Shown: positions 1 to 64,000 of the stretch, one piece after another | How positions within the stretch are numbered: position 1 is the first letter of the stretch | Layout of the letters: each line of letters starts with the position of its first letter | Assembly (NCBI GenBank): GCA_946631995.1 | Contig: CAMPAQ010000017.1 | Span: 16,306 to 80,305, forward strand | Length of the DNA stretch: 64,000 bases | Origin: an uncultured Bacteroidales bacterium | GTDB lineage: Bacteria; Bacteroidota; Bacteroidia; Bacteroidales; UBA3663 | Direction: 5' to 3' | Position numbers and translations under genes: made by a program | Notes under the pieces: generated by a model | What the model was told of the DNA's origin: nothing | Seen by the model: the letters and a program-made list of their open reading frames with translations, nothing else | Database searches by the model: none

Positions 1-478
1 TCGTCATATAATAATGTGTCAAGGCGATGGCAACGGCATCGGTAGCATCGTTCTTGGCATTCATATCGGCGTCGGTCAGGCGCAGAGTGTTGCGAACCAT
101 CATCGCGACCTGCTCTTTCGAGGCTGAGCCATTGCCCACAATCTGGATTTTCACCTTGGCGGGCGGATATTCAAAAATGGGAATGTCACGCTCAACAGCA
201 GCTGCCATAGCCACCCCCTGAGCGCGACAAAGCTTAATCATCGACGCCGGATTGATGCCCACGAAGGGCGACTCGATTGCCAGTTCGTCGGGATGATATT
301 GTTCGATGAGGCCCAATACCCGCTCATAGATGCGCTTGAGACGCAGATAGTGGCTCTCCATCTTCTGCAACTGCAGCACACCCATCACGACAAGCGTGGG
401 CTTGCGGTCGCACACCTGCAACACGCCATAGCCCATCACGTTCGTGCCCGGATCAATTCCCAGAATTATTTTCTCCAT
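1..478 (-). CDS. ruvC: Holliday junction resolvase RuvC (partial; C-terminal end lies beyond window start)
   Basis: Minus-strand translation from ATG (complement of 476-478) gives MEKIILGIDPGTNVMGYGVLQV...AIESPFVG...DATDAVAIALTHYY, the classic RuvC fold signature. Not in the ORF track because it is truncated by the window edge. Confidence 0.85.
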   Translation of the reverse strand, partial: MEKIILGIDPGTNVMGYGVLQVCDRKPTLVVMGVLQLQKMESHYLRLKRIYERVLGLIEQYHPDELAIESPFVGINPASMIKLCRAQGVAMAAAVERDIPIFEYPPAKVKIQIVGNGSASKEQVAMMVRNTLRLTDADMNAKNDATDAVAIALTHYYMT

Positions 479-1208
479 CGGGCGACAACTGGTCAAATGC
501 GGCCGACGACATTTCCACCTCGCGCAGGTAGTTCAGATGCTCCTGAATGAGCTGGCTGTTCTTCACGTAGTCGCTGAACGGCGCAATTATCTCTTCAAGC
601 TCGGCCGACGATTGTGCCTGAACCGACATCACATTGGCGCAATACACGCCCAACAGGTTATCATCGTTGGCATGATAGATGGAATCCACGTAGCGATTGA
701 CAACACCGCTGTATTTGCTGTAAACGACCATGATTTCGTTCTGGTCGAGCGTCTTGCCGCCATTCTGCTCCTGCAAGTTCTGCAACTCGTCATAAAGCTG
801 GTATCCGATGGTATCGACATAGCTCATCATGGCCACAATCTGGTCGTTAACGGCCGTGCCCTTCACCACCGTCGGCTCGCCGAGCACGGCTGTCAGCTCG
901 CCTGGTTCGACGACGAACATTCCCTGTCCATACTCGCCGATGATGTAGGCGAAATACGGTTCCTGGTCTTTGTCGATAACGCCGTTGAAGGTAAATTTTT
1001 CGTCGATGATTTGTGCCGAATCAATCGGGTTTCCCTTCAAGTCAGCCAGATAGACATAGCCGACAATCGGGCCGCGCGTGATTACGGAATCACCGACCTG
1101 AAAACTCTCGGGTACATCGAAACTACCCTCGATGGTGTAGGTCAACGGTTTTTCTGAACATGCGGCCAATGCCAATGCAGCAGCTGCTGCGGAGATGATT
1201 TTCTTCAT
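453..1208 (-). CDS. hypothetical lipoprotein (DUF4827-like)
   Basis: ORF 453..1313 trimmed to internal Met giving MKKIISAAAAALALAAC (signal peptide plus lipobox Cys). No recognisable catalytic motif. Overlaps ruvC start by ~26 nt. Confidence 0.6.
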   Translation of the reverse strand: MKKIISAAAAALALAACSEKPLTYTIEGSFDVPESFQVGDSVITRGPIVGYVYLADLKGNPIDSAQIIDEKFTFNGVIDKDQEPYFAYIIGEYGQGMFVVEPGELTAVLGEPTVVKGTAVNDQIVAMMSYVDTIGYQLYDELQNLQEQNGGKTLDQNEIMVVYSKYSGVVNRYVDSIYHANDDNLLGVYCANVMSVQAQSSAELEEIIAPFSDYVKNSQLIQEHLNYLREVEMSSAAFDQLSPDGENNSGN

Positions 1209-1828
1209 TGTATTTTCAATTTTTGTATTGCAGTGAAAAGTCGCTGGACGGGAAGTCCCATCACATTGAAATAACTGCCCTCCAGACGAGTGCAGCCGAC
1301 ATAGCCGATCCATTCCTGAATGCCGTATGCCCCGGCCTTGTCGAACGGCTTGTAAAAATCCACGTAGTAGGCGATTTGTTCGTCGGTAAGCGTGGCGAAA
1401 GTCACATCAGTGCGGCACACGAAGCTCGTCTCATCGACCACGCTCTTCAAACATACGCCCGTATAGACCTGATGCGTACGGCCACTCAGCTTGTGCAGCA
1501 TCCTCATGGCATCCTCACGGTCGCGAGGCTTGCCCATCTCCTCGCCATCGCACCACACAATGGTATCGGCCGTCACAAGCACCTCGCCCTTGGCCAACAC
1601 CAGATCATAGGCCGACATTTTCAGTCGCGCTATGTGCAACGGGATATCGCCGCCCTCCAGCCCGGCGGGATGCGTCTCGTCGATGTCCTTCAGCCGCACC
1701 ACCTCCATCGGGATGTCCAATCCGGCCAGAAGCTCTTTTCGACGCGGACTATTGGAGGCCAAAAGTAACTTGGTTATGCCCGACACGACTGCCGGCTTCG
1801 ACGACGTTTCTATAATGTCTGTACTCAT
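1205..1828 (-). CDS. maf: Maf-like nucleoside triphosphate pyrophosphatase (septum formation protein Maf)
   Basis: 207-aa ORF with LLLASNSPRRKELL and AGAYGIQE motifs typical of the Maf/YhdE family. Confidence 0.85.
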   Translation of the reverse strand: MSTDIIETSSKPAVVSGITKLLLASNSPRRKELLAGLDIPMEVVRLKDIDETHPAGLEGGDIPLHIARLKMSAYDLVLAKGEVLVTADTIVWCDGEEMGKPRDREDAMRMLHKLSGRTHQVYTGVCLKSVVDETSFVCRTDVTFATLTDEQIAYYVDFYKPFDKAGAYGIQEWIGYVGCTRLEGSYFNVMGLPVQRLFTAIQKLKIQ

Positions 1829-1858
1829 CGCTTCCTCATTTTTAAATATGCAGACACA

Positions 1859-2377
1859 TCACCATCCAAATGCGGTTTTGTCCGACATCCATTTGCCATG
1901 AGCCTTAAGCACCTGTTCAATGACATCGCGGCCAGCACCCCGTCCGCCGGGGCACGAACTCACGTAGCACGAAATTGCACGAATCTCCGGACACGCATCG
2001 CTCGGACAACACGGCAAACCTACCATCTGCATCACCTCATAGTCCGGAATGTCATCGCCCATATAGAGGATTTCGTCCCGCGTCAGCCCGGTCTTCTGCA
2101 TCAAATCGGCCAAATCGACCGTCTTTGTGTGCGAACCGAGGTAGATATGCTTCACTCCGAGGTATTCAAACCGTTTCTGCACGATGTCACTCTTGCCGCC
2201 GGAGATGATGCCGACCACAAGCCCCATCTTGACGGCCAACTGTATGGCATAGCCGTCCTTCACATTGAGCGTGCGCAAAGGCTGTCCTTCGCCGTCCATG
2301 GGAATAGTGTTGTCGCTCAACACCCCATCGACATCGAAGACCAGCCCTCGAATTTTTGTTAAATCGTAATTTATCAT
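1859..2377 (-). CDS. kdsC: 3-deoxy-D-manno-octulosonate 8-phosphate phosphatase, HAD superfamily
   Basis: 172 aa, HAD motif I ([12 protein letters not shown]), small KdsC-like size, YMGDD motif. Confidence 0.8.
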
Positions 2378-2462
2378 AAGAAAAATTTGTGCGCAAATTT
2401 ACACACATTTTGCAAAAGACGCAAATATTACCATGTAAATCATTTTCTTTTTAGACGTTATC

Positions 2463-2516
2463 GGTCGCTGCCATTCCTCGGCCGTGCAAGCACTTTCAAG
2501 GCGAATGGCAGCGACC
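2463..2516. other. long perfect inverted repeat (13-bp arms, 28-nt spacer) in the kdsC-ilvE spacer
   Basis: GGTCGCTGCCATT (2463-2475) ... AATGGCAGCGACC (2504-2516). The spacer contains the small palindrome GTGCAAGCAC. Confidence 0.6.
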
Positions 2517-2535
2517 TGACCCGTAAGAAAACGAA

Positions 2536-2568
2536 AAAAGCCTACCCTCGCGAGCAGGCTTTCACTAT
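2536..2568 (-). terminator. rho-independent terminator of ilvE
   Basis: On the minus strand: hairpin AAGCCT...CTCGCGAG...AGGCTT followed by TTTTTTCGTTTT. Confidence 0.55.
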
Positions 2569-2584
2569 GATGAAATACGAAAAC

Positions 2585-3607
2585 TTAATCGATGATGGTT
2601 ACCCAACCGTGCGTATCCTCAATGTCGCCATACTGGATGCCGCGCAAAGTCTCGTAGAACTTCGTGCAGACAGGGCCTGGCTGCGTCGATGGAAGGATAT
2701 TGTAAACCTTGTTCTCGTCCAAGTCGTCGATGCGGCAGATTGGCGAGATGACGGCTGCCGTGCCGCACATTGCTGCCTCGTCGAGGAATTCAAGTTCTTC
2801 AACAGGCATCGGACGGCACTCTACCTTATAGCCCAAATCCTTGGCAACCTGCTGGATTGACATGTTGGTGATCGACGGCAAAATCGATTCGGATGCCGGA
2901 GTGACGTAGCTGTTGCCCTTGATGCCGAAGAAGTTGGCAGGACCGCATTCGTCGATGAAACGCTTGCTGCGCGCATCGAGATAGATGACTGCGCTATAGC
3001 CCTTCTCGTGTGCCAAAACGCCGCTGGTCAACGATGCAGCATAGTTGCCGCCGACTTTTACGCGACCTGTACCCAACGGAGCGGCACGGTCGTAGCCACG
3101 CATGATGCAGCAAGGTGTTGCCTTGAAGCCGTCCTTGAAATATGGGCCTACTGGCATTACGAAAACGATGAACTCATACTCCTTTGCCGGATTGACGCCG
3201 ACCTGTGGACCTGTACCGAAGAGCACCGGGCGGATATACATCGAACAGCCAGTCTCGTAAGGTGGCACAAGATGCTCGTTGAGTTTTACAACCTTCTTGA
3301 TGGCCTGCTCGAACAAGCCGTCCGGAAGCGGCTGCATCAAAATGGTGCGGCAAGTGTCCTGCAAACGGGCTGCATTCTTGTCCATACGGAACACGCGGAT
3401 CTTTCCGTCCTTGCCACGGAAGGCCTTCAAGCCTTCAAAACCGGCCTGACCGTAGTGCAAAACGGTAGCGGCCATGTGCATCGTTACCTCTTCACTCTCG
3501 CAAACGCGAAGTTCACCCCATGCACCATCCTTGTAGGTGCAACGTACATTGTAAGGAGCCTTGCTATAGCCGAAGCCCAACTTGCTCCAATCAATCTGTT
3601 CTGCCAT
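2585..3607 (-). CDS. ilvE: branched-chain amino acid aminotransferase
   Basis: 340 aa; fold-type IV PLP aminotransferase pattern (YIRPVLFGTGP, GGNYAASL, CGTAAV). Confidence 0.85.
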   Translation of the reverse strand: MAEQIDWSKLGFGYSKAPYNVRCTYKDGAWGELRVCESEEVTMHMAATVLHYGQAGFEGLKAFRGKDGKIRVFRMDKNAARLQDTCRTILMQPLPDGLFEQAIKKVVKLNEHLVPPYETGCSMYIRPVLFGTGPQVGVNPAKEYEFIVFVMPVGPYFKDGFKATPCCIMRGYDRAAPLGTGRVKVGGNYAASLTSGVLAHEKGYSAVIYLDARSKRFIDECGPANFFGIKGNSYVTPASESILPSITNMSIQQVAKDLGYKVECRPMPVEELEFLDEAAMCGTAAVISPICRIDDLDENKVYNILPSTQPGPVCTKFYETLRGIQYGDIEDTHGWVTIID

Positions 3608-3932
3608 AATCTTATTACGTTATTATGTGTTGTTCAACTTTTCATCGGCCGACAGAAACAATCCATTCAAAATCGATGCGCACGGACCACCTCATCGACC
3701 GACAACTTTTCGGACTTGCATTCCATCGCCCTAAAAAAATCGACGGCAAATTTAACCAAATAATCCTTTGGTTGCTCAATTCTTCCACGTTTTTTCGCGA
3801 ATCTATCATTTTTGCCAATTTCTACACAAAAATCGCTCTGCCACGAACAAACACATAGACGAACGCTGCACTCATTTTTTTGCAAAATGTCCAGTTTCAA
3901 CAACTTTTTATTCCTTATTTTCTTAAAATGCA

Positions 3933-3940
3933 TATCTTTG
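3933..3940 (+). promoter_or_regulatory. Bacteroidetes sigma-A -7 box (TATCTTTG) upstream of structured element copy 1 / OmpA-family gene
   Basis: Exact match to the TAnnTTTG consensus, about 100 nt upstream of the element. Confidence 0.45.
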
Positions 3941-4018
3941 CAACCGATTTATTCATCAATCAAAACCAAATCGCCTATGAAGAAATAAAAAATTGTTGAA
4001 TTAAAAAACATATAATAA

Positions 4019-4195
4019 TATAGCATCCACTTGAATTTTGTCTCCTGAAAATTCGCCAAAATCTAACGGGACAACCTAAAAGTAAAAGCTCGGATGCTCA
4101 CGCTACGGCGTGGGCTTTTACTCGTATAGGTTGTTAGGTGTTTGGCGATACCTCAGGAGACAATGACGGATAAAATGCCCACGTTTTTGTATTTT
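4019..4195 (+). ncRNA. conserved structured RNA element, copy 1, in the 5' leader of the OmpA-family gene
   Basis: Nested stems: GTCTCCTGA (4040-4048) pairs with TCAGGAGAC (4153-4161); TTCGCCAAA pairs with TTTGGCGA; ACAACCTA pairs with TAGGTTGT; GTAAAAGC pairs with GCTTTTAC. The core GGATGCTCACGCT...GGCGTGGGC is identical in copy 2. Flanked by the conserved boxes ATAGCATCC (5') and CCACGTTTTT (3'). Confidence 0.5.
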
Positions 4196-4252
4196 CATCC
4201 GCCTTTAACCAGAAAAACAAATTACATCGCCAAACACTTAACAACCAAAACA

Positions 4253-5434
4253 ATGAAATTCAAAAACTTAATTCTGACAATGGCCGCGGTCATCACAAGC
4301 CTGAATGCAACGCTGGCCAATACGTCGAACAACGACAATGAAGAACTGCAAGCCTTCTCTTGGGCAGAACTGCAGGCAGGAGCGCAAATAACTCCGACAA
4401 ACGCAAGCAACGGCAAACTCTTCACTCCGGTATGCGCCATTTCCATCGGCCGATTCTTCTACCCTCAAATCGGAGGACGCATACACATCTCCGGACTAAA
4501 GGCCAAAGGCGGATTTGATCCTCTCGGCCAATATTACAAGTGGAACTTCCTGACATCGGACATTGACTTAATGGTCAACGTAACAGGCATCGTCAACGGC
4601 CGCAACGACAACATTCTGAACCTCATCGCCATCGCAGGCCTTGGCTTGACTGCATCATGGAACAACGACGAACTTCTCGAACTTGACAAGAATTACAAGA
4701 TACTTGGTAACAGCATGATGTGGAAAGACAACCACAAAGGGCGCAACCTTCGGCTCGGCATACGGCTCGAAACTGACCACACTCGGACATTCGGAGCTTC
4801 AGTAGAATTCACGGCCAACAACACCGACGACCGCTTCAACTCCAAATATGCGAATTCAAGCGACTGGATGCTGACCGGAATGTTGGGCGTGAGCTACCGC
4901 TTCGGCCGCAAATTCCGCAAGACAAACGGCGAAGCCACGGCCGACGGCACCGACCTCATCGAACGCATAGAACAAACGACACCCGAAGAACCGACCGCAT
5001 CAGTCGTCGAAGAAACGCCTTCGGCCGAAAAAGAGGTCGAAAAACAGCCAACGACGCGCACCATCGAACGGAGAATCAAAGTCACCTTGCACGAAGAGCA
5101 TTTCTATGCATACCGCGAGGTGGACAACGCAAGCGACGATGCTCAGATGCGCCGCATTGCCGACTTCCTGACCAAACACCCGGAAGCAACAATTTCTGTG
5201 ACTGGCTACGCCGACAAAGAGACAGGTACGGCTGCGGCCAATGCCCGATTCGCACGACAACGTGCCGAAATCTTCAAACGAAAACTGGTTGACGGATTCA
5301 ATGCAGACGGAAACCGCATCACAGTCGTTTCAAAGGGTGACACCGTCCAGCCATTTCCACAAAACGATCGCAACCGATGCGTAATCGTCGAAGGCAAGGC
5401 AGAGGAAACAATCATCGAAACCATCACAGAATAA
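4253..5434 (+). CDS. OmpA-family outer membrane protein (N-terminal beta-barrel region plus C-terminal OmpA-like peptidoglycan-binding domain)
   Basis: ORF 4142..5434 trimmed to MKFKNLILTMAAVITSLNATLA signal peptide. C-terminal ISVTGYADKETGTAAANARFARQRAEIFKRKLVDGF matches the OmpA_C-like domain. Confidence 0.75.
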   Translation: MKFKNLILTMAAVITSLNATLANTSNNDNEELQAFSWAELQAGAQITPTNASNGKLFTPVCAISIGRFFYPQIGGRIHISGLKAKGGFDPLGQYYKWNFLTSDIDLMVNVTGIVNGRNDNILNLIAIAGLGLTASWNNDELLELDKNYKILGNSMMWKDNHKGRNLRLGIRLETDHTRTFGASVEFTANNTDDRFNSKYANSSDWMLTGMLGVSYRFGRKFRKTNGEATADGTDLIERIEQTTPEEPTASVVEETPSAEKEVEKQPTTRTIERRIKVTLHEEHFYAYREVDNASDDAQMRRIADFLTKHPEATISVTGYADKETGTAAANARFARQRAEIFKRKLVDGFNADGNRITVVSKGDTVQPFPQNDRNRCVIVEGKAEETIIETITE

Positions 5435-5730
5435 AAAATCTTCTTTCCATAACGAGGAGAAATGTGTCCGACATTGAAACATATTCCTCCTTTTTCATTG
5501 GCTATAGACGACTTCTGAAAACCGCAAACAAGGACATCCGAAGCCAAAAAAGCACACTGGACAATAGACAAAAACGGTTGCAGAACAGCGCGAGGAGCAA
5601 AAAATAGCAGCAAAATTTTGCAGATTGGCAAAAATTGAATACCTTCGCGCCGCTTTTTAGTTTAAGCCAGTGCGATGGTGTATTGCCTTGCAAAAAGCAA
5701 TTAGAGTAACACAATTAACAAACTAAACAA

Positions 5731-6294
5731 ATGAAAGAGTATTCACTCGCTGGCACCAAGCGTGCCGAAAATGGCAAGAAGGCTGCCAAGCAGCTTCGCG
5801 CTCAGGGTCTCATTCCATGCAACCTCATCACCAAGGAGGGCGCACAGTCATTCACCGTCAAGGCTGCTGACATCCGCAACCTCATCTACACCTCACAGGT
5901 TTTCGCTGTGAAGCTGAACATCGAGGGCGCCGAGTGTCTGGCCATTGTCAAGGAGGCTCAGTTCGCTCCAGTCAACGAAGAGATCCTTCACCTGGATTTC
6001 CAGAAGTTCGAGGCCAATGAGGCTATCTCGGTTGCCATCCCAGTTAAGCTGGAGGGCTTCGCCGAGGGTGTCAAGGCCGGTGGTAAGCTGGTTAAGCAGG
6101 TTCGTAGCCTGACCGTCAAGGGTCGCTACACTGACATCCCAGAGCGTCTCATCGTCGATGTAACCTCAATCGAGTTGGGCAAGACTCTCAACGTCGCTTC
6201 TCTGAAGTATGACAACCTCGAGATCCTGACCGCTCCTTCGGTAATCGTCGCTGCTGTCAAGGCTACCCGCGCTTCTCGTCAGAACAACGCCTGA
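5731..6294 (+). CDS. rplY: 50S ribosomal protein L25 / general stress protein Ctc
   Basis: 187 aa MKEYSLAGTKRAENGKKAAKQLRAQGLIPCNL; L25/Ctc family, with the conserved rplY-pth-hslR gene order. Confidence 0.85.
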   Translation: MKEYSLAGTKRAENGKKAAKQLRAQGLIPCNLITKEGAQSFTVKAADIRNLIYTSQVFAVKLNIEGAECLAIVKEAQFAPVNEEILHLDFQKFEANEAISVAIPVKLEGFAEGVKAGGKLVKQVRSLTVKGRYTDIPERLIVDVTSIELGKTLNVASLKYDNLEILTAPSVIVAAVKATRASRQNNA

Positions 6295-6343
6295 TGCCTT
6301 TTCACATCGGCCAACACCCGATGAAAGCAAAAGAAAAAAAACG

Positions 6344-6376
6344 TCCCCTTCCCTCCAACGGGAGGGGGATTTTTCA
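6344..6376 (+). terminator. rho-independent terminator after rplY
   Basis: CCCTTCCCTCC-AACG-GGAGGGGG stem followed by ATTTTTC. Confidence 0.6.
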
Positions 6377-6408
6377 TTGCTAAAAATTGACAAAAAATAC
6401 TCACGACA

Positions 6409-7260
6409 ATGAAAAGAGAGTTCCGTCTCGCGGCATTGGCCGCAATGATTGCCATCACCGGCTGCACAACGGGCCAGAAGGAAGAGCCATTGGCCAACGA
6501 CCCGAACACAATCACATTGGCCGACAACCGAACAACCGTCACGTGGATCAAGGACAACCAGGGCGACAAACTCATGCCCCGCGAGCTCTTTCCCGAGGCT
6601 TCGGATTCGCTCGTGCAGGCGTTGGGTGTGGCCGATGGTGTGCCTGCCTCGATGAGTGCCTACCTGATGCATTGTGATGGCCAATGGGTACTGTTCGACA
6701 CAGGACTGGGGGCCGACAAGGGCGGACAGCTGCTGAACGCACTGCAGGCAGTAGGGCTGACGCCGGACAGCATCGGCTATATCTACCTCACGCACTTCCA
6801 CGGCGACCACATCGGCGGAATGATGCAGGACGGCCAAGCGCTCTTCACTCGCGCCGAGGTCTTTGCCTGCTGCCACGAATATATGGCATGGATGATGGAA
6901 ATGCCTCTGGAGAAGACGGAGCTGCAACGGAAAGTGATGGAGGCCTACCGCGACCGCACGCACCTGTTCGAGTGGGGCGACTCGCTTCCCAACGGGATAT
7001 TGGCCATAGATGCCCCCGGACATACGCCCGGCCACACGGTCTTCCGCAAGGAGAACCTGCTCATCGTGGGGGACCTGATGCACGGCTTTGACCTGCAGCT
7101 CAACCACCGCTATATCAGCTGCAACTATGACATGGACAAGGAGCAGGCCGCCCAGTCACGCAACCACATCATCAGCATCGCCCACAACGAGCATCTGACC
7201 ATCTGCGGTATGCACCTGCCGGCACCAGCATTCTTCGAAGTCAACCCGGAGACGAAATAG
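6409..7260 (+). CDS. MBL-fold metallo-hydrolase (lipoprotein)
   Basis: Signal peptide plus Cys (AMIAITGC), THFHGDHIGG zinc-binding motif, downstream DAPGHTPGH. Confidence 0.75.
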   Translation: MKREFRLAALAAMIAITGCTTGQKEEPLANDPNTITLADNRTTVTWIKDNQGDKLMPRELFPEASDSLVQALGVADGVPASMSAYLMHCDGQWVLFDTGLGADKGGQLLNALQAVGLTPDSIGYIYLTHFHGDHIGGMMQDGQALFTRAEVFACCHEYMAWMMEMPLEKTELQRKVMEAYRDRTHLFEWGDSLPNGILAIDAPGHTPGHTVFRKENLLIVGDLMHGFDLQLNHRYISCNYDMDKEQAAQSRNHIISIAHNEHLTICGMHLPAPAFFEVNPETK

Positions 7261-7294
7261 TTAAGAAATAAGAATTAAGAAATAAGAGTTTAGA

Positions 7295-7858
7295 ATGAAA
7301 TTTCTCATTGTCGGATTGGGAAACATCGGCCAAGAATATTGGGGCACACGCCACAATATCGGTTTCCGCGTAGTAAATGCTCTGGCCGATGCCCACGACG
7401 CCAAGTTTGAAGAAAACCGCTATGGCGCCACTTGCGAGTTCCGCGTCAAGAACCAGCAGCTGCTCCTGCTCAAACCGAACACCTACATGAACCTGTCGGG
7501 GTCGGCCGTGCGCTACTGGATGCAGGAGGAGAAGATCGACATCGACCATGTCCTGGTCATCTGCGACGACATCGCGCTGCCATTCGGCACTTTGCGTATG
7601 CGTGCCAAGGGTTCGGCCGGTGGCCATAACGGATTGAAGGACATTGCTGCCAAGTGCGGCGGCGAGGGATTTGCTCGTCTGCGTTTCGGCGTTGGTGGCG
7701 ACTTCCCCAAGGGCGCACAGTGCGACTGGGTTTTGGGACACTTTCCACAGGAAGAAGAGGACAAGATGCCCGAACGACTGGAAGTGACCACAAAGTTTAT
7801 CGAAGCCTTCTGTCTGGAGGGCTGTTCCAACGCAATGAACAAGTACAATGGCAAGTGA
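7295..7858 (+). CDS. pth: peptidyl-tRNA hydrolase
   Basis: [24 protein letters not shown] ... GHNGLKD canonical Pth motifs. Confidence 0.9.
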
Positions 7859-8324
7859 AGTTCGTATTGACAAGTGGCTGTGGGCCGTGCGCATCTTCAA
7901 GACGCGCTCGATTGCGGCCGATGCCATCAAGATGGGCCGTGTCACGATAGGCGGACAGAAAGTCAAGGCGTCGCGCAACGTGAAGATTGGCGAAGTCATC
8001 GACGTGAAGAAGCCGCCCATCACCTATTCCTTTAAAGTATTGGCATTGGCCGAAAACAGAATGGGTGCCAAGATGGTGCCCGGATTTATGGAAAATGTGA
8101 CCCGTCAGGAACAGCTCGACCTGCTACAGATGAGCCGTATCTCGGGTTTCATCGACCGTGCAAAAGGTTTGGGTCGCCCGACGAAGAAGGACCGCCGCGA
8201 CATGGACGACTTCACCACGCCGGAATATGTCGATGAATTCGACTTCTCGCTTGAAGATCTGGATGACCCGGATGTATGGGCCGAGGTGACGGAGGGACTC
8301 TCCAACAAAGATTCGGAACTTTAA
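7848..8324 (+). CDS. hslR: ribosome-associated heat-shock protein Hsp15 (S4 RNA-binding domain)
   Basis: [36 protein letters not shown]4 domain; overlaps pth by 11 nt. Confidence 0.8.
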
Positions 8325-8462
8325 ACAAAAAAAGAGGGTCGTCTCACGACGACCATCTTCACTAACCTTAAATCTTATACCATGAAAAACACGATGCAAA
8401 GGTAAAACCTTTAGTACATTAATGCAAGTGTTTATCGAAAAAAATTCATAATTTCGGTCAAA

Positions 8463-9950
8463 ATGAATAAGCAACCCTCTCAAAAAGAGCTAATTTGCCA
8501 TCTTAATCTACCAATTTTCAACATCATCAGCGAAGAAGCCGATGATTTAGGTCGAGAATGTTACGTGGTTGGCGGATTCGTCAGGGACATTTTTCTTGAA
8601 CGTCCGTCGAAAGACATTGACTGTGTGACAGTTGGCAGCGGCATCGAATTGGCCGAACACGTAGCAAAACGATTGGGGCGCGGCGCACATCTGAGCGTAT
8701 TCCGCAACTTCGGGACTGCGCAAGTGAAATTCAAAGGTACCGAAGTGGAATTCGTGGGAGCGCGCAAGGAGAGCTACAGCCACGACAGCCGCAAGCCCGT
8801 GGTCGAAGACGGCACGCTGGAGGATGACCAGAACCGTCGCGACCTGACTATCAACGACATGGCCATCTGTCTGAACAAGGCACGCTTCGGCGAGCTGGTC
8901 GATCCGTTTCATGGTATGGACGATTTGGAAGCCGGATTGATCCGCACGCCGCTCAATCCCGACATAACATTCAGCGACGACCCGTTGCGAATGCTTCGCG
9001 CCATTCGGTTCGCATGTCGCTTCAAATTCAAGATTGTACCTGAAACCTTCGAAGCTATCGCCCGCAACCGCGAACGAATCAAAATCATCTCCGGTGAACG
9101 CATCATCGACGAACTGAACAAAATCATGATGTGCGAACAGCCCTCGACGGGCTGGCTGCTGTTGCAACGATGCGGCCTGCTGCAGATCATTTTCCCCGAG
9201 CTACAAGCCCTCAGCGGCATCGAGACGCGCGAAGGCCGTGGCCACAAGGACAACTTCATGCACACGCTGACGGTGTTGGACAACGTCTGCCGTGCGCAAC
9301 AGGAAAGAAAGTCATCGACCAAGAATGAGCCATCGGACAAAAACGAAAAAACGCTCGACACGACGCTGTGGCTGCGTTGGGCGGCCATCATGCACGACCT
9401 GGGCAAGGCAAAGGCAAAAGCTTGGGACGATAAGATCGGCTGGACGTTCCACAACCACGACTATCTCGGCTCTCGTATGGTGCCCAGCATTTTCCGTCGC
9501 CTAAAATTGCCGATGGGCGCAGAAATGAAATTCGTTGAAAAACTGGTTGCCCTGCACATGCGGCCCATCAATCTGGCCGATGAAGGAATCACCGACTCGG
9601 CAATACGCCGTGTGCTTTTCGAGGCTGGCGACGACATTGACGACCTGATGACGCTGTGCGAGGCCGACATCACGTCGAAGATTCCGGAAAAGGTGCGCCG
9701 CTTCCTCGACAACTTCAAGGTTGTGCGTCAAAAAATGGTCGAAATCGAAGAAAAAGACCGCATCCGAAACTGGCAGCCACCAGTTGACGGACTGGAAATC
9801 ATGCAACGCTACAACCTCAGCCCTTGCCGCGAGGTCGGTCTGCTGAAAGATTCGCTGAAGGATGCAATCCTTGACGGAATCTGTGCCAACGATCGCGACG
9901 AAGCCATCGCATTTTTGGACAACAAGGCAAAAGAACTCGGAATCCTATGA
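8463..9950 (+). CDS. tRNA nucleotidyltransferase / poly(A) polymerase family protein with HD domain (CCA-adding-enzyme-like)
   Basis: GGFVRD...D.D nucleotidyltransferase head motif, RDLTIN, and a C-terminal HD region (HDLGK...H..H...D). Confidence 0.8.
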   Translation: MNKQPSQKELICHLNLPIFNIISEEADDLGRECYVVGGFVRDIFLERPSKDIDCVTVGSGIELAEHVAKRLGRGAHLSVFRNFGTAQVKFKGTEVEFVGARKESYSHDSRKPVVEDGTLEDDQNRRDLTINDMAICLNKARFGELVDPFHGMDDLEAGLIRTPLNPDITFSDDPLRMLRAIRFACRFKFKIVPETFEAIARNRERIKIISGERIIDELNKIMMCEQPSTGWLLLQRCGLLQIIFPELQALSGIETREGRGHKDNFMHTLTVLDNVCRAQQERKSSTKNEPSDKNEKTLDTTLWLRWAAIMHDLGKAKAKAWDDKIGWTFHNHDYLGSRMVPSIFRRLKLPMGAEMKFVEKLVALHMRPINLADEGITDSAIRRVLFEAGDDIDDLMTLCEADITSKIPEKVRRFLDNFKVVRQKMVEIEEKDRIRNWQPPVDGLEIMQRYNLSPCREVGLLKDSLKDAILDGICANDRDEAIAFLDNKAKELGIL

Positions 9951-10321
9951 GCCAGACATACGAATTAGGCAAAAAAGGAGAGCAACTTGCCGCCGAATTC
10001 CTTCGGAAGCAGGGATATCGCATCGAGGCCGAACGCTGGAAAATGCGGCATCTTGAACTTGACCTGATTGCCATCGACCCCACAAGCGGCGAAATCGTAT
10101 TCATTGAGGTAAAGACGAGAAAATCAGCCGCATACGGAACTCCGGAACAAGCCGTCGATTACAAGAAGATGATGAACATGGTCTATGCGGCCGATGCATA
10201 TATCAAAAAATTCCGCGTAGATCGCGACTGGAGGTTCGACATCATTTCAATTATCGACAACGGCCAACAAACGCCGCACATCGAACATTTCAAAGAGGCA
10301 TTTTATCCGCCTTTGGGATAA
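9947..10321 (+). CDS. YraN-family protein (UPF0102, restriction-endonuclease-like fold)
   Basis: 124 aa; ELDLIA...FIEVKTR motif of UPF0102; start overlaps upstream stop (ATGA). Confidence 0.8.
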   Translation: MSQTYELGKKGEQLAAEFLRKQGYRIEAERWKMRHLELDLIAIDPTSGEIVFIEVKTRKSAAYGTPEQAVDYKKMMNMVYAADAYIKKFRVDRDWRFDIISIIDNGQQTPHIEHFKEAFYPPLG

Positions 10322-10384
10322 ACCGTTCTTGACCGATGCCATCTGCCAAGCATTTTCAATTGTCAACCATCATATTGTTTAGCC

Positions 10385-10978
10385 ATGATTGAATATCTGA
10401 AAGGTGAACTCACCGAACTTGAACCGACACGCGCCATCATCGAATGTGGCGGTGTGGGCTATTGCTGCAACATCTCCGTCTATACCTACGACAAGCTGAA
10501 GAAAGGCGAAGTGCAGAAATTGTATATTGCGGAGAGTATTCGCGAAGATGCGCATGTGCTTTACGGATTCATCTCAAAGCAGGAACGCGCCTTGTACGAA
10601 CTGCTCATCAGCGTCTCCGGCGTAGGTCCCGGCACCGCACGTTGCATTCTGTCAAGCCTATCCCCCGACGAACTCGTTGCAATCGTCGCATCGGCCAACG
10701 ACCGCCAATTGCGCAACGTGAAAGGTCTCGGCCCAAAAACGGCGCAACGCATCATCGTCGATTTGAAAGACAAAGTCGGCAACCTCGGCATCGCCGCAGC
10801 GACCGCCAACGACAGCGCAATTGTGGCCAGCAACAAAAATGGTGACGAGGCTGTCCAGGCGCTGGTTGCCCTGGGATATCCATTGGCCAATGCCTCAAAG
10901 GCCGTCTCGCAGCTGCTCAGCCAAGACCCGACCATGTCGGTTCAATCGCTCATCAAACAAGGCCTGCACATGATGTAA
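10385..10978 (+). CDS. ruvA: Holliday junction DNA helicase subunit RuvA
   Basis: MIEYLKGEL...GVGY...LISVSGVGPGTA...VKGLGPKTAQRI helix-hairpin-helix motifs. Confidence 0.9.
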   Translation: MIEYLKGELTELEPTRAIIECGGVGYCCNISVYTYDKLKKGEVQKLYIAESIREDAHVLYGFISKQERALYELLISVSGVGPGTARCILSSLSPDELVAIVASANDRQLRNVKGLGPKTAQRIIVDLKDKVGNLGIAAATANDSAIVASNKNGDEAVQALVALGYPLANASKAVSQLLSQDPTMSVQSLIKQGLHMM

Positions 10979-11087
10979 TAGCGTGCAGCACCATAAAGCA
11001 ATAAAAAAGATGTTTAAAACGTAATTGCGTCCGTCAGCTGGTCGATTACCTGACGGCTCTTTAGGACGTTGGCCAATGCCCATCGGA

Positions 11088-11127
11088 CAAAAATATCCCT
11101 GCTCGACTTCCGTTGTCAAGCAGGGAT
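11088..11127 (-). terminator. terminator of the WG-repeat protein gene (minus strand)
   Basis: TCCCTGCT...AGCAGGGA stem; on the minus strand it is followed by TATTTTT. Confidence 0.5.
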
Positions 11128-11154
11128 TATTGTTACTTTCTGTGGCCAATGCGG

Positions 11155-12216
11155 TTATTCGTGCGACGATACAACTGTCCACTCGCCATTCTTTCTCACA
11201 GCGACACCTTCCTCTGTGTACTTTATATCCTCGTACTCACACGGAACCAAAAACTCGCCAAGCTCGTTCATAAGTCCCCACAGAGCGTTCATACAGACAA
11301 AGAAATAGGTGTGAGTGCCATCGGCGAATACCGGAGTAATGGCATCATAAAGGGGCTGAACAACCATCGAACCGTTCTGCGCAAAGAGGGCACATTTGTC
11401 GTCTTTATGGCCAATGGCGAAGTTCGTCAAGACCGTAGGAAGAATGTCGAAATTGTCCCATTCGTTTTTCACCGTTTGCGACCACGTTTCAACATTATCG
11501 CCCTTGGTTATCAGTCCCCAACGGTATTTCTTCCCCTTTTTGAGACCCACCGCAATTGGGGCATCTCTGGCGACACACTTCACCGAGTCAAATTTGAAGA
11601 ATTCCACAGCCTTCTTCACGGCATTAACGCTTCCAATTTTGCCCTTTTTCATGTCAAACACGCCCCATTTGTGCCCCAGCCAACGTTGGATACAGACGGC
11701 ACGGGAGTTAAACATTATCATACCTGTAAGCGTGGACGCATACGGTTCTTCAAACGCCCATTTCTTGGTATTGTCATCCCAAATGGAGTAATAACCATCA
11801 GTTCCTACTGCGACCACAAATCCGTCCGCTTCCCCTCCTGGCACGCCATACAATTTCTGCGCCGCCGCATTCATCTGCATCTGTCGCTCATATTTGCCGG
11901 GCAGACTCGACAGATAACTCGACAGCACCGATGTCATCAACGAACCTGTCAGTGACGAAACGGCCGCAGCTGCAGAACCGGATGTTGACGTTGTTTTGGA
12001 CGACGCTACACCCGGAGCAACAGATTTGCTGGCGTATGGACACCCTGCATTATGTACATACGGATTTTGGCTTTTACAATAAGCACAAACTGCCTTGCTG
12101 GCCGGTGGTACACTCGCAGAACCTGCCATGCTTTTTAATTGGCCATAAGCACTCTGAGCATATACACCGTTCAACGTGACAACCGACAGGGCGAAGAATA
12201 AGACAAGTTTTTTCAT
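11155..12216 (-). CDS. secreted hypothetical protein with WG-containing repeats
   Basis: Signal peptide MKKLVLFFALSVVTLNGVYAQ; recurring KWGVFD / RWGLITKG / LWGLMNELGEFLVPCEYEDI units. No catalytic motif seen. Confidence 0.6.
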   Translation of the reverse strand: MKKLVLFFALSVVTLNGVYAQSAYGQLKSMAGSASVPPASKAVCAYCKSQNPYVHNAGCPYASKSVAPGVASSKTTSTSGSAAAAVSSLTGSLMTSVLSSYLSSLPGKYERQMQMNAAAQKLYGVPGGEADGFVVAVGTDGYYSIWDDNTKKWAFEEPYASTLTGMIMFNSRAVCIQRWLGHKWGVFDMKKGKIGSVNAVKKAVEFFKFDSVKCVARDAPIAVGLKKGKKYRWGLITKGDNVETWSQTVKNEWDNFDILPTVLTNFAIGHKDDKCALFAQNGSMVVQPLYDAITPVFADGTHTYFFVCMNALWGLMNELGEFLVPCEYEDIKYTEEGVAVRKNGEWTVVSSHE

Positions 12217-12402
12217 GTTTTTTGGGTATTACGATATTGATGACCAATGCATTTTCAGACGGAATCGATGCGCATTTCATTTGCATAATTGTCGAAGGCA
12301 ATGGATATCCGGAAGATGAATTCAAAGGGGAGCGAAAAGTAGAAGGCGGCTTGCATTAAAAAACACACGTCCCCTTCTGACCTTTTCACTCCCCTTCAAA
12401 AC

Positions 12403-13908
12403 TTACAGCGTAACGCCGTTCTTGAAGATTGAAATCTCGTGGATTCCAGCCTTCTCGTTGTGCGTCTGCTCGCCAGATGCTACACTGAGCACCTTCGATA
12501 TAAAGGCTTCAAGAGTCTCGTCCATGCTCTTGTCTTCGACAAGCACACCGGCGTTGAAGTCAATCCAAGTAGGCTTACGCTGAGCCAGACCGCTGTTGGT
12601 GCTGACCTTCATAGTAGGTACAAATGTGCCGAACGGCGTACCGCGACCAGTCGTGAAGAGCACCATCTGACAGCCTGCTGCGGCCAATGCCGTTGCTGCC
12701 ACAAGGTCGTTGCCTGGAGCTGAGAGCAGGTTCAAGCCGTTGTTCTTCAGACGCTCGCCATATTCCATAACGCCGCAGACGACGCTCTTGCCCGACTTCT
12801 GTGTGCAGCCAAGAGCCTTCTCTTCGAGGGTCGAGATACCGCCTGCCTTGTTGCCTGGACTTGGATTCTCGCCGCAAGGTTCGCCGTGGCTCAGGAAGTA
12901 GTTTTTGAAGTTATTGATGAGTGAAATCGTCTCGTCGAGCAACTGCTTGTTGCCACAACGCTCCATCAAAATTGTCTCGGCACCGAACATCTCGGGAACC
13001 TCGGTCAAGATCGTTGTGCCACCCTGCGTCTCGCACAGGAAATCAGAGAAAGCGCCCAACAACGGGTTGCCCGTAATGCCCGAGAATCCATCCGAGCCAC
13101 CACACTTCAAACCGATGCGCAGTGCCGATGCAGGACATGTCTCGCGCTTGAAGGTCTGTGCGTGCTTGACAATCTCGGTCAAAAGTTTGACGCCATACTC
13201 AACCTCGTCGCCCTCGACCTCCTGGCATACCATGAACTTGACACGATCCTTGTCGTATTGGCCACAGAACTCCTCAAACACTTTCGGCTGGTTGTTCTCG
13301 CAACCAAGACCTACGACAAGGATACCGCCAGCATTCGGATGAAGCACCATATCGCGCAGCACCTTCTTCGTGTTCTCGTGGTCTTCGCTCAACTGCGAAC
13401 AGCCATAGTTGTGCGGGAAGTCGAAGATGCCATCGACCGTGCCCATTTTACCGGCAAATGCCTCACGGGTCTTCTCGACAATCTGCTTGATGATACCGTT
13501 TACGCAACCTACGGTCGGGATGACCCACACCTCGTTGCGGATGCCGACCTGTCCGTCAGGGCGCTTGAAGCCTTCAAAAGTGTACTGCTTGCCGCTTGGC
13601 TGCTGTTGTGTAAGGCCTTTCAATTTGATGTCGCTATAGTCAAGAGTACCCGAAAGGTTTGTCTTGATATCGTCATGATTCATAAAGCTGCCCTTCTTGA
13701 CAGCGTGACGGGCATGTCCGATGGGGAAACCATACTTGATGATGTTCTCACCCTCAGCAAAGTCCTTCAGCGCACATTTGTGTCCAGCTGGGACATCGGT
13801 CAAAAGAGTAACCTGCTCACCTTCAACGTTCAGTGTGGTGCCTTTGGCCAATGGCGCAATTGCCACGAACACGTTGTCGGCAGGATTGATTTTCAGAAAT
13901 TCTTTCAT
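12403..13908 (-). CDS. uxaA: altronate dehydratase
   Basis: 501 aa, SAF N-domain plus UxaA family C-region (GLGCENNQP, KCGGSDGFSG). Confidence 0.85.
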   Translation of the reverse strand: MKEFLKINPADNVFVAIAPLAKGTTLNVEGEQVTLLTDVPAGHKCALKDFAEGENIIKYGFPIGHARHAVKKGSFMNHDDIKTNLSGTLDYSDIKLKGLTQQQPSGKQYTFEGFKRPDGQVGIRNEVWVIPTVGCVNGIIKQIVEKTREAFAGKMGTVDGIFDFPHNYGCSQLSEDHENTKKVLRDMVLHPNAGGILVVGLGCENNQPKVFEEFCGQYDKDRVKFMVCQEVEGDEVEYGVKLLTEIVKHAQTFKRETCPASALRIGLKCGGSDGFSGITGNPLLGAFSDFLCETQGGTTILTEVPEMFGAETILMERCGNKQLLDETISLINNFKNYFLSHGEPCGENPSPGNKAGGISTLEEKALGCTQKSGKSVVCGVMEYGERLKNNGLNLLSAPGNDLVAATALAAAGCQMVLFTTGRGTPFGTFVPTMKVSTNSGLAQRKPTWIDFNAGVLVEDKSMDETLEAFISKVLSVASGEQTHNEKAGIHEISIFKNGVTL

Positions 13909-13920
13909 AAGCTATGGGAG

Positions 13921-13958
13921 AATAGTTGGTGAAAATTACCCCTCCCCGAGGATTAGAG
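13921..13958 (-). terminator. terminator of uxaB between uxaB and uxaA
   Basis: CCCCTCCCC-GAGGATTAGAG-GGGGAGGGG perfect 9-bp stem; on the minus strand it is followed by GTAATTTTC. Confidence 0.55.
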
Positions 13959-13998
13959 GGGGAGGGGCAAAATGTTTTCTTGATTAAAATATATCAGA

Positions 13999-15480
13999 TT
14001 ACAGGATGCCCTTGACAGTTTCGAGCATACCCTTCTGCTGAATCTGGTTCAGGAAATCGGTCACCATGTCGGTGAGACCAGGAATCTCGTTGAGGTTCTG
14101 CTTGCTCTCCTTCCAGATGACGTCGGTAGCACCAAGAACGCCCTCTGCAACCTTGCGGGTATCGTTGGTAGCCCAAAGTTGGGTCAAGCGATCCATAATC
14201 TCCTGTGCGTCGTTTGGCTGGATAGGTGCGCCGTCGGCACGTGTGCCACCCTTATAGTAGGTGATGATTGCAGCCAGACCGAGAACCAAGCCCTTTGGCA
14301 ACTCGCCCTTGCGCTCCAGATAAATCTTCAGACCTGGCAGGTCGCGTGTCTCGAACTTCGGGAACGAGTTAAGCATGATGCTGGTAACCTGATGATCGAC
14401 GTATGGGTTGTCGAAACGCTCGAGCACATCGGCACCGAACTTCTTCAGTTCCTCCATTGGCAGGTCGAGAGTCTGCATCAACTCGTCGAACTGAACCTTC
14501 TTGATGTACTTGCCGACAATTGGATGATGGCAAGCGTCGCGAACGATATTGATGCCGCTCAAATAAGCGACAGGCGACAATACAGTGTGAGGACCGTTGA
14601 GCAAGGTTACCTTACGTGCATGGTATGGCTTCTCGCTCTCTGCAATCAGCACGTGCAGACCGGCCTTGTCAGCAGGGAATTCCTTGCGGAGGGCGGCGAT
14701 TGACATGTTCGATGGCTTCTCGATTACCCAGAGGTGGAAAATCTCGGCCTGAACCATCAGGTTGTCGGCATAACCGGCACGCTTCTGCAACTTGGCGATG
14801 TCCTTACGTGGGAAACCTGGAACGATGCGGTCAACGAGAGTAGCGCAAACATAGTTGTACTTGAGGAACCAGTTCTTGAACTTCTCGTAATCCTTACCGA
14901 AGTCATCCTTCCAAAGTTCGATATACTGCTCGATGCACTCCTTGAGGTGATGGCCATTCAAGAAAATCAACTCACAAGGCATAAGGATGAGACCCTTCTT
15001 CGGATCACCGTTGAAAGTCTTGAAACGGCGATACAGCAACTGTGTGAGTTTGCCTGGATATGATGAAGCAGGAGCATCGGTGAACTTGCAACTTGGGTCG
15101 AATGTGATACCAGCCTCAGTAGTATTAGAGATGACAAAGCGAATCTCCGGCTGCTCAGCGAGAGCCATGAAAGCGGCATTCTGTGAGTAAGGATTGAGAG
15201 CGCGGCTAATGACATCAATACGATCCAACTGATCGACCGGCTTACCGTCCTGACGACCCTGCAGATTGACATGGTAGAGACAGTCCTGGCCGTTGAGCCA
15301 TTCTACCATACCTTTTTCGATTGGCTGAACAACGACAACGCTGGCATTGAAGTCAGTTTTCTTGTTCATGTTCCAGACAATCCAATCGATAAACGCACGC
15401 AAGAAATTGCCCTCACCGAACTGAATAATCTTCTCGGGGGCTACGCTTTTAGGAGCAGTTTGTTTGTTAAGAGCTTTCAT
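13999..15480 (-). CDS. uxaB: tagaturonate reductase (altronate oxidoreductase)
   Basis: 493 aa mannitol-dehydrogenase-family fold (IIQFGEGNFLRAF N-terminal Rossmann, ESEKPYH). Confidence 0.8.
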   Translation of the reverse strand: MKALNKQTAPKSVAPEKIIQFGEGNFLRAFIDWIVWNMNKKTDFNASVVVVQPIEKGMVEWLNGQDCLYHVNLQGRQDGKPVDQLDRIDVISRALNPYSQNAAFMALAEQPEIRFVISNTTEAGITFDPSCKFTDAPASSYPGKLTQLLYRRFKTFNGDPKKGLILMPCELIFLNGHHLKECIEQYIELWKDDFGKDYEKFKNWFLKYNYVCATLVDRIVPGFPRKDIAKLQKRAGYADNLMVQAEIFHLWVIEKPSNMSIAALRKEFPADKAGLHVLIAESEKPYHARKVTLLNGPHTVLSPVAYLSGINIVRDACHHPIVGKYIKKVQFDELMQTLDLPMEELKKFGADVLERFDNPYVDHQVTSIMLNSFPKFETRDLPGLKIYLERKGELPKGLVLGLAAIITYYKGGTRADGAPIQPNDAQEIMDRLTQLWATNDTRKVAEGVLGATDVIWKESKQNLNEIPGLTDMVTDFLNQIQQKGMLETVKGIL

Positions 15481-15678
15481 GAAAAAATAAACATTTATAA
15501 AATTAGGTTATGATTATGAAATGAGAAATAGACAAAAAAATATCCCGATTCAAGGGAAATTTCCGACGGCAAAGATACGAATTATATTTTCCTACCAAAA
15601 AAAAAACAAATTATTTTGTAGGGGATTAGAAAAAAATCGTATCTTCGCCGCATGGAAATCGTAAAAATAATACTCACT

Positions 15679-15713
15679 TTTGGCAATTTAATGTCAGCAT
15701 GAGTTTAGCTTTG
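15679..15713 (+). promoter_or_regulatory. candidate uxaC-operon promoter (-7 TAGCTTTG at 15706-15713)
   Basis: TAnnTTTG match about 50 nt upstream of the uxaC ATG, within a 280-bp AT-rich divergent region shared with uxaB. Confidence 0.45.
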
Positions 15714-15762
15714 ATTTTATATCCGAAAAATACAATAAACATTAAACCCAAAGTTAATTAGA

Positions 15763-17181
15763 ATGAAAGAATTTATGGACGAGAACTTCCTGCTGCAGTC
15801 CGAGACTGCACAGAAGTTGTATCATGAGCATGCTAAAAAGATGCCGATCATTGACTATCACTGCCATTTGATTCCAAGAATGGTCGCAGAAAACAAGCGA
15901 TTTGAATCGATTGCGCAAATCTGGTTGATGGGCGATCACTACAAGTGGCGTGCTATGCGCTCTAACGGCGTTGACGAGAAGTTTTGTACGGGTTCTGACA
16001 CAACAGACTGGGAAAAATTCGAGAAATGGGCGGAGACCGTGCCATACACATTCCGCAATCCATTGTATCATTGGACTCACCTCGAATTGAAGACAGCCTT
16101 CGGCATTGACAAGCGTCTGAATCCTCAGACCGCACGCGAAATCTACGACAAGTGCAACGACCTCATTGCTAACGACCCGAAGTTCTGCCCTCGCGGACTT
16201 ATGGAGTATTATAATGTGGAAACCGTATGTACGACGGATGACCCAGCCGACTCTCTCGAATATCACAAGGCTGTAGCCGCCGACCCATCGGCCAAGACTC
16301 AGATGTTGCCTACATGGCGTCCTGACGCAGGCATGAACATCGAGGCCGCCACCTGGAAGGCATACATCGAAAAGCTCTCAACCGTAAGTGGCGTGGAAAT
16401 CAAGAAATTTGCAGACCTTGTAAATGCATTGCAGAAGCGTCACGACTTCTTTGCTTCATTGGGCTGCCGTCTCTCCGACCATGGCATCGAGGAGTTCTAC
16501 GACGAGCCATACACCGTAGCCGAGATTGACGCTATTATGGACAAGGCATTGGCCGGCAAGGCCCTCACTGTCGAGGAGCAGCGCAAGTACAAGCATGCCT
16601 ACATGCACGAGCAGGGCATCATGGACTATAACGCAGGTTGGACACAGCAGTACCACTATGGCGCTATCCGCAACAACAACAGCAAGATGTTTGCCAAGTT
16701 GGGTGCTGACACCGGTTTCGACTCAATCGGCGAATTCACAACGGCCAAGGCAATGAGCCACTTCCTCGACGAACTCAATTCAGAAGGCAAGTTGGCCAAG
16801 ACTATCCTCTACAACCTCAACCCATGCGCAAACGAGGTTATTGCTACCATGTTGGGCAACTTCCAGGATGGCAGCGTAGCTGGCAAGATCCAGTTCGGTT
16901 CGGGCTGGTGGTTCCTTGACCAGAAGGATGGCATGGAGAAGCAGATGAATGCACTCTCTCTGCTCGGTCTGCTCTCTCGTTTTGTTGGTATGCTCACTGA
17001 CAGCCGTTCATTCCTCTCCTACCCTCGTCACGAGTACTTCCGCCGTACCCTTTGCAATTTGGTCGGACAGGACATCGAAGACGGCTTGATTCCTTACACT
17101 GGCTATGAGGCAGAACGCGTCAACCAGATGATTGAGGATATCTGCTACAACAACGCAAAGAGTTTCTTCAAATTCAAGTAA
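15763..17181 (+). CDS. uxaC: glucuronate isomerase
   Basis: MKEFMDENFLL...PIIDYHCHL; UxaC family, 472 aa. Confidence 0.9.
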   Translation: MKEFMDENFLLQSETAQKLYHEHAKKMPIIDYHCHLIPRMVAENKRFESIAQIWLMGDHYKWRAMRSNGVDEKFCTGSDTTDWEKFEKWAETVPYTFRNPLYHWTHLELKTAFGIDKRLNPQTAREIYDKCNDLIANDPKFCPRGLMEYYNVETVCTTDDPADSLEYHKAVAADPSAKTQMLPTWRPDAGMNIEAATWKAYIEKLSTVSGVEIKKFADLVNALQKRHDFFASLGCRLSDHGIEEFYDEPYTVAEIDAIMDKALAGKALTVEEQRKYKHAYMHEQGIMDYNAGWTQQYHYGAIRNNNSKMFAKLGADTGFDSIGEFTTAKAMSHFLDELNSEGKLAKTILYNLNPCANEVIATMLGNFQDGSVAGKIQFGSGWWFLDQKDGMEKQMNALSLLGLLSRFVGMLTDSRSFLSYPRHEYFRRTLCNLVGQDIEDGLIPYTGYEAERVNQMIEDICYNNAKSFFKFK

Positions 17182-17279
17182 ATAAAAATAATGAATGTGT
17201 GCGAGAGGCATTATAAGTTGCCCCTCGCGCGCAATCCTTTGTATAAAAGCAAAAACTTACTTTATTAACATAAATAATC

Positions 17280-18305
17280 ATGGGAAAAATTATTACCCTT
17301 GGCGAAATTATGCTTCGCCTTTCTCCTAACGGCAACGACCGTTTTGTTCAGACCGACGTTCTCCGCATCATTCCTGGTGGCGGTGAAGCAAATGTTGCTG
17401 TCAGCTGTGCCAACTATGGCCATGAGGCTTATTTGGTAACAAAGCTGCCAAAGCATGAAATCGGTCAGATTGCCGTAAATGCATTGCGTCGTTATGGTGT
17501 TAAGACCGACTATATCGCCCGCGGCGGCGATCGTATCGGTTTGTATTATTGCGAAACCGGCGCTTCAATGCGTCCTTCAAAGGTTATTTACGATCGTGCA
17601 CACTCATCTATCGCCGAGGCTGATCCAAAGGATTTCGACTTCGATGCAATCATGGAAGGCGCAGATTGGTTCCACTGGTCTGGCATCACTCCTGCCATTT
17701 CAGATAAGGCTGCAGAGCTCACCAAACTTGCTTGCGAGGCCGCAAAGCGTCATGGTGTAACTGTATCTGTTGACTTGAACTTCCGCAAGAAGCTTTGGAC
17801 CTCAGAGAAGGCAATCTCTATCATGCGTCCATTGATGAAGTATGTTGACGTATGTATCGGCAACGAGGAGGATGCAGAACTCTGTCTGGGCTTCAAGCCT
17901 GATGCAAACGTCGAAGGTGGCGAGACCAACGCTGCCGGCTACGAGGGTATCTTCAAGGCTATGGCCAAGGAGTTCGGCTTCAAGTATGTCGTATCTACTC
18001 TCCGCGAGTCATTCAGCGCCACACACAACGGCTGGAAGGCCCTCATCTACAACGGCAAGGAGTTCTATCAGTCAAAGCGTTATGAGATCAACCCAATCAT
18101 CGACCGCGTCGGTGGTGGTGACTCTTTCTCTGGTGGCTTGATTCACGGTATGCTCAAGTATCCTAACGATCAGGCATCTGCACTTGAGTTCGCGGTTGCA
18201 GCTTCTGCCCTCAAGCACACCATCAACGGCGACTTCAACCTCGTGTCAGAAGATGAAGTTCTGAGCCTTGCAGGTGGCAATGCCAACGGTCGTGTTCAGC
18301 GTTGA
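17280..18305 (+). CDS. kdgK: 2-dehydro-3-deoxygluconokinase (PfkB family)
   Basis: 341 aa ribokinase-like fold; GGGEANVAV and DRVGGGDSF motifs. Confidence 0.85.
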   Translation: MGKIITLGEIMLRLSPNGNDRFVQTDVLRIIPGGGEANVAVSCANYGHEAYLVTKLPKHEIGQIAVNALRRYGVKTDYIARGGDRIGLYYCETGASMRPSKVIYDRAHSSIAEADPKDFDFDAIMEGADWFHWSGITPAISDKAAELTKLACEAAKRHGVTVSVDLNFRKKLWTSEKAISIMRPLMKYVDVCIGNEEDAELCLGFKPDANVEGGETNAAGYEGIFKAMAKEFGFKYVVSTLRESFSATHNGWKALIYNGKEFYQSKRYEINPIIDRVGGGDSFSGGLIHGMLKYPNDQASALEFAVAASALKHTINGDFNLVSEDEVLSLAGGNANGRVQR

Positions 18306-18335
18306 TCAAATAGAAACCATTAAAAAGTAATAATC

Positions 18336-19004
18336 GTGGCAAAATTCGATAAATTTGAGGTGATGGCCAAGATCAAGGCCGCTCCTATGGTACCTGTCTT
18401 CTACAACAAAGACGTTGAGGTATGCAAGAATGTAATTAAGGCTTGTTACGACGGTGGTGTACGCGCTTTCGAGTTCACTAACCGTGGCGACTTCGCTCAC
18501 GAAGTATTTGGCGAACTCTCAAAGTGGGTTGCCAAGGAGTGCCCAGAATTGGCTATCGGTATCGGTTCAGTAGTAGATGCTCCTACAGCTGCTCTCTACA
18601 TCCAGTTGGGTGCAAACTTCGTTGTTGGTCCATTGTTCAACCCAGACGTTGCCGTTGTCTGCAACCGTCGTTGCGTCACCTATTGCCCAGGCTGTCTCAC
18701 ACCATCGGAGATTGGCAAGGCTCAGGAGGTAGGCTGCGACTTCACCAAGGTATTCCCAGGTGATGTTGTCGGTCCGAACCTTGTCAAGGGCTTGATGGCT
18801 CCAATGCCTTGGTCGAAGATCATGGTTACCGGCGGTGTTGCTCCAGAGGCAGAGAACCTCGAAAAGTGGTTCAAGGCTGGCGTCTATTGCGTAGGCATGG
18901 GCTCTAAGCTCTTCCCGAAGGAGACCGTAGCAGCTGGCGACTGGAAGGCTATCTCTGCCAAGTGCAAGGAGTGCTTCGACGCTATCGCATCGTTCAAGAA
19001 ATAA
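18336..19004 (+). CDS. eda: KDPG / 4-hydroxy-2-oxoglutarate aldolase
   Basis: 222 aa, Eda family (VPVFY, EFTNRG, KVFPG). Confidence 0.85.
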
Positions 19005-19015
19005 ATCCCGATTGT

Positions 19016-19060
19016 CTTTCCATAGGTTCAATCCAGAGCCTATGGAAAGATGTATTTTAA
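19016..19060 (+). terminator. hairpin between eda and exuT (terminator or attenuator-like)
   Basis: CTTTCCATAGG...CCTATGGAAAG 11-bp stem followed by ATGTATTTTA. Confidence 0.4.
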
Positions 19061-19078
19061 ATCTCTAATCTATACATA

Positions 19079-20530
19079 ATGTCAACACAACAAAAACTTA
19101 TGTCGAATTGGCGTTGGTGGCTGTGCTCTCTGCTCTTTGTTGCCACTACGGTCAATTATCTGGATCGTCAGGTGCTTTCGCTCACCTACGAGGAGTTCAT
19201 CAAGCCTGAATTTCATTGGACCGATGATCACTACGGTACAATCACTTCGTTTTTCTCCATCTTCTATGCAATTGCCTGCCTTTTTGCCGGCAAGTTTGTC
19301 GATTGGATGGGTACCAAGAAGGGTTATCTGATTGCTATCTTCGTGTGGTCGGCCGGTGCATGTCTGCACGCCCTCTGCGGTTGGGCTACCACCTTCTTTG
19401 TCGATGGTGTAGATAGTGTTGCCGCCCTGCGTGCCGTTGAGGCTGGTTCGAATGCAGCATTGGCCATCGCCACAGTCTCGGTTTATCTTTTCCTCCTCTG
19501 CCGTGGTATCCTTGCTCTCGGTGAGGCCGGAAACTTCCCCGCAGCCATCAAGGTTACGGCCGAGTATTTCCCGAAGAAGGATCGCGCATTCGCCACTTCA
19601 TTGTTCAATGCAGGTGCGTCAGTAGGCGCATTGGCCGCACCCCTCTGTATCCCTGTCTTGGCCAAGTCATTTGGCTGGGAGATGGCCTTCATCATCATCG
19701 GTGCATTGGGCTTCATCTGGATGTTCTTCTGGCAGTTCATGTATGACAGGCCAGAGGAGAGCAAGCACGTGAACGAAGGCGAGTTGGAGTATATCCATCA
19801 GGATGACGCAGCAGAGCAGGCATCGGCCAAAACGGCTACCAGCGAAGAGACTTCGATTCCAATGCTGAAGTGCTTCACCTACCGTCAGACCTGGTCGTTC
19901 ATTACTGGCAAGTTCTTTACCGATGGTGTTTGGTGGTTCTTCCTCTTCTGGGCTCCATCTTACTTCCAGAACCAGTTCGGCTATAAGGCATCATCTGGCA
20001 TGGGTCAGGCCCTGATTTTTACACTCTATGCCATTGTGACCGTGTTGTCAATCTTCGGTGGTTATCTGCCAAAATTATTTGTCGTCAAGAAGGGCATGGA
20101 GCCATATTCTGGCCGTATGCTTTCGATGTTGATCTTTACTTTCTTCCCGTTGTTTGCCCTATTTGCACAGCCATTGGGTGCGAGCAGCGCATGGTGGCCT
20201 GCAATCTTCATAGGCTTGGCAGGCGCAGGTCATCAGGCTTGGTCGGCCAACTTGTTCTCGACCGTCGGTGATATGTTCCCGAAATCGACCATCGCCACAA
20301 TCACCGGCATCGGTGCTATGGCAGGCGGTATCGGCTCGATGATTATTCAGAAGGCAGCCGGAGCTCTCTTCACTCATGCCGAGGAGGCTGGTTCAGCATT
20401 CACCTTCCTGGGCTTTGAAGGCAAGCCGGCAGGCTACTTCATCATGTTCTGCTTCTGCGGTGTGGCCTATATCACTGCATGGGTAATCATGAAGGCACTT
20501 GTTCCAAAGTACAAGAAAGTTGAAGCATAA
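19079..20530 (+). CDS. exuT: MFS hexuronate transporter
   Basis: 483 aa, 12-TM MFS; N-terminal WRWWLCSLLFVATTVNYLDRQVLS typical of ExuT/GudP; last gene of the hexuronate cluster. Confidence 0.8.
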   Translation: MSTQQKLMSNWRWWLCSLLFVATTVNYLDRQVLSLTYEEFIKPEFHWTDDHYGTITSFFSIFYAIACLFAGKFVDWMGTKKGYLIAIFVWSAGACLHALCGWATTFFVDGVDSVAALRAVEAGSNAALAIATVSVYLFLLCRGILALGEAGNFPAAIKVTAEYFPKKDRAFATSLFNAGASVGALAAPLCIPVLAKSFGWEMAFIIIGALGFIWMFFWQFMYDRPEESKHVNEGELEYIHQDDAAEQASAKTATSEETSIPMLKCFTYRQTWSFITGKFFTDGVWWFFLFWAPSYFQNQFGYKASSGMGQALIFTLYAIVTVLSIFGGYLPKLFVVKKGMEPYSGRMLSMLIFTFFPLFALFAQPLGASSAWWPAIFIGLAGAGHQAWSANLFSTVGDMFPKSTIATITGIGAMAGGIGSMIIQKAAGALFTHAEEAGSAFTFLGFEGKPAGYFIMFCFCGVAYITAWVIMKALVPKYKKVEA

Positions 20531-20692
20531 GCATTGACATCGAAATGAAAAAATGTCCGGATGGCTCACAATGAGCTGTCCGGATTTTTTATGGCATTGT
20601 CGGAGGCAGCTATGGCGGCTGAAAAAAACATCATCGCAATATAATCCATCTATTTATGCAATTTTTCCATTTCAATTGTAGAGGAAAATCGC

Positions 20693-20700
20693 TATCTTTG
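20693..20700 (+). promoter_or_regulatory. candidate -7 box TATCTTTG upstream of the GH2-GH35 gene
   Basis: Consensus match 60 nt upstream of the ATG at 20760. Confidence 0.4.
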
Positions 20701-20759
20701 CCAACTGAATTGGCATCGGCCATGAAAAATGGATTCATAAATGATTTTATACCTTACAT

Positions 20760-23700
20760 ATGAACGCATTATTCATTGCGCTGCTTTCCATCAATCTGAG
20801 TGGAACGTGGCAGTTTTCAATTGACCGCTCGGCCGAGGGTGTGCGTCCGCTGCACTACGACCAGACCATCGAGCTGCCGGGTTCGATGTTGACCAATGGC
20901 CTGGGCGATGACGTGACGGTCGATACCCGCTGGGTGGGCAGTCTGTACGACTCGTCGTACTTCTTTAACCCGAAGATGAAGCCTTACCGCGAGCCGGGCC
21001 GGATGAAGTTCCCCTTCTTCCTTACGCCCGAAAAGCATTACGTGGGCAACGCGTGGTACAGCCGCACCGTGCGCGTGCCGAAGAACTGGAAGGGACAGCG
21101 TGTGACGCTCTATCTGGAACGTCCGCACATCGAGACGACGCTCTATGTCAATGGTGACAGCATCGGCCACCAGATGTCGCTCAGCGTGCCGCACCAGTAT
21201 GACATCACGGACCACGTGAAATTCGGAAAGGAGAACACCATCGAACTGAAAATCTACAACGGCATCGAGAACGTCTGCGTCGGCCAAGATTCCCACAGTG
21301 TGACCGATCAGACGCAGGGCGACTGGAACGGCATCGTCGGCCAGATTGAGCTGCGCAACGAGCCTGTCATCTGGCGCAAGCGCGTCGAGCCGGACGTGGA
21401 CAATGCATTGGCCAAAATCTTCCTGAACGATACCGTCGTCGAGGTCAAGCTGGAGCAGCCGCTGCGCCTGTGGGACGAGTTCCACCCCGAACTCTACACC
21501 GTGACGGTCGATTATCGTGGCCAACAGGTTCCGGTCACTTTCGGTATGCGGAAGGTGGGCGTGCGCGGTCGCGACATCATGCTCAACGACAAGGTCCTGA
21601 AGGTGCGCGGCACGGTGGGCAACTGCTGTTTCCCCGAGACCGGCTATCCTCCGACAGACGTCGCCGCGTGGAAAGCCGTCTTCGCCAAGTGCAAGGAATA
21701 TGGCCTGAACACGATGCGATTCCACTCGTATTGTCCGCCCGAGGCTGCTTTCATTGCGGCCGATAGCCTTGGCTTCTATCTCCAGCCCGAAGGTCCGTCG
21801 TGGCCGAATCACGGCGTGCGTCTGGGCCAAGGACAAGCCATCGACAAATATCTGATGGAGGAGTGCAAGGCCATCATCGACCAATATGGCAGCCATCCGT
21901 CGTTCGTCATGCTTGCTGCGGGCAATGAGCCGGCCGGCCGATGGGTCGCCTGGTGCAACAAGTTCGTGCCCGAGATGCACCGCTATGACCCGACCCGCAT
22001 CTATGCCGATGCCTCGGTGGGCGGAGGTTGGGCATGGGCCGACAGCGCAGAATTCCACGTCAAGGGCGGTGCGCGCGGTCTCGATCCGTGGGACAAGGCA
22101 TTGCCGCAGTCGATGGACGATTTCGCCGATGGCATGGCCCTGCCGCGCAACTTCAAGCCGACGGCCGCCAAGCCCGTCAACACCGCGCCCATCGTGAGCC
22201 ATGAGACTGGCCAATGGTGCGCCTTCCCCGACCTGACAGAAATCGACCAATACACCGGCGCATACAAGGCACGCAACTTCGAGATTTTCAGCGATTTGTT
22301 GGCCGATGCCGGGATGTCGTCCATGAGCCGCAAGTTCCTGATGGCGAGCGGTAAGTTACAGACATTGGCCTACAAATACGACATCGAACGCAACCTGCGC
22401 ACGCCCGACTACGCGGGTTTCCTCCTGCTGGGCCTGAACGACTACAGCGGCCAGGGCACGGCGCTCGTCGGCCCGCTCAATGTGCATTGGCGCGAAAAGG
22501 GCTACTGCACGGCCGATGACTGGACCGAATTCTGCTCCGACGTCGTGCCATTGGCCAGATTCCCGAAATTCGTCTTTTCGGCCGATGACACCATCCGCAT
22601 CGGCACCATGCTCTACAATGCGGCCGATGAACGCAAGTCGGTCAACGACGAGCTGATGTACAGCTTTATGGCCGATGGACTTGAATTCCTGAACGGTATG
22701 GTCAAGACGGGCGACGACGTCATCTTCGTGCCCCGCGACAAGGACAAGGCGCAGAAGATCACCTTCATGCTGCGCACCGGCACGCACTCGAACCATTGGG
22801 ACTTCTGGGTCTATCCGGAGGTGTACGACGAGGCATCGGCCAACGACATCTACGTCTGCGACAGCCTCGACGAAAAGGCATTGGCCACACTCCAGAGCGG
22901 CGGCAAGGTCCTGCTCACGGCCGGCGGTAAGATACGTTATGGCAACGATGTGAAGCACCACTATCTGCCCGTCTTCTGGAACACCTCGTGGTTCAAGATG
23001 CGTCCGCCGCACACGACCGGCTCGTACATCGAGAACGACCATCCGATTTTCCGCGATTTTCCGACCGACGACTGGCAGAACCTCAACTGGTGGGAGCTTG
23101 TCAACCGCACGCAGGTGATGAACCTCGCGCACTTCCCGAAGGATTTCCAACCCATCGTGCAGCCCATCGACACGTGGCACATCTCGCGCAAGTTGGGTAT
23201 GCTGTTTGAGGCCAATGTCGCCGGCGGCCATCTCGTCATGACGACCATGGATTTGGCCAATGACCTTGACTCGCGCATCGTTGCCCGACAGCTGCGCCAC
23301 TCGATTCTGAACTACATGTCGAGCGACAGTTTCCGTCCGTCGGCCACCATCGACCCCGCCGTCATCACCGAGCTCTTCACGACCGAAGCTCCAGCCGTCA
23401 ACATGTTCACGCGCGACACGCCCGATGAGCTCAAGCCGCGCCTCGGTGCCGCCACGGTCTATGAACTCACGTTGCCCGCAGCGCCATCGGCCGACACCGC
23501 AAAATTCCATTTCGGCACCAACGTAGCGCCGTCGGGAAACACCTTGCAGGTCGATTCGCGCGGTTTCTTGGCCGATGGGAAGCCCGTCGTGCCTGTGATG
23601 GGCGAGATTCACTATGCCCGCGTGCCGCGTAGCGAGTGGAAGCGAGAACTCCAGAAGATGCGCGACGGCGGCGTGACCATCGTCTCGACCTACGTCTTCT

Positions 23701-25577
23701 GGCTGCATCATGAGCCAGTCGAGGGCCAATGGCGTTGGGACGACAACCGCGACCTGCGTGCCTTCATCGAGACCTGCCGTGAGGTCGGCCTGCCCGTCGT
23801 ACTGCGCGTCGGTCCGTTCTGCCACGGCGAAGCCCTGCAAGGTGGTTTCCCGACGTGGCTCGTCGAAAAGGCATCGGCCGACAGCAAGCAATACAAGCTG
23901 CGCAGCCTCGCGCCCGGCTTCATGGACGCTACGCGAAAATTATATGCCGAGATTTTCCGTCAGGTCGATGGCCTTCTGTTCAAGCAGGGCGGCCCCATCG
24001 TCGGAATGCAGATCGAGAACGAATGTCGCGGCCCATGGCCCTACTACAAGGCGCTGAAGCAGTTGGCCGTTGAAATCGGCTTCGACCTGCCGTTCTACAC
24101 CCGCACAGGCTGGCCCAAGCTGAACGGCCGCGAGGAGTTCGGCCAACTGCTGCCTCTCTATGGTGACTATGCCGACGGATTCTGGGAGCGTTCGATGAAG
24201 GATATGCCGGGCAGCTATCCCGACGCCTTCGTCTTCAAGCCAGGCCGCGTGTCGGAAAACATCGCCACCGAGACCTTCGCGAAATCCGAACTCGGCGCGG
24301 AAGGTGCATCGGCCACAAGCTACCCCTACCTCACCTGCGAGCTGGGCGGCGGCATGATGACGGCCTACCATCGTCGCGTGCGCATCTTCCCGAAGGATGC
24401 TTTGGCATTGGCCATCTGCAAGGTCGGTTCGGGCTCCAACCTGCCGGGCTACTACATGTACCACGGCGGCACCAATCCGGAGCCAGGCATGGCCGAAAAA
24501 CAGGCCAGCGCCGTGACGAACTACAACGACCTGCCGCAGATGAGCTACGACTTCCAGTGTCCCGTGGGCGAGGTCGGCCAAGTGAACGAATCGTACCATT
24601 GGACACGCCGTTTCCACCTCTTCCTGCACGATTTTGGGCCGATGCTACGCGACATGCCGGCCGTCTTCCCCGCCACCAACGACGAGAACGGACGCCGCGA
24701 CTCGACCCTGCGCTATGCCGTGCGCACCAACGGACGGAGCGGCTTCATCTTCGTCAACAACTACCGCCGTATGCAGCCGCTTTCGGCCAAGGAGGGCATC
24801 CAGTTCCGCTTCACATTGGCCGACAGCACCCAGCTCACCCTGCCCGCCATCGACATTGCGGCCGATGCCTGTTTCGTGCTCCCCTTCGGCTTGAAGTTGG
24901 CCAATGCCACCCTCGACTGGGCCACCGCTCAGCCCGTCTGCTGGTCGGCCGCGACGAAGACGCTCACCCTGGCCGAACTGCCCGGCATGGAGGCCGCCGT
25001 CAGCGTGGGCGGCATCACCAAGCTGCTCTCGGTTGACAAGCCATTGGCCATCGGCGGCATCACCATCCGCCTGCTCAGCGAGGCCCAGTCGCTTGCGGCC
25101 TATCTGGATAACGGCCAATGCACCATCGATCCCGACCGTTATGCGTTGGCCGAGACCGGTAAAACCATCGGCATCAAGCAGATACAGAAGGCTAAAGGCC
25201 TGCGTGAAGTGAAAAAAGGTTCGCAGAAGGTTGCCGAACAGCCATCGGACGATGACTACGCTCAGGCCGCCGTATGGCAGTTCTCGAAGCTCAAGGCATT
25301 GGCCGACAACGACATCGTGCAAATCAACTACGCGGGCGACGTGGCTCGTCTCTACGTGGACGGCCGCCTGGTGCAGGACAACCAGTGGAACGGCAACCCG
25401 ATGCTGGTGCACGCCTCGCAACTACGCGGAAAAAAAGTGCTGCTCAAGGTGCTCCCACTGGGCAAGGACTATCCGATTTACCTCCAGCCCGAACAGCGGG
25501 AGACATTGGCCAATGCGACTGACGAAGGCTTGTGTGAACTGAACGAAGTCAAGATTTTAACTCCAACTCAAAAATAA
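20760..25577 (+). CDS. two-catalytic-domain glycoside hydrolase: N-terminal GH2 (beta-galactosidase/glucuronidase-like) fused to C-terminal GH35 beta-galactosidase
   Basis: 1605 aa. The N-terminal half has the GH2 sugar-binding fold (RVTLYLERPHIETTLYVNGDSIGH) and a TIM barrel with AAGNEPAG (NEP acid/base). From about residue 880: GEIHYARVPRSEWKRELQKMRDGGVTIVSTYVFWLHHEP and GGPIVGMQIENE (GH35 signatures). There is no stop between the halves. Confidence 0.8.
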   Translation: MNALFIALLSINLSGTWQFSIDRSAEGVRPLHYDQTIELPGSMLTNGLGDDVTVDTRWVGSLYDSSYFFNPKMKPYREPGRMKFPFFLTPEKHYVGNAWYSRTVRVPKNWKGQRVTLYLERPHIETTLYVNGDSIGHQMSLSVPHQYDITDHVKFGKENTIELKIYNGIENVCVGQDSHSVTDQTQGDWNGIVGQIELRNEPVIWRKRVEPDVDNALAKIFLNDTVVEVKLEQPLRLWDEFHPELYTVTVDYRGQQVPVTFGMRKVGVRGRDIMLNDKVLKVRGTVGNCCFPETGYPPTDVAAWKAVFAKCKEYGLNTMRFHSYCPPEAAFIAADSLGFYLQPEGPSWPNHGVRLGQGQAIDKYLMEECKAIIDQYGSHPSFVMLAAGNEPAGRWVAWCNKFVPEMHRYDPTRIYADASVGGGWAWADSAEFHVKGGARGLDPWDKALPQSMDDFADGMALPRNFKPTAAKPVNTAPIVSHETGQWCAFPDLTEIDQYTGAYKARNFEIFSDLLADAGMSSMSRKFLMASGKLQTLAYKYDIERNLRTPDYAGFLLLGLNDYSGQGTALVGPLNVHWREKGYCTADDWTEFCSDVVPLARFPKFVFSADDTIRIGTMLYNAADERKSVNDELMYSFMADGLEFLNGMVKTGDDVIFVPRDKDKAQKITFMLRTGTHSNHWDFWVYPEVYDEASANDIYVCDSLDEKALATLQSGGKVLLTAGGKIRYGNDVKHHYLPVFWNTSWFKMRPPHTTGSYIENDHPIFRDFPTDDWQNLNWWELVNRTQVMNLAHFPKDFQPIVQPIDTWHISRKLGMLFEANVAGGHLVMTTMDLANDLDSRIVARQLRHSILNYMSSDSFRPSATIDPAVITELFTTEAPAVNMFTRDTPDELKPRLGAATVYELTLPAAPSADTAKFHFGTNVAPSGNTLQVDSRGFLADGKPVVPVMGEIHYARVPRSEWKRELQKMRDGGVTIVSTYVFWLHHEPVEGQWRWDDNRDLRAFIETCREVGLPVVLRVGPFCHGEALQGGFPTWLVEKASADSKQYKLRSLAPGFMDATRKLYAEIFRQVDGLLFKQGGPIVGMQIENECRGPWPYYKALKQLAVEIGFDLPFYTRTGWPKLNGREEFGQLLPLYGDYADGFWERSMKDMPGSYPDAFVFKPGRVSENIATETFAKSELGAEGASATSYPYLTCELGGGMMTAYHRRVRIFPKDALALAICKVGSGSNLPGYYMYHGGTNPEPGMAEKQASAVTNYNDLPQMSYDFQCPVGEVGQVNESYHWTRRFHLFLHDFGPMLRDMPAVFPATNDENGRRDSTLRYAVRTNGRSGFIFVNNYRRMQPLSAKEGIQFRFTLADSTQLTLPAIDIAADACFVLPFGLKLANATLDWATAQPVCWSAATKTLTLAELPGMEAAVSVGGITKLLSVDKPLAIGGITIRLLSEAQSLAAYLDNGQCTIDPDRYALAETGKTIGIKQIQKAKGLREVKKGSQKVAEQPSDDDYAQAAVWQFSKLKALADNDIVQINYAGDVARLYVDGRLVQDNQWNGNPMLVHASQLRGKKVLLKVLPLGKDYPIYLQPEQRETLANATDEGLCELNEVKILTPTQK

Positions 25578-25660
25578 AAATTCAGGGATTGGCGGATTTG
25601 GCAGAAACATCGACCATGAAAAATCCGGTCCGCCATTTCCTGGAACAATGAAAAACATTC

Positions 25661-27538
25661 ATGAAAAAATTACTCCACCTCCTTTCCTTATCCATCGCTC
25701 TGATTTGCCCTACCATCGCATCGGCACAGACATCGGCCACAACGACTCCGAGCAAAGAGGAATTGCTCAAACGCCTTGTGATTCAGAACCAGAAAATGCC
25801 GCAGGAACGCGTCCACATCGTGACCGACCGCAACCATTACCTGACTGGCGACACCATCTGGATGCGCGCATTCCTGGTCGATGGACTCTACAAGAAACCT
25901 GTCCACTACAGCCGATTCCTCTACGTCGAACTGCGCAACGAGGCCGACAGCCTCATCAGCCGCGTCAAGCTGCACGAACGACCCGAAAAGAACGACACCG
26001 TGATGCGCGGCTACTTGTCAACGGCACCCGAACTGCCCACGGGCATCTACACGATTGCGGCCTACACCCAATGGATGCTGAACAGCGGCGAAGAACTATT
26101 TTTCAAACGCAACGTGCAGTTGGTCAATGCCGACGACATCAGCAAAGACATATTCACCGAGCCGCTGGCAAACACGACGGGCTGCGATGCCTATCACCGC
26201 GTGGACAGCGCATCGCTCGCTAAGGCCGACGACGCCGTCATCGTGGTTCATCCGCTGGTGCAGACCGAAAAGAACATCTATGGCAGCCGCGAAAAGGTCA
26301 CGGTCAAAGTCCAGGCACCGCCATACAGCAGTCTGGCCATATCGGTGACCGACAATGCAGCAACCCAAATCGACCAACGAGCCATGATTCACTACAGCAT
26401 CCTGGGCCAGCCATATTGGCACAACATCGACTCAATCTATGCCGGAAAATTCCGCGAACCGACCATCTTGAACGAGATTTCGCAAGAGATTCGCGGAACA
26501 CTGCGTGGCACTCTGCGCCGACAGCCCAAGGCCAACACGATGATAACGCTCTTCTCCCCTTCTGCCAAGCTCTTCCGCATGACGCGCACCGACTCGCTGG
26601 GCAACTTCTGTTTCGAGAATTTCGACGCACCGGACACTTGTATGTTCAACCTGCGCTCGTTCTCCGACCGTGGCCGCGGCAAGGGTGAAATCATCATTGC
26701 GCCAAGCCCGTTGCCAGATGTCGTGCATCATCTGGAAGCGCCCATAAAGCCCGCTACGCGAACCATAACAAGCAGCAGCGACAGTGTTTTGGCCGACAAG
26801 ATGAAGCAACGCGTGCGTTTCAGCAGCGGCCAATGGGAAATCACGCTCGATGAAGTCGGCGTAGCGGCTCAAAAGAAACTGCGCGGCGAAGACGGCATCA
26901 GCAAATTTGCCGACCGCAAACTCGGCTACAAGGACATCCAGGAAATGAACGTAGCATCGCTCGAAGACCTTCTGATGCAGCTGCCAGGCGTATTCATCAC
27001 GACCGATACGGCCGGCAACCGCATCGCCAAATACCGCAACAAACCGTTGTACTTCTGGCTGAACGACGTCGAAGTCAGCCAATCAATCCGCGACGACGAG
27101 TCCGAATTTGAATACGTCAACAACTACTGCAACGTCAACTGCATTGAATACCTCGATTTGGTCGAAGTGACATACATCGGCTCATCGAACGCCAGAGACT
27201 TCAACTCATACGGAATACGAATCAAGGAAAATCCGACGCTGGCGAAAAGCTCGAACGACTTCAATTCCATCACTTTCAAGCCGTTGGGTCATCAGGTTCC
27301 ACGCGAATTCGGCCAAACCGACTATTCGACACAGGAAAAGCGTTTCGCCAACCCACCCGGCACCGACCAGCGCGCGACACTCTATTGGAATCCGGCACTT
27401 GAGATTGACAGCACAGGCGTCGCATCGTTCACTTTCTGGACCAACGACAACTACAAGACGCTCTACACAATCCGCGTAGAGGGCGTGTCGGAAAGCGGCA
27501 AGCTCATCGACGGCATCAAGCGCATCAAGATGCAATAA
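25661..27538 (+). CDS. secreted hypothetical protein (carboxypeptidase-regulatory / TonB-plug-like regions)
   Basis: Signal peptide MKKLLHLLSLSIALICPTIASAQ; MQLPGVFITTDTAGNRIAKYRNKPLYFWLNDVEV resembles a plug-type beta-sandwich. No catalytic motif. Confidence 0.6.
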   Translation: MKKLLHLLSLSIALICPTIASAQTSATTTPSKEELLKRLVIQNQKMPQERVHIVTDRNHYLTGDTIWMRAFLVDGLYKKPVHYSRFLYVELRNEADSLISRVKLHERPEKNDTVMRGYLSTAPELPTGIYTIAAYTQWMLNSGEELFFKRNVQLVNADDISKDIFTEPLANTTGCDAYHRVDSASLAKADDAVIVVHPLVQTEKNIYGSREKVTVKVQAPPYSSLAISVTDNAATQIDQRAMIHYSILGQPYWHNIDSIYAGKFREPTILNEISQEIRGTLRGTLRRQPKANTMITLFSPSAKLFRMTRTDSLGNFCFENFDAPDTCMFNLRSFSDRGRGKGEIIIAPSPLPDVVHHLEAPIKPATRTITSSSDSVLADKMKQRVRFSSGQWEITLDEVGVAAQKKLRGEDGISKFADRKLGYKDIQEMNVASLEDLLMQLPGVFITTDTAGNRIAKYRNKPLYFWLNDVEVSQSIRDDESEFEYVNNYCNVNCIEYLDLVEVTYIGSSNARDFNSYGIRIKENPTLAKSSNDFNSITFKPLGHQVPREFGQTDYSTQEKRFANPPGTDQRATLYWNPALEIDSTGVASFTFWTNDNYKTLYTIRVEGVSESGKLIDGIKRIKMQ

Positions 27539-27744
27539 AGGCAACAGGCAAGTTACATAAATCAAGAATTTGATAATCAGAAACTTCCTGAAAAAGTCCC
27601 AATAAAAATGGCGGCTTCATGTACAATGAGGCTGCCATTTGCCGTCTTGCGGCATTCAGGACATCGACAAACACGGCCGAACCACTGTCAGGAACCACCT
27701 CACGACATTGTTTTTTGAAATTGAAAGAATAAAAAGGGAATATT

Positions 27745-27777
27745 TTTGACCGACTATTCCGAAAAAAGCATACATTT
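27745..27777 (+). promoter_or_regulatory. Bacteroidetes sigma-A promoter (-33 TTTG, 21-nt spacer, -7 TACATTTG) upstream of structured element copy 2
   Basis: TTTG at 27745-27748, TACATTTG at 27770-27777; about 110 nt upstream of the element. Confidence 0.5.
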
Positions 27778-27867
27778 GCAGCCGCAAGATTTTCTGCACA
27801 ACCAATTAAAACCATAAACAAAAAAACAGACAAGAAAAGAAAGATATACTTCATACATATAGATGAC

Positions 27868-28045
27868 ATAGCATCCGCTTAAAACTTGCTTTCAGAAAAT
27901 TCGCCAAAATTTAAAAAGCAACTAAGAGTAAACAGTCTGGATGCTCACGCTGTTAGGCGTGGGCTTTTACTCGTATATAGTTGCATGGTGTTTGGCGATA
28001 CCTCTGAAAGCGTAGACGAATAAATTGTCCACGTTCTTTTTTTGT
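27868..28045 (+). ncRNA. conserved structured RNA element, copy 2, in the 5' leader of the secreted-protein gene at 28153
   Basis: Same architecture as copy 1. The outer stem is GCTTTCAGA (27888-27896) pairing with TCTGAAAGC (27993-28001). It differs from copy 1 at 4 positions and every change is compensated on the partner arm. The third stem also covaries (GCAACTA with TAGTTGC). Confidence 0.5.
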
Positions 28046-28152
28046 GCCTTTTTGACGACAATAACGACCTGTATCTTCTCATTACGACGCTGCCTCATCC
28101 GCAAGGACTGTGCAAGTCACACATATTATTAACTACTTAAAACCAAGAATTT

Positions 28153-29511
28153 ATGAAAAGACCATTGATTCTATTCACAGCATTGGCCATCACCGCGACG
28201 AGGCTCTTGGCCGATGTCCCGGCCGACTCCATCTGGCGCGAGATGCTCATCGGCTATGCAAGCCACAACACCCTGCTGTCGCAGAAATCGTGCGCAGAAG
28301 ACTTGACAGAGGCTATCAAGGGACTCCCGGAAATGTTCGGGCAGAAGGGAAAAAGCCCCTCACAGATTGCCTTCATCGGCCGACAACTTTCTAACCGCTA
28401 CTTCAGCGAAGTCTTCCCCAGCGACTACGCCCGCATCTATCTGGCCTCGGCGAAAGACAGCATCACGGAAAGCGAAGCGCGCGAGCTGTTGGACTATGTT
28501 GCGGCCAATGACTCATCCCTGAAAGTGCTGTTGCTGTGGACGGCTACCATGAACGAAGAGCAGACGGCCATCCGTATGGGCTATGTCAGGTTGCCGGCAT
28601 ACGTCAAACTGCAGCGCATCTGGAGACGTGACGACAAGTTCGACGCGCGAATTTTGACATATCAGCAAGGCTGGGCAATATATCACGGAGCGCGCCATGC
28701 GGCCGATGACTATGACCTGCTGCTGTGTGAAGTGCTCAAACTGCACGGCGGCGATATGACCAACAGCCAGAACATGAAACCAGTGCTCACACAATTTGGA
28801 GAACAACTAATAACGCAGACAGGCCAAGAGGTGTTCCCCGTCAACAATGCCAAAGAAAAGGCGAAGCAATGGGCCGACGAATACTGCGACAGCCTCTTCA
28901 TGAAAGACCTGGTACAAATGTTTTCTCCGCTCATGAGAGAAAACTTGAGCAAGGACGACCTTACAGCCGCAAGACAGGCATTGAACCGGCCACAAGTGCA
29001 ATTGGCCAACCAACACGTGAACGAGGCCGTACAAAAGGAATCGTTCCTGTCCGGAACCGCATCGCTCATCGTGGGTTCGCTTGGCAGTATGCTTGGGAGC
29101 ACTCCAGAGAACATCAAGGCCGTGAAGTGCCCCGAATCGTACAAAAAACTCTTCGACCAATATATGCAAACGAATGCTGGCAAACTGAACGAACTTCAAG
29201 GCTCTGTCGAGGCAGCCTTGCAAGAAAAAGGCATCGGCAATAATCCTGTAGCTCGTCAAATGATGAACGGCATGATTCAGTACATACAGAAAAACCTTCC
29301 TACGCTCATGCTGAACGCATATTACGGCACGGTGACCGAAGAAGACATGACCGCACTTATTGAGGTCGAGCAGGAACCAGCCGTGAAACGTCTGAGTGAG
29401 GCATCGGCCAAAACCATCAAGCCCATAGTTGCCAATGCCCAGGAACTTGGTAAGAAAATCTGCTACATCTACGCGGGCTACCTGATGTACTACAAAGCGG
29501 GAGAAAAGTAA
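28153..29511 (+). CDS. secreted hypothetical protein
   Basis: Signal peptide MKRPLILFTALAITATRLLADVPA; 452 aa, mostly helical composition. Preceded by copy 2 of the structured leader element. Confidence 0.6.
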   Translation: MKRPLILFTALAITATRLLADVPADSIWREMLIGYASHNTLLSQKSCAEDLTEAIKGLPEMFGQKGKSPSQIAFIGRQLSNRYFSEVFPSDYARIYLASAKDSITESEARELLDYVAANDSSLKVLLLWTATMNEEQTAIRMGYVRLPAYVKLQRIWRRDDKFDARILTYQQGWAIYHGARHAADDYDLLLCEVLKLHGGDMTNSQNMKPVLTQFGEQLITQTGQEVFPVNNAKEKAKQWADEYCDSLFMKDLVQMFSPLMRENLSKDDLTAARQALNRPQVQLANQHVNEAVQKESFLSGTASLIVGSLGSMLGSTPENIKAVKCPESYKKLFDQYMQTNAGKLNELQGSVEAALQEKGIGNNPVARQMMNGMIQYIQKNLPTLMLNAYYGTVTEEDMTALIEVEQEPAVKRLSEASAKTIKPIVANAQELGKKICYIYAGYLMYYKAGEK

Positions 29512-29552
29512 AACGGATTGGGCAAACCCAGACTCATTAATCGATTAGGGAC

Positions 29553-30311
29553 ATGAACACCAAACAACAGAAAATCAACCTATTGAAGTGGAAAAAGGCA
29601 TTGACCATCGCTTCCAGAGTCCTGCCAATCGTGGCACTGGCACTTATAATGTATTATCGTCTGTCAGGCGACAATGAAAAACTGCTGCCCGTAGTCATCA
29701 TTGCGCTGATACTTATACCCGTGTGGGGCATTTGCACTGTCATGCTGTACTTTGTGCAGAAAAAGACGCAAGTTGACATCATGCAGGTTCTGGAGCCGCG
29801 CGACGACCTGCGAGGTGTTGATATGACCAATCGCGTTGCGGAAGCCATCGGCCAAGACAAATGCAAGATCAAGAATTTTGTCATCGCCGACAATTCGGAA
29901 GATGCACAAAGGGTCATCAGATTGTATCGGGAAAACATGGAATCATTGGCAAGCAATGAACAAATCATGGCCGTAATCAATCGCAAAACGGCTCTGCAAT
30001 GGAATTGGGGCTGGTCGGGACTATGCTTCACCGACAAGCACCTGTATCTGCACCTGTTGAAGAACAATGCCTTTGTCGGCCTAACCTTCAGTTCCCACGA
30101 ATTGAAACTGCCGCTGAACGCTATCAAGAGCATTTATATCGGAGATTCAGTCGAATACAAAGGCTATCTGGGGAGCGAAGTCCACATCAACGGTATTGAG
30201 GTCGGCCTGTTGCGCATGGGCTACGGTTTCGGCAATTCCGAAGATGAACACCTCAAGCAATTGCTCAATGAGCTGTTCAAGGAGATTTTCCGAAAGCAAG
30301 AAACAACTTAA
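29553..30311 (+). CDS. hypothetical membrane protein (two N-terminal TM helices plus bacterial PH-like soluble domain)
   Basis: TM segments VLPIVALALIMYY and LLPVVIIALILIPVWGICTVMLYF; C-terminal soluble domain. Confidence 0.55.
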   Translation: MNTKQQKINLLKWKKALTIASRVLPIVALALIMYYRLSGDNEKLLPVVIIALILIPVWGICTVMLYFVQKKTQVDIMQVLEPRDDLRGVDMTNRVAEAIGQDKCKIKNFVIADNSEDAQRVIRLYRENMESLASNEQIMAVINRKTALQWNWGWSGLCFTDKHLYLHLLKNNAFVGLTFSSHELKLPLNAIKSIYIGDSVEYKGYLGSEVHINGIEVGLLRMGYGFGNSEDEHLKQLLNELFKEIFRKQETT

Positions 30312-30347
30312 TAATATATTTATCAACCATTAAAAACAAAAAAAATT

Positions 30348-30824
30348 ATGGGACTCATTACAAACTATTTCCGAAACTACGTGAATTTTTCAGGTCGCAC
30401 GTCACGCAGCGACTATTGGCTCACGTCATTCTACCTGTTCCTGATTGCGTTGCCCATCTGCATATTCTTCGGTGTGGGCTGTTATTTGGGAATGAAGGCA
30501 ATCGAAAATGCATCTTCGACCGAGGACTATACCGCATTTTTCGCCCATCCGATTACCGTTGCCGGCATATTAATCATGACGCTATTCGTGCTGGCTACCT
30601 TCCTTCCGACCATGTCGATGATGGTGCGCCGTCTGCGCGATGCAGGACAATCGCCTTGGTGGGCTGCGGTCTCCTATGGCATTACGTTGCTGAAAGGATT
30701 CCTACCTTTCGGCAAGCCCATCAACTTCATCGTAACGGTCTACATCCTGATTCTTCTGTGCAAGCCAAGCGTAAAAGACTTTGATTCCAACCACACAACC
30801 GATTCAGAAACCACTACAAAATAA
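30348..30824 (+). CDS. DUF805 (YhaH-like) inner membrane protein
   Basis: FSGRTSRSDYWLTSFYLFLI is the DUF805 signature; multi-TM, 158 aa. Confidence 0.75.
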   Translation: MGLITNYFRNYVNFSGRTSRSDYWLTSFYLFLIALPICIFFGVGCYLGMKAIENASSTEDYTAFFAHPITVAGILIMTLFVLATFLPTMSMMVRRLRDAGQSPWWAAVSYGITLLKGFLPFGKPINFIVTVYILILLCKPSVKDFDSNHTTDSETTTK

Positions 30825-30836
30825 TTACACACAACT

Positions 30837-33836
30837 ATGAAAAAGATTTCTTTGATTTTGCTTGCAGTCCTCTCACTGACGGCGTGCAAGAGGGATTCGT
30901 CCGTAGTCTATCTGAACGGCGACGACGACGACATCATCATCCGTGTAGATGACGGCATGAAGGTCAACCTGACGGTCAACTGGAGCGATCTCGCCACCGC
31001 TCCGGACGGCATGACGGTCTATCTCTACCCGACGGGCAACGACACCGTGGACAGCACCGTCCGCTCGTGGCACTTCGACAACGTGCAGTCGGCTTCGGTC
31101 ACGGTACCCGAACAGGACTATTCCGTCATCTGTTTCAACCAGTCGGAGAACGAGCTTGCCGGCTACGTGTTCGATTTCCGCGACTACGCGACCGCAACGG
31201 TGACGGCCAAGGACCTGTCGAACCTTGCGCCATTGGCCATAGCCTCGATGAGCTCGCTGCAATCGACCCGAGCCCTGAACCTGATGGGCGTGCTCAAGCC
31301 GGTGAATGTGGTCAAGACGATGTCGCTCAAGATCCACGTAGCGGGCTTCAACGAGCGCGTCGAAGTGAAGGGTACGCTGTCCAACATGCCCGCCGGCGTG
31401 ACCATGTGCGACCGCAAGCCGCTGCCCAAGCCCGTTGACCTGACACTGCCGACGAAGGACTGGACGGTCAAGGCGACATCCGACGACGAGATCGACCTGG
31501 ACATCACGTTCAATTCCTTCGGCATATTCATGGACGATGAGACCCGCGCGGCAGGCAGCGGTGACGACGACTTTGTGGCCGAAACCAGAGTCGCGCTCGA
31601 CGACAGCGACCTGCGCAACATCCTGCACCTCGAAATCACAGCCGAGGACGGCACCGTCACGAAGCTCGACTACGATGTCACCCAGGAGCTCATCCGTCAA
31701 TATCGCATAGCGATCGAGAGCGAGGCGACAAGCTCCAACTCCACACCGCAGTTTGACAACCAGTTTTTCTTCTCGTACCATGCGGCCGACACCACAGCGA
31801 CCCTGGTCAGCGGCGTGGCCATGGGCAAGGTGGAGATTCCGGAGTACGTCCAGCATGACGGCCTGTCGTACAAGGTGACGGAAATCGGGGCACAGGCTTT
31901 TCGTGGCTGCACATATATGACATCCGTTTCCATCCCCGAAAGCGTGACCCGAATACGAAGTTATGCATTTGCGGAATGCGCCGGCCTATCGTCCCTCTCA
32001 TTGCCACAGTCGCTTAGGTTCATCGGAGTAAGAGCCTTTGACCAATGCCGAACTCTGACCGAAGTCACAATTCCGGAGCAGGTGGACAGTTTAGGAGGCT
32101 ATGCATTCGGTAATTGCCAGATGCTTACGAAAGTCAATTACAACGCGCGGCATTGCAATTATGATTATGATGAAAGTGCATTCACACATATTAGTGAGGG
32201 TGACACAGGTCTGGGCGTCACGACATTGAACATCGGAAATCAGGTTGAACATATCCCTGCTTGGGTATTCTCGGAGCTCAGTAACCTGAAGACCATGACA
32301 ATCCCGAATTCAGTGACAAGCATCGGCAGTAGTGCGTTCTCTCGTTGCACTGGCCTGACAAGCGTCACGATTCCGAGCAGCGTGACCAGCATCGGCAGCA
32401 GTGCGTTCTCTCGTTGCACTGGGCTGACAAGCATCACGATTCCGAGCAGCGTGACGAGCATCGGCGACGGTGCGTTCTATGATGTCGCGAATGTTGTTTA
32501 CAACGGCTCAGCAGAGGGCGCGCCGTGGGGAGCATTCATCATAAACGGTATCGTTGAAGATGGTATTGTCTTTGACGCTGAAAAAACGCAACTTATAAAG
32601 TATTGCGGAAATGGTGGTGATGTCACTATCCCTGCGACGGTTACAAGCATCGGCGAAAGTGCGTTCTCTCGTTGCACTGGCCTGACAAGCGTCACGATTC
32701 CGAGCAGCGTGACAAGCATCGGCGACGATGCGTTCGATGGCTGCACTGGCCTGACAAGCGTCACGATTCCAAGCAGCGTGACGAGCATCGGCGACTATGC
32801 GTTCTCGGGCTGCACTGGCCTGACGAGCGTCACGATTCCGAGCAGCGTGACGAGCATCGGCGACTATGCGTTCCAGTATTGCTCTGGCCTGACAAGCGTC
32901 ACGATTCCGAGCAGCGTGACGAGCATCGGCAGAAGTGCGTTCAATGACTGCACTGGACTGACAAGCGTCACGATTCCGAGCAGCGTGACAAGCATCGACA
33001 ACTATGCGTTCTATGGCTGCACTGGCCTGACGAGCGTCACGATTCCGAGCAGCGTGACGAGCATCGGCTACAATGCGTTCTATGATGTCGCGAATGTTGT
33101 TTACAACGGCTCAGCAGATGGCGCGCCGTGGGGAGCAAACAAAATCATATCTGGAGTCGTTGATGGTGATTTTATCCTTGCTGACGAAGAAAAGACCAAA
33201 CTTACAAAGTACATCGGCAAAGGTGGAAATGTCACTATCCCTGCGACGGTGACAAGCATCGGCGACAATGCGTTCCGAGGCTGCACTGGGCTGACAAGCG
33301 TCACGATTCCGAGCAGCGTGACAAGCATCGGCAGAAGTGCGTTCAATGACTGCACTGGACTGACAAGCGTCACGATTCCGAGCAGCGTGACAAGCATCGG
33401 CGACTTTGCGTTCGACGGCTGCACTGGCTTAACAAGCGTCACGATTCCGGACGGCGTGACCAGCATCGGCAACTTTGCGTTCTCAGGCTGCACTGGCCTG
33501 ACAAGCGTCACGATTCCGGACGGCGTGACAAGCATCGGCAAATGTGCGTTCTATGGCTGCACTGGCCTGACAAGCGTCACGATTCCGGACGGCGTGACAA
33601 GCATCGGCGACGGTGCATTCTATGGCTGCACTGGCCTGACAAGCGTCACGATTCCGAGCAGCGTGACAAGCATCGGCTACCGGGCGTTCTATGGCTGCAC
33701 TGGCCTGACAAGCGTCACGATTCCGAGCAGCGTGACCAGCATCGACGACGATGCATTCTATGGGATTGACATCATTTACTACAATGGAAGTGCATCCGGT
33801 GAACCGTGGGGAGCAAACAAAATAGTTAGGCAGTAA
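30837..33836 (+). CDS. BspA-type leucine-rich-repeat (LRR_5) cell-surface lipoprotein
   Basis: Lipoprotein signal MKKISLILLAVLSLTAC. About 300-aa N-terminal domain, then more than 25 units of CTGLTSVTIPSSVTSIG(D/S/R)xAF (23 aa = 69 bp). The C-terminal cap YYNGSASGEPWGANKIVRQ has two internal near-copies. Confidence 0.85.
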   Translation: MKKISLILLAVLSLTACKRDSSVVYLNGDDDDIIIRVDDGMKVNLTVNWSDLATAPDGMTVYLYPTGNDTVDSTVRSWHFDNVQSASVTVPEQDYSVICFNQSENELAGYVFDFRDYATATVTAKDLSNLAPLAIASMSSLQSTRALNLMGVLKPVNVVKTMSLKIHVAGFNERVEVKGTLSNMPAGVTMCDRKPLPKPVDLTLPTKDWTVKATSDDEIDLDITFNSFGIFMDDETRAAGSGDDDFVAETRVALDDSDLRNILHLEITAEDGTVTKLDYDVTQELIRQYRIAIESEATSSNSTPQFDNQFFFSYHAADTTATLVSGVAMGKVEIPEYVQHDGLSYKVTEIGAQAFRGCTYMTSVSIPESVTRIRSYAFAECAGLSSLSLPQSLRFIGVRAFDQCRTLTEVTIPEQVDSLGGYAFGNCQMLTKVNYNARHCNYDYDESAFTHISEGDTGLGVTTLNIGNQVEHIPAWVFSELSNLKTMTIPNSVTSIGSSAFSRCTGLTSVTIPSSVTSIGSSAFSRCTGLTSITIPSSVTSIGDGAFYDVANVVYNGSAEGAPWGAFIINGIVEDGIVFDAEKTQLIKYCGNGGDVTIPATVTSIGESAFSRCTGLTSVTIPSSVTSIGDDAFDGCTGLTSVTIPSSVTSIGDYAFSGCTGLTSVTIPSSVTSIGDYAFQYCSGLTSVTIPSSVTSIGRSAFNDCTGLTSVTIPSSVTSIDNYAFYGCTGLTSVTIPSSVTSIGYNAFYDVANVVYNGSADGAPWGANKIISGVVDGDFILADEEKTKLTKYIGKGGNVTIPATVTSIGDNAFRGCTGLTSVTIPSSVTSIGRSAFNDCTGLTSVTIPSSVTSIGDFAFDGCTGLTSVTIPDGVTSIGNFAFSGCTGLTSVTIPDGVTSIGKCAFYGCTGLTSVTIPDGVTSIGDGAFYGCTGLTSVTIPSSVTSIGYRAFYGCTGLTSVTIPSSVTSIDDDAFYGIDIIYYNGSASGEPWGANKIVRQ
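32300..33770 (+). repeat. near-identical 69-bp tandem repeats (LRR_5 units) with higher-order ~600-bp duplication, inside the BspA-like CDS
   Basis: CTGACAAGCGTCACGATTCCGAGCAGCGTGAC(A/G)AGCATCGGC recurs at least 15 times at 69-bp spacing. TTCTATGATGTCGCGAATGTTGTTTACAACGGCTCAGCAGA(G/T)GGCGCGCCGTGGGGAGCA occurs at ~32476 and ~33078. Confidence 0.9.
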
Positions 33837-33920
33837 AAAAAACTATCGGCCAAAGGAGAAATGACCTTTATGTAAATCCGTTAAGAGTTGGGGGCAAATT
33901 CCCTTTGGCCATTATTGTTG
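33819..33920 (+). repeat. ~100-bp direct repeat, copy A (overlaps the last 4 codons of the BspA-like gene)
   Basis: ATAGTTAGGCAGTAAAAAAAACTATCGGCCAAAGGAG...CCGTTAAGAGTTGGGGGCAAATTCCCTTTGGCCATTA. It contains two hairpins (ATAGTT with AACTAT; GGCCAAAGG with CCTTTGGCC). Confidence 0.8.
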
Positions 33921-33939
33921 AAAAAAAAATATACCCAAA

Positions 33940-34539
33940 ATGGAAGAAATGAAGATTTACCGCAAGCGCGGGATGGCAGTGTTCTCAATCATCTTTTTTT
34001 TGGTCGCAGCCTGTGCCTTGGGCTATTGCATAACCCTCCTCTCCCCGATGATCAGCTCCGAAGATGATCTCTTGATATCGGCCATACTGACGTTCAACGA
34101 GGTGTTGATATGCCTGATTATTGTGTTTATGCTATTGTATGCAATATCCCTATGCATGAAGGTGTTTTCAGACAAGCCCTATATCGTCGTGGGGAAAGAT
34201 TCCGTGACGGAATTCCCTTCATTTGGCGATGAGCAGGTCTTTGCATACCAGGACATTGAGTCCGTCCGGCACAGATTCGTAAAATACAGATATAGAGGCA
34301 GAGCTGGTGCCTATGGAGTCTGGATGATACACATCGTCGAGAAGGAAAATGCCGAAGCAAGACGTGTCCGCGAAGCCTCCGGGCTGACACACTGGCGTCT
34401 GCGTTACCAAAAATTCATGTACGGAGAGCACTTCTTCCTCGAAAGTGAGAACATGACCATGAAGGGAGCCGACATTGCCAAGACAATCAACGAGCGTATT
34501 GCCGCCCACAACGAGCGGCATCGGCCAACAATCGAATAA
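33940..34539 (+). CDS. hypothetical membrane protein (2 TM plus PH-like soluble domain)
   Basis: 199 aa; TM helices AVFSIIFFLVAACALGYCITLL and LICLIIVFMLLYAISL. Flanked by ~100-bp direct repeats. Confidence 0.55.
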   Translation: MEEMKIYRKRGMAVFSIIFFLVAACALGYCITLLSPMISSEDDLLISAILTFNEVLICLIIVFMLLYAISLCMKVFSDKPYIVVGKDSVTEFPSFGDEQVFAYQDIESVRHRFVKYRYRGRAGAYGVWMIHIVEKENAEARRVREASGLTHWRLRYQKFMYGEHFFLESENMTMKGADIAKTINERIAAHNERHRPTIE

Positions 34540-34545
34540 AAAAAT

Positions 34546-34648
34546 CTTTATAGTTAGGCAGTAAAAAAAACTATCGGCCAAGGGGAAAATGCCCTTTTTG
34601 GAAATCCGTTAAGAGTTGGAGGCAAATCCCCTTTGGCCATTACTATTC
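34546..34648 (+). repeat. ~100-bp direct repeat, copy B (downstream of gene 33940..34539, upstream of the TonB_C gene)
   Basis: Roughly 85% identical to copy A and includes the ATAGTTAGGCAGTAA string that forms the stop region of the BspA-like gene. The stem arms change in a compensatory way (GGCCAAGGGG with CCCCTTTGGCC). Confidence 0.8.
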
Positions 34649-34684
34649 TTGTGCTACAAGACTGAAAAACGAAAAAATGAAAAT

Positions 34685-35167
34685 ATGAAAAGGAACAATT
34701 GTCTTTTTGCCATCCTGCTATTGTGTTTATGTGCAATGCCATTGGCTGCTCAAAACGAACCAGCAAGTCAGGAAACGGTGACGACAAATACTCCTCCCAC
34801 CTATCCTGGTGGCGAGCAAGCCTACAAAAAGTTTGTCCAAAAGAATCTGAAATACCCCGACTATTGCAGACAGTTCGAGGCAGAAGGAGTCTGCACAATG
34901 GCATTCATCGTGAATGCAGATGGTACCATCGGTGAAATAGAAGCGAAGAATTGCAAGGTTACACATATAAACTACGCAAAACTCGAGAAATACACGGCTG
35001 AAGAACGAAAGAACATCAAGAAAGAATGTTCTCGACAAATGGCGAAAGAGGGGTTACGCATCATCCGCAAGATGAAGAATTGGAATCCCGCCCGATTGAA
35101 CGGAAAAGCTATTCCATCGACTGTAACACAAGATTTGGATTTCAAAATCGATTATGTTGACGATTGA
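34685..35167 (+). CDS. secreted TonB C-terminal-domain (energy-transducer TonB_C) protein
   Basis: ORF 34616..35167 trimmed to MKRNNCLFAILLLCLCAMPLAAQ. PPTYPGGEQAYKKFVQKNLKYP ... GVCTMAFIVNADGTIGEIEA matches the TonB_C fold. Confidence 0.65.
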   Translation: MKRNNCLFAILLLCLCAMPLAAQNEPASQETVTTNTPPTYPGGEQAYKKFVQKNLKYPDYCRQFEAEGVCTMAFIVNADGTIGEIEAKNCKVTHINYAKLEKYTAEERKNIKKECSRQMAKEGLRIIRKMKNWNPARLNGKAIPSTVTQDLDFKIDYVDD

Positions 35168-35219
35168 CGAACAACACACAAAAATCCGACAACGAGCGAT
35201 AAGGTTTGCTCGAAGGGGC

Positions 35220-36071
35220 TTATTCTTCTCCCTTCACCGCCTCGCAAATCCTGACAGCCTCAACAGCCTCGCGCACATCGTGTACGCGCAGGATGTGTGC
35301 GCCCGCCTCGACGGCCAATGTGTTGAGCACGGTCGTGCCATTGAGCGCGTGGTCCGGGTCATTACCCAAGAGTTTGAAGATCATGCTCTTGCGGCTGATG
35401 CCGACCAGCATCGGGTAGGCAGGGAAATCGGCGATGAGCTGCGGCAGGCGGCGTATCCAGAGGTAATTGTCGGCCAACGTCTTGGAAAAGCCGTAGCCCG
35501 GGTCGAGGATGACCGTGCCGCGCGTGCTACGCGGATTTTGGGCAAAGGCATCGGACAAGGCGGCCAGCCGCTCGCGGAAAAAGTCATCGACCTGCGCGCT
35601 GTCGGCCGTCAGGATGTAGGGGGCGCCGGTGCGTGCCACGACGTCGAACATGGACGCGTCGCGCGTGCCCGAATAGACATCGTTTATAATGTCGGCCCAA
35701 AGTCGGGTGACGGCGGCCTCGGCCACCTCCGCGCGGTAGGTATCGACCGAAACCGGAACATCGGCCGACGCAACCACCTCGCGCACGATGGGCAGACCCC
35801 ACTCAAGGCGGCGCAGCTCCTCGGCGGCCGACGGCGGGGTGTAGCCGGGACGGGTGCTGCACGCGCCGACGTCAATCATCTGAGCACCGTCGGCCAGCAT
35901 CCGGCCAACGCGCCTCCGCAGGGAATCGGCATCGGACGAAACCGGAAAATCGGTGTTCAGCGAGCGGGAACCTGCGAAAAAGGAATCTGGAGTGAGGTTG
36001 ACTATGCCCATCACAATGGGGCGTTCATAATGGAGCTTGCGGCCATCGCGCAAAATGATATCGAAAAACAT
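35220..36071 (-). CDS. folP: dihydropteroate synthase
   Basis: ORF 35220..36428 trimmed to MFFDIILRDGRKL. IVMGIVNLTPDSFF, MIDVGACSTRPG, ILDPGYGFSKT and GISRKS are DHPS motifs. A TATTTTTG -7 box on the minus strand sits about 21 nt upstream of this ATG and supports the shorter start. Confidence 0.8.
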   Translation of the reverse strand: MFFDIILRDGRKLHYERPIVMGIVNLTPDSFFAGSRSLNTDFPVSSDADSLRRRVGRMLADGAQMIDVGACSTRPGYTPPSAAEELRRLEWGLPIVREVVASADVPVSVDTYRAEVAEAAVTRLWADIINDVYSGTRDASMFDVVARTGAPYILTADSAQVDDFFRERLAALSDAFAQNPRSTRGTVILDPGYGFSKTLADNYLWIRRLPQLIADFPAYPMLVGISRKSMIFKLLGNDPDHALNGTTVLNTLAVEAGAHILRVHDVREAVEAVRICEAVKGEE

Positions 36072-36101
36072 AGATTTGCTACTTTTTGTTTGCAAAAATA
36101 C

Positions 36102-36109
36102 ATCGTATT
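36102..36109 (-). promoter_or_regulatory. candidate folP promoter -7 box (TATTTTTG on minus strand)
   Basis: Reverse complement of CAAAAATA at 36102-36109; 21 nt upstream of the chosen folP start. Confidence 0.4.
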
Positions 36110-36260
36110 TCATTTTCTTGCAAAGTATCCGTCGCGATTTCGTTTCAAAAGGAAAACAAAAGTCAGAAATCTGGTTATCTTTACAGCGTAGTAAGCAAAT
36201 GACAACATTCTGCGCCTCAAATCGCACAAAACAAGACACAACTTTAATACTTATACAACT

Positions 36261-36824
36261 ATGATTGAAACTTTCAAATCCTTTGAATTTATGCAGCAGG
36301 TCTATTGGGTAATGGCCCTCGTTGCAAGTGTAGTTTTCGTGATTCAGGGCATCGCGACATTTATCGGTTTCGATGCCGATGCAGAGCCTGTCGATGGCGA
36401 CACGGACTTCGACGACGACGGTTTCCACCTCGTGTCGTTCAAGACCATCGTATGCTTCATCCTGGGCTTCGGATGGACCGGCGCACTGCTCTGGAACTCG
36501 TTTGAAAACCGCGTAGTGCTTGGCCTGATTGCCACCGTGGTCGGCGTCGTCTTCATGTCACTCATCGCCTATCTGCTCTACCTCATCCTGAAGCTGGACA
36601 AGGACAACACCTTCAAGGTGCAGAGCATCGTCGGCACAAATGCAGACGTCTATCTCGCCATCCCTGCGCAGAAGGCCGAGACGGGCAAGATCATGGTGTC
36701 GTACGAAGGTTCGATGCACGAGCTTGAGGCTGTCACGGCCGATGAGGAGCGCATCCCGACCGGTGCAAAAGTGAAGATCGTCGGCATCGAGGCCGGAGAG
36801 GTCGTCGTCGTGACAAAAATCTGA
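36261..36824 (+). CDS. NfeD/YqiJ-like membrane protein (partner of flotillin)
   Basis: N-terminal TM helices, acidic linker, C-terminal OB-fold-like beta region; lies immediately upstream of an SPFH/flotillin gene. Confidence 0.7.
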   Translation: MIETFKSFEFMQQVYWVMALVASVVFVIQGIATFIGFDADAEPVDGDTDFDDDGFHLVSFKTIVCFILGFGWTGALLWNSFENRVVLGLIATVVGVVFMSLIAYLLYLILKLDKDNTFKVQSIVGTNADVYLAIPAQKAETGKIMVSYEGSMHELEAVTADEERIPTGAKVKIVGIEAGEVVVVTKI

Positions 36825-36871
36825 GTACAGATACACCTTTAAATACTTAATCTCTAACACAAAAAAAAATT

Positions 36872-38374
36872 ATGGAAACATTTCTTATTCCAGTCATTCT
36901 GATTGTGGTGGCCATGATTCTGGCATCCGCCCTCCTGAAGCGGTACCGCCGCTGCCCATCGGACAAAATCCTCGTCGTCTATGGCTCGACCGGCAAAGGC
37001 TCGGCCAAATGCGTACACGGCGGCGGCGTCTTCGTATGGCCTGTCATCCAGGACTATGCCTACCTCAACCTGACCCCCATCAGCATCGAGGCCAACCTGA
37101 CCAACGCCCTGTCGCGCCAGAATATCCGCGTCGATGTGCCATGCCGGTTCACCGTCGGCATCTCGACCGAGAGCGATTCGATGAACAATGCCGCCGAACG
37201 CCTGCTCGGACTGTCGGCCAACGACATCCAGGACATGGCGCGAGACATCCTCTTCGGCCAGCTGCGTCTGGTCATTGCCTCAATGTCGATCGAGGAGCTG
37301 AACCAGGACCGCGACGTCTTCCAGGAGAACATCAAGAAGAACGTCGAAATCGAATTGAAGAAAATCGGCCTCAAGCTCATCAACGTCAACATCACCGACA
37401 TCAAGGACGAATCGGGCTACATCGAGGCCCTCGGACAGGAGGCTGCGGCCAAGGCCATCAACGACGCCAAAGTCAAGGTAGCCGAAAAGGAGAACGACGC
37501 CAAAGTCAAGGTGGCCGAGCAGGAAATGGCCGGCGAATCGGGCAAGGCGAAGTTCCAGATGGAGACCCGTAAGGCTGTTGCTGCGGCCAATGCAGAAGCC
37601 GTGAAGGGCGAAAACAACGCCAAGGTCGAAATTGCCAACTCCGAGGCCGACCTGCGCGAACGTGAAGCCGAGGCCCAGCGCCGCGCCACCGCAGCCGAGA
37701 AGATTGCCGCCGCAAAGGCTCTCGAAGAGTCATATTCTGCCGAGCAGAAAGCCGAGCTGGCGCGTGCCGAGCGCGAACGTTCGACGCAACAGGCCAACAT
37801 CATCGTCAAACAGGAAATCGAGAAACAGCGTATCGTCGTCGAGGCCGAAGCCGAGGCCGAACAGAAGCGCGTCACCGCCAAGGGTGAAGCCGACTACGTG
37901 GCTTTCCGAGCCAAAGGTGAAGCCGAAGCCGTCCGCATCAAGGCCGAAGGTGAAGGTGCCGCCGCTGCCGCAAAAGCCAAGGGTGAAGCCGAGGCCATCT
38001 ACGCCAAGATGGAGGCCGAAGCACGCGGCTTGAACGAGGTGCTCACCAAGCAGGCTGCCGGCTACGACAAGATGATTCAGGCTGCCGGAGGCGATGCCAC
38101 AAAGGCATACACGCTGCTCCTGCTCGAGAAGTTGCCGGAACTCGTCAAGACGCAGGTCGAAGCCATCAAGGGCATCAACATCGACAAGGTCACTGTCTGG
38201 GATGGCGGTCAAGGAGCCGACGGCAAGGGCTCGACCGCAAGTTTCGTGTCGAACCTCTACAAGGCCGTTCCACCACTTCAGGATCTGTTCGACCAAGTCG
38301 GCATGAAGTTGCCTGAATACTTGGGTAAGGAAAAGGCATCGGCCAATGCTCCAGAAGCCGAAACTGAAAAGTAA
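36872..38374 (+). CDS. flotillin / SPFH (band-7) family protein (YqiK-like)
   Basis: N-terminal TM, SPFH domain, long Ala/Glu-rich coiled-coil (EAEAEAEQKRVTAKGEAD). Confidence 0.85.
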   Translation: METFLIPVILIVVAMILASALLKRYRRCPSDKILVVYGSTGKGSAKCVHGGGVFVWPVIQDYAYLNLTPISIEANLTNALSRQNIRVDVPCRFTVGISTESDSMNNAAERLLGLSANDIQDMARDILFGQLRLVIASMSIEELNQDRDVFQENIKKNVEIELKKIGLKLINVNITDIKDESGYIEALGQEAAAKAINDAKVKVAEKENDAKVKVAEQEMAGESGKAKFQMETRKAVAAANAEAVKGENNAKVEIANSEADLREREAEAQRRATAAEKIAAAKALEESYSAEQKAELARAERERSTQQANIIVKQEIEKQRIVVEAEAEAEQKRVTAKGEADYVAFRAKGEAEAVRIKAEGEGAAAAAKAKGEAEAIYAKMEAEARGLNEVLTKQAAGYDKMIQAAGGDATKAYTLLLLEKLPELVKTQVEAIKGINIDKVTVWDGGQGADGKGSTASFVSNLYKAVPPLQDLFDQVGMKLPEYLGKEKASANAPEAETEK

Positions 38375-38557
38375 ATCACCAATTGAGGACATCTCAGGAA
38401 AAAGAAGGAGTAAAAGGGACAATCTGAAAGTCTCTTTTACTCCGCTTTTATAAAGGAAATTTCTAAAAATCAAGAATTTGAGATTCGTTTCATCTCTATT
38501 TTTTGAACGTTCCTAACCTGAAAACCTCATAACCTTACAACCTCAAAACCTCACAAT

Positions 38558-39445
38558 ATGCTCGAATATCTCTGCACATCGCGCGCAAACGGCGTAACCA
38601 AGAACGGCTCACCCTATTGCAACCTGAAGTGTGCCAACCTCGACGAAGTGGTCAACGTAGCTGTATGGGATTGTGCACCCGATGCCGGTCCTGTGCCAGG
38701 CCAAGTTGTCCGATTCCACACCATCCAAGACCGCGACGGCAAAAAATCGGCCAACGTCCGCGACATGACAACGGGGCCGGAAGTGACCGAAGGCCATCCA
38801 TACTATCGCCTCATGCCACACCCTATCAAGCGCGAAGACTGGAATGCGTCAATCCGCCAACTCATCACGTTCTGCACCAATCCGCGACTGATAAAAATCA
38901 TCGAGGAATTCGGGTCGAAACTGTATGATCCATACTCGAAATATCCTGCTGCATCGGGCATGCACCACGCCTTTCAGGGCGGCCTGCTGAACCACACCTA
39001 CCAGATGCTGCATATGCTCGAAGGACTTATCCCAGTGCTGCCCTACCCCATCAAGGCCGAGCGTTGCGTGCTGGCAATCATGTTCCACGACTACGGCAAA
39101 CTGAAGGAATACAACCGCGACGGCAGCACACAGGAGGACATGTACCTGCTCGGACACATCTACATTTCGGCCCACACATTGCAAAACGTGCTCGAAAAGG
39201 AATTTGAAGAGGTGCCTGGCGATGCGAAATCCATCAAGCCCGAAAACGCCGAAGAAATCAAACGCATCATCCATTGTGTGTTGGCCCACCACGGCGAACG
39301 GGAATATGGTTCGCCCGTCGTTCCCTGTATGCAAGAGGCCGTCATCGTGACCTATCTGGACAACCTGTCGGCCAAGGCTGAAAACATCAACGAAACGGGC
39401 AACATGGAACAGTCATATTGCCTCGGCACCCACATCGTAAAGTGA
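38558..39445 (+). CDS. HD-domain phosphohydrolase (YhaM-like OB-fold plus HD architecture)
   Basis: HD motif MFHDYGK...H...D preceded by an OB-like N-terminal region; 295 aa. Confidence 0.55.
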   Translation: MLEYLCTSRANGVTKNGSPYCNLKCANLDEVVNVAVWDCAPDAGPVPGQVVRFHTIQDRDGKKSANVRDMTTGPEVTEGHPYYRLMPHPIKREDWNASIRQLITFCTNPRLIKIIEEFGSKLYDPYSKYPAASGMHHAFQGGLLNHTYQMLHMLEGLIPVLPYPIKAERCVLAIMFHDYGKLKEYNRDGSTQEDMYLLGHIYISAHTLQNVLEKEFEEVPGDAKSIKPENAEEIKRIIHCVLAHHGEREYGSPVVPCMQEAVIVTYLDNLSAKAENINETGNMEQSYCLGTHIVK

Positions 39446-39457
39446 CCCGCATCGGCC

Positions 39458-39503
39458 AAAAACGAAAAAACTCCGAACAGAATTGCCTGTCCGGAGTTTT
39501 TTA
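39458..39503. terminator. bidirectional terminator between the HD-domain gene (+) and glmS (-)
   Basis: A-run, CTCCGAACAG...CTGTCCGGAG stem (1 mismatch), TTTTTT. Confidence 0.6.
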
Positions 39504-39522
39504 TGTCCGATTTTGACCGATG

Positions 39523-41409
39523 TCACTCAACCGTCACTGACTTCGCCAGATTGCGCGGCTGATCGACGTTCAAGCCACGGGCGACAGCCACATGGTATGA
39601 CAGAATCTGCAACGGAATGACCGAGACGAGCGGCGACAGGCACGAAATCGTCTCAGGCACCTCGATGTAGTTCTGCACCATCTTCTTGACCGTTTCATCG
39701 TCCTTGTGGATGATGGCCAGAATATTGCCGTGACGGCTGATTACCTCCTGCAAATTGCTGATAACCTTCTGATAGCGAGCATGATGGTTCGTCAGGAAGA
39801 CGACAGGCATATTCTCGTCGATCAAGGCAATCGGACCGTGTTTCATCTCGGCGGCCGGATAGCCCTCTGCGTGAATGTAGGAGATTTCCTTCAACTTCAG
39901 CGCACCTTCGAGCGCAACCGGATAGTTGTAGCCTCGACCCAAATAGAGGAAGTTGCGGCAATTGACATACTGCTGGGCGATTTCCTTGATCTTGTCGTTC
40001 TGCTTGAGCACGACCTCGATTTTCTCCGGAATCTTTACCAGCTCGGCCAAAACATCCTGATATTCCTGTTGATCGACAGTTCCCTTCATCATGCCCAAAG
40101 CCAGCGAGAACAGCGTCAGCACCGTGACCTGACCCGTGAAAGCCTTGGTCGATGCCACACCGATTTCCGGGCCGACGTGGATGTAGGTGCCGGTGTCGGT
40201 GTTGCGCGCGATGCTCGATCCGACGGCGTTGACGATGCCATAGACGAACGCTCCCTTCTCCTTGGCCAACTGGATTGCGGCCAACGTATCGGCCGTCTCA
40301 CCGCTCTGGCTGATGGCAATCACGACATCGTCCTTATCGACCACAGGGTCAGAATAGCGGAACTCCGACGCATAGGCCACCTCGACCGGAATGCGGCAGA
40401 AGTGCTCAATCAGCTGCTTGCCGATGAGCCCCGCATGCCACGACGTGCCGCAACTTACGATGACGATGCGACGTGCACGCAACAGTTCGCGGCGATGGTT
40501 GCTCACAGCCGACAGCACAACATCGAGCGACACCTCATGCGCCTGACCTGTCACCGACGAATAGATATTGTTGACGATGCGGCCGCGCATACAGTCGCGT
40601 AGCACCTGCGGCTGGTCGAAAATCTCCTTGAGCATGAAGTGCGGATAGCCGCCCTTGTCGAGCATCGAAAGGTCAACATCGACCTCCTTCACCTCGGCCG
40701 TAGCCTCCTCACCTTGCAGCGTGAAGACATGCAAGTCCTTGCCACGCTCGATGACGGCCACCTCGTCGTCGTTCAGATAAACGATCTGCTTCGTGTATTC
40801 AGCGATTGGGCTTGCGTCCGATGCGAGGAAAAATTCCTTGTTCTCTTCTCCGATGCCGATGGCCAACGGCGATGCCTTGCGAGCTGCAACCAGACGCGTC
40901 GGGTTCTTCTTGTCAATCACGGCGATGGCGTATGCACCGATGGCCAACTTCAAGGCATAGCGCACAGCCACCTCCAACGAGCAGTTGCGCAGTTTCTGCT
41001 GGAATTCAATCAACTGCACGAGCACCTCCGTATCGGTCTGGCTCTTGAAGACGTAGCCGCGCTTCTCCAACTGAGTCCGCAAAGTCACGTAGTTCTCGAT
41101 GATTCCGTTGTGAACCAACGTAATGTCGCCACTCATCGACACATGCGGATGCGCATTGGTCGTGCTTGGTGCGCCGTGCGTTGCCCAACGTGTATGTGCG
41201 ATACCTAATTCGCCCGAAACGTCCTTGCCGTCGGCAGCAGCCTCGAGGTCGGCGACCTTTCCTTTCGCCTTGTAAATCTCCAGATTGCCCCCGTCGGTCA
41301 CCAAAGCACAGCCAGCGCTGTCGTAACCGCGATATTCCAAACGATGAAGTCCCTTAATCAGAATCGGATAAGCCTTGCGATAGCCGATATAACCTACTAT
41401 TCCACACAT
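39523..41409 (-). CDS. glmS: glutamine--fructose-6-phosphate aminotransferase
   Basis: MCGIVGYIG N-terminal nucleophile; two SIS domains; 628 aa ending ...VE. Confidence 0.92.
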   Translation of the reverse strand: MCGIVGYIGYRKAYPILIKGLHRLEYRGYDSAGCALVTDGGNLEIYKAKGKVADLEAAADGKDVSGELGIAHTRWATHGAPSTTNAHPHVSMSGDITLVHNGIIENYVTLRTQLEKRGYVFKSQTDTEVLVQLIEFQQKLRNCSLEVAVRYALKLAIGAYAIAVIDKKNPTRLVAARKASPLAIGIGEENKEFFLASDASPIAEYTKQIVYLNDDEVAVIERGKDLHVFTLQGEEATAEVKEVDVDLSMLDKGGYPHFMLKEIFDQPQVLRDCMRGRIVNNIYSSVTGQAHEVSLDVVLSAVSNHRRELLRARRIVIVSCGTSWHAGLIGKQLIEHFCRIPVEVAYASEFRYSDPVVDKDDVVIAISQSGETADTLAAIQLAKEKGAFVYGIVNAVGSSIARNTDTGTYIHVGPEIGVASTKAFTGQVTVLTLFSLALGMMKGTVDQQEYQDVLAELVKIPEKIEVVLKQNDKIKEIAQQYVNCRNFLYLGRGYNYPVALEGALKLKEISYIHAEGYPAAEMKHGPIALIDENMPVVFLTNHHARYQKVISNLQEVISRHGNILAIIHKDDETVKKMVQNYIEVPETISCLSPLVSVIPLQILSYHVAVARGLNVDQPRNLAKSVTVE

Positions 41410-41433
41410 AGATTTTGTAGTTAATAAATTGTT

Positions 41434-42948
41434 TTACTGTAGTTTTTTCAAAAATTGTTCAAGCACCTGTTCGTCCACATCGCCCAACTCGAATTCCTTG
41501 CGGGCATCGAGCGCGACGAACGAGTACCATTCCTTTTTGGCTTCGGCATCGAACTCGACAGGTGCATCATTGCGCAAAAAAATGTCGCGTAGCGCATCGT
41601 TCAACCCGGCCAATGAAGCGATTTTGCCCGATTTGACAGCCTCGACCAATGCCTTTTCGTCGGCCAACGGAAGCAACATTCCGCCAAGGTCGCTCCAAGG
41701 CTCTGTCGGCGCAGGATTGCCGGCCAGACGCAATGCCAAGTCGTAAATCTTGATGCCAGTCATCAACGAATGACGGCGGATGCGGCAACCATGATAGCGG
41801 TAAGTCTCCGTGTCGGGATGGCCGTTCAGAAGTGCCTCCAAGTCCTCCTTGCCCTGTCGGATGGCCTGCAACGTGTATGGCGACAACCACTGGTGGCTGA
41901 TGAGCGACGGACGGTCGTCAAGCGGCCGCTTGTCGCGCTTCGGCCACTTCTCCACATCGCGGAACAGGCCGACGGTAAGCATCGCACGCGCCGGAATCAG
42001 CATTGTCTCATCGCCCGAAGCAATAAGGTAGCTGAACGGCATACGCCGCGTGTCGGGATGCGTCTGAATCTTGCCCATGCACATCGAGAACGGGCCGATT
42101 TGTGCCGGCAGGAGCAGGTGTCCGCCCGATGCCGTCTTGCTGCCACGCTGCAACGTGCCGTAGTGCAACGGTCCCATCTTGTAGGCGTGGTTGGAGAAGT
42201 TGGTTGCCGAGCCTGCATTGTAAAACGACACCTCAACTCCGATGATCAGCGAACCCTTGTGATGGCTTGCCGAGAATGGACCGCAGAAGGCTGCGCAGGC
42301 TTCGCCGTTGGCCACAAAAGTGTTGGCAAAAAACAGACTGTGTTCGGCCATGAAACCATTGGTCACGGTGCTCGACTCAGTCACGTAGCAACCCTCCAGA
42401 ATGACGTTTTCGCCGATGTGGCAGTAGTTGCCGACGTGCGTGTTGACCAGCTTTCCGGCACCGCTGATGCAGGTGTTGTGGCCGATGGTGACCATCCGTG
42501 CATCGTAGCCCTCGACCTGTCGGAAAAGGGCACGTAGCCGCTCGGTGAAGGTCTCGTCGCTCGCGTAGCGAATCTGCATTGCGGCCAACTGCGACGTCAA
42601 CTGCGGACTGAGCAGCACATTGCCGTCGCCTGCCTCGTTAAGCACTGGGATAACCAAGTCTTCGCCGTCGGCCACAGTGCAGGCAATCAAAGTGGTGTCT
42701 TCAACAAGGCTGTCGTTGCCGATTCTGACGTTGCTCAACGTCACATTGCGCAGGCCGCAGGGACGCTTGAAGCCATCGACGACCTCAATCTGTCCGGCAT
42801 TGCTGCCCAACTCGATTCGGCCACAAAAATTGACGCCTCGCACGCGGCGGGCGTCGAACGGGTCGGTCACCTGTATCTGCTGCCAATCGTCGGCGAAACA
42901 GCCATTGGCCGAGAGAATTTCAATTTCCTGGGAAGTCAGTGTTCGCAT
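41434..42948 (-). CDS. DUF4954-family protein (hexapeptide/left-handed beta-helix-like) co-transcribed with glmS
   Basis: 504 aa with no assignable catalytic motif. Same strand as glmS with 24-nt spacing; this family is commonly glmS-adjacent in Bacteroidales (from memory). Confidence 0.6.
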   Translation of the reverse strand: MRTLTSQEIEILSANGCFADDWQQIQVTDPFDARRVRGVNFCGRIELGSNAGQIEVVDGFKRPCGLRNVTLSNVRIGNDSLVEDTTLIACTVADGEDLVIPVLNEAGDGNVLLSPQLTSQLAAMQIRYASDETFTERLRALFRQVEGYDARMVTIGHNTCISGAGKLVNTHVGNYCHIGENVILEGCYVTESSTVTNGFMAEHSLFFANTFVANGEACAAFCGPFSASHHKGSLIIGVEVSFYNAGSATNFSNHAYKMGPLHYGTLQRGSKTASGGHLLLPAQIGPFSMCMGKIQTHPDTRRMPFSYLIASGDETMLIPARAMLTVGLFRDVEKWPKRDKRPLDDRPSLISHQWLSPYTLQAIRQGKEDLEALLNGHPDTETYRYHGCRIRRHSLMTGIKIYDLALRLAGNPAPTEPWSDLGGMLLPLADEKALVEAVKSGKIASLAGLNDALRDIFLRNDAPVEFDAEAKKEWYSFVALDARKEFELGDVDEQVLEQFLKKLQ

Positions 42949-43004
42949 ATTTCTTTTTTGGGATTTACATTTTCACGCGCAAATTTGCTCCATTTTCGCG
43001 AATA

Positions 43005-43048
43005 AATAAAAAAAATGCTCATTTATTTTAAAACGAGCATTCTTTTTT
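43005..43048. terminator. bidirectional terminator downstream of the VanZ-family gene
   Basis: AAAAAAAATGCTC...GAGCATTCTTTTTT. Confidence 0.55.
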
Positions 43049-43051
43049 CCA

Positions 43052-43432
43052 TCAAATCACTGTTTTCTTTCGCAAAATGACGAACAGAAGCCATACAATC
43101 ACGACGCCGAGCGTGTTTGCCGCCATGTCCCACCAGTCGCCGTGCCGGCACGTCGTCGCATAGGACTGGAGCAGCTCGATGATGCCGCTCATGACGATGG
43201 GCAGCACGAACGCGCCGACAAAACAGTGTTTCATGTCAATCGGACGCGCCTTCCGCTGACGCAGCCGTTCGACCCAAATCACCAGACACAGGAAAGCGTA
43301 GAATGCTGTATGCACAAGCTTGTCGATTCCTGGCACGTCGTCAACAGGCGTCTCGGGAATCGGTGTCAGACAAATATAAAAAATGATCAAGACGAGGGTC
43401 CAAGTCAGCGGATATTTGGTGAAATAACGCAT
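43052..43432 (-). CDS. VanZ-family membrane protein
   Basis: ORF 43052..43492 trimmed to MRYFTKYPLTW. 3-4 TM helices and a VanZ-like size. Start chosen so that a TATATTCG -7-like box lies upstream. Confidence 0.6.
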   Translation of the reverse strand: MRYFTKYPLTWTLVLIIFYICLTPIPETPVDDVPGIDKLVHTAFYAFLCLVIWVERLRQRKARPIDMKHCFVGAFVLPIVMSGIIELLQSYATTCRHGDWWDMAANTLGVVIVWLLFVILRKKTVI

Positions 43433-43523
43433 ACGTATCGATTTTGCGCGGCGAATATAGTTCATTTCCGACGAATGTGCAAAAAAGCCCATTCCTTTTT
43501 TTCGACCGACGAATTTTATTCAC

Positions 43524-43531
43524 TATCTTTG
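43524..43531 (+). promoter_or_regulatory. candidate speA promoter -7 box TATCTTTG (gives a ~180-nt 5' UTR)
   Basis: Consensus match at 43524-43531; speA ATG at 43717. Confidence 0.45.
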
Positions 43532-43716
43532 CCGCCGCAAAACGGGATTATTGAGCCTTTTTTGCCGTCTCCGCTAAGGGTTGCGGGGCCGATTGTTGAA
43601 TGAAGATGAGGTTTGTGGCCGATGAAGCTGCGCCCGAATGAAGTCCGGAGGTGGGCAACAGCAAGCGCCGTGGAACTGCAGAAACCGAGTTTTCGATAAT
43701 ATCTTAAAATTCAAAA

Positions 43717-45615
43717 ATGAAGAAATGGCATATTGAGGACTCTGCCGAGCTCTACAATATTCATGGATGGGGCGTGAACTACTTCGACATCAACGAGAAA
43801 GGTCACGTAGTGGTCACCCCGAAGAAAGATGGTGTGCAGATTGACCTGCGCGAAGTGGTGGACGAACTGGCATTGAGAGACATCTCGGCGCCGGTCCTTT
43901 TGCGTTTTCCAGACATCCTGGACAACCGCATCGAGCGGATGAGCCAATGTTTCAAGAAGGCATCGGAGGAATATGGATTCAAGGGAGAATGCCTTGCCGT
44001 CTATCCCATCAAGGTGAACCAGATGCAGCCCGTCGTGAACGAAATGGTGAGCCACGGACGCAAGTTCAACCTCGGCCTTGAAGCCGGTTCGAAGCCGGAA
44101 CTGCACGCCGTGATTGCTGCCTGCACCGACTACGACACCATCATCATCTGCAACGGCTACAAGGACGAAGACTACATCGAACTCGCACTGCTCGCCCAAA
44201 AGATGGGCAAACGCATCTACATCGTTGCCGAAAAACTCAACGAGCTCGAACTGACCTACAAGATTGCCAAGCGACTCAACGTCAAGCCCAACATCGGCAT
44301 CCGCATCAAGCTGGCATCGACCGGCAGCGGCAAGTGGGAAGAGTCGGGCGGCGACGCTTCGAAGTTCGGCCTCACATCGTCGGAACTGCTCGAGGCGCTT
44401 GAATATATGGAGACGCACGACATGAAAGACTGCCTCAAGCTGATCCACTTCCACATCGGCAGCCAGGTGACCAACATCCGCCACGTCAAGACCGCCATCC
44501 GCGAGGCTTCACAATTCTATGTCCAATTGCACAAGATGGGCTTTGCCGTGTCATACGTCGATGCGGGCGGCGGTCTGGGCGTTGACTACGACGGAACCCG
44601 TTCGGCCTCGAACTGCAGCAGCGTCAACTACTCGATTCAGGAGTACGTGAACGACATCATGTACCAGCTCATGGAGGCGGCCGACAAGAACGGTCTGCCG
44701 CACCCGAACATCATCACCGAGAGCGGACGAAGCCTGTCGGCCCACCACACGATGCTCATCATGGAGGTGCTCGAGACCGCTACGTTGCCCGAGATGCCGG
44801 AGGAATGGGTCGTCGGCCCGAACGACCACGAACTGGTCAAGGAACTTTACGAAATCTGGGACAATCTGACTCAGCGCAGCGCCCTTGAAAGCTGGCACGA
44901 CGCACAGCAGATCCGCGACGAGGTGCTCCAGCTGTTCAGCCACGGCATTATCGACCTCAAGACGCGCGCCCAGATTGAGAAACTCTATTGGAGCGTGACG
45001 CGCGAAATCAACAACCTGGTGCAGAACATGAAGCGTGTGCCCGACGAGCTGCATTCGGTCAACAAGCTCTTGGCCGACAAATACTACTGCAACTTCTCGC
45101 TCTTCCAGAGCCTGCCGGACATGTGGAGCATCGACCAGATTTTCCCCATCATGCCGATTCAGCGCCTCGACGAACGTCCCGACCGCAAAGCCACACTTCA
45201 GGACATCACCTGCGACTCGGACGGCAAGGTCGTGAGCTACGTGGCCGAAAACCAAATCTGCAACGCAATGCCTATCCACTCGCTCAAAAAAGGCGAGAAA
45301 TACTATCTCGGCGTGTTCCTGACCGGCGCATATCAGGAGATTTTGGGCGACCTGCACAACCTCTTCGGCGACACCAACGCTGTCCACATCTCGGTCGACG
45401 GCGACAGCTATCACATCGACCAGACCATCGACGGTGAGACTGTGCAGGATGTGCTCCGCTGGGTGGAATACGACACCAAAAAGATGGTCCGCACGCTCGA
45501 AACCTGGGTCACCAAAAATGTCAAGTCCGGCAGAATCTCGCTCGACGAGGGCAAGGAATTCCTCACCAACTACCGCAACGGCCTCTACGGATATACGTAT
45601 CTGGAGCGGGAATAA
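43717..45615 (+). CDS. speA: biosynthetic arginine decarboxylase
   Basis: 632 aa; fold-III PLP decarboxylase (YPIKVN, HFHIGSQ, GGGLGVDYDG). Confidence 0.9.
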   Translation: MKKWHIEDSAELYNIHGWGVNYFDINEKGHVVVTPKKDGVQIDLREVVDELALRDISAPVLLRFPDILDNRIERMSQCFKKASEEYGFKGECLAVYPIKVNQMQPVVNEMVSHGRKFNLGLEAGSKPELHAVIAACTDYDTIIICNGYKDEDYIELALLAQKMGKRIYIVAEKLNELELTYKIAKRLNVKPNIGIRIKLASTGSGKWEESGGDASKFGLTSSELLEALEYMETHDMKDCLKLIHFHIGSQVTNIRHVKTAIREASQFYVQLHKMGFAVSYVDAGGGLGVDYDGTRSASNCSSVNYSIQEYVNDIMYQLMEAADKNGLPHPNIITESGRSLSAHHTMLIMEVLETATLPEMPEEWVVGPNDHELVKELYEIWDNLTQRSALESWHDAQQIRDEVLQLFSHGIIDLKTRAQIEKLYWSVTREINNLVQNMKRVPDELHSVNKLLADKYYCNFSLFQSLPDMWSIDQIFPIMPIQRLDERPDRKATLQDITCDSDGKVVSYVAENQICNAMPIHSLKKGEKYYLGVFLTGAYQEILGDLHNLFGDTNAVHISVDGDSYHIDQTIDGETVQDVLRWVEYDTKKMVRTLETWVTKNVKSGRISLDEGKEFLTNYRNGLYGYTYLERE

Positions 45616-45637
45616 AGAACGCTTTAATAATCAGAAA

Positions 45638-46318
45638 ATGAAAAAGGTCATTCTTTCTCTGTTTCTGCTTTGGCCGATGATTGCCATTGGCCAGAACACA
45701 GTTGATTCTACTACTTTCAAGAGCGGTTTTTCCAAGTTCCTGATAATAGAGAACGGCATGTTCAACGTCAGGTCTGTCTTCTTTTCCAAGTCGACGAACA
45801 ACACGAGCCAGGAAGTCTTCACATCGGTCAAAATCAATCTCGGTGAAGAGAAAAACGACTATCAATATTGTTTTTCCTCTTCACAAATCGGTGAAGGAAA
45901 ATTGTTGTCTCAGACTTCAACGAAAGTCAGCCTTGACTACGATGAATTGGTCAAGATAAACGGCGCAATCGAGGAACTAATGTCTGAATTCCAAGCGGAC
46001 CTTATCGAATGCAAGCAGATGCAATCTGATGGAAGGACAACGGCTCGGCGAACACGACCTCAAACTCCAGCCGATTCCGTCGAAAACACATTGTATCTTG
46101 AAAATGAGTTCGTTTCTGACAACGGATTCACCATCGGATATATCATCACCAGTTCCGATTACACATGGTTCTACCACTTCAAACGCAAAGAGTCGAATCG
46201 GGCATACCTTTATTCGATGGACAGCAATTCCTATATAAAAGAAATCGAACCATTGGCCAACGACTTCAAAAAGGCACAAAAACGCATAGAACAACTCAAA
46301 ATAAAATACGGCAAATAA
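45638..46318 (+). CDS. secreted hypothetical protein (noticeably lower GC than flanking genes)
   Basis: ORF 45434..46318 trimmed to MKKVILSLFLLWPMIAIGQ signal peptide. AT-rich codon usage compared with speA and the dehydrogenase gene. Confidence 0.55.
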   Translation: MKKVILSLFLLWPMIAIGQNTVDSTTFKSGFSKFLIIENGMFNVRSVFFSKSTNNTSQEVFTSVKINLGEEKNDYQYCFSSSQIGEGKLLSQTSTKVSLDYDELVKINGAIEELMSEFQADLIECKQMQSDGRTTARRTRPQTPADSVENTLYLENEFVSDNGFTIGYIITSSDYTWFYHFKRKESNRAYLYSMDSNSYIKEIEPLANDFKKAQKRIEQLKIKYGK

Positions 46319-46337
46319 AACTAAATCAACAGAATAA

Positions 46338-47591
46338 ATGGCAAGAATCTTACTCATCGGTTGCGGCGGCGTAGGCACCGTAGCAGCCCACAAGTTGGCC
46401 CAGAACGCCGACATCTTCACCGACATCTGCATCGCAAGCCGCACCAAATCGAAGTGCGACGCAACGGCCGATGCCATCCGCAAACGTCTCTACACCAAGA
46501 ACGGCAAGAGCGCCAACATCACCACAGCCAGCGTCGATGCTGACGACGTTCCGGCATTGGTCAAGTTGATGAAGGAGTTCAAGCCCGACCTGTGCATGAA
46601 CCTCGCCCTGCCCTATCAGGACCTCACCATCATGGATGCCTGTCTGGAGGCCGGCGTGAACTACCTCGACACCGCCAACTACGAGCCGAAAGATGAGGCT
46701 CACTTCGAATACAGCTGGCAGTGGGCCTACCGCGAGCGTTTCGAGAAGGCCGGCCTCTGCGCCATCCTCGGCTGCGGTTTCGACCCAGGTGTGACGAGCG
46801 TCTTCACGGCATACGCTGCCAAGCATCACTTCAAGGAGGTCCAGTACCTCGACATCGTCGATTGCAATGCAGGCAACCACCACAAGGCATTTGCCACCAA
46901 CTTCAACCCCGAAATCAACATCCGCGAGATTACGCAGAAGGGTCTCTACTACGAGAATGGCAAATACATCGAGACCGAGCCTATGGAGATTCACAAGCCT
47001 CTCACCTATCCAGGCATCGGCCCCAAAGAGAGCTACCTGCTGCACCACGAGGAGATTGAGTCGCTGGTCATCAACTATCCGACCATCAAGCGCGCCCGCT
47101 TCTGGATGACCTTCGGCCAACAGTATCTGAACTACCTCGACGTGATTCAGAACATCGGCATGGCTCGCATCGACGAAATCGAATACAAGGCTCCGAAGGC
47201 CGACGGCACAGGCGAGACCGTTGTCAAGATTGTACCGTTGCAGTTCCTCAAGGCCGTGTTGCCCAATCCGAAAGACCTCGGCGAGAACTACGAGGGCCAG
47301 ACCTCAATCGGCTGCCGTATCCGTGGCATCGGCAACGACGGCAAGGAGCACACCTACTACGTCTATAACAACTGCTCTCACCGCGATGCCTACCTCGAGA
47401 CCGGTATGCAGGGCGTAAGCTACACGACGGGCGTTCCGGCCATGATTGGCGCGATGATGTTCGTCACAGGCAAGTGGAACAAGGCCGGCGTCCACAACGT
47501 CGAGGAGTTCGACCCAGATCCATTCATGGAGCAGCTCAACACGCAGGGTCTGCCGTGGCACGAGATTCACGACGGCGACCTGGAGCTGTAA
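46338..47591 (+). CDS. carboxynorspermidine/carboxyspermidine dehydrogenase (saccharopine dehydrogenase family)
   Basis: MARILLIGCGGVGTVAAHKL Rossmann N-terminus; 417 aa; linked to speA. Confidence 0.8.
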   Translation: MARILLIGCGGVGTVAAHKLAQNADIFTDICIASRTKSKCDATADAIRKRLYTKNGKSANITTASVDADDVPALVKLMKEFKPDLCMNLALPYQDLTIMDACLEAGVNYLDTANYEPKDEAHFEYSWQWAYRERFEKAGLCAILGCGFDPGVTSVFTAYAAKHHFKEVQYLDIVDCNAGNHHKAFATNFNPEINIREITQKGLYYENGKYIETEPMEIHKPLTYPGIGPKESYLLHHEEIESLVINYPTIKRARFWMTFGQQYLNYLDVIQNIGMARIDEIEYKAPKADGTGETVVKIVPLQFLKAVLPNPKDLGENYEGQTSIGCRIRGIGNDGKEHTYYVYNNCSHRDAYLETGMQGVSYTTGVPAMIGAMMFVTGKWNKAGVHNVEEFDPDPFMEQLNTQGLPWHEIHDGDLEL

Positions 47592-47604
47592 ACATCAGGC
47601 ATAA

Positions 47605-47657
47605 CACAAAAAAGCAGGAGGCAAACACGACATTATGCGTTTGCCTCCTGTTGTATT
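47605..47657 (+). terminator. terminator after the carboxynorspermidine dehydrogenase gene
   Basis: AGGAGGCAAAC-ACGACATTATGC-GTTTGCCTCCT 11-bp stem followed by GTTGTATT. Confidence 0.6.
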
Positions 47658-47675
47658 AATAAGCAGAAAACAACA

Positions 47676-47714
47676 CAAAAAAAGGGATGCGCCACTCAGC
47701 GTATCCCCCTTTTA
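47676..47714. terminator. second hairpin with A-run and T-run in the same spacer (bidirectional)
   Basis: AAAAAAAGGGATGCG-CCACTCAG-CGTATCCCCCTTTT. Confidence 0.45.
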
Positions 47715-47802
47715 TATCCCTATCAATTAACTGTCTTAAAAACGATGCAAAGATAGGGTCTGACTTTTAATCGACCAAAAACAATCGACAAACAGCACGT
47801 TT

Positions 47803-49407
47803 TTACCGACGAACGACCAACGTGCCGCGTCCGGCAGAGCCTTTTCCGACTGGAATGCCATTCAACAGATACGCCGTCTTGGCCGGAGCGACAGAGTCGT
47901 TTTTCAGCTCTTCGATGTCCGATGCCTCATTCTCCTGTTCCGGGTCGGCCTGCTGCGAGTCGCGTAGCCGCTCATATTCGACGGCAGCCAGAATGAACGC
48001 GCCCAGCACCTTGCCTTCGGTGTACTTCGTTACGCGGGTCACATCGCTGCCCAACAGATAGTATGCGGCCGAGCCGTCGCGGTTAGAAGCACCACCCAGA
48101 CCAGCCGATGCGCAGCTGTTGACCAACGTGTAAGTGCTGTCTTCCTTCATCTTAACGAATTGGTTGACAAAGCCTTCATAGCCTTTCTCGGCAGTTTCCA
48201 GATAATCATCGGCCGAAAGGAAGCCCAGACGGATAGCCTTCAGATACGATGCGACGAAGATGGCCGTCGCCGAGCTTTCGAGGTAGTTGCGTGTCGGTTC
48301 GTACGATTTGCCAGCATAGCTGTCGGCCACGAATGTGCTGTCGTATTTCAACAACTGATACCAACAGCCGCTTGCCGCATCCTGACGCGCCTTCAGACCG
48401 TCGGCCACCTTCTCCAGATACTGAATCAAGCGCGTGCGGCAATCAACGCTGTAGCCCGACAGGCTGCTCTGTGTCGGTTCATACACGATGTCGGTCGGCA
48501 TGAGGTCGATGATGTCAACCAACGCCAAGAAATACCATCCGGCGGCACGACCCCAATATTCTGCCGAACGGCACGTCTCCGGATTGGCCCAGCAAGAGGC
48601 TGCATCGCCAGTCGGATCGGCCGAAAAGGCGTGCCACAACAGCTGCGAATCTTCGTCCCAAAGATAGTGCCATGTGATGTCAAACTGCCGCGTAATGATG
48701 CGCCAATCGTCGTCGCCGATGTGATAGCCGTAACGCTGCAACTGCGCCAGCAAGGCAGGTCCCATATATTGGCCGTCGCACCACATCTGGTTCGGATAGC
48801 TACTCTTGTGCCACCAGCCGCCCACTGCTATCTGACTCATGGCCAACGTGATAGCGTAGTTATTGTTGGCATCGCGCAGACCCTTTGCGGCATTCTGCAT
48901 TGCCTTTTCTGCATTGCTGTGGGTCGAGGCATCGGCTATCGAGGCAAACGCGCCGCCCTCGCCTGTAAGTTCGTAGAGCGTGCAATACATCTTTGAGGCG
49001 TTGAGGTTGTCGAGGCTGCCGCCTGTGGTCGGAACCGAGCCGACAAATTTGTTCGCATAGTCTTCGACAGTATAGAACCACGAACGCGCGAAGGTCGAAT
49101 CCTGATAATATTCTGCGCCTTCAATGAGTGCTTTGGCAACAAGTCCGGGCACATAGTCGAACTTCAAATTCGACCCGCCGGCATTGCTCTTCAATTTGTT
49201 TCCGTCGGCATCGAACGTGGTGAAACCCATCTTTTTCGTGTTGGCATAGAAATCGTTGATACGACTGTCTATCAACAACTTGGAATAACGCTTCGAACTG
49301 TCGAACGTCACATCGGTGTAGGTTTCTGCCCGACAGGCCATGAGGCTGAATCCGAGTGTTACGGCGAATAGAGAGCTGTTGAAAATGTGAATTCCTGAAT
49401 TCTTCAT
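47803..49407 (-). CDS. unsaturated uronyl hydrolase (GH88/GH105 family)
   Basis: Lipoprotein-like N-terminus (LGFSLMAC). The (alpha/alpha)6 fold is inferred from repeated W/Y-rich helices (WCDGQYMG, WHYLWDED, YWGRAAGWYF). Confidence 0.6.
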   Translation of the reverse strand: MKNSGIHIFNSSLFAVTLGFSLMACRAETYTDVTFDSSKRYSKLLIDSRINDFYANTKKMGFTTFDADGNKLKSNAGGSNLKFDYVPGLVAKALIEGAEYYQDSTFARSWFYTVEDYANKFVGSVPTTGGSLDNLNASKMYCTLYELTGEGGAFASIADASTHSNAEKAMQNAAKGLRDANNNYAITLAMSQIAVGGWWHKSSYPNQMWCDGQYMGPALLAQLQRYGYHIGDDDWRIITRQFDITWHYLWDEDSQLLWHAFSADPTGDAASCWANPETCRSAEYWGRAAGWYFLALVDIIDLMPTDIVYEPTQSSLSGYSVDCRTRLIQYLEKVADGLKARQDAASGCWYQLLKYDSTFVADSYAGKSYEPTRNYLESSATAIFVASYLKAIRLGFLSADDYLETAEKGYEGFVNQFVKMKEDSTYTLVNSCASAGLGGASNRDGSAAYYLLGSDVTRVTKYTEGKVLGAFILAAVEYERLRDSQQADPEQENEASDIEELKNDSVAPAKTAYLLNGIPVGKGSAGRGTLVVRR

Positions 49408-49424
49408 AATTTTTGTTTATAAGG

Positions 49425-50084
49425 TTAGTGTTCAATTATTTCAATGATTTTTTGCGGACTATCGGCGAAATGCGTCGCTCCATGTTCGAGCAGGAAATCG
49501 CGGTCACGGAAGCCCCAAAGCACCGAGATGCAGGGCAGTCCGGCATTGCGTGCCGTGGCCAGATCGACATCCGAATCGCCGACATAGACCGCCTCGTCGC
49601 GGCTGGCCGACAAAGCTTCGAGCGCAGCAAAGACCATGTCAGGCGCTGGTTTGCGGGCAACTTCCGGCCGTTCGCCGATGGCAACATCCATAGTGTCGCG
49701 GAAATATTCGGCATAAAGTTCATCGACGCCAGACTGTAGCTTATTGCTGACAACGGCCATACGGTAGCCGCGCCGCTTCAATTCGACCAGCGTGGCGGCA
49801 ATGCCGTCGTAGAGGCGTGTGTTGTCCTTGCAATGATCCACGTAGTATGCCTTGAACTCGGCGAAAACGGCCTCGAACTGCGGATTTCTGTCGCCATCGG
49901 GCACGGACAGAACCATAAGCCTGCGCACTCCGTTGCCGACATATTGACGGACTTGGTCGATGGTCAACGTGGGCATTCCGAACTGCCCGAGGGCATGATT
50001 GACGGCTGCGGCAAGATCCTGCAAAGTGTCAAGCAGCGTGCCATCCAGATCCCAAATTATAGTGTTGATTTTCCGATTATTCAT
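49425..50084 (-). CDS. HAD-family hydrolase (phosphoglycolate-phosphatase-like)
   Basis: IIWDLDGTLLDT motif I, VVSNK motif II, YVGDSDVD motif IV. Confidence 0.8.
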   Translation of the reverse strand: MNNRKINTIIWDLDGTLLDTLQDLAAAVNHALGQFGMPTLTIDQVRQYVGNGVRRLMVLSVPDGDRNPQFEAVFAEFKAYYVDHCKDNTRLYDGIAATLVELKRRGYRMAVVSNKLQSGVDELYAEYFRDTMDVAIGERPEVARKPAPDMVFAALEALSASRDEAVYVGDSDVDLATARNAGLPCISVLWGFRDRDFLLEHGATHFADSPQKIIEIIEH

Positions 50085-50376
50085 TCTTTATTGTTGCGAT
50101 GTCGCATTGGACGGAAAAAAATCGCGTAGCAAACAGACACATACCGTTATTCACAAAATGAAATTACATCCAATGTTTTTGTTTTTTTCTGAGGCACAAA
50201 TATCGTCTGTTTTGGGTGCTTGTGCAAATATTTGGGTTACTTTCGATAACCTTGGCGCGGATTTCAACGGCATCGGACAAAAAATGACCCGACAAAAAGC
50301 GCTTTTCCGCCGGTGCTACGCGAATTTCACATCGGCAAAAGCCGCAAGGACTGTTGTCGCATTACGAATAATTCGC

Positions 50377-50384
50377 TACATTTG
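50377..50384 (+). promoter_or_regulatory. candidate azlCD promoter -7 box TACATTTG
   Basis: Consensus match 34-55 nt upstream of the candidate azlC starts. Confidence 0.4.
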
Positions 50385-50438
50385 CGTCCCCGAAAAAAAA
50401 CATCGCACAGGAAGGCGATGGCATCGGACAGGAAAACA

Positions 50439-51197
50439 ATGGAGACAAACTCAAAAAATCGCATAACAAGACGCCTGCAGAAGGGGTCGCCGCTGCTCAA
50501 GGGAATGCGCGACGCCATCCCGATCGGAATGGGCTACTACGCCGTTTCATTCTCGTTGGGCATCATTGCCGGCGCGTTGGACATACCCGCGCTGATGGGC
50601 TTCACGAGCAGCCTGTTCACGCGCGCATCGGCCGGCGAATATGGTGCCTACACGCTGATTGCGGCCCACGCAACATGCCTCGAAGTGATTGGCATGGGCA
50701 TCGTCACCAACCTCCGCTACTTGCTGATGAGCACCGCCTTGACGCAGAAATTTGAACGTCGCACGCCGCTCTGGAAGCGCATGCTCGCTGGCTGCTGCAT
50801 GACCGACGAGGTGTTCGGCATCTCAATCGCCTATCCGGGCCGTATGCCTGCGTCGTATCCCATCGGAGCAACCATGCTGTCGGGCACAATGTGGGCAGCG
50901 GGAACGGCAAGCGGCATCCTGGCCGGCGACATCCTGCCCGCGCACGTTGTCTCGGCCCTCAGCGTCGCCCTCTACGGCATGTTCATCGCCATCATCATTC
51001 CGCCGGCACGCAAAAACCGCGTAGTTGCCGTCACCGTGGCGGCAAGCTTCGCCCTTAGCGGACTGTGCAGCGTTGCGCCGTGGGTGAGCCAATTGAGCGG
51101 CGGCATGCGCACCATACTGCTCACCGTCGTGATTGCAGCCGTTGCGGCTTTCATCAAACCCATCGAACAAGACCCAGAAACAGATGAACAACTCTGA
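50439..51197 (+). CDS. azlC: AzlC-family branched-chain amino acid exporter
   Basis: ORF 50313..51197. The start is ambiguous (ATG at 50418 or 50439). A TACATTTG -7 box at 50377-50384 excludes the longer ORF-track start. Multi-TM AzlC pattern (GMRDAIPIGMGYYAVSFSLG). Confidence 0.7.
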   Translation: METNSKNRITRRLQKGSPLLKGMRDAIPIGMGYYAVSFSLGIIAGALDIPALMGFTSSLFTRASAGEYGAYTLIAAHATCLEVIGMGIVTNLRYLLMSTALTQKFERRTPLWKRMLAGCCMTDEVFGISIAYPGRMPASYPIGATMLSGTMWAAGTASGILAGDILPAHVVSALSVALYGMFIAIIIPPARKNRVVAVTVAASFALSGLCSVAPWVSQLSGGMRTILLTVVIAAVAAFIKPIEQDPETDEQL

Positions 51198-51498
51198 ACT
51201 CGCTCTATATCTGGCGCTTACAGCCATCACTGCCAATTTGGTGAGGATTTTGCCGATGTGGCTCATCAGGGGCCGCATCCGCAACGTCTTCGTGCGCAGT
51301 TTCCTCTATTATGTTCCGTACGTCACATTGGCCGTAATGACCTTCCCTGCCATCGTGCAGGCCACACAGGAAGCTTGGGTCGGACTGGCGACTCTGGTGT
51401 TGGGCATCGCAGCTGCGTGGCGCGGATGGAACCTTTTTGCTGTGGCAACGCTGTGCTGCGTCACGGTGTTCGTACTTGAATTTATTTGCCGAATTTAG
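51184..51498 (+). CDS. azlD: AzlD-family branched-chain amino acid transport protein
   Basis: ORF 51133..51498 trimmed to MNNSELALYLALTAITAN. About 100 aa with 3 TM; overlaps azlC stop. Confidence 0.7.
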   Translation: MNNSELALYLALTAITANLVRILPMWLIRGRIRNVFVRSFLYYVPYVTLAVMTFPAIVQATQEAWVGLATLVLGIAAAWRGWNLFAVATLCCVTVFVLEFICRI

Positions 51499-51555
51499 GA
51501 TTTGGCGACCTTAGACCTGGTGCTCAACCGTCGAACATACGAACAGATACAATAA

Positions 51556-51602
51556 CCCCTCGCATCCAAAGGTATCAACGGATGCGAGGGGAAAATGTTT
51601 TT
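51556..51602. terminator. bidirectional terminator between azlD (+) and the YD-repeat lipoprotein gene (-)
   Basis: CCCCTCGCATCC-AAAGGTATCAAC-GGATGCGAGGGG perfect 12-bp stem followed by AAAATGTTTTT. Confidence 0.7.
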
Positions 51603-51626
51603 CTTGCGTTATGATGTGATACTAGA

Positions 51627-52706
51627 TTAATCTTCTTCCATGCTTGTCTTATGCTTGTCGTCCAAGTTGATTTCCGGCTTCACGTTGTAGGTCGGAGCTG
51701 CCTGTGCGACATTCGGCTTGTCGGCCGGAGCACCTTGAGCGTGTACTTCGTTGTAGAACTTCGTGCCCTTGTTGGTGTTCTTGACAGTCGTCTGCTTGGT
51801 GATCTGGCCTGCGGCATCGTACTCGCGGGTGACGCTGCTGACCTCATACCAATCGGATGCACCGTTGTTCCACTTCTGCTCGAAGATGAGGGTCAACTGA
51901 CCTGCGGCATTGTACTCGTAAGTGAAACGACGTGACTTGATTTCGTCGCGCTTCTTGTTGGCCTTGTGACGATAGACGAGTGCAGTCTTGACACGACCAT
52001 CGGCATCGTAGTTATATTCCGTCTTGCTGTCGTGCTTCAGCTTACCCAGCTTGAGGTCGTAGGTGAAATAGTCGAGCTGCTTGATTTTGTTGCTGCCGTC
52101 TTCATATACCCAACTATACATACAACCCTGCTTGCGCTCCTTGCCGTCGCCTGTAAAGTCGGCGCGGCCGGTCAAACGGCCCTGTGCATCGTAGCTGTAG
52201 GTCCACTCATATTCGGTTGCCCAGCCCTTTGGCATGGCTTTCTGCTCCTTGATGCTGGTGACATCACCATTCTCGTTGTATTCGTAAACGTAGCGCATCG
52301 ATGGGGCTACACGCTTCAAGCCTTCGCTATAGGTTTCGATGACTTCTTCCTGCAACAGGCCTTTCTCATTGTAGGTGAAGAGATCGCGGCCATCGACTGT
52401 GCCGTCTGGACGGAACGACTTGCCGAACGATGGCTTGCCGTTGGCGTAGATGATGTAGTCGGTCTGAACCTTCTTCTTGTCGGCCTTATCGACCGTGAAC
52501 TTGTCAACGGATACGACCTTGCCGTCCTGACCGTAATTAAACACCTCCGAGCCTGTTGCCTCGCCATTGGTGTCGAAAGCAACGATGTCCGACCATGCGG
52601 TTGCCTCTTCAACTGGTTCAACCGGCTCATTCTTGGCCTCGCCTCCGCAGCTGCTGACAGCCACAAGAGTTGCGCACATAGCGCTCAACGTAATGATTTT
52701 TTTCAT
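51627..52706 (-). CDS. YD-repeat lipoprotein (hypothetical)
   Basis: MKKIITLSAMCATLVAVSSC lipobox; repeated YxYDxxGRL-type units (YEYNENGDVTS, YSYDAQGRLTG, YNYDADGRVKT, YEYNAAGQLT, REYDAAGQITK). Confidence 0.65.
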   Translation of the reverse strand: MKKIITLSAMCATLVAVSSCGGEAKNEPVEPVEEATAWSDIVAFDTNGEATGSEVFNYGQDGKVVSVDKFTVDKADKKKVQTDYIIYANGKPSFGKSFRPDGTVDGRDLFTYNEKGLLQEEVIETYSEGLKRVAPSMRYVYEYNENGDVTSIKEQKAMPKGWATEYEWTYSYDAQGRLTGRADFTGDGKERKQGCMYSWVYEDGSNKIKQLDYFTYDLKLGKLKHDSKTEYNYDADGRVKTALVYRHKANKKRDEIKSRRFTYEYNAAGQLTLIFEQKWNNGASDWYEVSSVTREYDAAGQITKQTTVKNTNKGTKFYNEVHAQGAPADKPNVAQAAPTYNVKPEINLDDKHKTSMEED

Positions 52707-52854
52707 TTCTAAAGTTTTTACGTTATTCTGTGTATTCTGTTTTCAATGGTTAAGTTTAGCCGACGGCGAAGGTAGGCATTTTTGACCAATTGCCACATTT
52801 TTCGTCTTAAAAATACGCAAAAACGGTCATAAAATGCCTCCCCGCCGCAGTTTA

Positions 52855-53469
52855 TCATTCAAAATACTCGATTTTGACTACAATCTTGCGCACAGTTTCC
52901 GGTTTGCGTGCGATGCCACAGCATTCGTGGATGTCGCTCGGGAAGAAGAGGTAGAACTGCTTCGGATCGCTGTCGAGCAGAATGTACTGGTCGGATGTCG
53001 GAGCGTCCTTGAAGCGGAAATTCTGCACGTCCTTCTTCTCGCTGTAAGCATTCTTGGCGACGAGGGCCGAGGTGTCGCGCGTCACGGCCATACGTTCAGA
53101 ACCGCGAACTACCCACTGCAGGTCGATGTGCTTGTGATGCTGCTCCCACTGCGTGTTTTCCGGAGTGCGAAGTGCCAGATCCTGGCAATGTGCCGTGGCA
53201 TGGCTCCATGTCATCACGTCCTTGGCAGGCTCCATCTTGATCGGATTGATGGTTAGCAGCCACTGGAAGATGCTGTCGTACATTGCGGCATTCTTCTGAT
53301 ACTGCTGGTAGAAGGTCTCGACGTCCATCTCCTGATACGGCTTTACCGTCCAGCCCTGGCGCCATCGGGCCTGCTTGTACCACTGTAATGCCTCTGGAGA
53401 AGGCTTCTGCTGGGCGAAACCAGCAACTGCAAATGCTCCACAAAGGAGCAACAAACATAACTTTTTCAT
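52855..53469 (-). CDS. secreted YhcH/YjgK/YiaL-family (DUF386, cupin-like) protein
   Basis: Signal peptide MKKLCLLLLCGAFAVAGFAQ. The C-terminal region (QYILLDSDPKQFYLFFPSDIHE) resembles the YhcH beta-sandwich. Assignment is from memory of the family and is moderate. Confidence 0.55.
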   Translation of the reverse strand: MKKLCLLLLCGAFAVAGFAQQKPSPEALQWYKQARWRQGWTVKPYQEMDVETFYQQYQKNAAMYDSIFQWLLTINPIKMEPAKDVMTWSHATAHCQDLALRTPENTQWEQHHKHIDLQWVVRGSERMAVTRDTSALVAKNAYSEKKDVQNFRFKDAPTSDQYILLDSDPKQFYLFFPSDIHECCGIARKPETVRKIVVKIEYFE

Positions 53470-53529
53470 ATCACTAAATTTTTAAATGTGAAAAAATAAT
53501 TTTTATTTTGTTCCTCGCCGAAATTGGTC

Positions 53530-53537
53530 TATATTTG
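53530..53537 (+). promoter_or_regulatory. candidate ACT-domain gene promoter -7 box TATATTTG
   Basis: Consensus match 24 nt upstream of the ATG at 53561. Confidence 0.4.
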
Positions 53538-53560
53538 CGGCGTTTTAAACATTTCAACCT

Positions 53561-53968
53561 ATGATTATCAACCAACTCACCATCCACATTGAAGACCGTT
53601 GCGGCGCATCATGGCAGGTTTTCCAGACTTTGGCCGACAAGGGAATCAACATCCTTTCATACAGCATCAACGACGAGCCTGAATACGGAGTGTTGCGCCT
53701 CATTGTCGATAATGTGAAACGCGCCGAAGAGGCCTTGAAGCAGCAGGCTGTCCATCTGGAACTTACTCCTGTCTATTCCCTCAACGTACCCAACGAGCCG
53801 GGTTCGATGAGCCGTGTGCTGCAAGAGTTGGCCGAAAACCACATTTCCCTCGATTTTCTCTACGCTTTCCAATACCGTGGCATCTCGCAGGCCATCCTGC
53901 ACTCACCGAATATGGAAAAACTGACCAAATGCCTGACCGACTACGAACGGGCAAAGGTCTTGGGCTGA
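53561..53968 (+). CDS. ACT-domain protein
   Basis: 135 aa, two short ACT-like beta-alpha-beta-beta-alpha-beta units (INILSYSINDEPEYGVLRLIV). Confidence 0.6.
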   Translation: MIINQLTIHIEDRCGASWQVFQTLADKGINILSYSINDEPEYGVLRLIVDNVKRAEEALKQQAVHLELTPVYSLNVPNEPGSMSRVLQELAENHISLDFLYAFQYRGISQAILHSPNMEKLTKCLTDYERAKVLG

Positions 53969-53978
53969 AGGCCGATTC

Positions 53979-54548
53979 TCACTTCCTCATACTAAATTCG
54001 CAACCGCAATACAACTGGTTGTAAAAGCCATTTTCCTTCAGCAGCTCATTGCGACGTTGCTGAAGGCCGCCTTTGCGCCAATTGCGGTCGTCAAATCGGA
54101 CAAGTTGCTCCGCATTGCCGCCTTGATTGACCTGTTCGGCAGCCCAAGCTCCTGCGGCATTGATTTGGTCAAGATTCTTCCAACGGCTCGATGCCAAAGT
54201 GGTGGTGAATTCGCCGATGCCAAGTTCCGCGGCCTTTTGTGCCGCGCGCAACAGACGAATGCGGAAACATTGCAGACAACGCGCGCCGCGTTCCGGCTCA
54301 TCTTCCAGCCCCTTCACGCCACGCAGCCAAGCCTCATGGTCGTAATCGTCTTCTATGATCTCGATGCCCAACTTTTCCGCGTAGCGAGTGATTTCATTCT
54401 TGCGAATCTGATATTCCTCGGCCGGAAAAATGTTCGGATTGCAATAAAAAATCACAGGCTGGACACCGTTGGCCGACATCCATTCAAGAATGGCGCTGGA
54501 ACAAGGTGCACAGCAACAATGCAGCAAAACTCTTTTCTTCTGACACAT
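53979..54548 (-). CDS. queH: epoxyqueuosine reductase QueH (DUF208)
   Basis: ORF 53979..54638 trimmed to MCQKKRVLLHCCCAPCSS. Cys cluster CCCAPC...C...C plus C-terminal CGCEFS, typical of QueH. Confidence 0.8.
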   Translation of the reverse strand: MCQKKRVLLHCCCAPCSSAILEWMSANGVQPVIFYCNPNIFPAEEYQIRKNEITRYAEKLGIEIIEDDYDHEAWLRGVKGLEDEPERGARCLQCFRIRLLRAAQKAAELGIGEFTTTLASSRWKNLDQINAAGAWAAEQVNQGGNAEQLVRFDDRNWRKGGLQQRRNELLKENGFYNQLYCGCEFSMRK

Positions 54549-54564
54549 AAACGACAGAAAATTT

Positions 54565-55668
54565 ATGAATAACATCAAACGAATCGTCCTGACAGGCGGC
54601 CCTTGCGCTGGCAAGACAACAGCGCTGGTACGCATCAATTCGCATTTTTCGGCTCTTGGCTACAAGGTCTTCATGATGCCCGAGGTGCCGACGATGATCA
54701 CGCAGGCCGGCTGGAACTATCTGACCGACAACCACGACTTCTACTACGAAGGCGAAAAAGTGATTCTCGAGACGCAGCTCGAACTGGAAGACAAAGTGAT
54801 GCGCATGGCGCAGACCTGCAAAGAACCGTGTGTCGTGGTGTGCGACCGTGGCGCAATGGACATTTCGGCCTACATTTCGCCCGAGATGTGGAACGAACTG
54901 ACCCGTTCGTGTGGCACATCGACCGAAGAACTCCGCACAGGTGGCCGATATGACGCGGTGCTTCACTTGGTTAGTGCGGCCGACGGCGCCGAAAAATTCT
55001 ATACGACGGCCAACAATGCCCAACGCTATGAAAAGGCCGACGAAGCTGGCCTGCGCATCGCCCGCGAACTCGACAAGAAGGTGATTCAGGCCTGGACCGG
55101 GCATCCACACCTGCGCGTCATCAACAACGGCGAAGACTTTGAACGCAAGATGAACCGCGTGCTACGCGAAATTTCGGCCGTGCTCGAATTGCCGTTGGCC
55201 ATCGAAGAGGAGCGCAAATACCGTGTCAAGGTGACCGGCCAACTGCCCGACTGCACCGAAAGCGAAATCACGCAAACATACCTCACGGCCGAGCCAGATT
55301 GCGAAATCCGCCTACGTCGCCGCAGCGCGAACGGCTACGTGACCAACATCCACACTACGCGCAAACGCCTCTCTCCCACCGAAGAGCTTGTCACCGAACG
55401 ACAGGTGTCGAACGCGCTCTACGAATCGCTGCTCCAGCAGGCCGACCCTTATCGCCGCACCATCCACAAGAGCCGCCGCAGCTTCATCTATCAAGGCCAA
55501 TTCTTCGAACTGGACAGCTACGCGGCTGAATTGGACGGGCTTGTAATCCTCGAGACGAAAGGAATCGGCAAACACGAAGAGATGAAACTTCCGCCATTCC
55601 TCGAAATTGTGGACGACATCACCGGCAACACCGCCTTCCTGAACTACAATCTGGCTTTGCGGCGATGA
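54565..55668 (+). CDS. P-loop NTPase (AAA_28-like) fused to a CYTH (triphosphate tunnel) domain
   Basis: Walker A GGPCAGKTT at the N-terminus. The C-terminal EEERKYRV...EIRLRRR...ETKGIGKHEE resembles the CYTH ExE...K...R...E pattern. Confidence 0.65.
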   Translation: MNNIKRIVLTGGPCAGKTTALVRINSHFSALGYKVFMMPEVPTMITQAGWNYLTDNHDFYYEGEKVILETQLELEDKVMRMAQTCKEPCVVVCDRGAMDISAYISPEMWNELTRSCGTSTEELRTGGRYDAVLHLVSAADGAEKFYTTANNAQRYEKADEAGLRIARELDKKVIQAWTGHPHLRVINNGEDFERKMNRVLREISAVLELPLAIEEERKYRVKVTGQLPDCTESEITQTYLTAEPDCEIRLRRRSANGYVTNIHTTRKRLSPTEELVTERQVSNALYESLLQQADPYRRTIHKSRRSFIYQGQFFELDSYAAELDGLVILETKGIGKHEEMKLPPFLEIVDDITGNTAFLNYNLALRR

Positions 55669-55685
55669 ATTGACATTGTCAGGCA

Positions 55686-55720
55686 ATCAGCAAGTTTTCC
55701 GACTTGCTGATTTTATTTTG
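55686..55720 (+). terminator. terminator after the AAA_28-CYTH gene (hairpin abuts the response-regulator stop codon)
   Basis: ATCAGCAAG-TTTTCCGA-CTTGCTGAT followed by TTTATTTTG. Confidence 0.6.
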
Positions 55721-56441
55721 TCTCAACCTCGATATTGCCGCAGACGAGCTTGTAGCCGCGTCCGTGGATGTTGATGATTTCGAGCGTCGGGTCGCTCTTC
55801 AGATGCTTGCGGAGCTTGGTGATATAGACATCCATTGAACGCGCATTGAAGTAGTTGTCGTCGGCCCAGATGGTCTTGAGGGCGAAATTGCGTTCCAGAA
55901 TGTCGTTGGCGTGCGAGCAGAGCAGACGGAGCAGGTCATTCTCTTTGGTGGTGAGCTTGATGACCTCATCGCCACGCGACAATTGCTGCGTCTTTACATC
56001 GAACACAAAACTGCCGAAACGATAGACACTGACGTCCTTGCCGTTATTGCCCTTCACGCGACGCAGAATGGCCTCGATGCGCAACAGGAGCTCCTCCATC
56101 GAAAATGGCTTGGTGATGTAGTCGTCACCGCCAATCTTGAAGCCTTCGAGCACGTCCTCCTTCAGACTTTTGGCTGTGAGGAAAATGATCGGAATGTCCT
56201 GATTGATGCTGCGAATGTCCGATGCGAGAGTGAAACCGTCCTTCTTCGGCATCATGACGTCGAGGATACAGAAATCGTAGCGTCCCTTCAGGAATGCCTT
56301 GTAGCCGGCCTCGCCGTCGCCATACAGATCGCACGAAAAACCCTTTGCCTGCACGTACTCACGCAGCAGCATTCCGAGATTCTCATCGTCTTCGCACAAG
56401 AGGATGTTCAATTTCACATTGTTGTTGACTGGAAGTGCCAT
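55713..56441 (-). CDS. OmpR-family two-component response regulator
   Basis: Receiver domain (LLCEDDENL, DFCILDVMMP, FLTAK) plus winged-helix C-terminal domain. Confidence 0.88.
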   Translation of the reverse strand: MALPVNNNVKLNILLCEDDENLGMLLREYVQAKGFSCDLYGDGEAGYKAFLKGRYDFCILDVMMPKKDGFTLASDIRSINQDIPIIFLTAKSLKEDVLEGFKIGGDDYITKPFSMEELLLRIEAILRRVKGNNGKDVSVYRFGSFVFDVKTQQLSRGDEVIKLTTKENDLLRLLCSHANDILERNFALKTIWADDNYFNARSMDVYITKLRKHLKSDPTLEIINIHGRGYKLVCGNIEVETK

Positions 56442-56499
56442 AAAAAAATTGATTTTTAAGGTTATTATTGTTTATTTTCCGTATTTATCCGACTGAAAA

Positions 56500-58083
56500 T
56501 CAGCTCATCAACGGCACGCGGATGATGAACGTCGTGCCTTGTCCGAACTCCGACTCGGCCTTGATCTGACCGCCGTGGTCGTGAACGATTTTCCAGACGT
56601 AGGCCAATCCGAGGCCAAAGCCCTTCACGTTGTGCAGATTGCCGGTCGGCACGCGGTAGAACTTCTCGAAGATGCGTTTTAGATTCTCCTTTTCGATGCC
56701 TATTCCATTGTCCGCTACGCGAATTTCCAGGCTCTTTTCATCCGGATTGGATGTCGTGACCTTGAGGTGCAGCGGCACATCTTCGCGAGCGTACTTGTAG
56801 GCATTGTCCAACAGGTTGAAAATCACGTTGGTGAAGTGCATTTCATCCACGTAGCAGACATCGTCTTCGGCATTAAGTTCGGCTTCGATGTGGCCTCCTG
56901 CCCTTTCGACCTTGATGGTGAAGGTGTTGACCACGCTGTCGATCAATGCGTTGATGCAAAGTTCCTTCTGCTTCAAGTTGGTTCGCTGCTTCTCGAACAT
57001 CGACATCTGCAGCACCTTTTCGACCAGGAAACGCAGACGTTTCGTTTCGTCGTCGATGACACCCGTCAGGCGCTTTACCCTGTCGGACGAAATGCTGATT
57101 GTCGGATCGTTCAACATCTGGGCGGCCAACGAAATGCTCGAGATCGGCGTCTTGAACTCATGCGTCATGTTGTTCACGAAGTCGTTCTTCATCTCGCTCA
57201 GCTTCTTGCTGCGGAAAACAACAACGATGACAAAGATAAAGAGAAAAAGAACTACCGCAGTGAAAAAAAACGACGGAAGCATAAAATTAAGGCTCGAACT
57301 GAGCAAAAATCGCTGCGAACTGGGAAAATAGACCTCAACATAGTTGTAGCGGTCCTGCATTCCGGGGGCATCGGTGCCCTGGCTGTCGAACAGAATCTGC
57401 ATGAAGCTGCCGGCCTTTTCAGCGACTGAAGCCTTGTATCCCGGCGACTGGTAGGCATTGCGGCCATCCTTATCGACCACGCAAAATTCGAATGGCAGGT
57501 CGTAGCCGTCGTGGCTCAAATTGTCGGCAATCATCTTCTTGAGCTGTTCGATGTCGATGCGCTCCATGATCGGACGGTCGTTGTTCTTGACCATGAGGCG
57601 GAAGAAAACGTCGTCGAACACATCCCTCTTGTGCATATACTGCCGGAACAGCATATCCTGACGCGTCTTCTGACGGCTCTGGATATTGTTCTTGCCACGC
57701 GGGCCGACAGTGAAATGCGTCATTGTGTCGATGCCATTGTATTCAAAGGTCTGCACCGACCCGTCGGGATTCGTGAGCGTGACTTTGCTGTGCGTGCGGC
57801 TCCATGTTTTGGAATGTGCGCGCGGCATGACATCCTCGTCGTCGTGGAACATCTGTTCGAGCACGGCGCGCGTCTCGTCGTCGAAATTTGCGTCAAGATA
57901 AGCGCGCGTCTCCTGTCTCTCCAACTGTCGGCTGACCATTGTGAGCGCACGGTTCACGGCATGATTGAACTGCTCCCGCCGGCTCGCAAGAATCTCATCC
58001 AAATAAGAGAACTGGATGGCAATCAAGCCGACAAGTGCGATGAAAAGGGCAATTGATATGTACCAAATGGTGGATTTTCGCAT
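56500..58083 (-). CDS. two-component sensor histidine kinase
   Basis: Two TM segments, H-box NMTHEFKTPISSI, N/G boxes (DNGIGI, GFGLGL). Confidence 0.88.
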   Translation of the reverse strand: MRKSTIWYISIALFIALVGLIAIQFSYLDEILASRREQFNHAVNRALTMVSRQLERQETRAYLDANFDDETRAVLEQMFHDDEDVMPRAHSKTWSRTHSKVTLTNPDGSVQTFEYNGIDTMTHFTVGPRGKNNIQSRQKTRQDMLFRQYMHKRDVFDDVFFRLMVKNNDRPIMERIDIEQLKKMIADNLSHDGYDLPFEFCVVDKDGRNAYQSPGYKASVAEKAGSFMQILFDSQGTDAPGMQDRYNYVEVYFPSSQRFLLSSSLNFMLPSFFFTAVVLFLFIFVIVVVFRSKKLSEMKNDFVNNMTHEFKTPISSISLAAQMLNDPTISISSDRVKRLTGVIDDETKRLRFLVEKVLQMSMFEKQRTNLKQKELCINALIDSVVNTFTIKVERAGGHIEAELNAEDDVCYVDEMHFTNVIFNLLDNAYKYAREDVPLHLKVTTSNPDEKSLEIRVADNGIGIEKENLKRIFEKFYRVPTGNLHNVKGFGLGLAYVWKIVHDHGGQIKAESEFGQGTTFIIRVPLMS

Positions 58084-58287
58084 AATGCTTACGGACTAAC
58101 CGCGTTTTTAACTTTCGGCTGCAAGTTTAACTTAAATAATTAACACTTGAAAGAAAAAAGTCGAAAAAAAGATTGGCTTTATACTTAATTAACAGCCGAC
58201 GTTTCGTTTGGCAATAAAATGTGAAAAGATTTTGGATTTCAAAGTTTTTATTTGGAGTTTTTCCGAAAGCTCAGTACCTTTGCCGCC

Positions 58288-60330
58288 ATGAAATCGAACC
58301 TTCGAACACTCATTATATATATAGCATTAACAATTGCAGGCGCGCTCTCGACCAACTTGAACGCGCAGCAGAAGCCCGAAGGGAATTCCCCACAAAAAGA
58401 TGACCGACAGGCCGCCGACACCGTCAAAGAAGATCCATGCATACCTCTGCAAGACGGCCGACGCTGCTGGACAATGAACGCGCTGACGGGTCTGACCTCG
58501 CCGGCTCGTCCCGACACGTCGTTCCTCAACCTGGGCAACCGGCAGAGCATGGAGAGCAAGGCATTGGCCCTCGTCCACACAGGCAACCTCTACAGCCCGC
58601 ACCTCGTGCAAGCTTACTTCGACCGACACATCGGCCACGACTTCATCTTCGCCAATGCCTACAACCTGTTCCGCATCGACCCGTCGCAACAGCTATACTA
58701 CAACAGCAAGCTGCCATGCACCGTGTTGAGCTACTCGAAGGAGGGCGGCGGACTTCAGACCAACGACCATCTGAAAATCAACTTCTTCGGCAATTTCAAC
58801 CGGCAAGTCGGCATCGGCACAAGCCTCGACTATGTGTATGCCCGCGGTGAATATGCCGAAAGCGCGACAAAGCCGCTCAAATGGAACAGCTACGCCTACT
58901 ACGAGGGTGACCAATACAAGTGCTACGCGAATTTTGCGCTCAGCAAGCTGGCCAATCAGGAAAACGGCGGCATCGCCGACCGAGGCTACGTGCTTTATCC
59001 GGACAACTACGCGGACAATTTCACCGACCCTAAGAACATGCCGACAAATCTGGTCGAGACTTGGAACGACACCGACCAGCGCCAGTTCCACTTCCAGCAC
59101 AGCTTCGACCTCGGCACATGGGAGGAGCGTTCGGAGCCGGGCGACACCGCCGTCTGGGACGAATTTGTGCCAGTCGCAACCATATTCCACAACATCGACT
59201 TCGAGCATCTGCACCACAATTTCCGCATGGACAATGGAGCTGACGCATCGGCCGACGGAATGTATGCCAACAACTTCTACGACTCCAGCCTGACGCACGA
59301 CTCGACATCCTACCGCAACTTCTCGACCTACGCCGGAATCCGTCTGAACGAAGGCTTCAGCCGCTTTTCGCAGTTCTCGCTCGGCGCATTCATCGGCTAT
59401 GAGCGGCAACACTACACCATGCTGCAAGACACTCTCGAGCTGAGCTACATCGGCCGCAACCACTATTCCAACAACGTCTGGGCCGGCGGTCAGCTGAGCC
59501 GGCATCTGTCGTCGCTCTTTACGGTCGATGCAACTGCGCGCACTGCCATTTCTGGCGACAAAGTAGGCGATATCGACATTGCAGGCAAGGTGCAGATGGT
59601 CATTCCGTTCGGTACGGCCGATGCGGAGAGTGGCACGCGGTCGGACAGCATTATCATCGAGGCCGATGCTGCATTGCGCAACAGCCGCGTCTCCTACCTG
59701 ATGGATCACTACTTCAGCAACCACTTCCGCTGGAGCAACGATTTCGACCGCGAACAACAAGTCCGCATTGAAGGCCGCCTCTCCTATCCGCGCACACGGT
59801 CAAGCGTACGCGTCGGCATCGAACACATCAACAATTTCCACTATTTCGGTGCCGATGGTCTGCCACACCAATTCGACAAACAAATGGACGTCTTCGCTCT
59901 GGAGATGCGTCAAGGACTTTGGGCCGGCAAGTGGCTCCAGTGGGACAATGCCGTGCTCATACAGACATCGACCGACGACGAGGTGCTTGCCTTGCCCAAC
60001 GTCAGCGTCGAGAGCGACCTTTCGTTCCATTTTCGCATTGCACGGACGCTGTCGGTTCAGGCCGGAGTTGCCGCATACTACAACACGGCATACTATGCGC
60101 CTAATTATCAGCCCGCTACGCAGCAATTCTGCACACAACACTCCATCAAGTGCGGCAACTATCCGCTACTGAACGGCTACGTGAATTGCAACTTGAAGCG
60201 CATCAAATTCTTCCTCACCGTACACAACATGCTGGAAGATGCCGTGACCAACGACATGTTCCTCATGCCCTACTATCCGCACCAGAGCCGCCGCATCGAA
60301 TATGGCATGATTCTGGATTTGCAGAATTGA
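58288..60330 (+). CDS. putative outer-membrane porin (Porin_10-like hypothetical OMP)
   Basis: ORF 58252..60330 trimmed to MKSNLRTLIIYIALTIAGALSTNLNAQQ. 680 aa, alternating-hydrophobic beta-strand pattern, C-terminal aromatic. Divergent from the kinase/regulator operon. Confidence 0.55.
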   Translation: MKSNLRTLIIYIALTIAGALSTNLNAQQKPEGNSPQKDDRQAADTVKEDPCIPLQDGRRCWTMNALTGLTSPARPDTSFLNLGNRQSMESKALALVHTGNLYSPHLVQAYFDRHIGHDFIFANAYNLFRIDPSQQLYYNSKLPCTVLSYSKEGGGLQTNDHLKINFFGNFNRQVGIGTSLDYVYARGEYAESATKPLKWNSYAYYEGDQYKCYANFALSKLANQENGGIADRGYVLYPDNYADNFTDPKNMPTNLVETWNDTDQRQFHFQHSFDLGTWEERSEPGDTAVWDEFVPVATIFHNIDFEHLHHNFRMDNGADASADGMYANNFYDSSLTHDSTSYRNFSTYAGIRLNEGFSRFSQFSLGAFIGYERQHYTMLQDTLELSYIGRNHYSNNVWAGGQLSRHLSSLFTVDATARTAISGDKVGDIDIAGKVQMVIPFGTADAESGTRSDSIIIEADAALRNSRVSYLMDHYFSNHFRWSNDFDREQQVRIEGRLSYPRTRSSVRVGIEHINNFHYFGADGLPHQFDKQMDVFALEMRQGLWAGKWLQWDNAVLIQTSTDDEVLALPNVSVESDLSFHFRIARTLSVQAGVAAYYNTAYYAPNYQPATQQFCTQHSIKCGNYPLLNGYVNCNLKRIKFFLTVHNMLEDAVTNDMFLMPYYPHQSRRIEYGMILDLQN

Positions 60331-60383
60331 ACAACGCCAACAGAACAAATCCCTGCGGCACAAAAATCCGCGTAGTGAGACAC

Positions 60384-60420
60384 AAAAAAAGGAACGCACC
60401 GATGTACGTTCCTTCTTTTT
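60384..60420. terminator. bidirectional terminator between the porin-like gene (+) and the alcohol dehydrogenase gene (-)
   Basis: AAAAAAAGGAACG-CACCGATGTA-CGTTCCTTCTTTTT. Confidence 0.65.
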
Positions 60421-60438
60421 GTGTTCTTATCTGCGATA

Positions 60439-61593
60439 TTACAGCACCTTCTTGTAGAGGGCGACGATGTCGGCACGAGTGACCTTGCGCGGGTTGCCCG
60501 GAGTGCAGACGTCGGCAATTGCCTGATCTGCCAAAGCGTCGATGTCCTTCTCGAAGATTCCGATTTCTGACAAATGCTGTGGAATGCCGACCTCGACTGC
60601 CAACTGACGGACAGCATCGCAAGCAGCCTGAGCAGCCTCAATCTTGGTCATGCCCTCCTTGTAGGCACCCATTGCCTTGGCGATTTCGACATACTTGTCG
60701 CGGCAAACCGGAGCGTTGAACTCCATGATGGTTGGCAACAACAAAGCGTTGGCCACACCGTGAGGAATGTTGTGCAACGATCCCATCGGATGTGCCATGC
60801 CATGAACGACACCCAGACCCACATTCGAGAATGCCATACCGGCAACATACTGAGCCAAAGCCATTCCTTCGCGGCCAACTGGATTAGATGGATCGAACAC
60901 AGCCAAGCGCAAGTATTTGTTGATGAGGCGGATGGCCTCGATTTCAAACATATCTGACAGCTCCCAAGCGGCCTTTGTGATATAGCCTTCGATGGCGTGT
61001 GTCAAAGCATCGAGACCCGTTGCTGCGGTTGTTCCCTTTGGCAGAGAATACATCAGCTCGGCGTCGATGATTGCGCAATAAGGGATGTCGTTCGGATCAA
61101 CACAGACCATCTTCTTGTGCTTCTCCTCGTCGATGATGACGTAGTTGATAGTCGTCTCGGCTGCGGTGCCCGCGGTGGTCGGGAAACAGATGATCGGCAC
61201 AGTCTTCTTCTTGGTTGGAGCAACGCCCTCCAGGCTTACGACGTCCGAAAATTCAGGGTTGTTGGTCACAATGCCGATGCCCTTGGCCGTGTCAATGCTC
61301 GAACCGCCACCGATTGCAACGAGGAAGTCTGCGCCGCTCTTGGCCAACGCAGCCACGCCGTTCTTCACATTGGTTACTGTCGGGTTTGGCACAACTTCGC
61401 TATAGATTTCGTATGGAATGCCAGCCTCGTCCATCACGTCGGTGACCATCTTGCACACGCCGAACTTGACCAGATCCTTGTCGGTCACGACGAGAGCCTT
61501 CTTGTAGCCCAAGCGGTTAACAACTCCAGGCAACTCCTTACGGCTACCTGCTCCGAAATAACTCAGTTCGTTAAGAATAAAACGATTGACCAT
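60439..61593 (-). CDS. iron-containing alcohol dehydrogenase (lactaldehyde / 1,2-propanediol oxidoreductase-like)
   Basis: 384 aa, GGGSSIDTAKG glycine motif and His-cluster metal site (HAMEGY, HGVANA). Confidence 0.85.
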   Translation of the reverse strand: MVNRFILNELSYFGAGSRKELPGVVNRLGYKKALVVTDKDLVKFGVCKMVTDVMDEAGIPYEIYSEVVPNPTVTNVKNGVAALAKSGADFLVAIGGGSSIDTAKGIGIVTNNPEFSDVVSLEGVAPTKKKTVPIICFPTTAGTAAETTINYVIIDEEKHKKMVCVDPNDIPYCAIIDAELMYSLPKGTTAATGLDALTHAIEGYITKAAWELSDMFEIEAIRLINKYLRLAVFDPSNPVGREGMALAQYVAGMAFSNVGLGVVHGMAHPMGSLHNIPHGVANALLLPTIMEFNAPVCRDKYVEIAKAMGAYKEGMTKIEAAQAACDAVRQLAVEVGIPQHLSEIGIFEKDIDALADQAIADVCTPGNPRKVTRADIVALYKKVL

Positions 61594-61604
61594 GATTGTG
61601 TTAT

Positions 61605-61626
61605 GGTTAAAAGGTTAAAAGGTTAA
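61605..61626. repeat. tandem octamer (GGTTAAAA) x 2.75 just upstream of the alcohol dehydrogenase start codon
   Basis: GGTTAAAAGGTTAAAAGGTTAA lies 12 nt upstream of the minus-strand ATG at 61593. Confidence 0.7.
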
Positions 61627-61862
61627 TAATTATGTTGATACTAAAACATATCGGCAAAGACTTATGGTTATTTTCGCGACAAATCCGTCATGCTTCAAAA
61701 AACCGCTGGCAAAGATATAGAAAAAACGTATGCCCGCAAATCTTTTCCGAGAAAAAATTCTTGCCTTTATTTCGGCCGATAAAATTTGCTCCCAGTCCAA
61801 TTATCACGACAAAGAAATCAAGAAGCATCTACGCATGAGCGATAAATTTTAGTATCTTTGCC

Positions 61863-61870
61863 AACCGAAA
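61863..61870 (+). promoter_or_regulatory. candidate yqiA-like gene promoter -7 box TATCTTTG
   Basis: Consensus match 20 nt upstream of the ATG at 61890. Confidence 0.4.
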
Positions 61871-61889
61871 ATCAACAACAAAGCATACA

Positions 61890-62480
61890 ATGAAGAAAAT
61901 CATCTACTTTCACGGCTTCTCGTCAGCCGGGTCAACCGGCACAGCCACCAATCTGCGAAACTATCTGTATGACAAGGATGTACGCGTGCTTAGTCCCGAC
62001 ATTCCAGTCAGTCCTGCCGAGGCAGTCACCTTCTTGAAAGACTTCGTTGCCGCCGAACAGCCAGACCTCATCATCGGCACAAGTATGGGCGGCTTTTATG
62101 CAGAAATGCAGCATGGCTATAAGCGCATTCTGGTCAACCCATCGTTCCACATGGCCAAACTGCTAACCTTCAGAGGACTTGGAAACGTCGAGTTCCAGAA
62201 CAAACGTGCCGACGGCGCTACGCACTTTAAGGTGGACAAACAGATGATTGAAGAGTTCCGTACCGCAGAGAAACTCTCCTTTCAAGGCATAACAGCCGAA
62301 GACCGCGACCTTGTCTATGGTCTGTTTGGGAAAAATGACAAGACAGTCAATACCCAGGGGGATTTCACCAAGCACTACGGCAAAGAGCATTTTGTCATCT
62401 TCGATGGAGAACATCGTCTGAACGACAAGATTGTCAAATCTACCGTCGTTCCACTGATACACCAGCTTCTGGAACTGTAA
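61890..62480 (+). CDS. YqiA-like esterase (UPF0227, alpha/beta hydrolase)
   Basis: MKKIIYFHGFSS ... GTSMGG nucleophile elbow. Confidence 0.75.
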   Translation: MKKIIYFHGFSSAGSTGTATNLRNYLYDKDVRVLSPDIPVSPAEAVTFLKDFVAAEQPDLIIGTSMGGFYAEMQHGYKRILVNPSFHMAKLLTFRGLGNVEFQNKRADGATHFKVDKQMIEEFRTAEKLSFQGITAEDRDLVYGLFGKNDKTVNTQGDFTKHYGKEHFVIFDGEHRLNDKIVKSTVVPLIHQLLEL

Positions 62481-62508
62481 CCGAAGCTGCAATCGTAGAA
62501 ATATGGAA

Positions 62509-62540
62509 GGGACACGTTACGAAAACGTATCCCTTATTTT
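62509..62540 (+). terminator. terminator after the yqiA-like gene
   Basis: GGGACACG-TTACGAAAA-CGTATCCC followed by TTATTTT. Confidence 0.5.
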
Positions 62541-62692
62541 AATGTCCGCTACTTTGCGACCAAAATTGTACTTTCTATTATTGCTGGCCTATTAGACTAA
62601 AATCTCACACAATAACAAAAAAAGGCTGATTCCTCGCAGGAGTCAGCCCTATGGTTTATTAATCGGGAATAAGTCTACATCCCATATTTTTT

Positions 62693-63259
62693 CTAAACAG
62701 TTGGCAATAATATTTCTCTTACCTCCATCAGAATGAAACCAAGTCGGTTCTCTCCTTTCCAGAAATGAGGAATGTTAATATCTGCCTCATCTTCACCTTT
62801 ACCTACGCCCCAGATCTTATCGTATGGACTTGCCTCGACTAAGGTTGAGTTGCCCGTAGATAGCAGAAAATCTTTCAGTTTCTTGTTTTGACTAAACTTG
62901 TGTAGATTACCATTATAGACGACCTCAATACTTTTTTCATTCCAGACTTCAGCGTCAAAATTGGGAACCAATCGCCCTAGTTTCTTAATGACTGAAGGAT
63001 CTGAAGATTCAAGAATTTTTGACCTAATCGCTTCGTCACCAAAAATCCTGGCCTTCTCTGCCATCATATACTGTTCGGCACAATTATATGTGATGCCGTC
63101 AACGACAAATGTCGATGAATACCACTGGCTAAGACATGCTTTTGTGATTTTACCTTTTTTTTCTTCATGTTTCCAAAAATAGACAAAATCGTCATAGAAG
63201 AATGAATCAACGGCAAGCATTAGTCCGCTACGAGTATATTTCAAGTCCTCCATCCTCAT
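62693..63259 (-). CDS. NADAR-domain protein (YbiA/DUF1768 family)
   Basis: ITYNCAEQYMMAEKARIFGD and WGVGKGED motifs of the NADAR fold. Lies in an AT-rich islet. Confidence 0.7.
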   Translation of the reverse strand: MRMEDLKYTRSGLMLAVDSFFYDDFVYFWKHEEKKGKITKACLSQWYSSTFVVDGITYNCAEQYMMAEKARIFGDEAIRSKILESSDPSVIKKLGRLVPNFDAEVWNEKSIEVVYNGNLHKFSQNKKLKDFLLSTGNSTLVEASPYDKIWGVGKGEDEADINIPHFWKGENRLGFILMEVREILLPTV

Positions 63260-63353
63260 ATGCTTCAGTTTATATATTGATTGATGTTAATGTTTCCAAC
63301 TTCACTTTAAATATTCGGGTCAAAGGAGCAGTTTTTCCTCCCCACGATAGAAT

Positions 63354-63683
63354 TTACATATACTTAACACGTTTTTTCCCATACTCAAAAATCAAATGAA
63401 CGTCATAAGGCATCCACTTCTCCAGCATAGCCTCGGCGAACATGACAAACCCTTTATTCTCGATAGGCACATCGGGGTCGGTCATATAGTTCTTTTTATC
63501 TGGATTGTTTTTAACATAGTTGCGGGCTTGGACCTCCCATTCACTGCTATCAAAATCTTTTAGATATTGAAACTCCAACTCCCAAAAAAGAGCGTCAGTC
63601 CAACCGTGTTCAAATGGGTTTTCGCTTTCGCCCTTATAATAAAGGCAGAACTCACGAAATTTATTATTACGAAAAAAATCCAT
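63354..63683 (-). CDS. hypothetical protein
   Basis: 109-aa ORF with low GC and no recognisable motif; immediately upstream of the NADAR gene on the same strand. Confidence 0.4.
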   Translation of the reverse strand: MDFFRNNKFREFCLYYKGESENPFEHGWTDALFWELEFQYLKDFDSSEWEVQARNYVKNNPDKKNYMTDPDVPIENKGFVMFAEAMLEKWMPYDVHLIFEYGKKRVKYM

Positions 63684-63882
63684 GATGTTAAAGGTTTGGG
63701 ATTATAGATCTGTGTATATTGACTTGTTTTCAACCTGTAGGCCGTGAACAATTGGCACAAATATACTTATTACGACAATCATTCACAAAAAAAGAGAAAT
63801 TATTTTAAAAATCGGGGTATAATTCCATTATTTTACAAAACTTACCACAAAAATAGAAATAAACCATAGTGTCTGTTCATAC

Positions 63883-63916
63883 AAAAAAAGAGGAGTCCTC
63901 TAAGTGAGAACTCCTC
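63883..63916 (-). terminator. terminator at the 3' end of the rRNA operon (downstream of 5S)
   Basis: On the minus strand: GAGGAGTTCTC-ACTTA-GAGGACTCCTC followed by TTTTTTTG. Confidence 0.7.
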
Positions 63917-63918
63917 TC

Positions 63919-64000
63919 GTAAGGTGGCCGCTTCCTACTCTCCCACGTTGGCAGTACCATCGGCGTTGCAAGGTTTAACTTCTCTGTTCGGAATGGTAAG
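63919..64000 (-). rRNA. rrf: 5S ribosomal RNA, 3' portion (gene continues beyond window end)
   Basis: Reverse complement reads ...CCATTCCGAACAGAGAAGTTAAACCTTGCAACGCCGATGGTACTGCCAACGTGGGAGAGTAGGAAGCGGCCACCTT, matching the conserved 5S helix IV/V region. Followed on the minus strand by a hairpin and a T-run. Confidence 0.85.

Follow-up and report, generated by a model that had tools for sequence, protein, structure and literature searches.

CATYGGCC, an octamer whose abundance exceeds coding expectation in one genus-level clade of uncultured rumen Bacteroidales

Why should a single octamer recur dozens of times, in several reading frames, within one stretch of a bacterial chromosome, and does protein coding account for it? 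The question was raised by an earlier note on the 64 kb stretch of DNA analysed here (the window), which had put CATTGGCC or its complement at about 43 occurrences and a one-base variant at a similar frequency. Counting by program gave 47 copies of CATTGGCC (mean 3.0 and maximum 9 in dinucleotide shuffles) and 50 of the variant CATCGGCC (mean 3.2, maximum 8), both strands included, which makes the two words, together written CATYGGCC, the second and third most frequent octamers in the window. Markov models of orders 1, 2, 3 and 4 predict 3.0, 5.7, 5.0 and 10.9 copies of CATTGGCC, respectively; common sub-words carry part of CATCGGCC, for which the models of orders 3 and 4 predict 15 and 24 copies. 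The over-representation of the octamer in the window is thus confirmed. The positions previously estimated by eye are all accurate to about 14 bases (6527 for 6515, 35325 for 35313 and 51340 for 51326 among them).

The copies of CATTGGCC are given below with their strand, the coding sequence (CDS) in which they fall and its strand, their orientation relative to it, the codon offset and the peptide.

1164-1171 (-): CDS 453-1313(-), sense, offset 1, ALAA
5236-5243 (-): CDS 4142-5434(+), antisense, offset 2, AANA
6012-6019 (-): CDS 5731-6294(+), antisense, offset 2, EANE
6434-6441 (+): CDS 6409-7260(+), sense, offset 1, ALAA
6488-6495 (+): CDS 6409-7260(+), sense, offset 1, PLAN
6515-6522 (+): CDS 6409-7260(+), sense, offset 1, TLAD
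6679-6686 (-): CDS 6409-7260(+), antisense, offset 0, GQW
8044-8051 (+): CDS 7848-8324(+), sense, offset 1, ALAE
10881-10888 (+): left half of palindrome CATTGGCCAATG, CDS 10385-10978(+), sense, offset 1, PLAN
10885-10892 (-): right half of palindrome CATTGGCCAATG, CDS 10385-10978(+), antisense, offset 2, LANA
11071-11078 (-): outside called CDS
11144-11151 (-): outside called CDS
11409-11416 (-): CDS 11155-12216(-), sense, offset 2, AIGH
12682-12689 (-): CDS 12403-13908(-), sense, offset 1, ALAA
13846-13853 (-): CDS 12403-13908(-), sense, offset 1, PLAK
16547-16554 (+): CDS 15763-17181(+), sense, offset 1, ALAG
19458-19465 (+): CDS 19079-20530(+), sense, offset 1, ALAI
19629-19636 (+): CDS 19079-20530(+), sense, offset 1, ALAA
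21406-21413 (+): CDS 20760-25577(+), sense, offset 1, ALAK
22209-22216 (-): CDS 20760-25577(+), antisense, offset 0, GQW
22363-22370 (+): CDS 20760-25577(+), sense, offset 1, TLAY
22549-22556 (+): CDS 20760-25577(+), sense, offset 1, PLAR
22879-22886 (+): CDS 20760-25577(+), sense, offset 1, ALAT
23210-23217 (-): CDS 20760-25577(+), antisense, offset 2, EANV
23255-23262 (-): CDS 20760-25577(+), antisense, offset 2, LAND
23724-23731 (-): CDS 20760-25577(+), antisense, offset 0, GQW
24406-24413 (+): CDS 20760-25577(+), sense, offset 1, ALAI
24814-24821 (+): CDS 20760-25577(+), sense, offset 1, TLAD
24899-24906 (-): CDS 20760-25577(+), antisense, offset 2, LANA
25042-25049 (+): CDS 20760-25577(+), sense, offset 1, PLAI
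25113-25120 (-): CDS 20760-25577(+), antisense, offset 0, GQC
25297-25304 (+): CDS 20760-25577(+), sense, offset 1, ALAD
25504-25511 (+): left half of palindrome CATTGGCCAATG, CDS 20760-25577(+), sense, offset 1, TLAN
25508-25515 (-): right half of palindrome CATTGGCCAATG, CDS 20760-25577(+), antisense, offset 2, LANA
26828-26835 (-): CDS 25661-27538(+), antisense, offset 0, GQW
28181-28188 (+): CDS 28153-29511(+), sense, offset 1, ALAI
28503-28510 (-): CDS 28153-29511(+), antisense, offset 2, AAND
31231-31238 (+): CDS 30837-33836(+), sense, offset 1, PLAI
35313-35320 (-): CDS 35220-36428(-), sense, offset 1, TLAV
37585-37592 (-): CDS 36872-38374(+), antisense, offset 2, AANA
38341-38348 (-): right half of CATCGGCCAATG, CDS 36872-38374(+), antisense, offset 2, SANA
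41608-41615 (-): CDS 41434-42948(-), sense, offset 1, SLAG
42903-42910 (+): CDS 41434-42948(-), antisense, offset 2, SANG
45685-45692 (+): CDS 45638-46318(+), sense, offset 2, AIGQ
46251-46258 (+): CDS 45638-46318(+), sense, offset 1, PLAN
51326-51333 (+): outside called CDS, possibly within a short uncalled gene
58562-58569 (+): CDS 58252-60330(+), sense, offset 1, ALAL

The copies of CATCGGCC, in the same form, are:

3643-3650 (+): outside called CDS
4444-4451 (+): CDS 4142-5434(+), sense, offset 2, SIGR
6305-6312 (+): outside called CDS
6630-6637 (-): CDS 6409-7260(+), antisense, offset 2, VADG
7324-7331 (+): CDS 7295-7858(+), sense, offset 2, NIGQ
7384-7391 (-): CDS 7295-7858(+), antisense, offset 2, LADA
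7916-7923 (-): CDS 7848-8324(+), antisense, offset 2, AADA
9575-9582 (-): CDS 8463-9950(+), antisense, offset 2, LADE
10189-10196 (-): CDS 9947-10321(+), antisense, offset 2, AADA
10689-10696 (+): CDS 10385-10978(+), sense, offset 1, ASAN
16286-16293 (+): CDS 15763-17181(+), sense, offset 1, PSAK
19821-19828 (+): CDS 19079-20530(+), sense, offset 1, ASAK
20714-20721 (+): outside called CDS
21161-21168 (+): CDS 20760-25577(+), sense, offset 2, SIGH
21936-21943 (-): CDS 20760-25577(+), antisense, offset 0, GRW
22301-22308 (-): CDS 20760-25577(+), antisense, offset 2, LADA
22511-22518 (-): CDS 20760-25577(+), antisense, offset 2, TADD
22580-22587 (-): CDS 20760-25577(+), antisense, offset 2, SADD
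22622-22629 (-): CDS 20760-25577(+), antisense, offset 2, AADE
22670-22677 (-): CDS 20760-25577(+), antisense, offset 2, MADG
22834-22841 (+): CDS 20760-25577(+), sense, offset 1, ASAN
23485-23492 (+): CDS 20760-25577(+), sense, offset 1, PSAD
23570-23577 (-): CDS 20760-25577(+), antisense, offset 2, LADG
23872-23879 (+): CDS 20760-25577(+), sense, offset 1, ASAD
24307-24314 (+): CDS 20760-25577(+), sense, offset 1, ASAT
24637-24644 (-): CDS 20760-25577(+), antisense, offset 1, GPML
24860-24867 (-): CDS 20760-25577(+), antisense, offset 2, AADA
25731-25738 (+): CDS 25661-27538(+), sense, offset 1, TSAT
28209-28216 (-): CDS 28153-29511(+), antisense, offset 2, LADV
28374-28381 (+): CDS 28153-29511(+), sense, offset 2, FIGR
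28701-28708 (-): CDS 28153-29511(+), antisense, offset 2, AADD
29402-29409 (+): CDS 28153-29511(+), sense, offset 1, ASAK
29846-29853 (+): CDS 29553-30311(+), sense, offset 2, AIGQ
34519-34526 (+): CDS 33940-34539(+), sense, offset 0, HRP
35759-35766 (+): CDS 35220-36428(-), antisense, offset 2, SADV
36737-36744 (-): CDS 36261-36824(+), antisense, offset 2, TADE
38337-38344 (+): left half of CATCGGCCAATG, CDS 36872-38374(+), sense, offset 1, ASAN
39450-39457 (+): outside called CDS, 5 bases past the stop of 38558-39445
42480-42487 (-): CDS 41434-42948(-), sense, offset 2, TIGH
43617-43624 (-): outside called CDS
45672-45679 (-): CDS 45638-46318(+), antisense, offset 1, WPMI
46466-46473 (-): CDS 46338-47591(+), antisense, offset 2, TADA
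47015-47022 (+): CDS 46338-47591(+), sense, offset 2, GIGP
48207-48214 (+): CDS 47803-49407(-), antisense, offset 2, SADD
50626-50633 (+): CDS 50313-51197(+), sense, offset 1, ASAG
58629-58636 (+): CDS 58252-60330(+), sense, offset 2, HIGH
59246-59253 (+): CDS 58252-60330(+), sense, offset 1, ASAD
59448-59455 (+): CDS 58252-60330(+), sense, offset 2, YIGR
59616-59623 (-): CDS 58252-60330(+), antisense, offset 2, TADA
59661-59668 (-): CDS 58252-60330(+), antisense, offset 2, EADA

The word occupies five or more combinations of frame and strand, no strand polarity is seen, and minor codons are frequently used. The peptides P/A/T-L-A, G-Q-W and A-N-x had been named correctly; the C variant further encodes S-A, I-G and A-D. 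The intergenic copies reported near 11073 and 20715 (those starting at 11071 and 20714) do fall outside called genes, and the density of CATYGGCC between genes is about the same as within them. The 12-base palindrome CATTGGCCAATG, said to occur twice, is found at 10881-10892 and 25504-25515, and a mixed 12-base palindrome, CATCGGCCAATG, at 38337-38348; the extended consensus is one-sided and non-palindromic, g-n-CATYGGCC-R-a.

The obvious alternative is that codon-pair and amino-acid bias generate the word. When synonymous codons were shuffled within genes, the 42 copies of CATTGGCC in CDS compared with a mean of 4.5 (maximum 12), and the 44 of CATCGGCC with a mean of 6.4 (maximum 14). Among all octamers, CATTGGCC and CATCGGCC were the two most enriched over these shuffles, and codon shuffling therefore does not reproduce the counts. 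A stricter shuffle, which preserved the protein, codon bases 1 and 2 and all dinucleotides, raised the means to 14.2 (maximum 25) for CATTGGCC and 13.3 (maximum 26) for CATCGGCC. The abundance of CATYGGCC far exceeds what protein coding accounts for, and both shuffles support the DNA-level cause that the earlier note had preferred over codon-pair bias.

The copies are most concentrated in one gene:

20760-25577 (+): GH2/GH35 fusion gene with 30 copies, a hot spot of the motif at 6.2 per kb; GC content 60%

There, 79% of the compatible peptide contexts hold the word; across the dense genomes, it is present in 77-82% of peptide contexts able to encode it, compared with 6-9% expected. In a 92.8% identical ortholog (L091), 29 of the 30 copies are retained at orthologous positions, compared with 63% for control octamers, and the outgroup (L092) lacks all 30. 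Copies of CATYGGCC are also located at sites of amino-acid change.

The enrichment continues past the window along the same scaffold and is found beyond it: in four further loci, from close relatives, the density is 2.8-5.6 copies per kb. Excess CATYGGCC is absent from relatives with 85-88% GlmS identity and from 80 other Bacteroidota species. The abundance belongs to one genus-level clade of uncultured Bacteroidales from the rumen, and the idea of a Prevotellaceae-wide property does not hold. Nor is the host clearly Prevotella-like, as had been supposed, since its GlmS is 61-64% identical to that of Prevotella or Segatella and 72% to that of uncultured Bacteroidales and Candidatus Minthousia. 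A literature search found no comparable word for the phylum Bacteroidota.

CATYGGCC is a product of DNA-level drive or selection, in the class of HIP1 and uptake sequences. The comparison drawn at the outset was apt: in abundance, conservation and effect on proteins, the word resembles HIP1 of cyanobacteria as well as the words that serve DNA uptake in Neisseria and Haemophilus. Neither a methyltransferase nor a competence gene linkable to CATYGGCC was found. The reading that we prefer is that the word would act as a protein-read tag, possibly read via methylation, which would favour exchange or recombination of the DNA of this clade.

CATYGGCC, in its fuller form g-n-CATYGGCC-R-a, is a hyper-abundant, lineage-specific DNA word. 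Its T form, CATTGGCC, for which the earlier note had estimated about 43 copies against about two expected, occurs 47 times in the window when the complement is included, and dinucleotide shuffles yield 3.0 copies (maximum 9). The C form, CATCGGCC, which that note had judged to be about as frequent, occurs 50 times with its complement, compared to 3.2 (maximum 8) in the shuffles. The coordinates listed at that stage are likewise sound, every one of them falling within about 14 bases of a true copy, and a 12-mer palindrome said to occur twice does so: CATTGGCCAATG is found at 10881 and 25504. A mixed 12-mer, CATCGGCCAATG, is present at 38337. Among all octamers of the window, the T and C forms rank second and third by count, after the overlapping GCATCGGC. 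Markov models of orders 1–4 predict 3.0, 5.7, 5.0, and 10.9 copies of the T form and 3.1, 6.9, 15.4, and 23.8 copies of the C form, which makes the former the cleaner outlier, the latter being partly carried by common sub-words. The maximal-order Markov expectation was set aside: the motif itself dominates the sub-words, and the comparison therefore carries no information. The density in the window is about 1–1.5 copies per kb (1516 per Mb), with an observed-to-expected ratio of about 16 relative to dinucleotide shuffles and of 7–10 relative to codon shuffles.

The loci compared below are as follows.
Window 20760–25577, plus strand: the GH gene, a GH2/GH35 fusion and motif hot spot
L084, L085, and L086: motif-rich loci of the sister species, around glmS
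L091: motif-rich 8-kb contig of a close relative with the GH2/GH35 ortholog, GC 59.5%, 28 T-form and 17 C-form copies
L200: unrelated motif-rich 14-kb contig of housekeeping genes, 27 T-form and 26 C-form copies
L092: outgroup locus for the GH gene
L088: locus of a motif-poor relative with GlmS 85% identical, GC 45%
L347: the same scaffold as the window, beyond the window

Gene calling, which relied on long open reading frames and a codon score, gave 50 genes that account for 87% of the window. Pfam confirmed most of them as genes of an ordinary chromosome, for GlmS, SpeA, L25, Pth, RuvA, the CCA-adding enzyme, uronate catabolism, a two-component system, and a porin. The called genes contain 86 of the 97 copies of the word. 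As the earlier note had claimed, several reading frames are used: the copies fall into at least five frame/strand combinations, with the codon contexts xCA-TTG-GCC, xCA-TCG-GCC, ATC-GGC-C, GCC-AAT-G, GCC-GAT-G, and GGC-CAA-TG, and minor codons are common in them (TTG, 24% of Leu; AAT, 28% of Asn; GAT, 28% of Asp; CAA, 24% of Gln). The presence of the word in intergenic DNA is also borne out, about seven copies being truly intergenic, a density of about 1 per kb that is comparable to that of coding DNA.

The same note had attributed the excess to a cause at the DNA level rather than to a codon-pair preference and had named synonymous-codon shuffling as the refuting test. This shuffling, performed within genes in 300 runs, gave 4.5 T-form copies (maximum 12) and 6.4 C-form copies (maximum 14), compared to 42 and 44 observed in coding sequence, and the two forms are the two most enriched of all octamers relative to it. 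As synonymous shuffling does not reproduce the counts, the signal resides at the DNA level, and the attribution stands. A dicodon shuffle that holds the protein, the first two codon bases, and all dinucleotides fixed gave 14.2 T-form copies (maximum 25) and 13.3 C-form copies (maximum 26). Furthermore, the word occupies 86 of the 182 peptide contexts of the window (47%) that can accommodate it without a change of protein, where codon usage predicts 6%; this occupancy is 79% in the GH gene, 77% in L084, and 82% in L091, compared to a prediction of 6–9%.

An explanation by codon-pair, amino-acid, or dipeptide bias, or by a dispersed repeat family, would dispense with any separate DNA-level feature. 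It can draw on the codon-favored sub-words ATC-GGC and GCC-GAT within CATCGGCC, for which an order-4 Markov model already predicts 24 copies, and on the fact that ordinary loci also have top octamers with observed-to-expected ratios near 10 under low-order Markov models. Nevertheless, it is refuted by both codon-aware shuffles, which fall short by a wide margin, and by the context occupancy of 47–82%; the presence of the word in several frames, on both strands, and in spacers is contrary to it as well. The same codon test correctly discards CCTTGGCC, the top octamer of L028 (a Prevotella MAG locus) and of L161 (a metagenome contig), which had been considered as a sister dialect and is explained by codon shuffling.

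The flanks of the word were profiled over 244 pooled copies, taken from three related loci in addition to the window; the core is invariant by construction. Position +9 is a purine in 92% of the copies, +10 is an A in 52%, +12 is a purine in 82%, and −2 is a G in 52%. Beyond four bases on either side, the information content is about 0.2 bit or less. The word is one-sided, and its flat outer flanks show that it does not belong to a longer repeat, conservation of the REP or MITE type beyond the core being absent, which argues against the dispersed repeat family. CATYGGCC is asymmetric, its only symmetric part being YGGCCR, and two-sided copies, CATYGGCCRATG, number three in the window, compared to 7.5 expected if the two sides were independent. 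In the window species only, two further prefixes are raised as well, CGT with 44 copies and TGT with 43; both are related to CAT through CpG transitions, as are the C and T forms at Y to each other. The variants tolerated in the window are C/T at position 4, A/G at position 2, and C/T at position 1.

The orientation of the copies in the window is balanced (51 plus and 46 minus, p = 0.68), the GC skew does not change sign anywhere in the window, suggesting a single replichore, and relative to transcription 48 copies are sense and 38 antisense. The lack of an orientation bias under a uniform GC skew, together with the mixture of sense and antisense copies, excludes a Chi- or KOPS-type polar signal as well as a signal at the mRNA level. 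A polar recombination or translocase signal could well take the form of an asymmetric octamer, a length like that of Chi, but it is made very improbable by this balance and by a density of 1.5–5.6 copies per kb, far above the densities of Chi and KOPS. Along the window, the counts per 2 kb range from 0 (52–58 kb and 60–64 kb) to 16 (22–24 kb), and 28 copies lie in 22–26 kb. With the GH gene excluded, coding sequence still contains 56 copies, compared to 9 expected.

Several other sequence features were seen in the window. A second dispersed octamer, CGCGTAGC/GCTACGCG, occurs 16 times, compared to 1.9 expected (maximum 6), and 15 times in coding sequence, compared to 1.6 under codon shuffling. 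As it is scarce in the related loci (three copies in L084, none in L091, and none in L200), it may be specific to the window species. Its positions in the window are listed here.
23626, 23928, 24644, 26753, 35526, 40596, 41586, and 42562: CGCGTAGC/GCTACGCG
47961, 50123, 50315, 54378, 55161, 55517, 56714, and 58922: CGCGTAGC/GCTACGCG, the remainder

CTAG is almost absent (two sites in 64 kb, observed-to-expected ratio 0.03), GATC is strongly avoided (0.34), and CTAC is the most over-represented tetranucleotide (1.77). These tendencies are weaker but alike in relatives, which suggests restriction or repair pressures apart from the octamer. At 32363–33724, within a gene at 30837–33836, about 15 near-identical 69-base tandem units encode leucine-rich repeats of the BspA type (Pfam LRR_5) of a 999-residue surface protein. 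Certain 12-mers that are repeated 11–14 times in the window are explained by these tandem units, which are ordinary and unrelated to the octamer.

The word arose within one genus-level clade of uncultured Bacteroidales that probably lives in the rumen. The final 64,000 bases of a metagenome scaffold of 80.4 kb (ENA ERZ28612961) constitute the window, which is identical to contigs of the MAG GCA_002373755.1; just beyond the window, the scaffold carries 15 more copies in 7.4 kb. About 4.8 kb beyond the window start, at L347 18380–18436, an intrinsic-terminator-like hairpin is followed by a T run. Directly after the hairpin, at L347 18419–18436, two inverted copies of the word form a perfect 18-base palindrome, GGCCGATGCGCATCGGCC. 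This terminator-associated inverted pair, the only one seen, lies between a hypothetical gene and dnaG.

GTDB species were scanned around glmS, with 80 Bacteroidota species among the matches listed serving as negative controls. None of these 80 species has an excess of the word around glmS; among the matches listed, the closest control has a GlmS that is 72% identical, and the highest control density, 4 per 10 kb, is that of a genome of 62% GC. The sister species (GlmS 94% identical, nucleotide identity 84%, GC 54%) carries 32 T-form and 17 C-form copies in 17.7 kb, some of them in genes that are absent from the window. L200 was found by scanning metagenomes for motif triplets, defined as three copies on the same strand, the matches to which were mostly tandem repeats, with L200 as the sole true clade contig. 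On viral contigs, a mixed-orientation pattern proved far more specific (14 matches compared to more than 120), and no phage-like contig with the clade signature was found among the viral contigs scanned.

In L084, L091, and L200, both forms are the top octamers relative to codon shuffling, with 5–10-fold enrichment. Under the same codon null, no enrichment was found in the relatives with GlmS identities of 88% and 85% (GC 45–47%) or in the GH gene outgroup L092 (GC 50%). The boundary is thereby sharp: the word's excess is absent at a GlmS identity of 88% or less and present at 94% or more. Across lineages, the density climbs with GC content, reaching 2770–5600 per Mb over L084, L200, and L091, and the T:C ratios are 47:50 in the window, 32:17 in L084, 28:17 in L091, and 27:26 in L200.

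Density of the word and GC content across lineages
Relatives at 85–88% GlmS identity: GC 45–47%, 0.2–0.4 copies per kb
Window: GC 52%, about 1–1.5 copies per kb
L084, sister species: GC 54%, 2.8 copies per kb
L200 and L091: GC 57–60%, about 5.5 copies per kb

Two of these loci deserve separate mention. The motif-poor L088 displays a faint excess of the C form, with six copies of CATCGGCC in 21.6 kb, and five of its 24 compatible peptide contexts are occupied, compared to 6% expected. A weak beginning of the process may predate the divergence of the motif-rich clade, and CATCGGCC, being made of codon-favored sub-words, may be the ancestral form. L200 carries 52 of its 53 copies in the first 9.7 kb, its recJ–recQ part being almost devoid of them. 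This recJ–recQ segment, at 9700–13000, has one or two copies in about 3.7 kb, a GC content similar to that of the rest of the contig, and an A-over-T skew that is uncommonly pronounced (+0.17 to +0.26); recent import and chimeric assembly are both conceivable origins.

A clade-specific force writes CATYGGCC into any frame, strand, or spacer and keeps the copies, acting on double-stranded DNA rather than on the protein or the mRNA. In the GH gene, the word is retained in L091, to which the gene is 92.8% identical, for 29 of the 30 window copies: 26 are identical, and three have undergone a C/T switch at Y that exchanges Leu and Ser while retaining the word. By comparison, 63% of the control octamers matched for composition within this gene are identical (Fisher p = 2.7e-5). 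Similarly, seven of nine window copies in the glmS region are kept in the sister species, compared to 36% for the controls (p = 0.013). Orthologous copies of the word are thus retained more strictly than those of comparable octamers.

The gains can be polarized with more distant sequences. None of the 30 GH gene copies is present in the outgroup L092 (70% identical), which shows that all of them were gained inside the clade, and only seven of the 22 copies in the glmS region of the sister species are also found in the window, which shows that the sister gained many more. Its gains include transversions and multi-base changes, e.g. GGGCGATG to GGCCGATG and GAGCGACG to GGCCAATG. The word has pushed amino-acid changes at weakly constrained positions and overrides codon preference. 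The residues under the GH gene copies are 56% identical to the outgroup, compared to 73% protein-wide (P = 0.0005), with changes from outgroup to clade such as LNEN to LADA, LSSD to LAND, and KLG to ALA, and peptide contexts that could hold the word number 38 in the GH gene, compared to 15 in the outgroup.

The GH gene carries 30 copies (6.2 per kb) and has a GC content of 60%, compared to 52% for the window. Its product of 1605 residues consists of a GH2 N-terminal module fused to a GH35 β-galactosidase module. The 92.8%-identical gene of L091 has different neighbors, a GH43/esterase gene being located where the window has an MFS transporter. The contrast between 92.8% identity to L091 in the GH gene and 84% identity to L085 in the glmS region suggests that the gene may have been exchanged between lineages of the clade and that this segment may be shared with a denser lineage, a reading that is only suggestive because it assumes that L091 and L085 represent comparably distant lineages.

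We infer that the force acts via a protein able to recognize the word in double-stranded DNA whichever way it points. Our preferred explanation, to which we assign somewhat less than an even chance, is that the word is a tag that favors uptake, processing, or recombination of clade DNA and that was spread by molecular drive. The word would be the recognition site of a putative sequence-specific DNA-binding activity that favors clade DNA in the uptake, processing, or recombination of incoming DNA; copies would then spread by recombination-mediated molecular drive and be kept by drive or selection. The reading might proceed via methylation of the YGGCCR core, as in HIP1. Densities of about 1, 2.8, and 5.5 copies per kb and the differing T:C ratios would represent stages or dialects of one process, and the motif-dense, high-GC GH2/GH35 gene would be an import from a denser lineage. 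An exchange-favoring drive of this kind is the presumed basis of the uptake sequences in Neisseria and Pasteurellaceae.

We favor the tag on account of (i) the asymmetry of the word, (ii) the dialect-like differences between lineages, (iii) the protein cost, (iv) the mosaic density, and (v) the effect of methylated HIP1, which lifts transformation more than 100-fold (bioRxiv 10.1101/2024.09.10.611283). Contrary to it, there is no intergenic excess, inverted pairs at terminators are limited to the single one seen, the phylum has no known case of sequence-specific uptake, and conservation at orthologous positions is also expected from a repair bias that restores sites. Regex and Pfam searches of about 100 kb of clade DNA (the window, L084, L091, L200, and L347) revealed no methyltransferase, Vsr, or competence genes, an absence that is weak evidence because 100 kb is a small part of a genome. 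Specifically, no m5C- or amino-methyltransferase signature was found by regex in the window, L084, L091, or L001, and no methyltransferase was found by Pfam scan in the window or L200.

In its strongest form, the tag would be the first self-DNA sequence tag in Bacteroidota, the clade preferring DNA that carries CATYGGCC, possibly methylated, and the word having been spread by molecular drive; we regard this as possible but doubtful. The gradient from genomes of 45–47% GC with no excess, through 52% and 54%, to 57–60% would then depict a tag system in the course of invading genomes. To our knowledge, such an early stage of invasion has not been observed for HIP1, USS, or DUS.

Alternatively, the word could lack a function of its own and result from biased repair, either directed by methylation or resembling very-short-patch repair, as Elhai's model supposes for HIP1; we consider this conceivable but on balance unlikely. 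A clade methyltransferase acting on YGGCCR or on the whole word, in Type IIG or Type III style, would be coupled to a repair nuclease that turns near-matches into matches and restores mutated copies, resulting in neutral build-up. The YGGCCR core is indeed a classic restriction-modification specificity, which we take to be that of EaeI/CfrI. The observed-to-expected ratio of GGCC rises from 0.76–0.81 in relatives to 1.05–1.16 in the clade, the tolerated variants are all CpG transitions of CGTCGGCC, and copy-restoring repair would account for the orthologous conservation too. In cyanobacteria, HIP1 abundance goes together with CGATCG methyltransferases (PMC4390886). Yet the word is non-palindromic, with no excess of two-sided copies, and the deamination products expected under this model (GGTC/GACC, GGCT/AGCC, and CATYGGTC) are not depleted, the ratios being 1.01–1.06 for GGTC/GACC and 0.86–0.99 for GGCT/AGCC. 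Nor are the one-off neighbors of the word depleted as a footprint of repair; they are at or above expectation. Transversion and multi-base gains cannot be produced by T:G mismatch repair alone, a CpG ratio of 1.0–1.3 indicates no general decay of CpG, and the clade DNA examined contains no methyltransferase or Vsr signature. The tag and biased repair are not mutually exclusive, being compatible if the tag is read through methylation.

Ordinary selection on a site for an abundant chromosomal protein, with a role in nucleoid organization, segregation, or a replication-linked process and none in exchange, would explain why the word is conserved above controls, strand-independent, and present in both coding and non-coding DNA; Xu et al. 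2018 interpreted the same pattern of HIP1 in this manner, on the basis of periodic spacing (PMC5861425). We find this explanation improbable for CATYGGCC, the density of which differs about fivefold between sister lineages and shifts sharply within contigs (0 copies in 52–58 kb compared to 28 in 22–26 kb of the window, and 52 of 53 in 9.7 kb of L200). Such patchiness is odd for a structural signal that is needed along the whole chromosome.

Hyper-abundant words are known from few groups, HIP1 in cyanobacteria, USS in Pasteurellaceae, and DUS in Neisseriaceae, and their origin is debated. CATYGGCC departs from each class in one defining respect: unlike highly iterated palindromes, it is not palindromic, and unlike uptake sequences, it is not in excess in intergenic DNA or at terminators. 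Like HIP1 (GCGATCGC) and the alternate highly iterated palindromes, it is an octamer, with 1500–5600 copies per Mb compared to 300–2700 for HIP1 (PMC4390886). Again analogous to HIP1, it occurs in every frame and in spacers, is lineage-specific with related variants in related genomes, has a GC-rich core resembling a restriction-modification site, and exceeds control motifs in its conservation at orthologous positions, which Xu et al. 2018 showed for HIP1 sites too (PMC5861425). An exchange-type role has recently been proposed for HIP1 too, and its abundance correlates with DNA-transfer genes (bioRxiv 10.64898/2026.06.24.733823). Unlike HIP1, the word is non-palindromic, with a one-sided flank and a degenerate Y, and belongs to another phylum, where it is confined to a genus-level clade, whereas HIP1 extends across most of a phylum. 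Its enrichment is lower (about 16-fold relative to dinucleotide and 7–10-fold relative to codon shuffles, compared to 15–300-fold for HIP1), and no cognate methyltransferase is known for it.

With USS and DUS the word shares a short asymmetric sequence, a density of about 1 or more per kb, equal orientations, the use of several frames with amino-acid changes at weakly constrained positions, dialects, and a sharp arrival in a clade, all of which are traits of these uptake sequences. It differs from them in having no intergenic excess and a single terminator-associated inverted pair, in the length of its core (8–9 bases compared to 9–12), and in having neither a competence system nor a DNA receptor associated with it. 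The Dcm/Vsr system of E. coli likewise shifts oligonucleotide frequencies genome-wide by a repair bias at a methylated site; its effect, however, is less than about twofold and concerns tetramers and pentamers, whereas CATYGGCC is enriched 7–16-fold as an octamer, with undepleted deamination products and transversion gains. In the full-text literature, where coverage is incomplete and earlier work is possible, no description of a comparable word in Bacteroidota was retrieved, and matches to the motif strings were primer sequences only. The literature likewise yielded no case of sequence-preferring natural transformation in Bacteroidota, and we know of none.

The same type of signal is thus present in a gut/rumen clade of Bacteroidales that has close relatives without it and sisters at differing levels of saturation. 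Because of these relatives and this graded saturation, gains of the word can be dated and polarized, and the question of drive versus selection becomes testable by comparative genomics. The word is also a strong signature for binning contigs of the clade, and it flags imported segments, be they motif-poor or motif-rich. If it does mark DNA for uptake or recombination, sequence-biased gene exchange would operate in a phylum without a known case, and the word would offer a route to better gene transfer into such organisms.

Follow-up and report, generated by a model that had tools for sequence, protein, structure and literature searches.

Two copies of a structured RNA element lie in the 64,000-nt stretch of DNA analysed here (the window), and we found that they belong to a family of more than 200 sequences from rumen Prevotellaceae genomes and from rumen and human-gut metagenomes. 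Members of the family are predicted to fold into a five-helix rod with a pseudoknot, and they stand shortly before co-oriented genes that often encode surface or secreted proteins. We take the element to be a structured cis-regulatory leader, a known kind of element that is here unusual in its complexity, its copy number and its surface-protein regulon. It probably works as a cis-acting transcription attenuator, either riboswitch-like or dependent on a factor.

An earlier note on the window had described two alignable regions that share one nested structure. Both regions are present and can be aligned from end to end of the element. R1, a covariance model that we built from homologues (175 positions, 43 base pairs), matches over its entire length at 4019-4192 (copy 1) and at 27867-28042 (copy 2), both on the + strand, while the − strand reaches 20 bits and the R1 search of the 64-kb window gave no third copy. 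Within the window the 21-mer GGCGTGGGCTTTTACTCGTAT is found at exactly two places, both on the + strand, against an expectation of 0 from shuffles. The predicted fold of copy 1 has an energy of −66.7 kcal/mol (z = −6.5 against shuffled controls) and that of copy 2 an energy of −56.2 kcal/mol (z = −4.8), which agrees with the shared nested structure, and every stem that the note quoted is an exact reverse complement at its coordinates. The outer 9-bp stem, P1, does differ at 4 positions between the copies with 4 of 4 differences compensated, and the second stem, P3, reads ACAACCTA/TAGGTTGT in copy 1 and GCAACTA/TAGTTGC in copy 2. Both copies also lie upstream of + strand envelope genes, as proposed, one of the OmpA family at 4253 and one for a signal-peptide protein at 28153. 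The extent of the element had to be revised: the unit is longer, starting about 45 nt further upstream at the GCCTATG/tiny-ORF box in copy 1 and ending with the hairpin and U-run.

The features of copy 1, all on the + strand, are:

3933..3940, +, −7 promoter-like box TATCTTTG (TAnnTTTG), from the sequence; putative promoter
3973..3988, +, GCCTATG box with tiny ORF (3977-3988), from the sequence
4019..4192, +, structured domain; whole R1 model, 130.4 bits; predicted fold
4022..4028, +, 5′ box AGCATCC, pseudoknot partner of the bulge at 4092-4098; perfect complement of GGATGCT, with family covariation
4040..4048, +, P1 5′ strand GTCTCCTGA, partner 4153-4161; from the fold and P1 covariation
4068-4072, +, alternative partner GGGAC of the first 5 nt of the P1 5′ strand, by complementarity
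4053..4060, +, P2 5′ strand TCGCCAAA, partner 4141-4148; from sequence and covariation
4071..4078, +, P3 5′ strand ACAACCTA, partner 4127-4134; from the sequence; all P3 pairs covary
4081..4089, +, P4 5′ strand AGTAAAAGC, partner 4114-4122; from the sequence
4092..4098, +, bulge GGATGCT between P4 and P5, partner of the 5′ box; from fold and covariation
4099..4112, +, P5 hairpin CACGC-TACG-GCGTG; predicted fold; two top pairs covary
4114..4122, +, P4 3′ strand GCTTTTACT, from the sequence
4127..4134, +, P3 3′ strand TAGGTTGT, from the sequence
4137..4152, +, GGT, P2 3′ strand TTTGGCGA (4141-4148) and ACC; GGT and ACC can pair, looping out the P2 3′ strand
4153..4161, +, P1 3′ strand TCAGGAGAC, from the sequence
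4162..4195, +, terminator-homologous region; 3′ box GCCCACG and T-run kept, stem broken (non-canonical pairs in the R1 alignment)
4253..5434, +, downstream OmpA-family gene, 393 aa (Pfam OmpA, 1.9e-09)

Those of copy 2, again on the + strand, are:

27771..27778, +, −7 promoter-like box TACATTTG, from the sequence
27867..28042, +, structured domain; whole R1 model, 165.7 bits; predicted fold
27870..27876, +, 5′ box AGCATCC, from the sequence
27888..27896, +, P1 5′ strand GCTTTCAGA, partner 28003-28011; from fold and sequence
27915-27919, +, alternative partner AAAGC of the P1 5′ strand, by complementarity
27901..27908, +, P2 5′ strand TCGCCAAA, partner 27991-27998; from the sequence
27918..27924, +, P3 5′ strand GCAACTA, partner 27978-27984; from the sequence
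27926..27932, +, P4 5′ strand GAGTAAA, partner 27966-27972; from the sequence
27939..27945, +, bulge GGATGCT, from the sequence
27946..27961, +, P5 hairpin CACGCT-GTTA-GGCGTG, from fold and sequence
27966..27972, +, P4 3′ strand TTTACTC, from the sequence
27978..27984, +, P3 3′ strand TAGTTGC, from the sequence
27987..28002, +, GGT, P2 3′ strand TTTGGCGA (27991-27998) and ACC; from the sequence and GGU/ACC covariation
28003..28011, +, P1 3′ strand TCTGAAAGC, from the sequence
28011..28043, +, distal hairpin CGTAGACGA-ATAAA-TTGTCCACG and T-run TTCTTTTTTT, a candidate intrinsic terminator; C28011 is common to P1
28153..29511, +, downstream gene, 452 aa, signal-peptide-like N-terminus, no Pfam match

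Relatives were collected by scanning one genome per species for the pattern GGATGCT-N(10-24)-TGGGCTTTTACTCG. The scan gave at least 118 loci, with about 109 true relatives among the matches listed; 6 of the at least 118 loci were discarded as chance matches within htpG-like coding sequence of proteobacteria. Among the matches listed, almost all true relatives came from rumen Prevotellaceae MAGs, with at most three element-bearing contigs per MAG. Some of the source MAGs carry the label Bacteroidaceae, the family in which GTDB places Prevotella. With R1 we found 106 members in the genome loci among the matches listed, including copies that the pattern had missed, and 103 further members on metagenome contigs, a few of them from the human gut and the others from the rumen. 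The window itself comes from a scaffold of a sheep rumen metagenome. Some 50 positions do not vary among the sampled sequences, internal loops and pseudoknot included, which is partly an artefact of the search patterns: these fixed the P4 3′ strand and parts of P5 and of the bulge, so that the invariance there is partly by construction. Given this bias, the real family is probably broader than the sample. Two further parts that the earlier note had called invariant are so only between the window copies: the 5′ box is AGCATCC in both and AGCGTCC or AGCGTTA in most relatives, and the P2 stem is identical in both and varies across the family.

We found that the family keeps its helices through compensatory changes. 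Standard pairs make up 96.7% of the nested model in the genome set (among the matches listed) and 96.1% in the independent metagenome set, as compared with 35-46% when partners are slid, the percentages being somewhat inflated because the alignments were fitted to the model. Double-change cells number 457 in the genome set (among the matches listed) versus 125 in shuffles, and 510 versus 135 in the metagenome set; 0 of 500 shuffles reached the observed values. The compensatory changes fall in P1, P2, P3, the top of P5 and the pseudoknot between the 5′ box and the bulge. Every pair of P1 and of P3 has them, with up to 4-5 pair types (one P3 pair is CG 34 / AU 26 / UA 24 / GC 18). Of the 8 P2 pairs, 6 covary in the metagenome set, and in a subset of sequences another helix, UUGGGGAA/UUAUCCCCAA, takes the place of P2 altogether. 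In P5 the two top pairs covary. Changes in P4, whose 3′ strand the search patterns fixed, are one-sided only (A-U to G·U, C-G to U·G), and the invariance of P4 and of much of P5 is uninformative for the same reason. A further candidate helix, UUCUUG with CAAGAG, is 93-97% complementary and almost without variation. Even with alignments fitted to the model, the pair-type spectra give unambiguous support to the predicted helices.

The same comparison bears on the strand. G·U pairs exceed A·C pairs by 134:43 and 133:16 in the two sets, a 3-8 fold excess, which indicates that the + strand RNA is the selected form. The earlier proposal of a selected + strand RNA fold, as opposed to a repeat or an IS end, thus holds in more than 200 homologues, and the additional copies carry compensated stem differences.

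The note described conserved boxes but missed the pseudoknot role of the 5′ box, the candidate terminator role of the 3′ box, the tiny ORF and the alternative pairings. GGAUGCU, the bulge that separates P4 from P5, can pair with the 5′ box AGC(G/A)UCC, and 99.3% of positions are paired. In a metagenome scan that selected members only by a non-G at one bulge position, 0 of 79 distinct sequences keep AGCGUCC; the 5′ box of these sequences is AGCGUUA or AGCGUUU and the bulge NAA(C/U)GCU. An extra swap, AGCGAUU with ACUCGCU, is found in L165, and U-G and U-A variants occur at the terminal pair. The predicted pairing of 5′ box and bulge is well supported by these exchanges, and the covariation may stem from few clades and few independent events.

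From 5′ to 3′, the unit consists of the tiny ORF (ATG-X-stop), the 5′ box (GAAGCGUCCGCUU in most members, UAGCAUCC in the window copies), the rod P1-P5, a weak hairpin with U-run, about 60 nt and the start codon. The conserved block at its 5′ end opens with (T)GCCTATG and the tiny ORF. A stop codon follows within 3 codons in 137 of the 163 ATG-bearing members, as against 16-17% in the other two frames, and 99 of these 137 early-stop ORFs are M-X-stop. The stop codon itself varies (TAA 129, TAG 22, TGA 10) and the second codon is free. Copy 1 carries such an ORF, ATG AAG AAA TAA at 3977-3988, and copy 2 has none. Leader-peptide attenuation of the trp/his type was considered and rejected, as the ORF has 1-3 sense codons, an unconserved second codon, and an end about 27 nt before the 5′ box. 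Upstream of the block, a Bacteroidetes −7 box (TAnnTTTG) is present at variable distance in about half of the family and would serve as promoter.

We then asked how the element is placed relative to genes. A co-oriented ORF lies downstream in 156 of 164 loci, with a median spacer of 59 nt and a tight range of 45-73 nt, and only 7 of the 156 spacers contain a −7 box. Upstream neighbours are mixed in orientation and lie at variable gaps. The distance to the downstream gene is conserved and the distance to the promoter box is not. This gene linkage favours a leader over a separate sRNA.

Among 91 downstream proteins, 32 are of the BspA-type LRR kind and 11 carry dockerin; Big_2, DUF285, C10 peptidase and OmpA products are also found. 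By a crude test, a signal-peptide-like N-terminus is present in 85% of proteins downstream of the leader versus 50% in the other ORFs of the same loci, and the enrichment is real. These results are in line with the suggestion of the note that the element is an unreported cis-regulatory leader or sRNA common to Bacteroidales envelope or secreted protein genes. T9SS cargo was rejected as a common theme, since Por_Secre_tail was found in only 7 of 140 C-termini. Nor does the content of the genes suggest a candidate ligand, as no metabolic theme runs through them. Several copies per genome stand before surface protein genes, in places as tandem units of element plus gene (three in L182, two each in L141 and L049). 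In the window, the gene of copy 2 is the first of four co-oriented ORFs, of which the last encodes a BspA-type LRR protein (30837-33836).

Several segments of the leader could pair in more than one way. The first 5-7 nt of the P1 5′ strand are complementary not only to P1 but also to a segment just upstream of P3, a proximal copy of the partner. Pairing of the P1 5′ strand with its own proximal segment has an energy of −5.6 kcal/mol, compared with −3.1 kcal/mol for the segments of other members (own better in 95 of 103), and in a second set −5.9 compared with −3.8 kcal/mol (own better in 76 of 87). This difference indicates that the complementarity is sequence-specific. In addition, the GGU and ACC that flank the P2 3′ strand covary (UA 89 / CG 10 / UG 3, repeated in the second set), and in our reading their pairing looks sterically incompatible with a formed P2 helix.

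At the 3′ end, the last two nt of P1 are the first two nt of the distal hairpin, which in the family has the form ACGU-A-GAC...GUC-C-ACGU followed by the U-run. The hairpin has an energy of −5.7 kcal/mol in the family, weakening to −2.0 kcal/mol once the two pairs shared with P1 are left out, and the 9 nt after it hold 7.7 U on average. One A·C mismatch in the hairpin is conserved, and a simple terminator scan passes over the hairpin. The same scan does flag the central P5 hairpin (−15 kcal/mol, with UUUU after it), which leaves the true point of termination uncertain. In copy 2, P5 with its flanking GCT/GGC and the TTTT that follows also fits the terminator pattern.

P1, unlike P3, is strand-biased, with pyrimidines in its 5′ strand and purines (about 90%) in its 3′ strand. 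This purine-rich strand is therefore able to pair with the U-run and lengthen the distal stem (median, 5 further pairs), and in 10 or 11 sequences of one clade this extension has G-C in place of A-U. Pairing the P1 3′ strand downstream instead costs only about 7 kcal/mol relative to the minimum-free-energy fold. The whole fold is present in copy 1, but with the terminator stem broken, which points either to a role of the fold that does not depend on the hairpin or to a decaying copy. Two antiterminator candidates were also seen by eye: CGUGGGCU could pair with AGUCCACG, the 3′ strand of the terminator, and AGAAGCGU, the 5′ box, could pair with ACGUUUUCU. The two strands hardly vary in either case, and our reading does not rest on these candidates.

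Comparison of the homologues establishes the sequence family, its helices and pseudoknot, its strand, its gene linkage and its alternative complementarities; we infer a transcript that starts at the upstream promoter and ends at the U-run, a direction of the switch, and a trigger and its nature. The attenuator would work as follows. A + strand leader RNA of about 250-330 nt, of which each copy is the structured core, would be made from an ordinary Bacteroidetes promoter and fold into the rod P1-P5, with GGAUGCU and the 5′ box AGC(G/A)UCC forming the pseudoknot. Transcription would end at the hairpin and U-run, and only read-through would reach the downstream gene. Read-through would be set by the choice between two mutually exclusive folds. 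In fold A, P1 would be closed and take two nt from the base of the terminator stem, giving a weaker terminator; in fold B, the proximal copy of the partner would hold the P1 5′ strand, and the P1 3′ strand, now free, would complete the terminator stem and lengthen it. Sensing of a small ligand, protein or other factor may fall to the conserved core, made up of P2-P5, the internal loops and the pseudoknot; candidate triggers are a ligand, a protein, or the state of translation sensed through the tiny ORF. What counts against an attenuator is the weak distal hairpin with its A·C mismatch, unflagged by the scan, together with the broken stem of copy 1.

Such an attenuator would resemble the terminator/antiterminator riboswitches and attenuators (c-di-GMP, PyrR- and T-box-type) in its structured 5′ leader, conserved loops and pseudoknot, in the hairpin and U-run just before the gene, in its mutually exclusive helices and in its several copies per genome, which would govern a group of surface protein genes. 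It differs from the known ones in that it has no sequence or structure match in Rfam, in that its candidate terminator hairpin is unusually weak and in that its unit includes a 2-3-codon ORF. Prevotella as host clade and a regulon of BspA-LRR and dockerin proteins are new for elements of this type. Structured leaders, some with pseudoknots, also control read-through of terminators at cell-surface loci in the case of the EAR/put-type antitermination RNAs and of the leader sites of NusG paralogues (UpxY/LoaP). Those elements promote processive read-through along long operons, whereas the present element has a single terminator candidate directly after it and many of its genes are short and monocistronic. 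No NusG paralogue was noticed in passing next to the element copies.

A small-molecule riboswitch would be a specific form of attenuator, in which P2-P5 and the pseudoknot would bind a global signal as its aptamer, for instance a second messenger or a cue from nutrients or the envelope, and the hairpin and U-run would serve as the expression platform. We regard this as possible but doubtful. The element has the place and orientation of a 5′ leader in nearly all loci, both window copies included, and it combines a covarying fold with conserved unpaired nucleotides, although the search patterns fixed parts of P4 and P5. A candidate platform of the terminator type, whose alternative helices overlap, and the many invariant positions would fit as well. 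Its multiple copies before surface protein genes resemble the c-di-GMP riboswitches that control adhesin genes, such as cbpA of B. thuringiensis (PMC7423583). Against a riboswitch, the downstream genes give no hint of a ligand, the conservation is in part an artefact of the search patterns, and a rod with sequence-conserved helices would suit a protein site equally well. To our knowledge, Bacteroidetes are not known for c-di-GMP signalling, which speaks against a riboswitch of that type.

More broadly, we suggest with much reserve that the family could be a new riboswitch class, or a new class of protein- or ribosome-sensing attenuators. With several to dozens of copies per genome, it might bring a whole Prevotella regulon of adhesin-like and secreted proteins, among them BspA-type LRR, dockerin and OmpA-like ones, under the control of a single global signal, with the two-codon ORF as part of the sensor.

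The element matched no named family in Rfam 15. At the gathering threshold, Rfam 15 gave for the whole window only a member of FopS (RF04319) elsewhere, at 8324-8392 on the − strand. At E ≤ 10, both copies and one typical relative gave only chance-level eukaryotic and sRNA matches of 12-19 bits, in keeping with the failure of the note to put an Rfam name to the element; the Rfam 15 families without a match include Bacteroidales-1, Bacteroides-1 and -2, 6S, lysM-Prevotella, the known riboswitches and ribozymes, and FopS itself. Literature searches on Prevotella RNA motifs, structured-RNA catalogues, BspA with riboswitches, Segatella transcriptomes and FopS turned up no description of the element, and the main texts of Weinberg 2017 and Fremin 2021 mention only other Prevotella motifs. 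It appears to be new to Rfam and to the searchable literature, though it may stand as an anonymous entry in a large motif catalogue.

We considered whether the element is an independent sRNA gene, whose transcript of about 200-300 nt, from promoter to U-run, acts in trans and whose position by surface genes is secondary. FopS sRNAs of Bacteroides are about 70 nt long and mostly unstructured, with a single terminator hairpin, and act in trans with RbpB (PMC11697453). Like these paralogous sRNAs, the present family is a multi-copy Bacteroidales non-coding RNA that ends in a hairpin and U-run (an intrinsic terminator in FopS), and a promoter box lies upstream; unlike them, its members are predicted to fold into a pseudoknotted rod of about 175 nt, are linked to a downstream gene and show no sequence similarity to FopS. 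Leaders terminated by riboswitches can act in trans too. The tight spacing to a co-oriented ORF argues against a separate gene, as does the conservation of this distance and not of that to the promoter, and with 149 of 156 spacers free of a promoter box the downstream genes would lack a promoter of their own if the element were an sRNA. We hold an sRNA to be unlikely.

Also improbable, in our estimate, is an element for RNA processing, stability or translation that involves no conditional termination, for example a substrate of RNase III or RNase E, a stabiliser of the 5′ end that works together with the tiny ORF, or a ribozyme that defines the 5′ end of the mRNA by cleaving itself. The long, largely double-stranded rod, the conserved tiny ORF near the 5′ end, sequence conservation of the order seen in ribozymes and the fold of copy 1, kept in the absence of a terminator stem, would all suit such a role. 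But a simple stabiliser needs neither a conserved hairpin and U-run nor competing helices, no ribozyme family in Rfam 15 was matched, and the structure ends about 60 nt before the start codon and so cannot mask the start site.

A DNA-level element, whether an attC-like single-stranded recombination site, a MITE or a mobile-element end that spreads promoter-proximal sequence, is very improbable: the imperfect palindrome with covarying arms and the tandem units would agree with it, and folded single-stranded DNA would also tolerate a G·T bias, but an RNA is indicated by the pseudoknot, by the U-run, and by the constant orientation and distance relative to the start codon that follows. The likeness to integron attC/VCR-type repeats lies in an imperfect palindrome of about 130 nt with covarying arms, placed between co-oriented ORFs and sometimes in tandem. 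The R″ (RYYYAAC) and R′ (GTTRRRY) core sites of attC are absent, there being no conserved AAC...GTT at the arm ends because P1 varies freely except for its closing G-C pair. The window has no integrase context, and the copies lie among housekeeping and glycosidase genes (Maf, aminotransferase, L25, Pth, glycosidases), not in a cassette array. As for a MITE or IS end, the arms covary and are not conserved, on inspection the upstream alignments showed neither terminal inverted repeats nor target duplications at the boundaries of the family, and no match was found in 2.9 million viral contigs (IMG/VR) or in PLSDB plasmids. The mobile-element ends that would have spoken against the earlier reading were thus not seen.

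Prevotella is dominant in the rumen and in many human guts, and little is known of its regulation after the start of transcription. A single conserved leader before many varied surface and secreted genes would mean that the cell surface is an RNA-level regulon, and a ligand or protein partner, if one exists, would point to the signal for surface change. For structural work, the family provides a compact RNA that is rich in covariation, with five helices, a pseudoknot and conserved competing helices, and its covariance model can annotate such leaders in thousands of MAGs. Finally, the conserved ATG-X-stop appears, from its frame and stop-codon pattern, to be a rare case of a two-codon reading frame under selection.

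In copy 1 of the leader the distal hairpin, the candidate terminator, has lost its stem (window 4162-4195, + strand), while the 3' box GCCCACG and the T-run are retained. Copy 1 scores lowest among the full-length family members. Its 3' box is perfectly complementary to CGUGGGC in P5/P4. We found that the distal stem is extended in a human-gut subfamily (L126, L141, L157 and L166, all human gut metagenome contigs), where it is lengthened by the G-C pairs GGCGUAGAC...GUCCACGCC, and that these added pairs overlap the 3' strand of P1.

The central hairpin, GCUCACGC...GCGUGGGC followed by UUUUACUC, was flagged as intrinsic-terminator-like, with a hairpin of about -15 kcal/mol. The flagged sites are:

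Window 27943-27973, + strand: central hairpin of copy 2
Window 4096-4124, + strand: central hairpin of copy 1
Locus L098, 855-885: central hairpin of this family member

The pseudoknot made by the 5' box would open the three bottom pairs of this hairpin, which may thus be an additional site of attenuation or pausing inside the element.

UUCUUG, directly 5' of P1, and CAAGAG, where P3 meets P4, are complementary segments, 93-97% paired in the family alignment. The copy 1 counterpart is:

Window 4033-4040 with 4076-4083, + strand: counterpart of the candidate UUCUUG/CAAGAG pairing

Here copy 1 is altered on both sides (UUUUG with UAAAA); elsewhere in the family this candidate pairing hardly varies.

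Further upstream, about 37 nt 5' of the 5' box, lies a tiny ORF, ATG-X-stop, conserved across the family, which in copy 1 is:

Window 3977-3988, + strand: tiny ORF, ATG AAG AAA TAA

Read in this frame, 84% of family members reach a stop within three codons, compared with 16-17% when the other frames are read. The second codon varies freely, the stop codon may be TAA, TAG or TGA, and ATA replaces ATG in about 10% of members. Copy 2 is without the tiny ORF. At its 5' edge the conserved block carries a recurrent CTTAAAC(C)/TTAAAAC motif, at times repeated, which lies 10-20 nt 5' of GCCTATG.

Beyond the OmpA gene of copy 1 lie:

Window 5731-7100, + strand: ribosomal protein L25 and peptidyl-tRNA hydrolase (Pth) genes

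That a Pth gene lies near a two-codon "minigene" is probably chance.

Leader-plus-gene units occur in tandem arrays with 2-3 kb spacing at L182, L141, L049, L029 and L082, which suggests that the leader duplicates along with its gene. Arrayed and decayed copies are:

L182, 3973-4155, 6141-6322 and 9055-9235: leader units in tandem
L015:4839-4999, L072:296-446, L076:4465-4662, L136:2982-3205 and L160:14296-14465: truncated or decayed copies

The decayed copies keep only the 5' half, or lack the P1 3' strand and terminator, and are possible natural mutants.

When the whole window was compared with Rfam, the only match was:

Window 8324-8392, - strand: FopS-family small RNA (RF04319, 70.1 bits, full length)

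This RNA has a strong terminator and is flanked by an S4-domain ORF on one side and a poly(A)-polymerase/CCA-adding-type gene on the other.

Follow-up and report, generated by a model that had tools for sequence, protein, structure and literature searches.

The fusion gene and its domain layout

The window, the whole stretch of 64,000 nucleotides that was analyzed, harbors a gene that joins two glycoside hydrolase families in one polypeptide. Its open reading frame extends on the + strand from an ATG at 20760 to a TAA ending at 25577, encodes 1605 aa, and contains no internal stops in the translation of the window, which agrees with the uninterrupted frame claimed in the original prediction. 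The gene comprises the following features.

20760 to 25577, + strand: GH2-linker-GH35 fusion protein, 1605 aa (open reading frame call, Pfam, fused homologs with 51–94% identity)
20760 to 20789, + strand: short hydrophobic N-terminus MNALFIALLS, similar to a truncated signal peptide, abutting the mature GH2 start INLSGTWQF (8u01 alignment, relatives, upstream stop)
20790 to 23444, + strand: GH2 module of the BT4151 type, residues 11–895, with sugar-binding jelly roll, Ig-like domain, TIM barrel, and C-terminal domains (8u01_A, NF049890, PF02837)
21927 to 21929, + strand: GH2 acid/base Glu390 in AAGNEPAG (aligned with NEP of 8u01; invariant in alignment A2)
22203 to 22205, + strand: GH2 nucleophile Glu482 in VSHETGQW, assigned by homology (aligned with SHEIGQW of 8u01; invariant in A2)
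23445 to 23504, + strand: inter-module linker, residues ~896–915, GAATVYELTLPAAPSADTAK (alignment A2, ends of stand-alone relatives, dN/dS)
23505 to 25574, + strand: GH35 module, residues ~916–1605, with TIM barrel (Pfam 936–1286) and C-terminal β-sandwich domains (PF01301, GLB1, AF2, Foldseek)
24021 to 24023, + strand: GH35 acid/base Glu1088 in MQIENE (column-by-column alignment with VQVENE, E188, of GLB1; invariant in alignments A1 and A2)
24339 to 24341, + strand: candidate GH35 nucleophile Glu1194 in YLTCELGGG (invariant in A1 and A2; spacing as in GLB1)

All sequence motifs cited earlier for this gene are found in the translation: MNALFIALLSINLSG at residues 1–15, AAGNEPAG at 386–393, GEIHYARVPRSEW at 948–960, TYVFWLHHEP at 977–986, and GGPIVGMQIENE at 1077–1088. 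A Pfam domain search places Glyco_hydro_2_N in one half and Glyco_hydro_35 in the other. As the matches differ between the halves, these belong to separate families (GH2 and GH35), as had been predicted for the single polypeptide. The GH2 module does lie in the N-terminal half, but with residues 11–895 it is longer than the ~800 aa first assigned to it, and the junction, formerly placed at ~23350–23450, is found slightly 3′ at nt ~23445–23504.

The linker of ~20 residues fits between the ends of the stand-alone relatives: stand-alone GH2 proteins terminate at ...DELKPKLK, and the mature stand-alone GH35 begins at TFxFGT. It occupies the place where stand-alone GH35 relatives have their signal peptide. 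Both catalytic halves are under purifying selection (dN/dS of 0.115 in GH2, 0.164 in the GH35 barrel, and 0.22 in the GH35 C-terminus), and the linker is relaxed (0.53).

The GH2 module

The N-terminal sugar-binding jelly-roll domain is recognized by PF02837 (Glyco_hydro_2_N) at residues 13–184 with 47 bits (cut-off 28). For the Ig-like domain, PF00703 scores 22.7 bits at residues 222–264 (cut-off 23), and the region lies inside the alignment with PDB entry 8u01_A (916 aa), which covers residues 11–874 with an E value of 2e-196. Pfam reported no match of the GH2 TIM-barrel model PF02836 in the fusion protein. The N-terminal half of the barrel aligns with the solved GH2 enzymes 3gm8, 9bey, and 6s6z through the acid/base, and the match to an E. 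coli LacZ-type profile stops at Glu390. The barrel shows the GH2 arrangement of an NE(P) acid/base followed by a nucleophile ~90 residues on (E390/E482).

The fusion and BT4151/8u01 share a collinear full-length match over residues 11–895, an identical set of domains including the long C-terminal extension, and the NEP and SHE(T/I)GQW motifs. The NCBIfam model NF049890, “exo-beta-1,4-galactosidase BT4151,” matches with 1164 bits, which is under its equivalog cut-off of 1500; stand-alone Prevotellaceae relatives of the GH2 half reach 1120–1144 bits, and the tested ones are all under the cut-off. Judged by its sequence, the GH2 half is a sister group of BT4151 and not a certified equivalent, so that its function is predicted by homology. 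The fusion differs from BT4151 by an entire GH35 enzyme at the C-terminus and by its shorter signal peptide of 10 residues.

The GH35 module

The GH35 catalytic domain is covered almost completely by PF01301 (Glyco_hydro_35; residues 936–1286, 188 bits, cut-off 27, profile positions 2–316 of 319). Human GLB1 (3thc) matches the GH35 half with an E value of 1.6e-33 over the first ~190 residues, and among solved structures its best relatives are β-galactosidases (E 1e-33), ahead of glucosaminidases (E 4e-23). The fusion resembles the GH35 β-galactosidases GLB1 (3thc), tomato TBG4 (3w5f/6ik6), and Bacteroides thetaiotaomicron BT0290 (6eon) in the Pfam match across the whole barrel, in the GEIHY, HGE, and ENE motifs, and in a modeled GH35-type fold with C-terminal β-sandwiches. 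It differs from the solved structures in that the identity is just 14–18% and sequence searches align only the first ~190 residues, and also by the candidate nucleophile motif TCELGGG and by ~26 residues that are inserted between the catalytic glutamates. Stand-alone relatives of ~700 aa share ~50% identity with it. The GH35 half belongs to a divergent, uncharacterized subfamily without a solved structure.

The acid/base E1088 sits in the ENE motif that corresponds to GLB1 E188. From the candidate nucleophile E1194, which has no direct residue alignment, to the second block aligned with GLB1 there are 20 residues, a spacing equal to that of GLB1 E268. The AF2 model of the GH35 half has a pTM of 0.81 and a pLDDT of 77. 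Its pLDDT falls below 50 at segment residues 233–301 and 334–375, which include the nucleophile and make the model unusable for catalytic geometry. A Foldseek search with the model returns GH35 β-galactosidases as all of the top 26 matches (≤18% identity). The four catalytic glutamates and their flanking motifs are invariant in fusions down to 53% identity, and the GH35 pair is also invariant across 30 stand-alone relatives; as far as sequence can tell, both modules keep the glutamate pairs of a retaining mechanism.

A natural gene fusion

The GH2-GH35 join is confirmed as a real gene fusion. Two public metagenome contigs, one of them an 80-kb ENA scaffold, encode exactly this protein, and the same architecture is present in at least seven other species-level genomes and in ~9 protein clusters, with 51–94% identity. 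The alternative is that two adjacent genes were wrongly merged by an assembly join or a sequencing frameshift. It draws on the nature of the window, which is a short-read metagenome scaffold, and on relatives with adjacent unfused GH35|GH2 pairs, which in L053 are separated by a single in-frame stop. However, independent assemblies, which stem from different studies and hosts, have the GH2>GH35 frame without interruption at 51–94% identity (L006–L011, L078, and L087, with L016 partial). The linker is alignable throughout the clade, the signal peptide that GH35 relatives have when they stand alone is missing at the fused GH35 start, and unfused GH2>GH35 neighbors were not seen among 80 genomes. 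An assembly artefact or frameshift is ruled out by the recurrence in independent assemblies; this explanation is effectively refuted and its probability is negligible, and the genuine natural fusion put forward in the original prediction stands.

The N-terminus and localization

In the alignment with 8u01, residue 8 of the latter pairs with residue 11 of the fusion. The segment in front of INLSG consists of 10 residues, ~8 of them hydrophobic and none charged. This pre-motif length is 10–11 aa across the fusion's clade versus 21–26 aa, ending in AQx, in most relatives. A longer N-terminus from an upstream start is ruled out by an in-frame TGA at 20742, and the short form is kept in the clade. 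With the signal peptide reduced to 10 residues throughout the clade, export is uncertain and the “periplasmic” enzyme that had been proposed is not established. A hydrophobic N-terminus of this length may be insufficient for export. In this clade, the linker stands in for the signal peptide of GH35, which would leave the two modules with a single shared export signal at the N-terminus. With a signal this unusually short, the candidate sites would be the periplasm, a membrane-tethered position, and the cytoplasm.

Genomic neighborhood

The fusion gene is flanked by the following features.

12403 to 20530: hexuronate catabolism cluster, with uxaA-like and uxaB on the − strand, uxaC, kdgK, eda, and MFS transporter (NCBIfam, also for its members)
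12403 to 13908, − strand: UxaA-like dehydratase
13999 to 15480, − strand: tagaturonate reductase (uxaB)
15763 to 17181: glucuronate isomerase (uxaC)
17280 to 18305: KDG kinase (kdgK)
18336 to 19004: KDPG aldolase (eda)
19079 to 20530: MFS transporter
20555 to 20595, + strand: intrinsic-terminator-like hairpin and T-run after the MFS gene (14-bp stem with 7 GC pairs, then TTTTTAT)
20693 to 20700, + strand: TATCTTTG, match to the −7 motif TAnnTTTG and putative own promoter, 60 nt upstream of the ATG
25661 to 27538, + strand: secreted protein of 625 aa that weakly matches the MG2 domain (Pfam MG2, 30 bits, below cut-off)

The identities of the upstream hexuronate genes hold as predicted, but their proposed link with the fusion gene is not conserved. 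Their adjacency is strain-specific, a strong terminator-like hairpin (20555–20585) lies between the MFS gene and the fusion gene, and the upstream gene in copies with 93–96% identity (L012, L087) and in L006 is an arabinofuranosidase-like GH43-esterase. A conserved operon is ruled out by these three loci, where the hexuronate cluster is missing upstream of the fusion. Elsewhere, hexuronate genes occur near GH2/GH35 only in L086, where uxaB/uxaA follow a GH35|GH2 pair, and in L027 (uxaC). Nucleotide homology with the 93–96%-identical copies begins 6 nt before the ATG, and homology of the fusion gene ends within 36 nt of the stop codon.

The pattern TAnnTTTG, the consensus of the Bacteroidota −7 promoter motif, occurs once in the 229-nt intergenic region and is weak evidence that the fusion gene may have its own promoter. 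The 625-aa protein directly downstream has homologs in the same position in L008/L009 (tblastn, 68–69% identity), where they overlap the fusion stop. No SusC/SusD pair was found within ±10 kb in the window scaffold, L002, L006, and L087; the fusion gene lies outside a SusC/D PUL here and in most relatives, which differs from BT4151 in its RG-I PUL. As a possible trace of horizontal transfer in base composition, the fusion gene has a GC3 of 0.80 where the mean is 0.66 (z about 2), but two other window genes have values of 0.79–0.81.

Recurrence of the GH2/GH35 pairing

The fusion had been called uncommon. Globally it is rare, with both modules in 2 of the best 150 representatives at 50% clustering, but in ruminant-gut Prevotellaceae/Bacteroidales it is not a one-off. 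Fusions make up 27 of the best 120 homologs (9 GH2>GH35 and 18 GH35>GH2); these prevalence counts exclude the homolog search with the GH35 half, from which the fused proteins P0001–P0006 (63–92% identical) are missing, apparently through the way in which it selects candidates. Adjacent GH35|GH2 genes are present in 14/80 Prevotellaceae/Bacteroidales species genomes, several with ATGA stop/start overlaps. The pairing recurs in this group in both domain orders and as neighboring genes. In neighbor-joining trees of both domains, which carry no support values, fused proteins are interspersed with stand-alone proteins. Downstream of the close stand-alone GH2 genes L002, L014, L015, L017, and L020, no GH35 remnant was found as a relic of fission.

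The fusion in both domain orders, together with the coupled adjacent genes, argues that the GH2/GH35 pair has been joined repeatedly, a link of the Rosetta-stone type. The GH35|GH2 pairs (L023, L030, L077, L086) and the GH35>GH2 fusions (P0007, P0024, L064) share the families, the lineage, and the implied partnership with the fusion of the window. They differ by the reversed order and by GH35 domains of other sub-clades (41–49% identity), and each protein of the pairs has its own 21–26-aa signal peptide. A literature search for a GH2-GH35 fusion found no paper.

Substrate and proposed function

The fusion is probably a bifunctional glycosidase of ruminal Prevotellaceae/Bacteroidales that combines a complete BT4151-type GH2 exo-β-galactosidase with an equally complete GH35 β-galactosidase of an uncharacterized subfamily and likely acts on side chains of rhamnogalacturonan-I (RG-I). 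Pectic galactan or RG-I side chains, the substrate named in the original prediction, are the best-supported function, as suggested by the score of the BT4151 model, the fusion partners, and the gene neighborhood in Xylanibacter ruminicola. P0008 comprises a PL11 RG lyase, GH2, and GH35 in one protein, and P0004, L007, and L078 combine GH2 and GH35 with an endo-1,5-arabinanase. The arabinofuranosidase-like GH43-esterase upstream in L012, L087, and L006 speaks for the same RG-I link. In the cultured X. ruminicola KHT3, the orthologous GH2 has an RG-I-type context reminiscent of BT4151: it lies between GDSL esterases and GH28 plus rhamnose-catabolism genes, and a GH35 is located 8 kb away. The triple fusions and this rhamnose/GH28 neighborhood point to RG-I side chains. 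In B. thetaiotaomicron, BT4151, BT4156, and BT4160 are synergistic on RG-I galactan (PMC8002723). These are three separate periplasmic enzymes (BT4151 and BT4156 of GH2, BT4160 of GH35) that do the job proposed here for one polypeptide; BT4160, from the RG-I PUL, is set beside the GH35 half by family and proposed role.

Two other readings compete with this assignment. Multi-modular CAZymes can contain relics of catalytic domains that have lost their activity, and one module alone might be catalytic while the other has turned into a carbohydrate-binding or targeting domain. The poorly modeled GH35 barrel half with the nucleophile and the undetected PF02836 would fit such a loss. However, the invariance of all four glutamates and their motifs, the low dN/dS in both barrels, and the alignment of the GH2 barrel with solved enzymes through the acid/base make it highly improbable. 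A less remote but still unlikely alternative is that both modules are active on another glycan (β-glucuronides for the adjacent UxaC pathway, β-1,3/1,6-Gal of type-II arabinogalactan, xyloglucan, or host glycans), or that the GH35 half is not a galactosidase but, e.g., an exo-β-glucosaminidase. In NCBI, several stand-alone proteins related to the GH2 half bear the name “beta-glucuronidase,” a glucuronate isomerase gene lies upstream, and the X. ruminicola cluster contains a GH115 gene. In NCBIfam, the GH35 half has no match other than exo-β-D-glucosaminidase, which it hits weakly (85 bits, cut-off 1500), and its subfamily is uncharacterized in a family that takes in other specificities (PMC11739564). 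On the other hand, the glucuronidase model scores 56 bits versus 1164 for the BT4151 galactosidase model, the GH35 half is nearer to solved β-galactosidases than to glucosaminidases, the hexuronate adjacency is not conserved, and the fusion partners and neighbors are RG-I/arabinan enzymes.

As a bifunctional galactosidase, the fusion would most likely trim β-1,4-galactan or arabinogalactan side chains of RG-I until the backbone is left, with the work split between the two active sites; e.g., one could shorten galacto-oligosaccharides from the nonreducing end and the other take the last galactose stub off rhamnose. The GH2 and GH35 families, which are translationally coupled neighbors in many relatives, appear to be functionally coupled in the lineage, and the fusion may have arisen because of this coupling. 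A further, joint reading is tentative and as a whole rather doubtful. It holds that the repeated two-way welding of the BT4151-like GH2 and the GH35 subfamily would mark an obligate partnership with complementary RG-I specificities, namely a chain-shortening exo-β-1,4-galactosidase and a Gal-β-1,4-Rha “stub” galactosidase. The enzyme of this clade, with its truncated signal peptide, would be membrane-tethered or cytoplasmic, no longer freely soluble in the periplasm, and would work on imported oligosaccharides. Since homology ends within the short distances from start and stop given above, the fusion gene would also pass from strain to strain as a self-contained unit.

The fusion is an ordinary sort of multi-domain plant-fiber enzyme in an uncharacterized variant, and it represents no new mechanism or kind of system, as CAZymes with several catalytic modules are well known from Bacteroidota of the gut and rumen. 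Its value would be that of a natural Rosetta stone, which gives a probable role in pectin (RG-I side-chain) degradation and a partner to a large uncharacterized GH35 subfamily, abundant in the Prevotellaceae of the rumen. It also suggests that synergy between GH2 and GH35, as in the separate B. thetaiotaomicron enzymes, is strong enough for repeated fixation as a single polypeptide, and it may offer a ready-made bifunctional enzyme for galactan/RG-I debranching in feed or pectin processing. A comparable arrangement is found in BT0996 of the RG-II system, which joins a GH137 β-L-arabinofuranosidase and a GH2 β-glucuronidase in one polypeptide (PMC13501991). There, too, two exo-glycosidase modules address neighboring linkages of one pectic glycan, but the families and the substrate are others, whereas both modules of the window fusion are predicted to liberate one and the same sugar.

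Architecture of the fusion protein

The fusion is a real, selectively maintained and recurrent two-headed galactosidase. Its gene and the neighbours discussed below are:

12403-20530, hexuronate cluster, with an UxaA-like dehydratase, tagaturonate reductase, glucuronate isomerase, KDG kinase, KDPG aldolase and, last, an MFS transporter, all as originally named
20760-25577 (+), GH2-linker-GH35 fusion, 1605 aa
25661-27538, 625-aa secreted protein with a weak MG2-domain match below the cut-off
30837-33836, 999-aa leucine-rich-repeat surface protein (DUF5119 and LRR_5) with a weak HupY/LrrG adhesin match

The single reading frame of the original prediction is confirmed: 1605 codons run from ATG to TAA without an internal stop, and all quoted motifs were located (residues 1-15, 386-393, 948-960, 977-986 and 1077-1088). 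A longer N-terminus is ruled out by an in-frame TGA at 20742. Pfam assigns Glyco_hydro_2_N to residues 13-184 and Glyco_hydro_35 to residues 936-1286 (188 bits, profile positions 2-316 of 319), so that the two halves belong to different families, as predicted.

At the N-terminus sits a complete GH2 module of the BT4151 type. The solved homolog 8u01_A (916 aa) is collinear with residues 11-874 (E 2e-196), and the alignment spans AAGNEPAG/MYGNEPAG and SHETGQW/SHEIGQW. The NCBIfam model of exo-β-1,4-galactosidase BT4151 (NF049890) scores 1164 bits, under its equivalog cut-off of 1500, and the next models are far weaker (β-glucuronidase, 56 bits). Stand-alone Prevotellaceae relatives score at the same level (1120-1144 bits), which makes the whole group a sister lineage of BT4151. 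Only 10 residues (20760-20789) precede the mature INLSG start, compared with 21-26 in most relatives, and the periplasmic location originally proposed is tentative. This short signal-peptide-like N-terminus (10-11 residues, lacking the AQx cleavage region) is clade-wide among the homologs (P0001-P0006, P0014 and P0026-P0028) and includes the stand-alone GH2 proteins P0026-P0028.

Stand-alone GH2 relatives end in DTPDELKPKLK. After the equivalent position the fusion continues with about 20 residues, GAATVYELTLPAAPSADTAK, followed by FHFGT, the point at which mature stand-alone GH35 relatives begin after their signal peptide. The linker thus occupies the former GH35 signal-peptide site.

A full GH35 makes up the C-terminal ~690 residues. 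Its acid/base E1088 (MQIENE) aligns with E188 of human GLB1 (VQVENE). E1194 (TCELGGG), the putative nucleophile, does not vary and lies 20 residues ahead of the next GLB1-aligned block, the same spacing as for GLB1 E268. An AF2 model of the module (pTM 0.81) cannot be relied on around the nucleophile; the 26 best PDB matches to it are without exception GH35 β-galactosidases, at ≤18% identity. The subfamily has abundant stand-alone members of ~700 aa at ~50% identity, among which no solved or characterised protein was found.

Maintenance of both modules

The exact protein occurs on two public contigs, one of them an 80-kb ENA scaffold, and 27 of the best 120 homolog matches are fusions. When one genome per GTDB species was scanned, in-frame GH2-GH35 ORFs were found in L007, L008, L009, L010, L011 (the cultured Prevotella sp. 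P2-180) and L078, with a partial one in L016. A 96%-identical protein in L012 (RUG12447) is cut by the contig end. Against the 93%-identical copy in genome L087, dN/dS is 0.115 for GH2, 0.164 for the GH35 barrel, 0.22 for the GH35 C-terminal domains and 0.53 for the linker. All four catalytic Glu are unchanged across fusions down to 53% identity, and both modules are thus maintained.

Repeated joining of GH2 and GH35

Both orders occur among the fusion clusters (9 with GH2 first, 18 with GH35 first). In NJ trees of each domain, built without support values, the fusions fall into several groups with stand-alone proteins between them, which implies no fewer than two independent fusions, with three or more being probable. 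In 15 of 80 species genomes a GH35 is encoded immediately 5′ of the GH2; the two are separate genes in 14 of these and fused in one (L064). Several pairs share ATGA stop/start overlaps (L023, L030, L077), and the GH2 of unfused pairs retains its own 21-26-aa signal peptide. In L053 (9308-14770) both lie in one frame with a single stop (12008-12010) between them and the GH2 start codon 13 nt beyond it, one point mutation from a read-through fusion. Unfused neighbours in GH2-GH35 order were not seen among the 80 genomes.

The prediction that such fusions are uncommon holds globally, since both modules occur in 2 of the top 150 representatives at 50% clustering, yet the architecture recurs in ruminant-gut Prevotellaceae/Bacteroidales. 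A search with the GH35 half alone omitted P0001-P0006 (63-92% identical over that half), and its list is unfit for prevalence. In one 616-aa representative, P0243, the first half of the GH35 barrel is joined to no more of the GH2 module than its last ~290 residues. This protein is either a GH35-GH2 fusion shortened by deletion or an assembly chimera.

Proposed role on RG-I side chains

The protein retains two intact retaining glycosidase modules, and we infer that they trim RG-I neutral side chains, in keeping with the pectic galactan/RG-I role first suggested. This rests on kinship with BT4151, on further fusions and on gene context. The Bacteroides thetaiotaomicron RG-I system is described as having three periplasmic exo-β-1,4-galactosidases that act in synergy, BT4151, BT4156 and the GH35 enzyme BT4160 (PMC8002723). 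P0008 (2196 aa) unites a PL11 rhamnogalacturonan lyase, GH2 and GH35 in one polypeptide, and P0004, L007 10001-15772 and L078 9977-15772 (1923-1931 aa) carry an added C-terminal GH43 matching endo-1,5-α-L-arabinanases (E 2e-116). Directly 5′ of the fusion in L012, L087 and L006 lies an arabinofuranosidase-like GH43 (5a8c, 3qed) fused to an α/β-hydrolase. In cultured Xylanibacter ruminicola KHT3, the stand-alone ortholog is flanked by GDSL esterases and GH28, followed by rhamnose-catabolism-type genes (FGGY kinase, isomerase, MFS, class II aldolase), with a GH35 8 kb away. One module could plausibly trim chains and the other remove stubs, because fungal GH35 enzymes are cited as shaving galactose off the RG backbone (PMC11739564).

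Both modules belong to known families, and multi-catalytic CAZymes are familiar (e.g., BT0996 in RG-II, PMC13501991). The literature search found no published description of a GH2-GH35 fusion, and database copies are labelled only “β-galactosidase.” The uncharacterised fusion is mechanistically unsurprising and offers a useful lead to the function of an unstudied GH35 subfamily.

Genomic neighbourhood

The suggested link to the hexuronate cluster does not represent a conserved unit, as both flanks are unrelated in L012 and L087. Nucleotide homology to these 93-94%-identical copies is confined to 20754-25541, from 6 nt ahead of the ATG to 36 nt short of the stop; upstream lies the GH43-esterase gene in L012 and L087 but the hexuronate cluster in the window. 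Such a pattern points to recent rearrangement, recombination on the scale of a gene, or transfer. In tblastn searches the window's neighbours were not beside the fusion elsewhere, with two exceptions: uxaB/uxaA follow the L086 pair, and L027 has uxaC. A terminator-like hairpin (14-bp stem) lies 3′ of the MFS gene, and a TAnnTTTG motif 60 nt 5′ of the fusion ATG. Since the enzyme's products are galactose and not hexuronates, the tie extends no further than “pectin in general.”

No other stretch of the neighbourhood is as GC-rich as the fusion gene (GC 0.60, GC3 0.80); GC3 averages 0.66 across 34 other ORFs (z about 2) and is 0.54-0.65 in the flanking hexuronate genes. Because values of 0.79-0.81 also occur in two distant window genes, this does not settle the question of transfer. 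A 17-nt direct repeat, CATCG[G/A]CCATGAAAAAT (20714-20730 and 25608-25624, 16/17 identical), brackets the ORF near-symmetrically, at distances of 29 nt from the ATG and 30 nt from the stop. It could be due to chance, as it contains the start-like motif ATGAAAAA common in these intergenic regions.

The 625-aa protein is kept directly 3′ of the fusion in the 69%-identical relatives L008 (6853-8721) and L009 (5466-7112), where it overlaps the fusion stop, and may be a functional partner. Relatives of the 999-aa protein, 38-46% identical, are encoded close to the GH2 genes in L019, L023 and L030.
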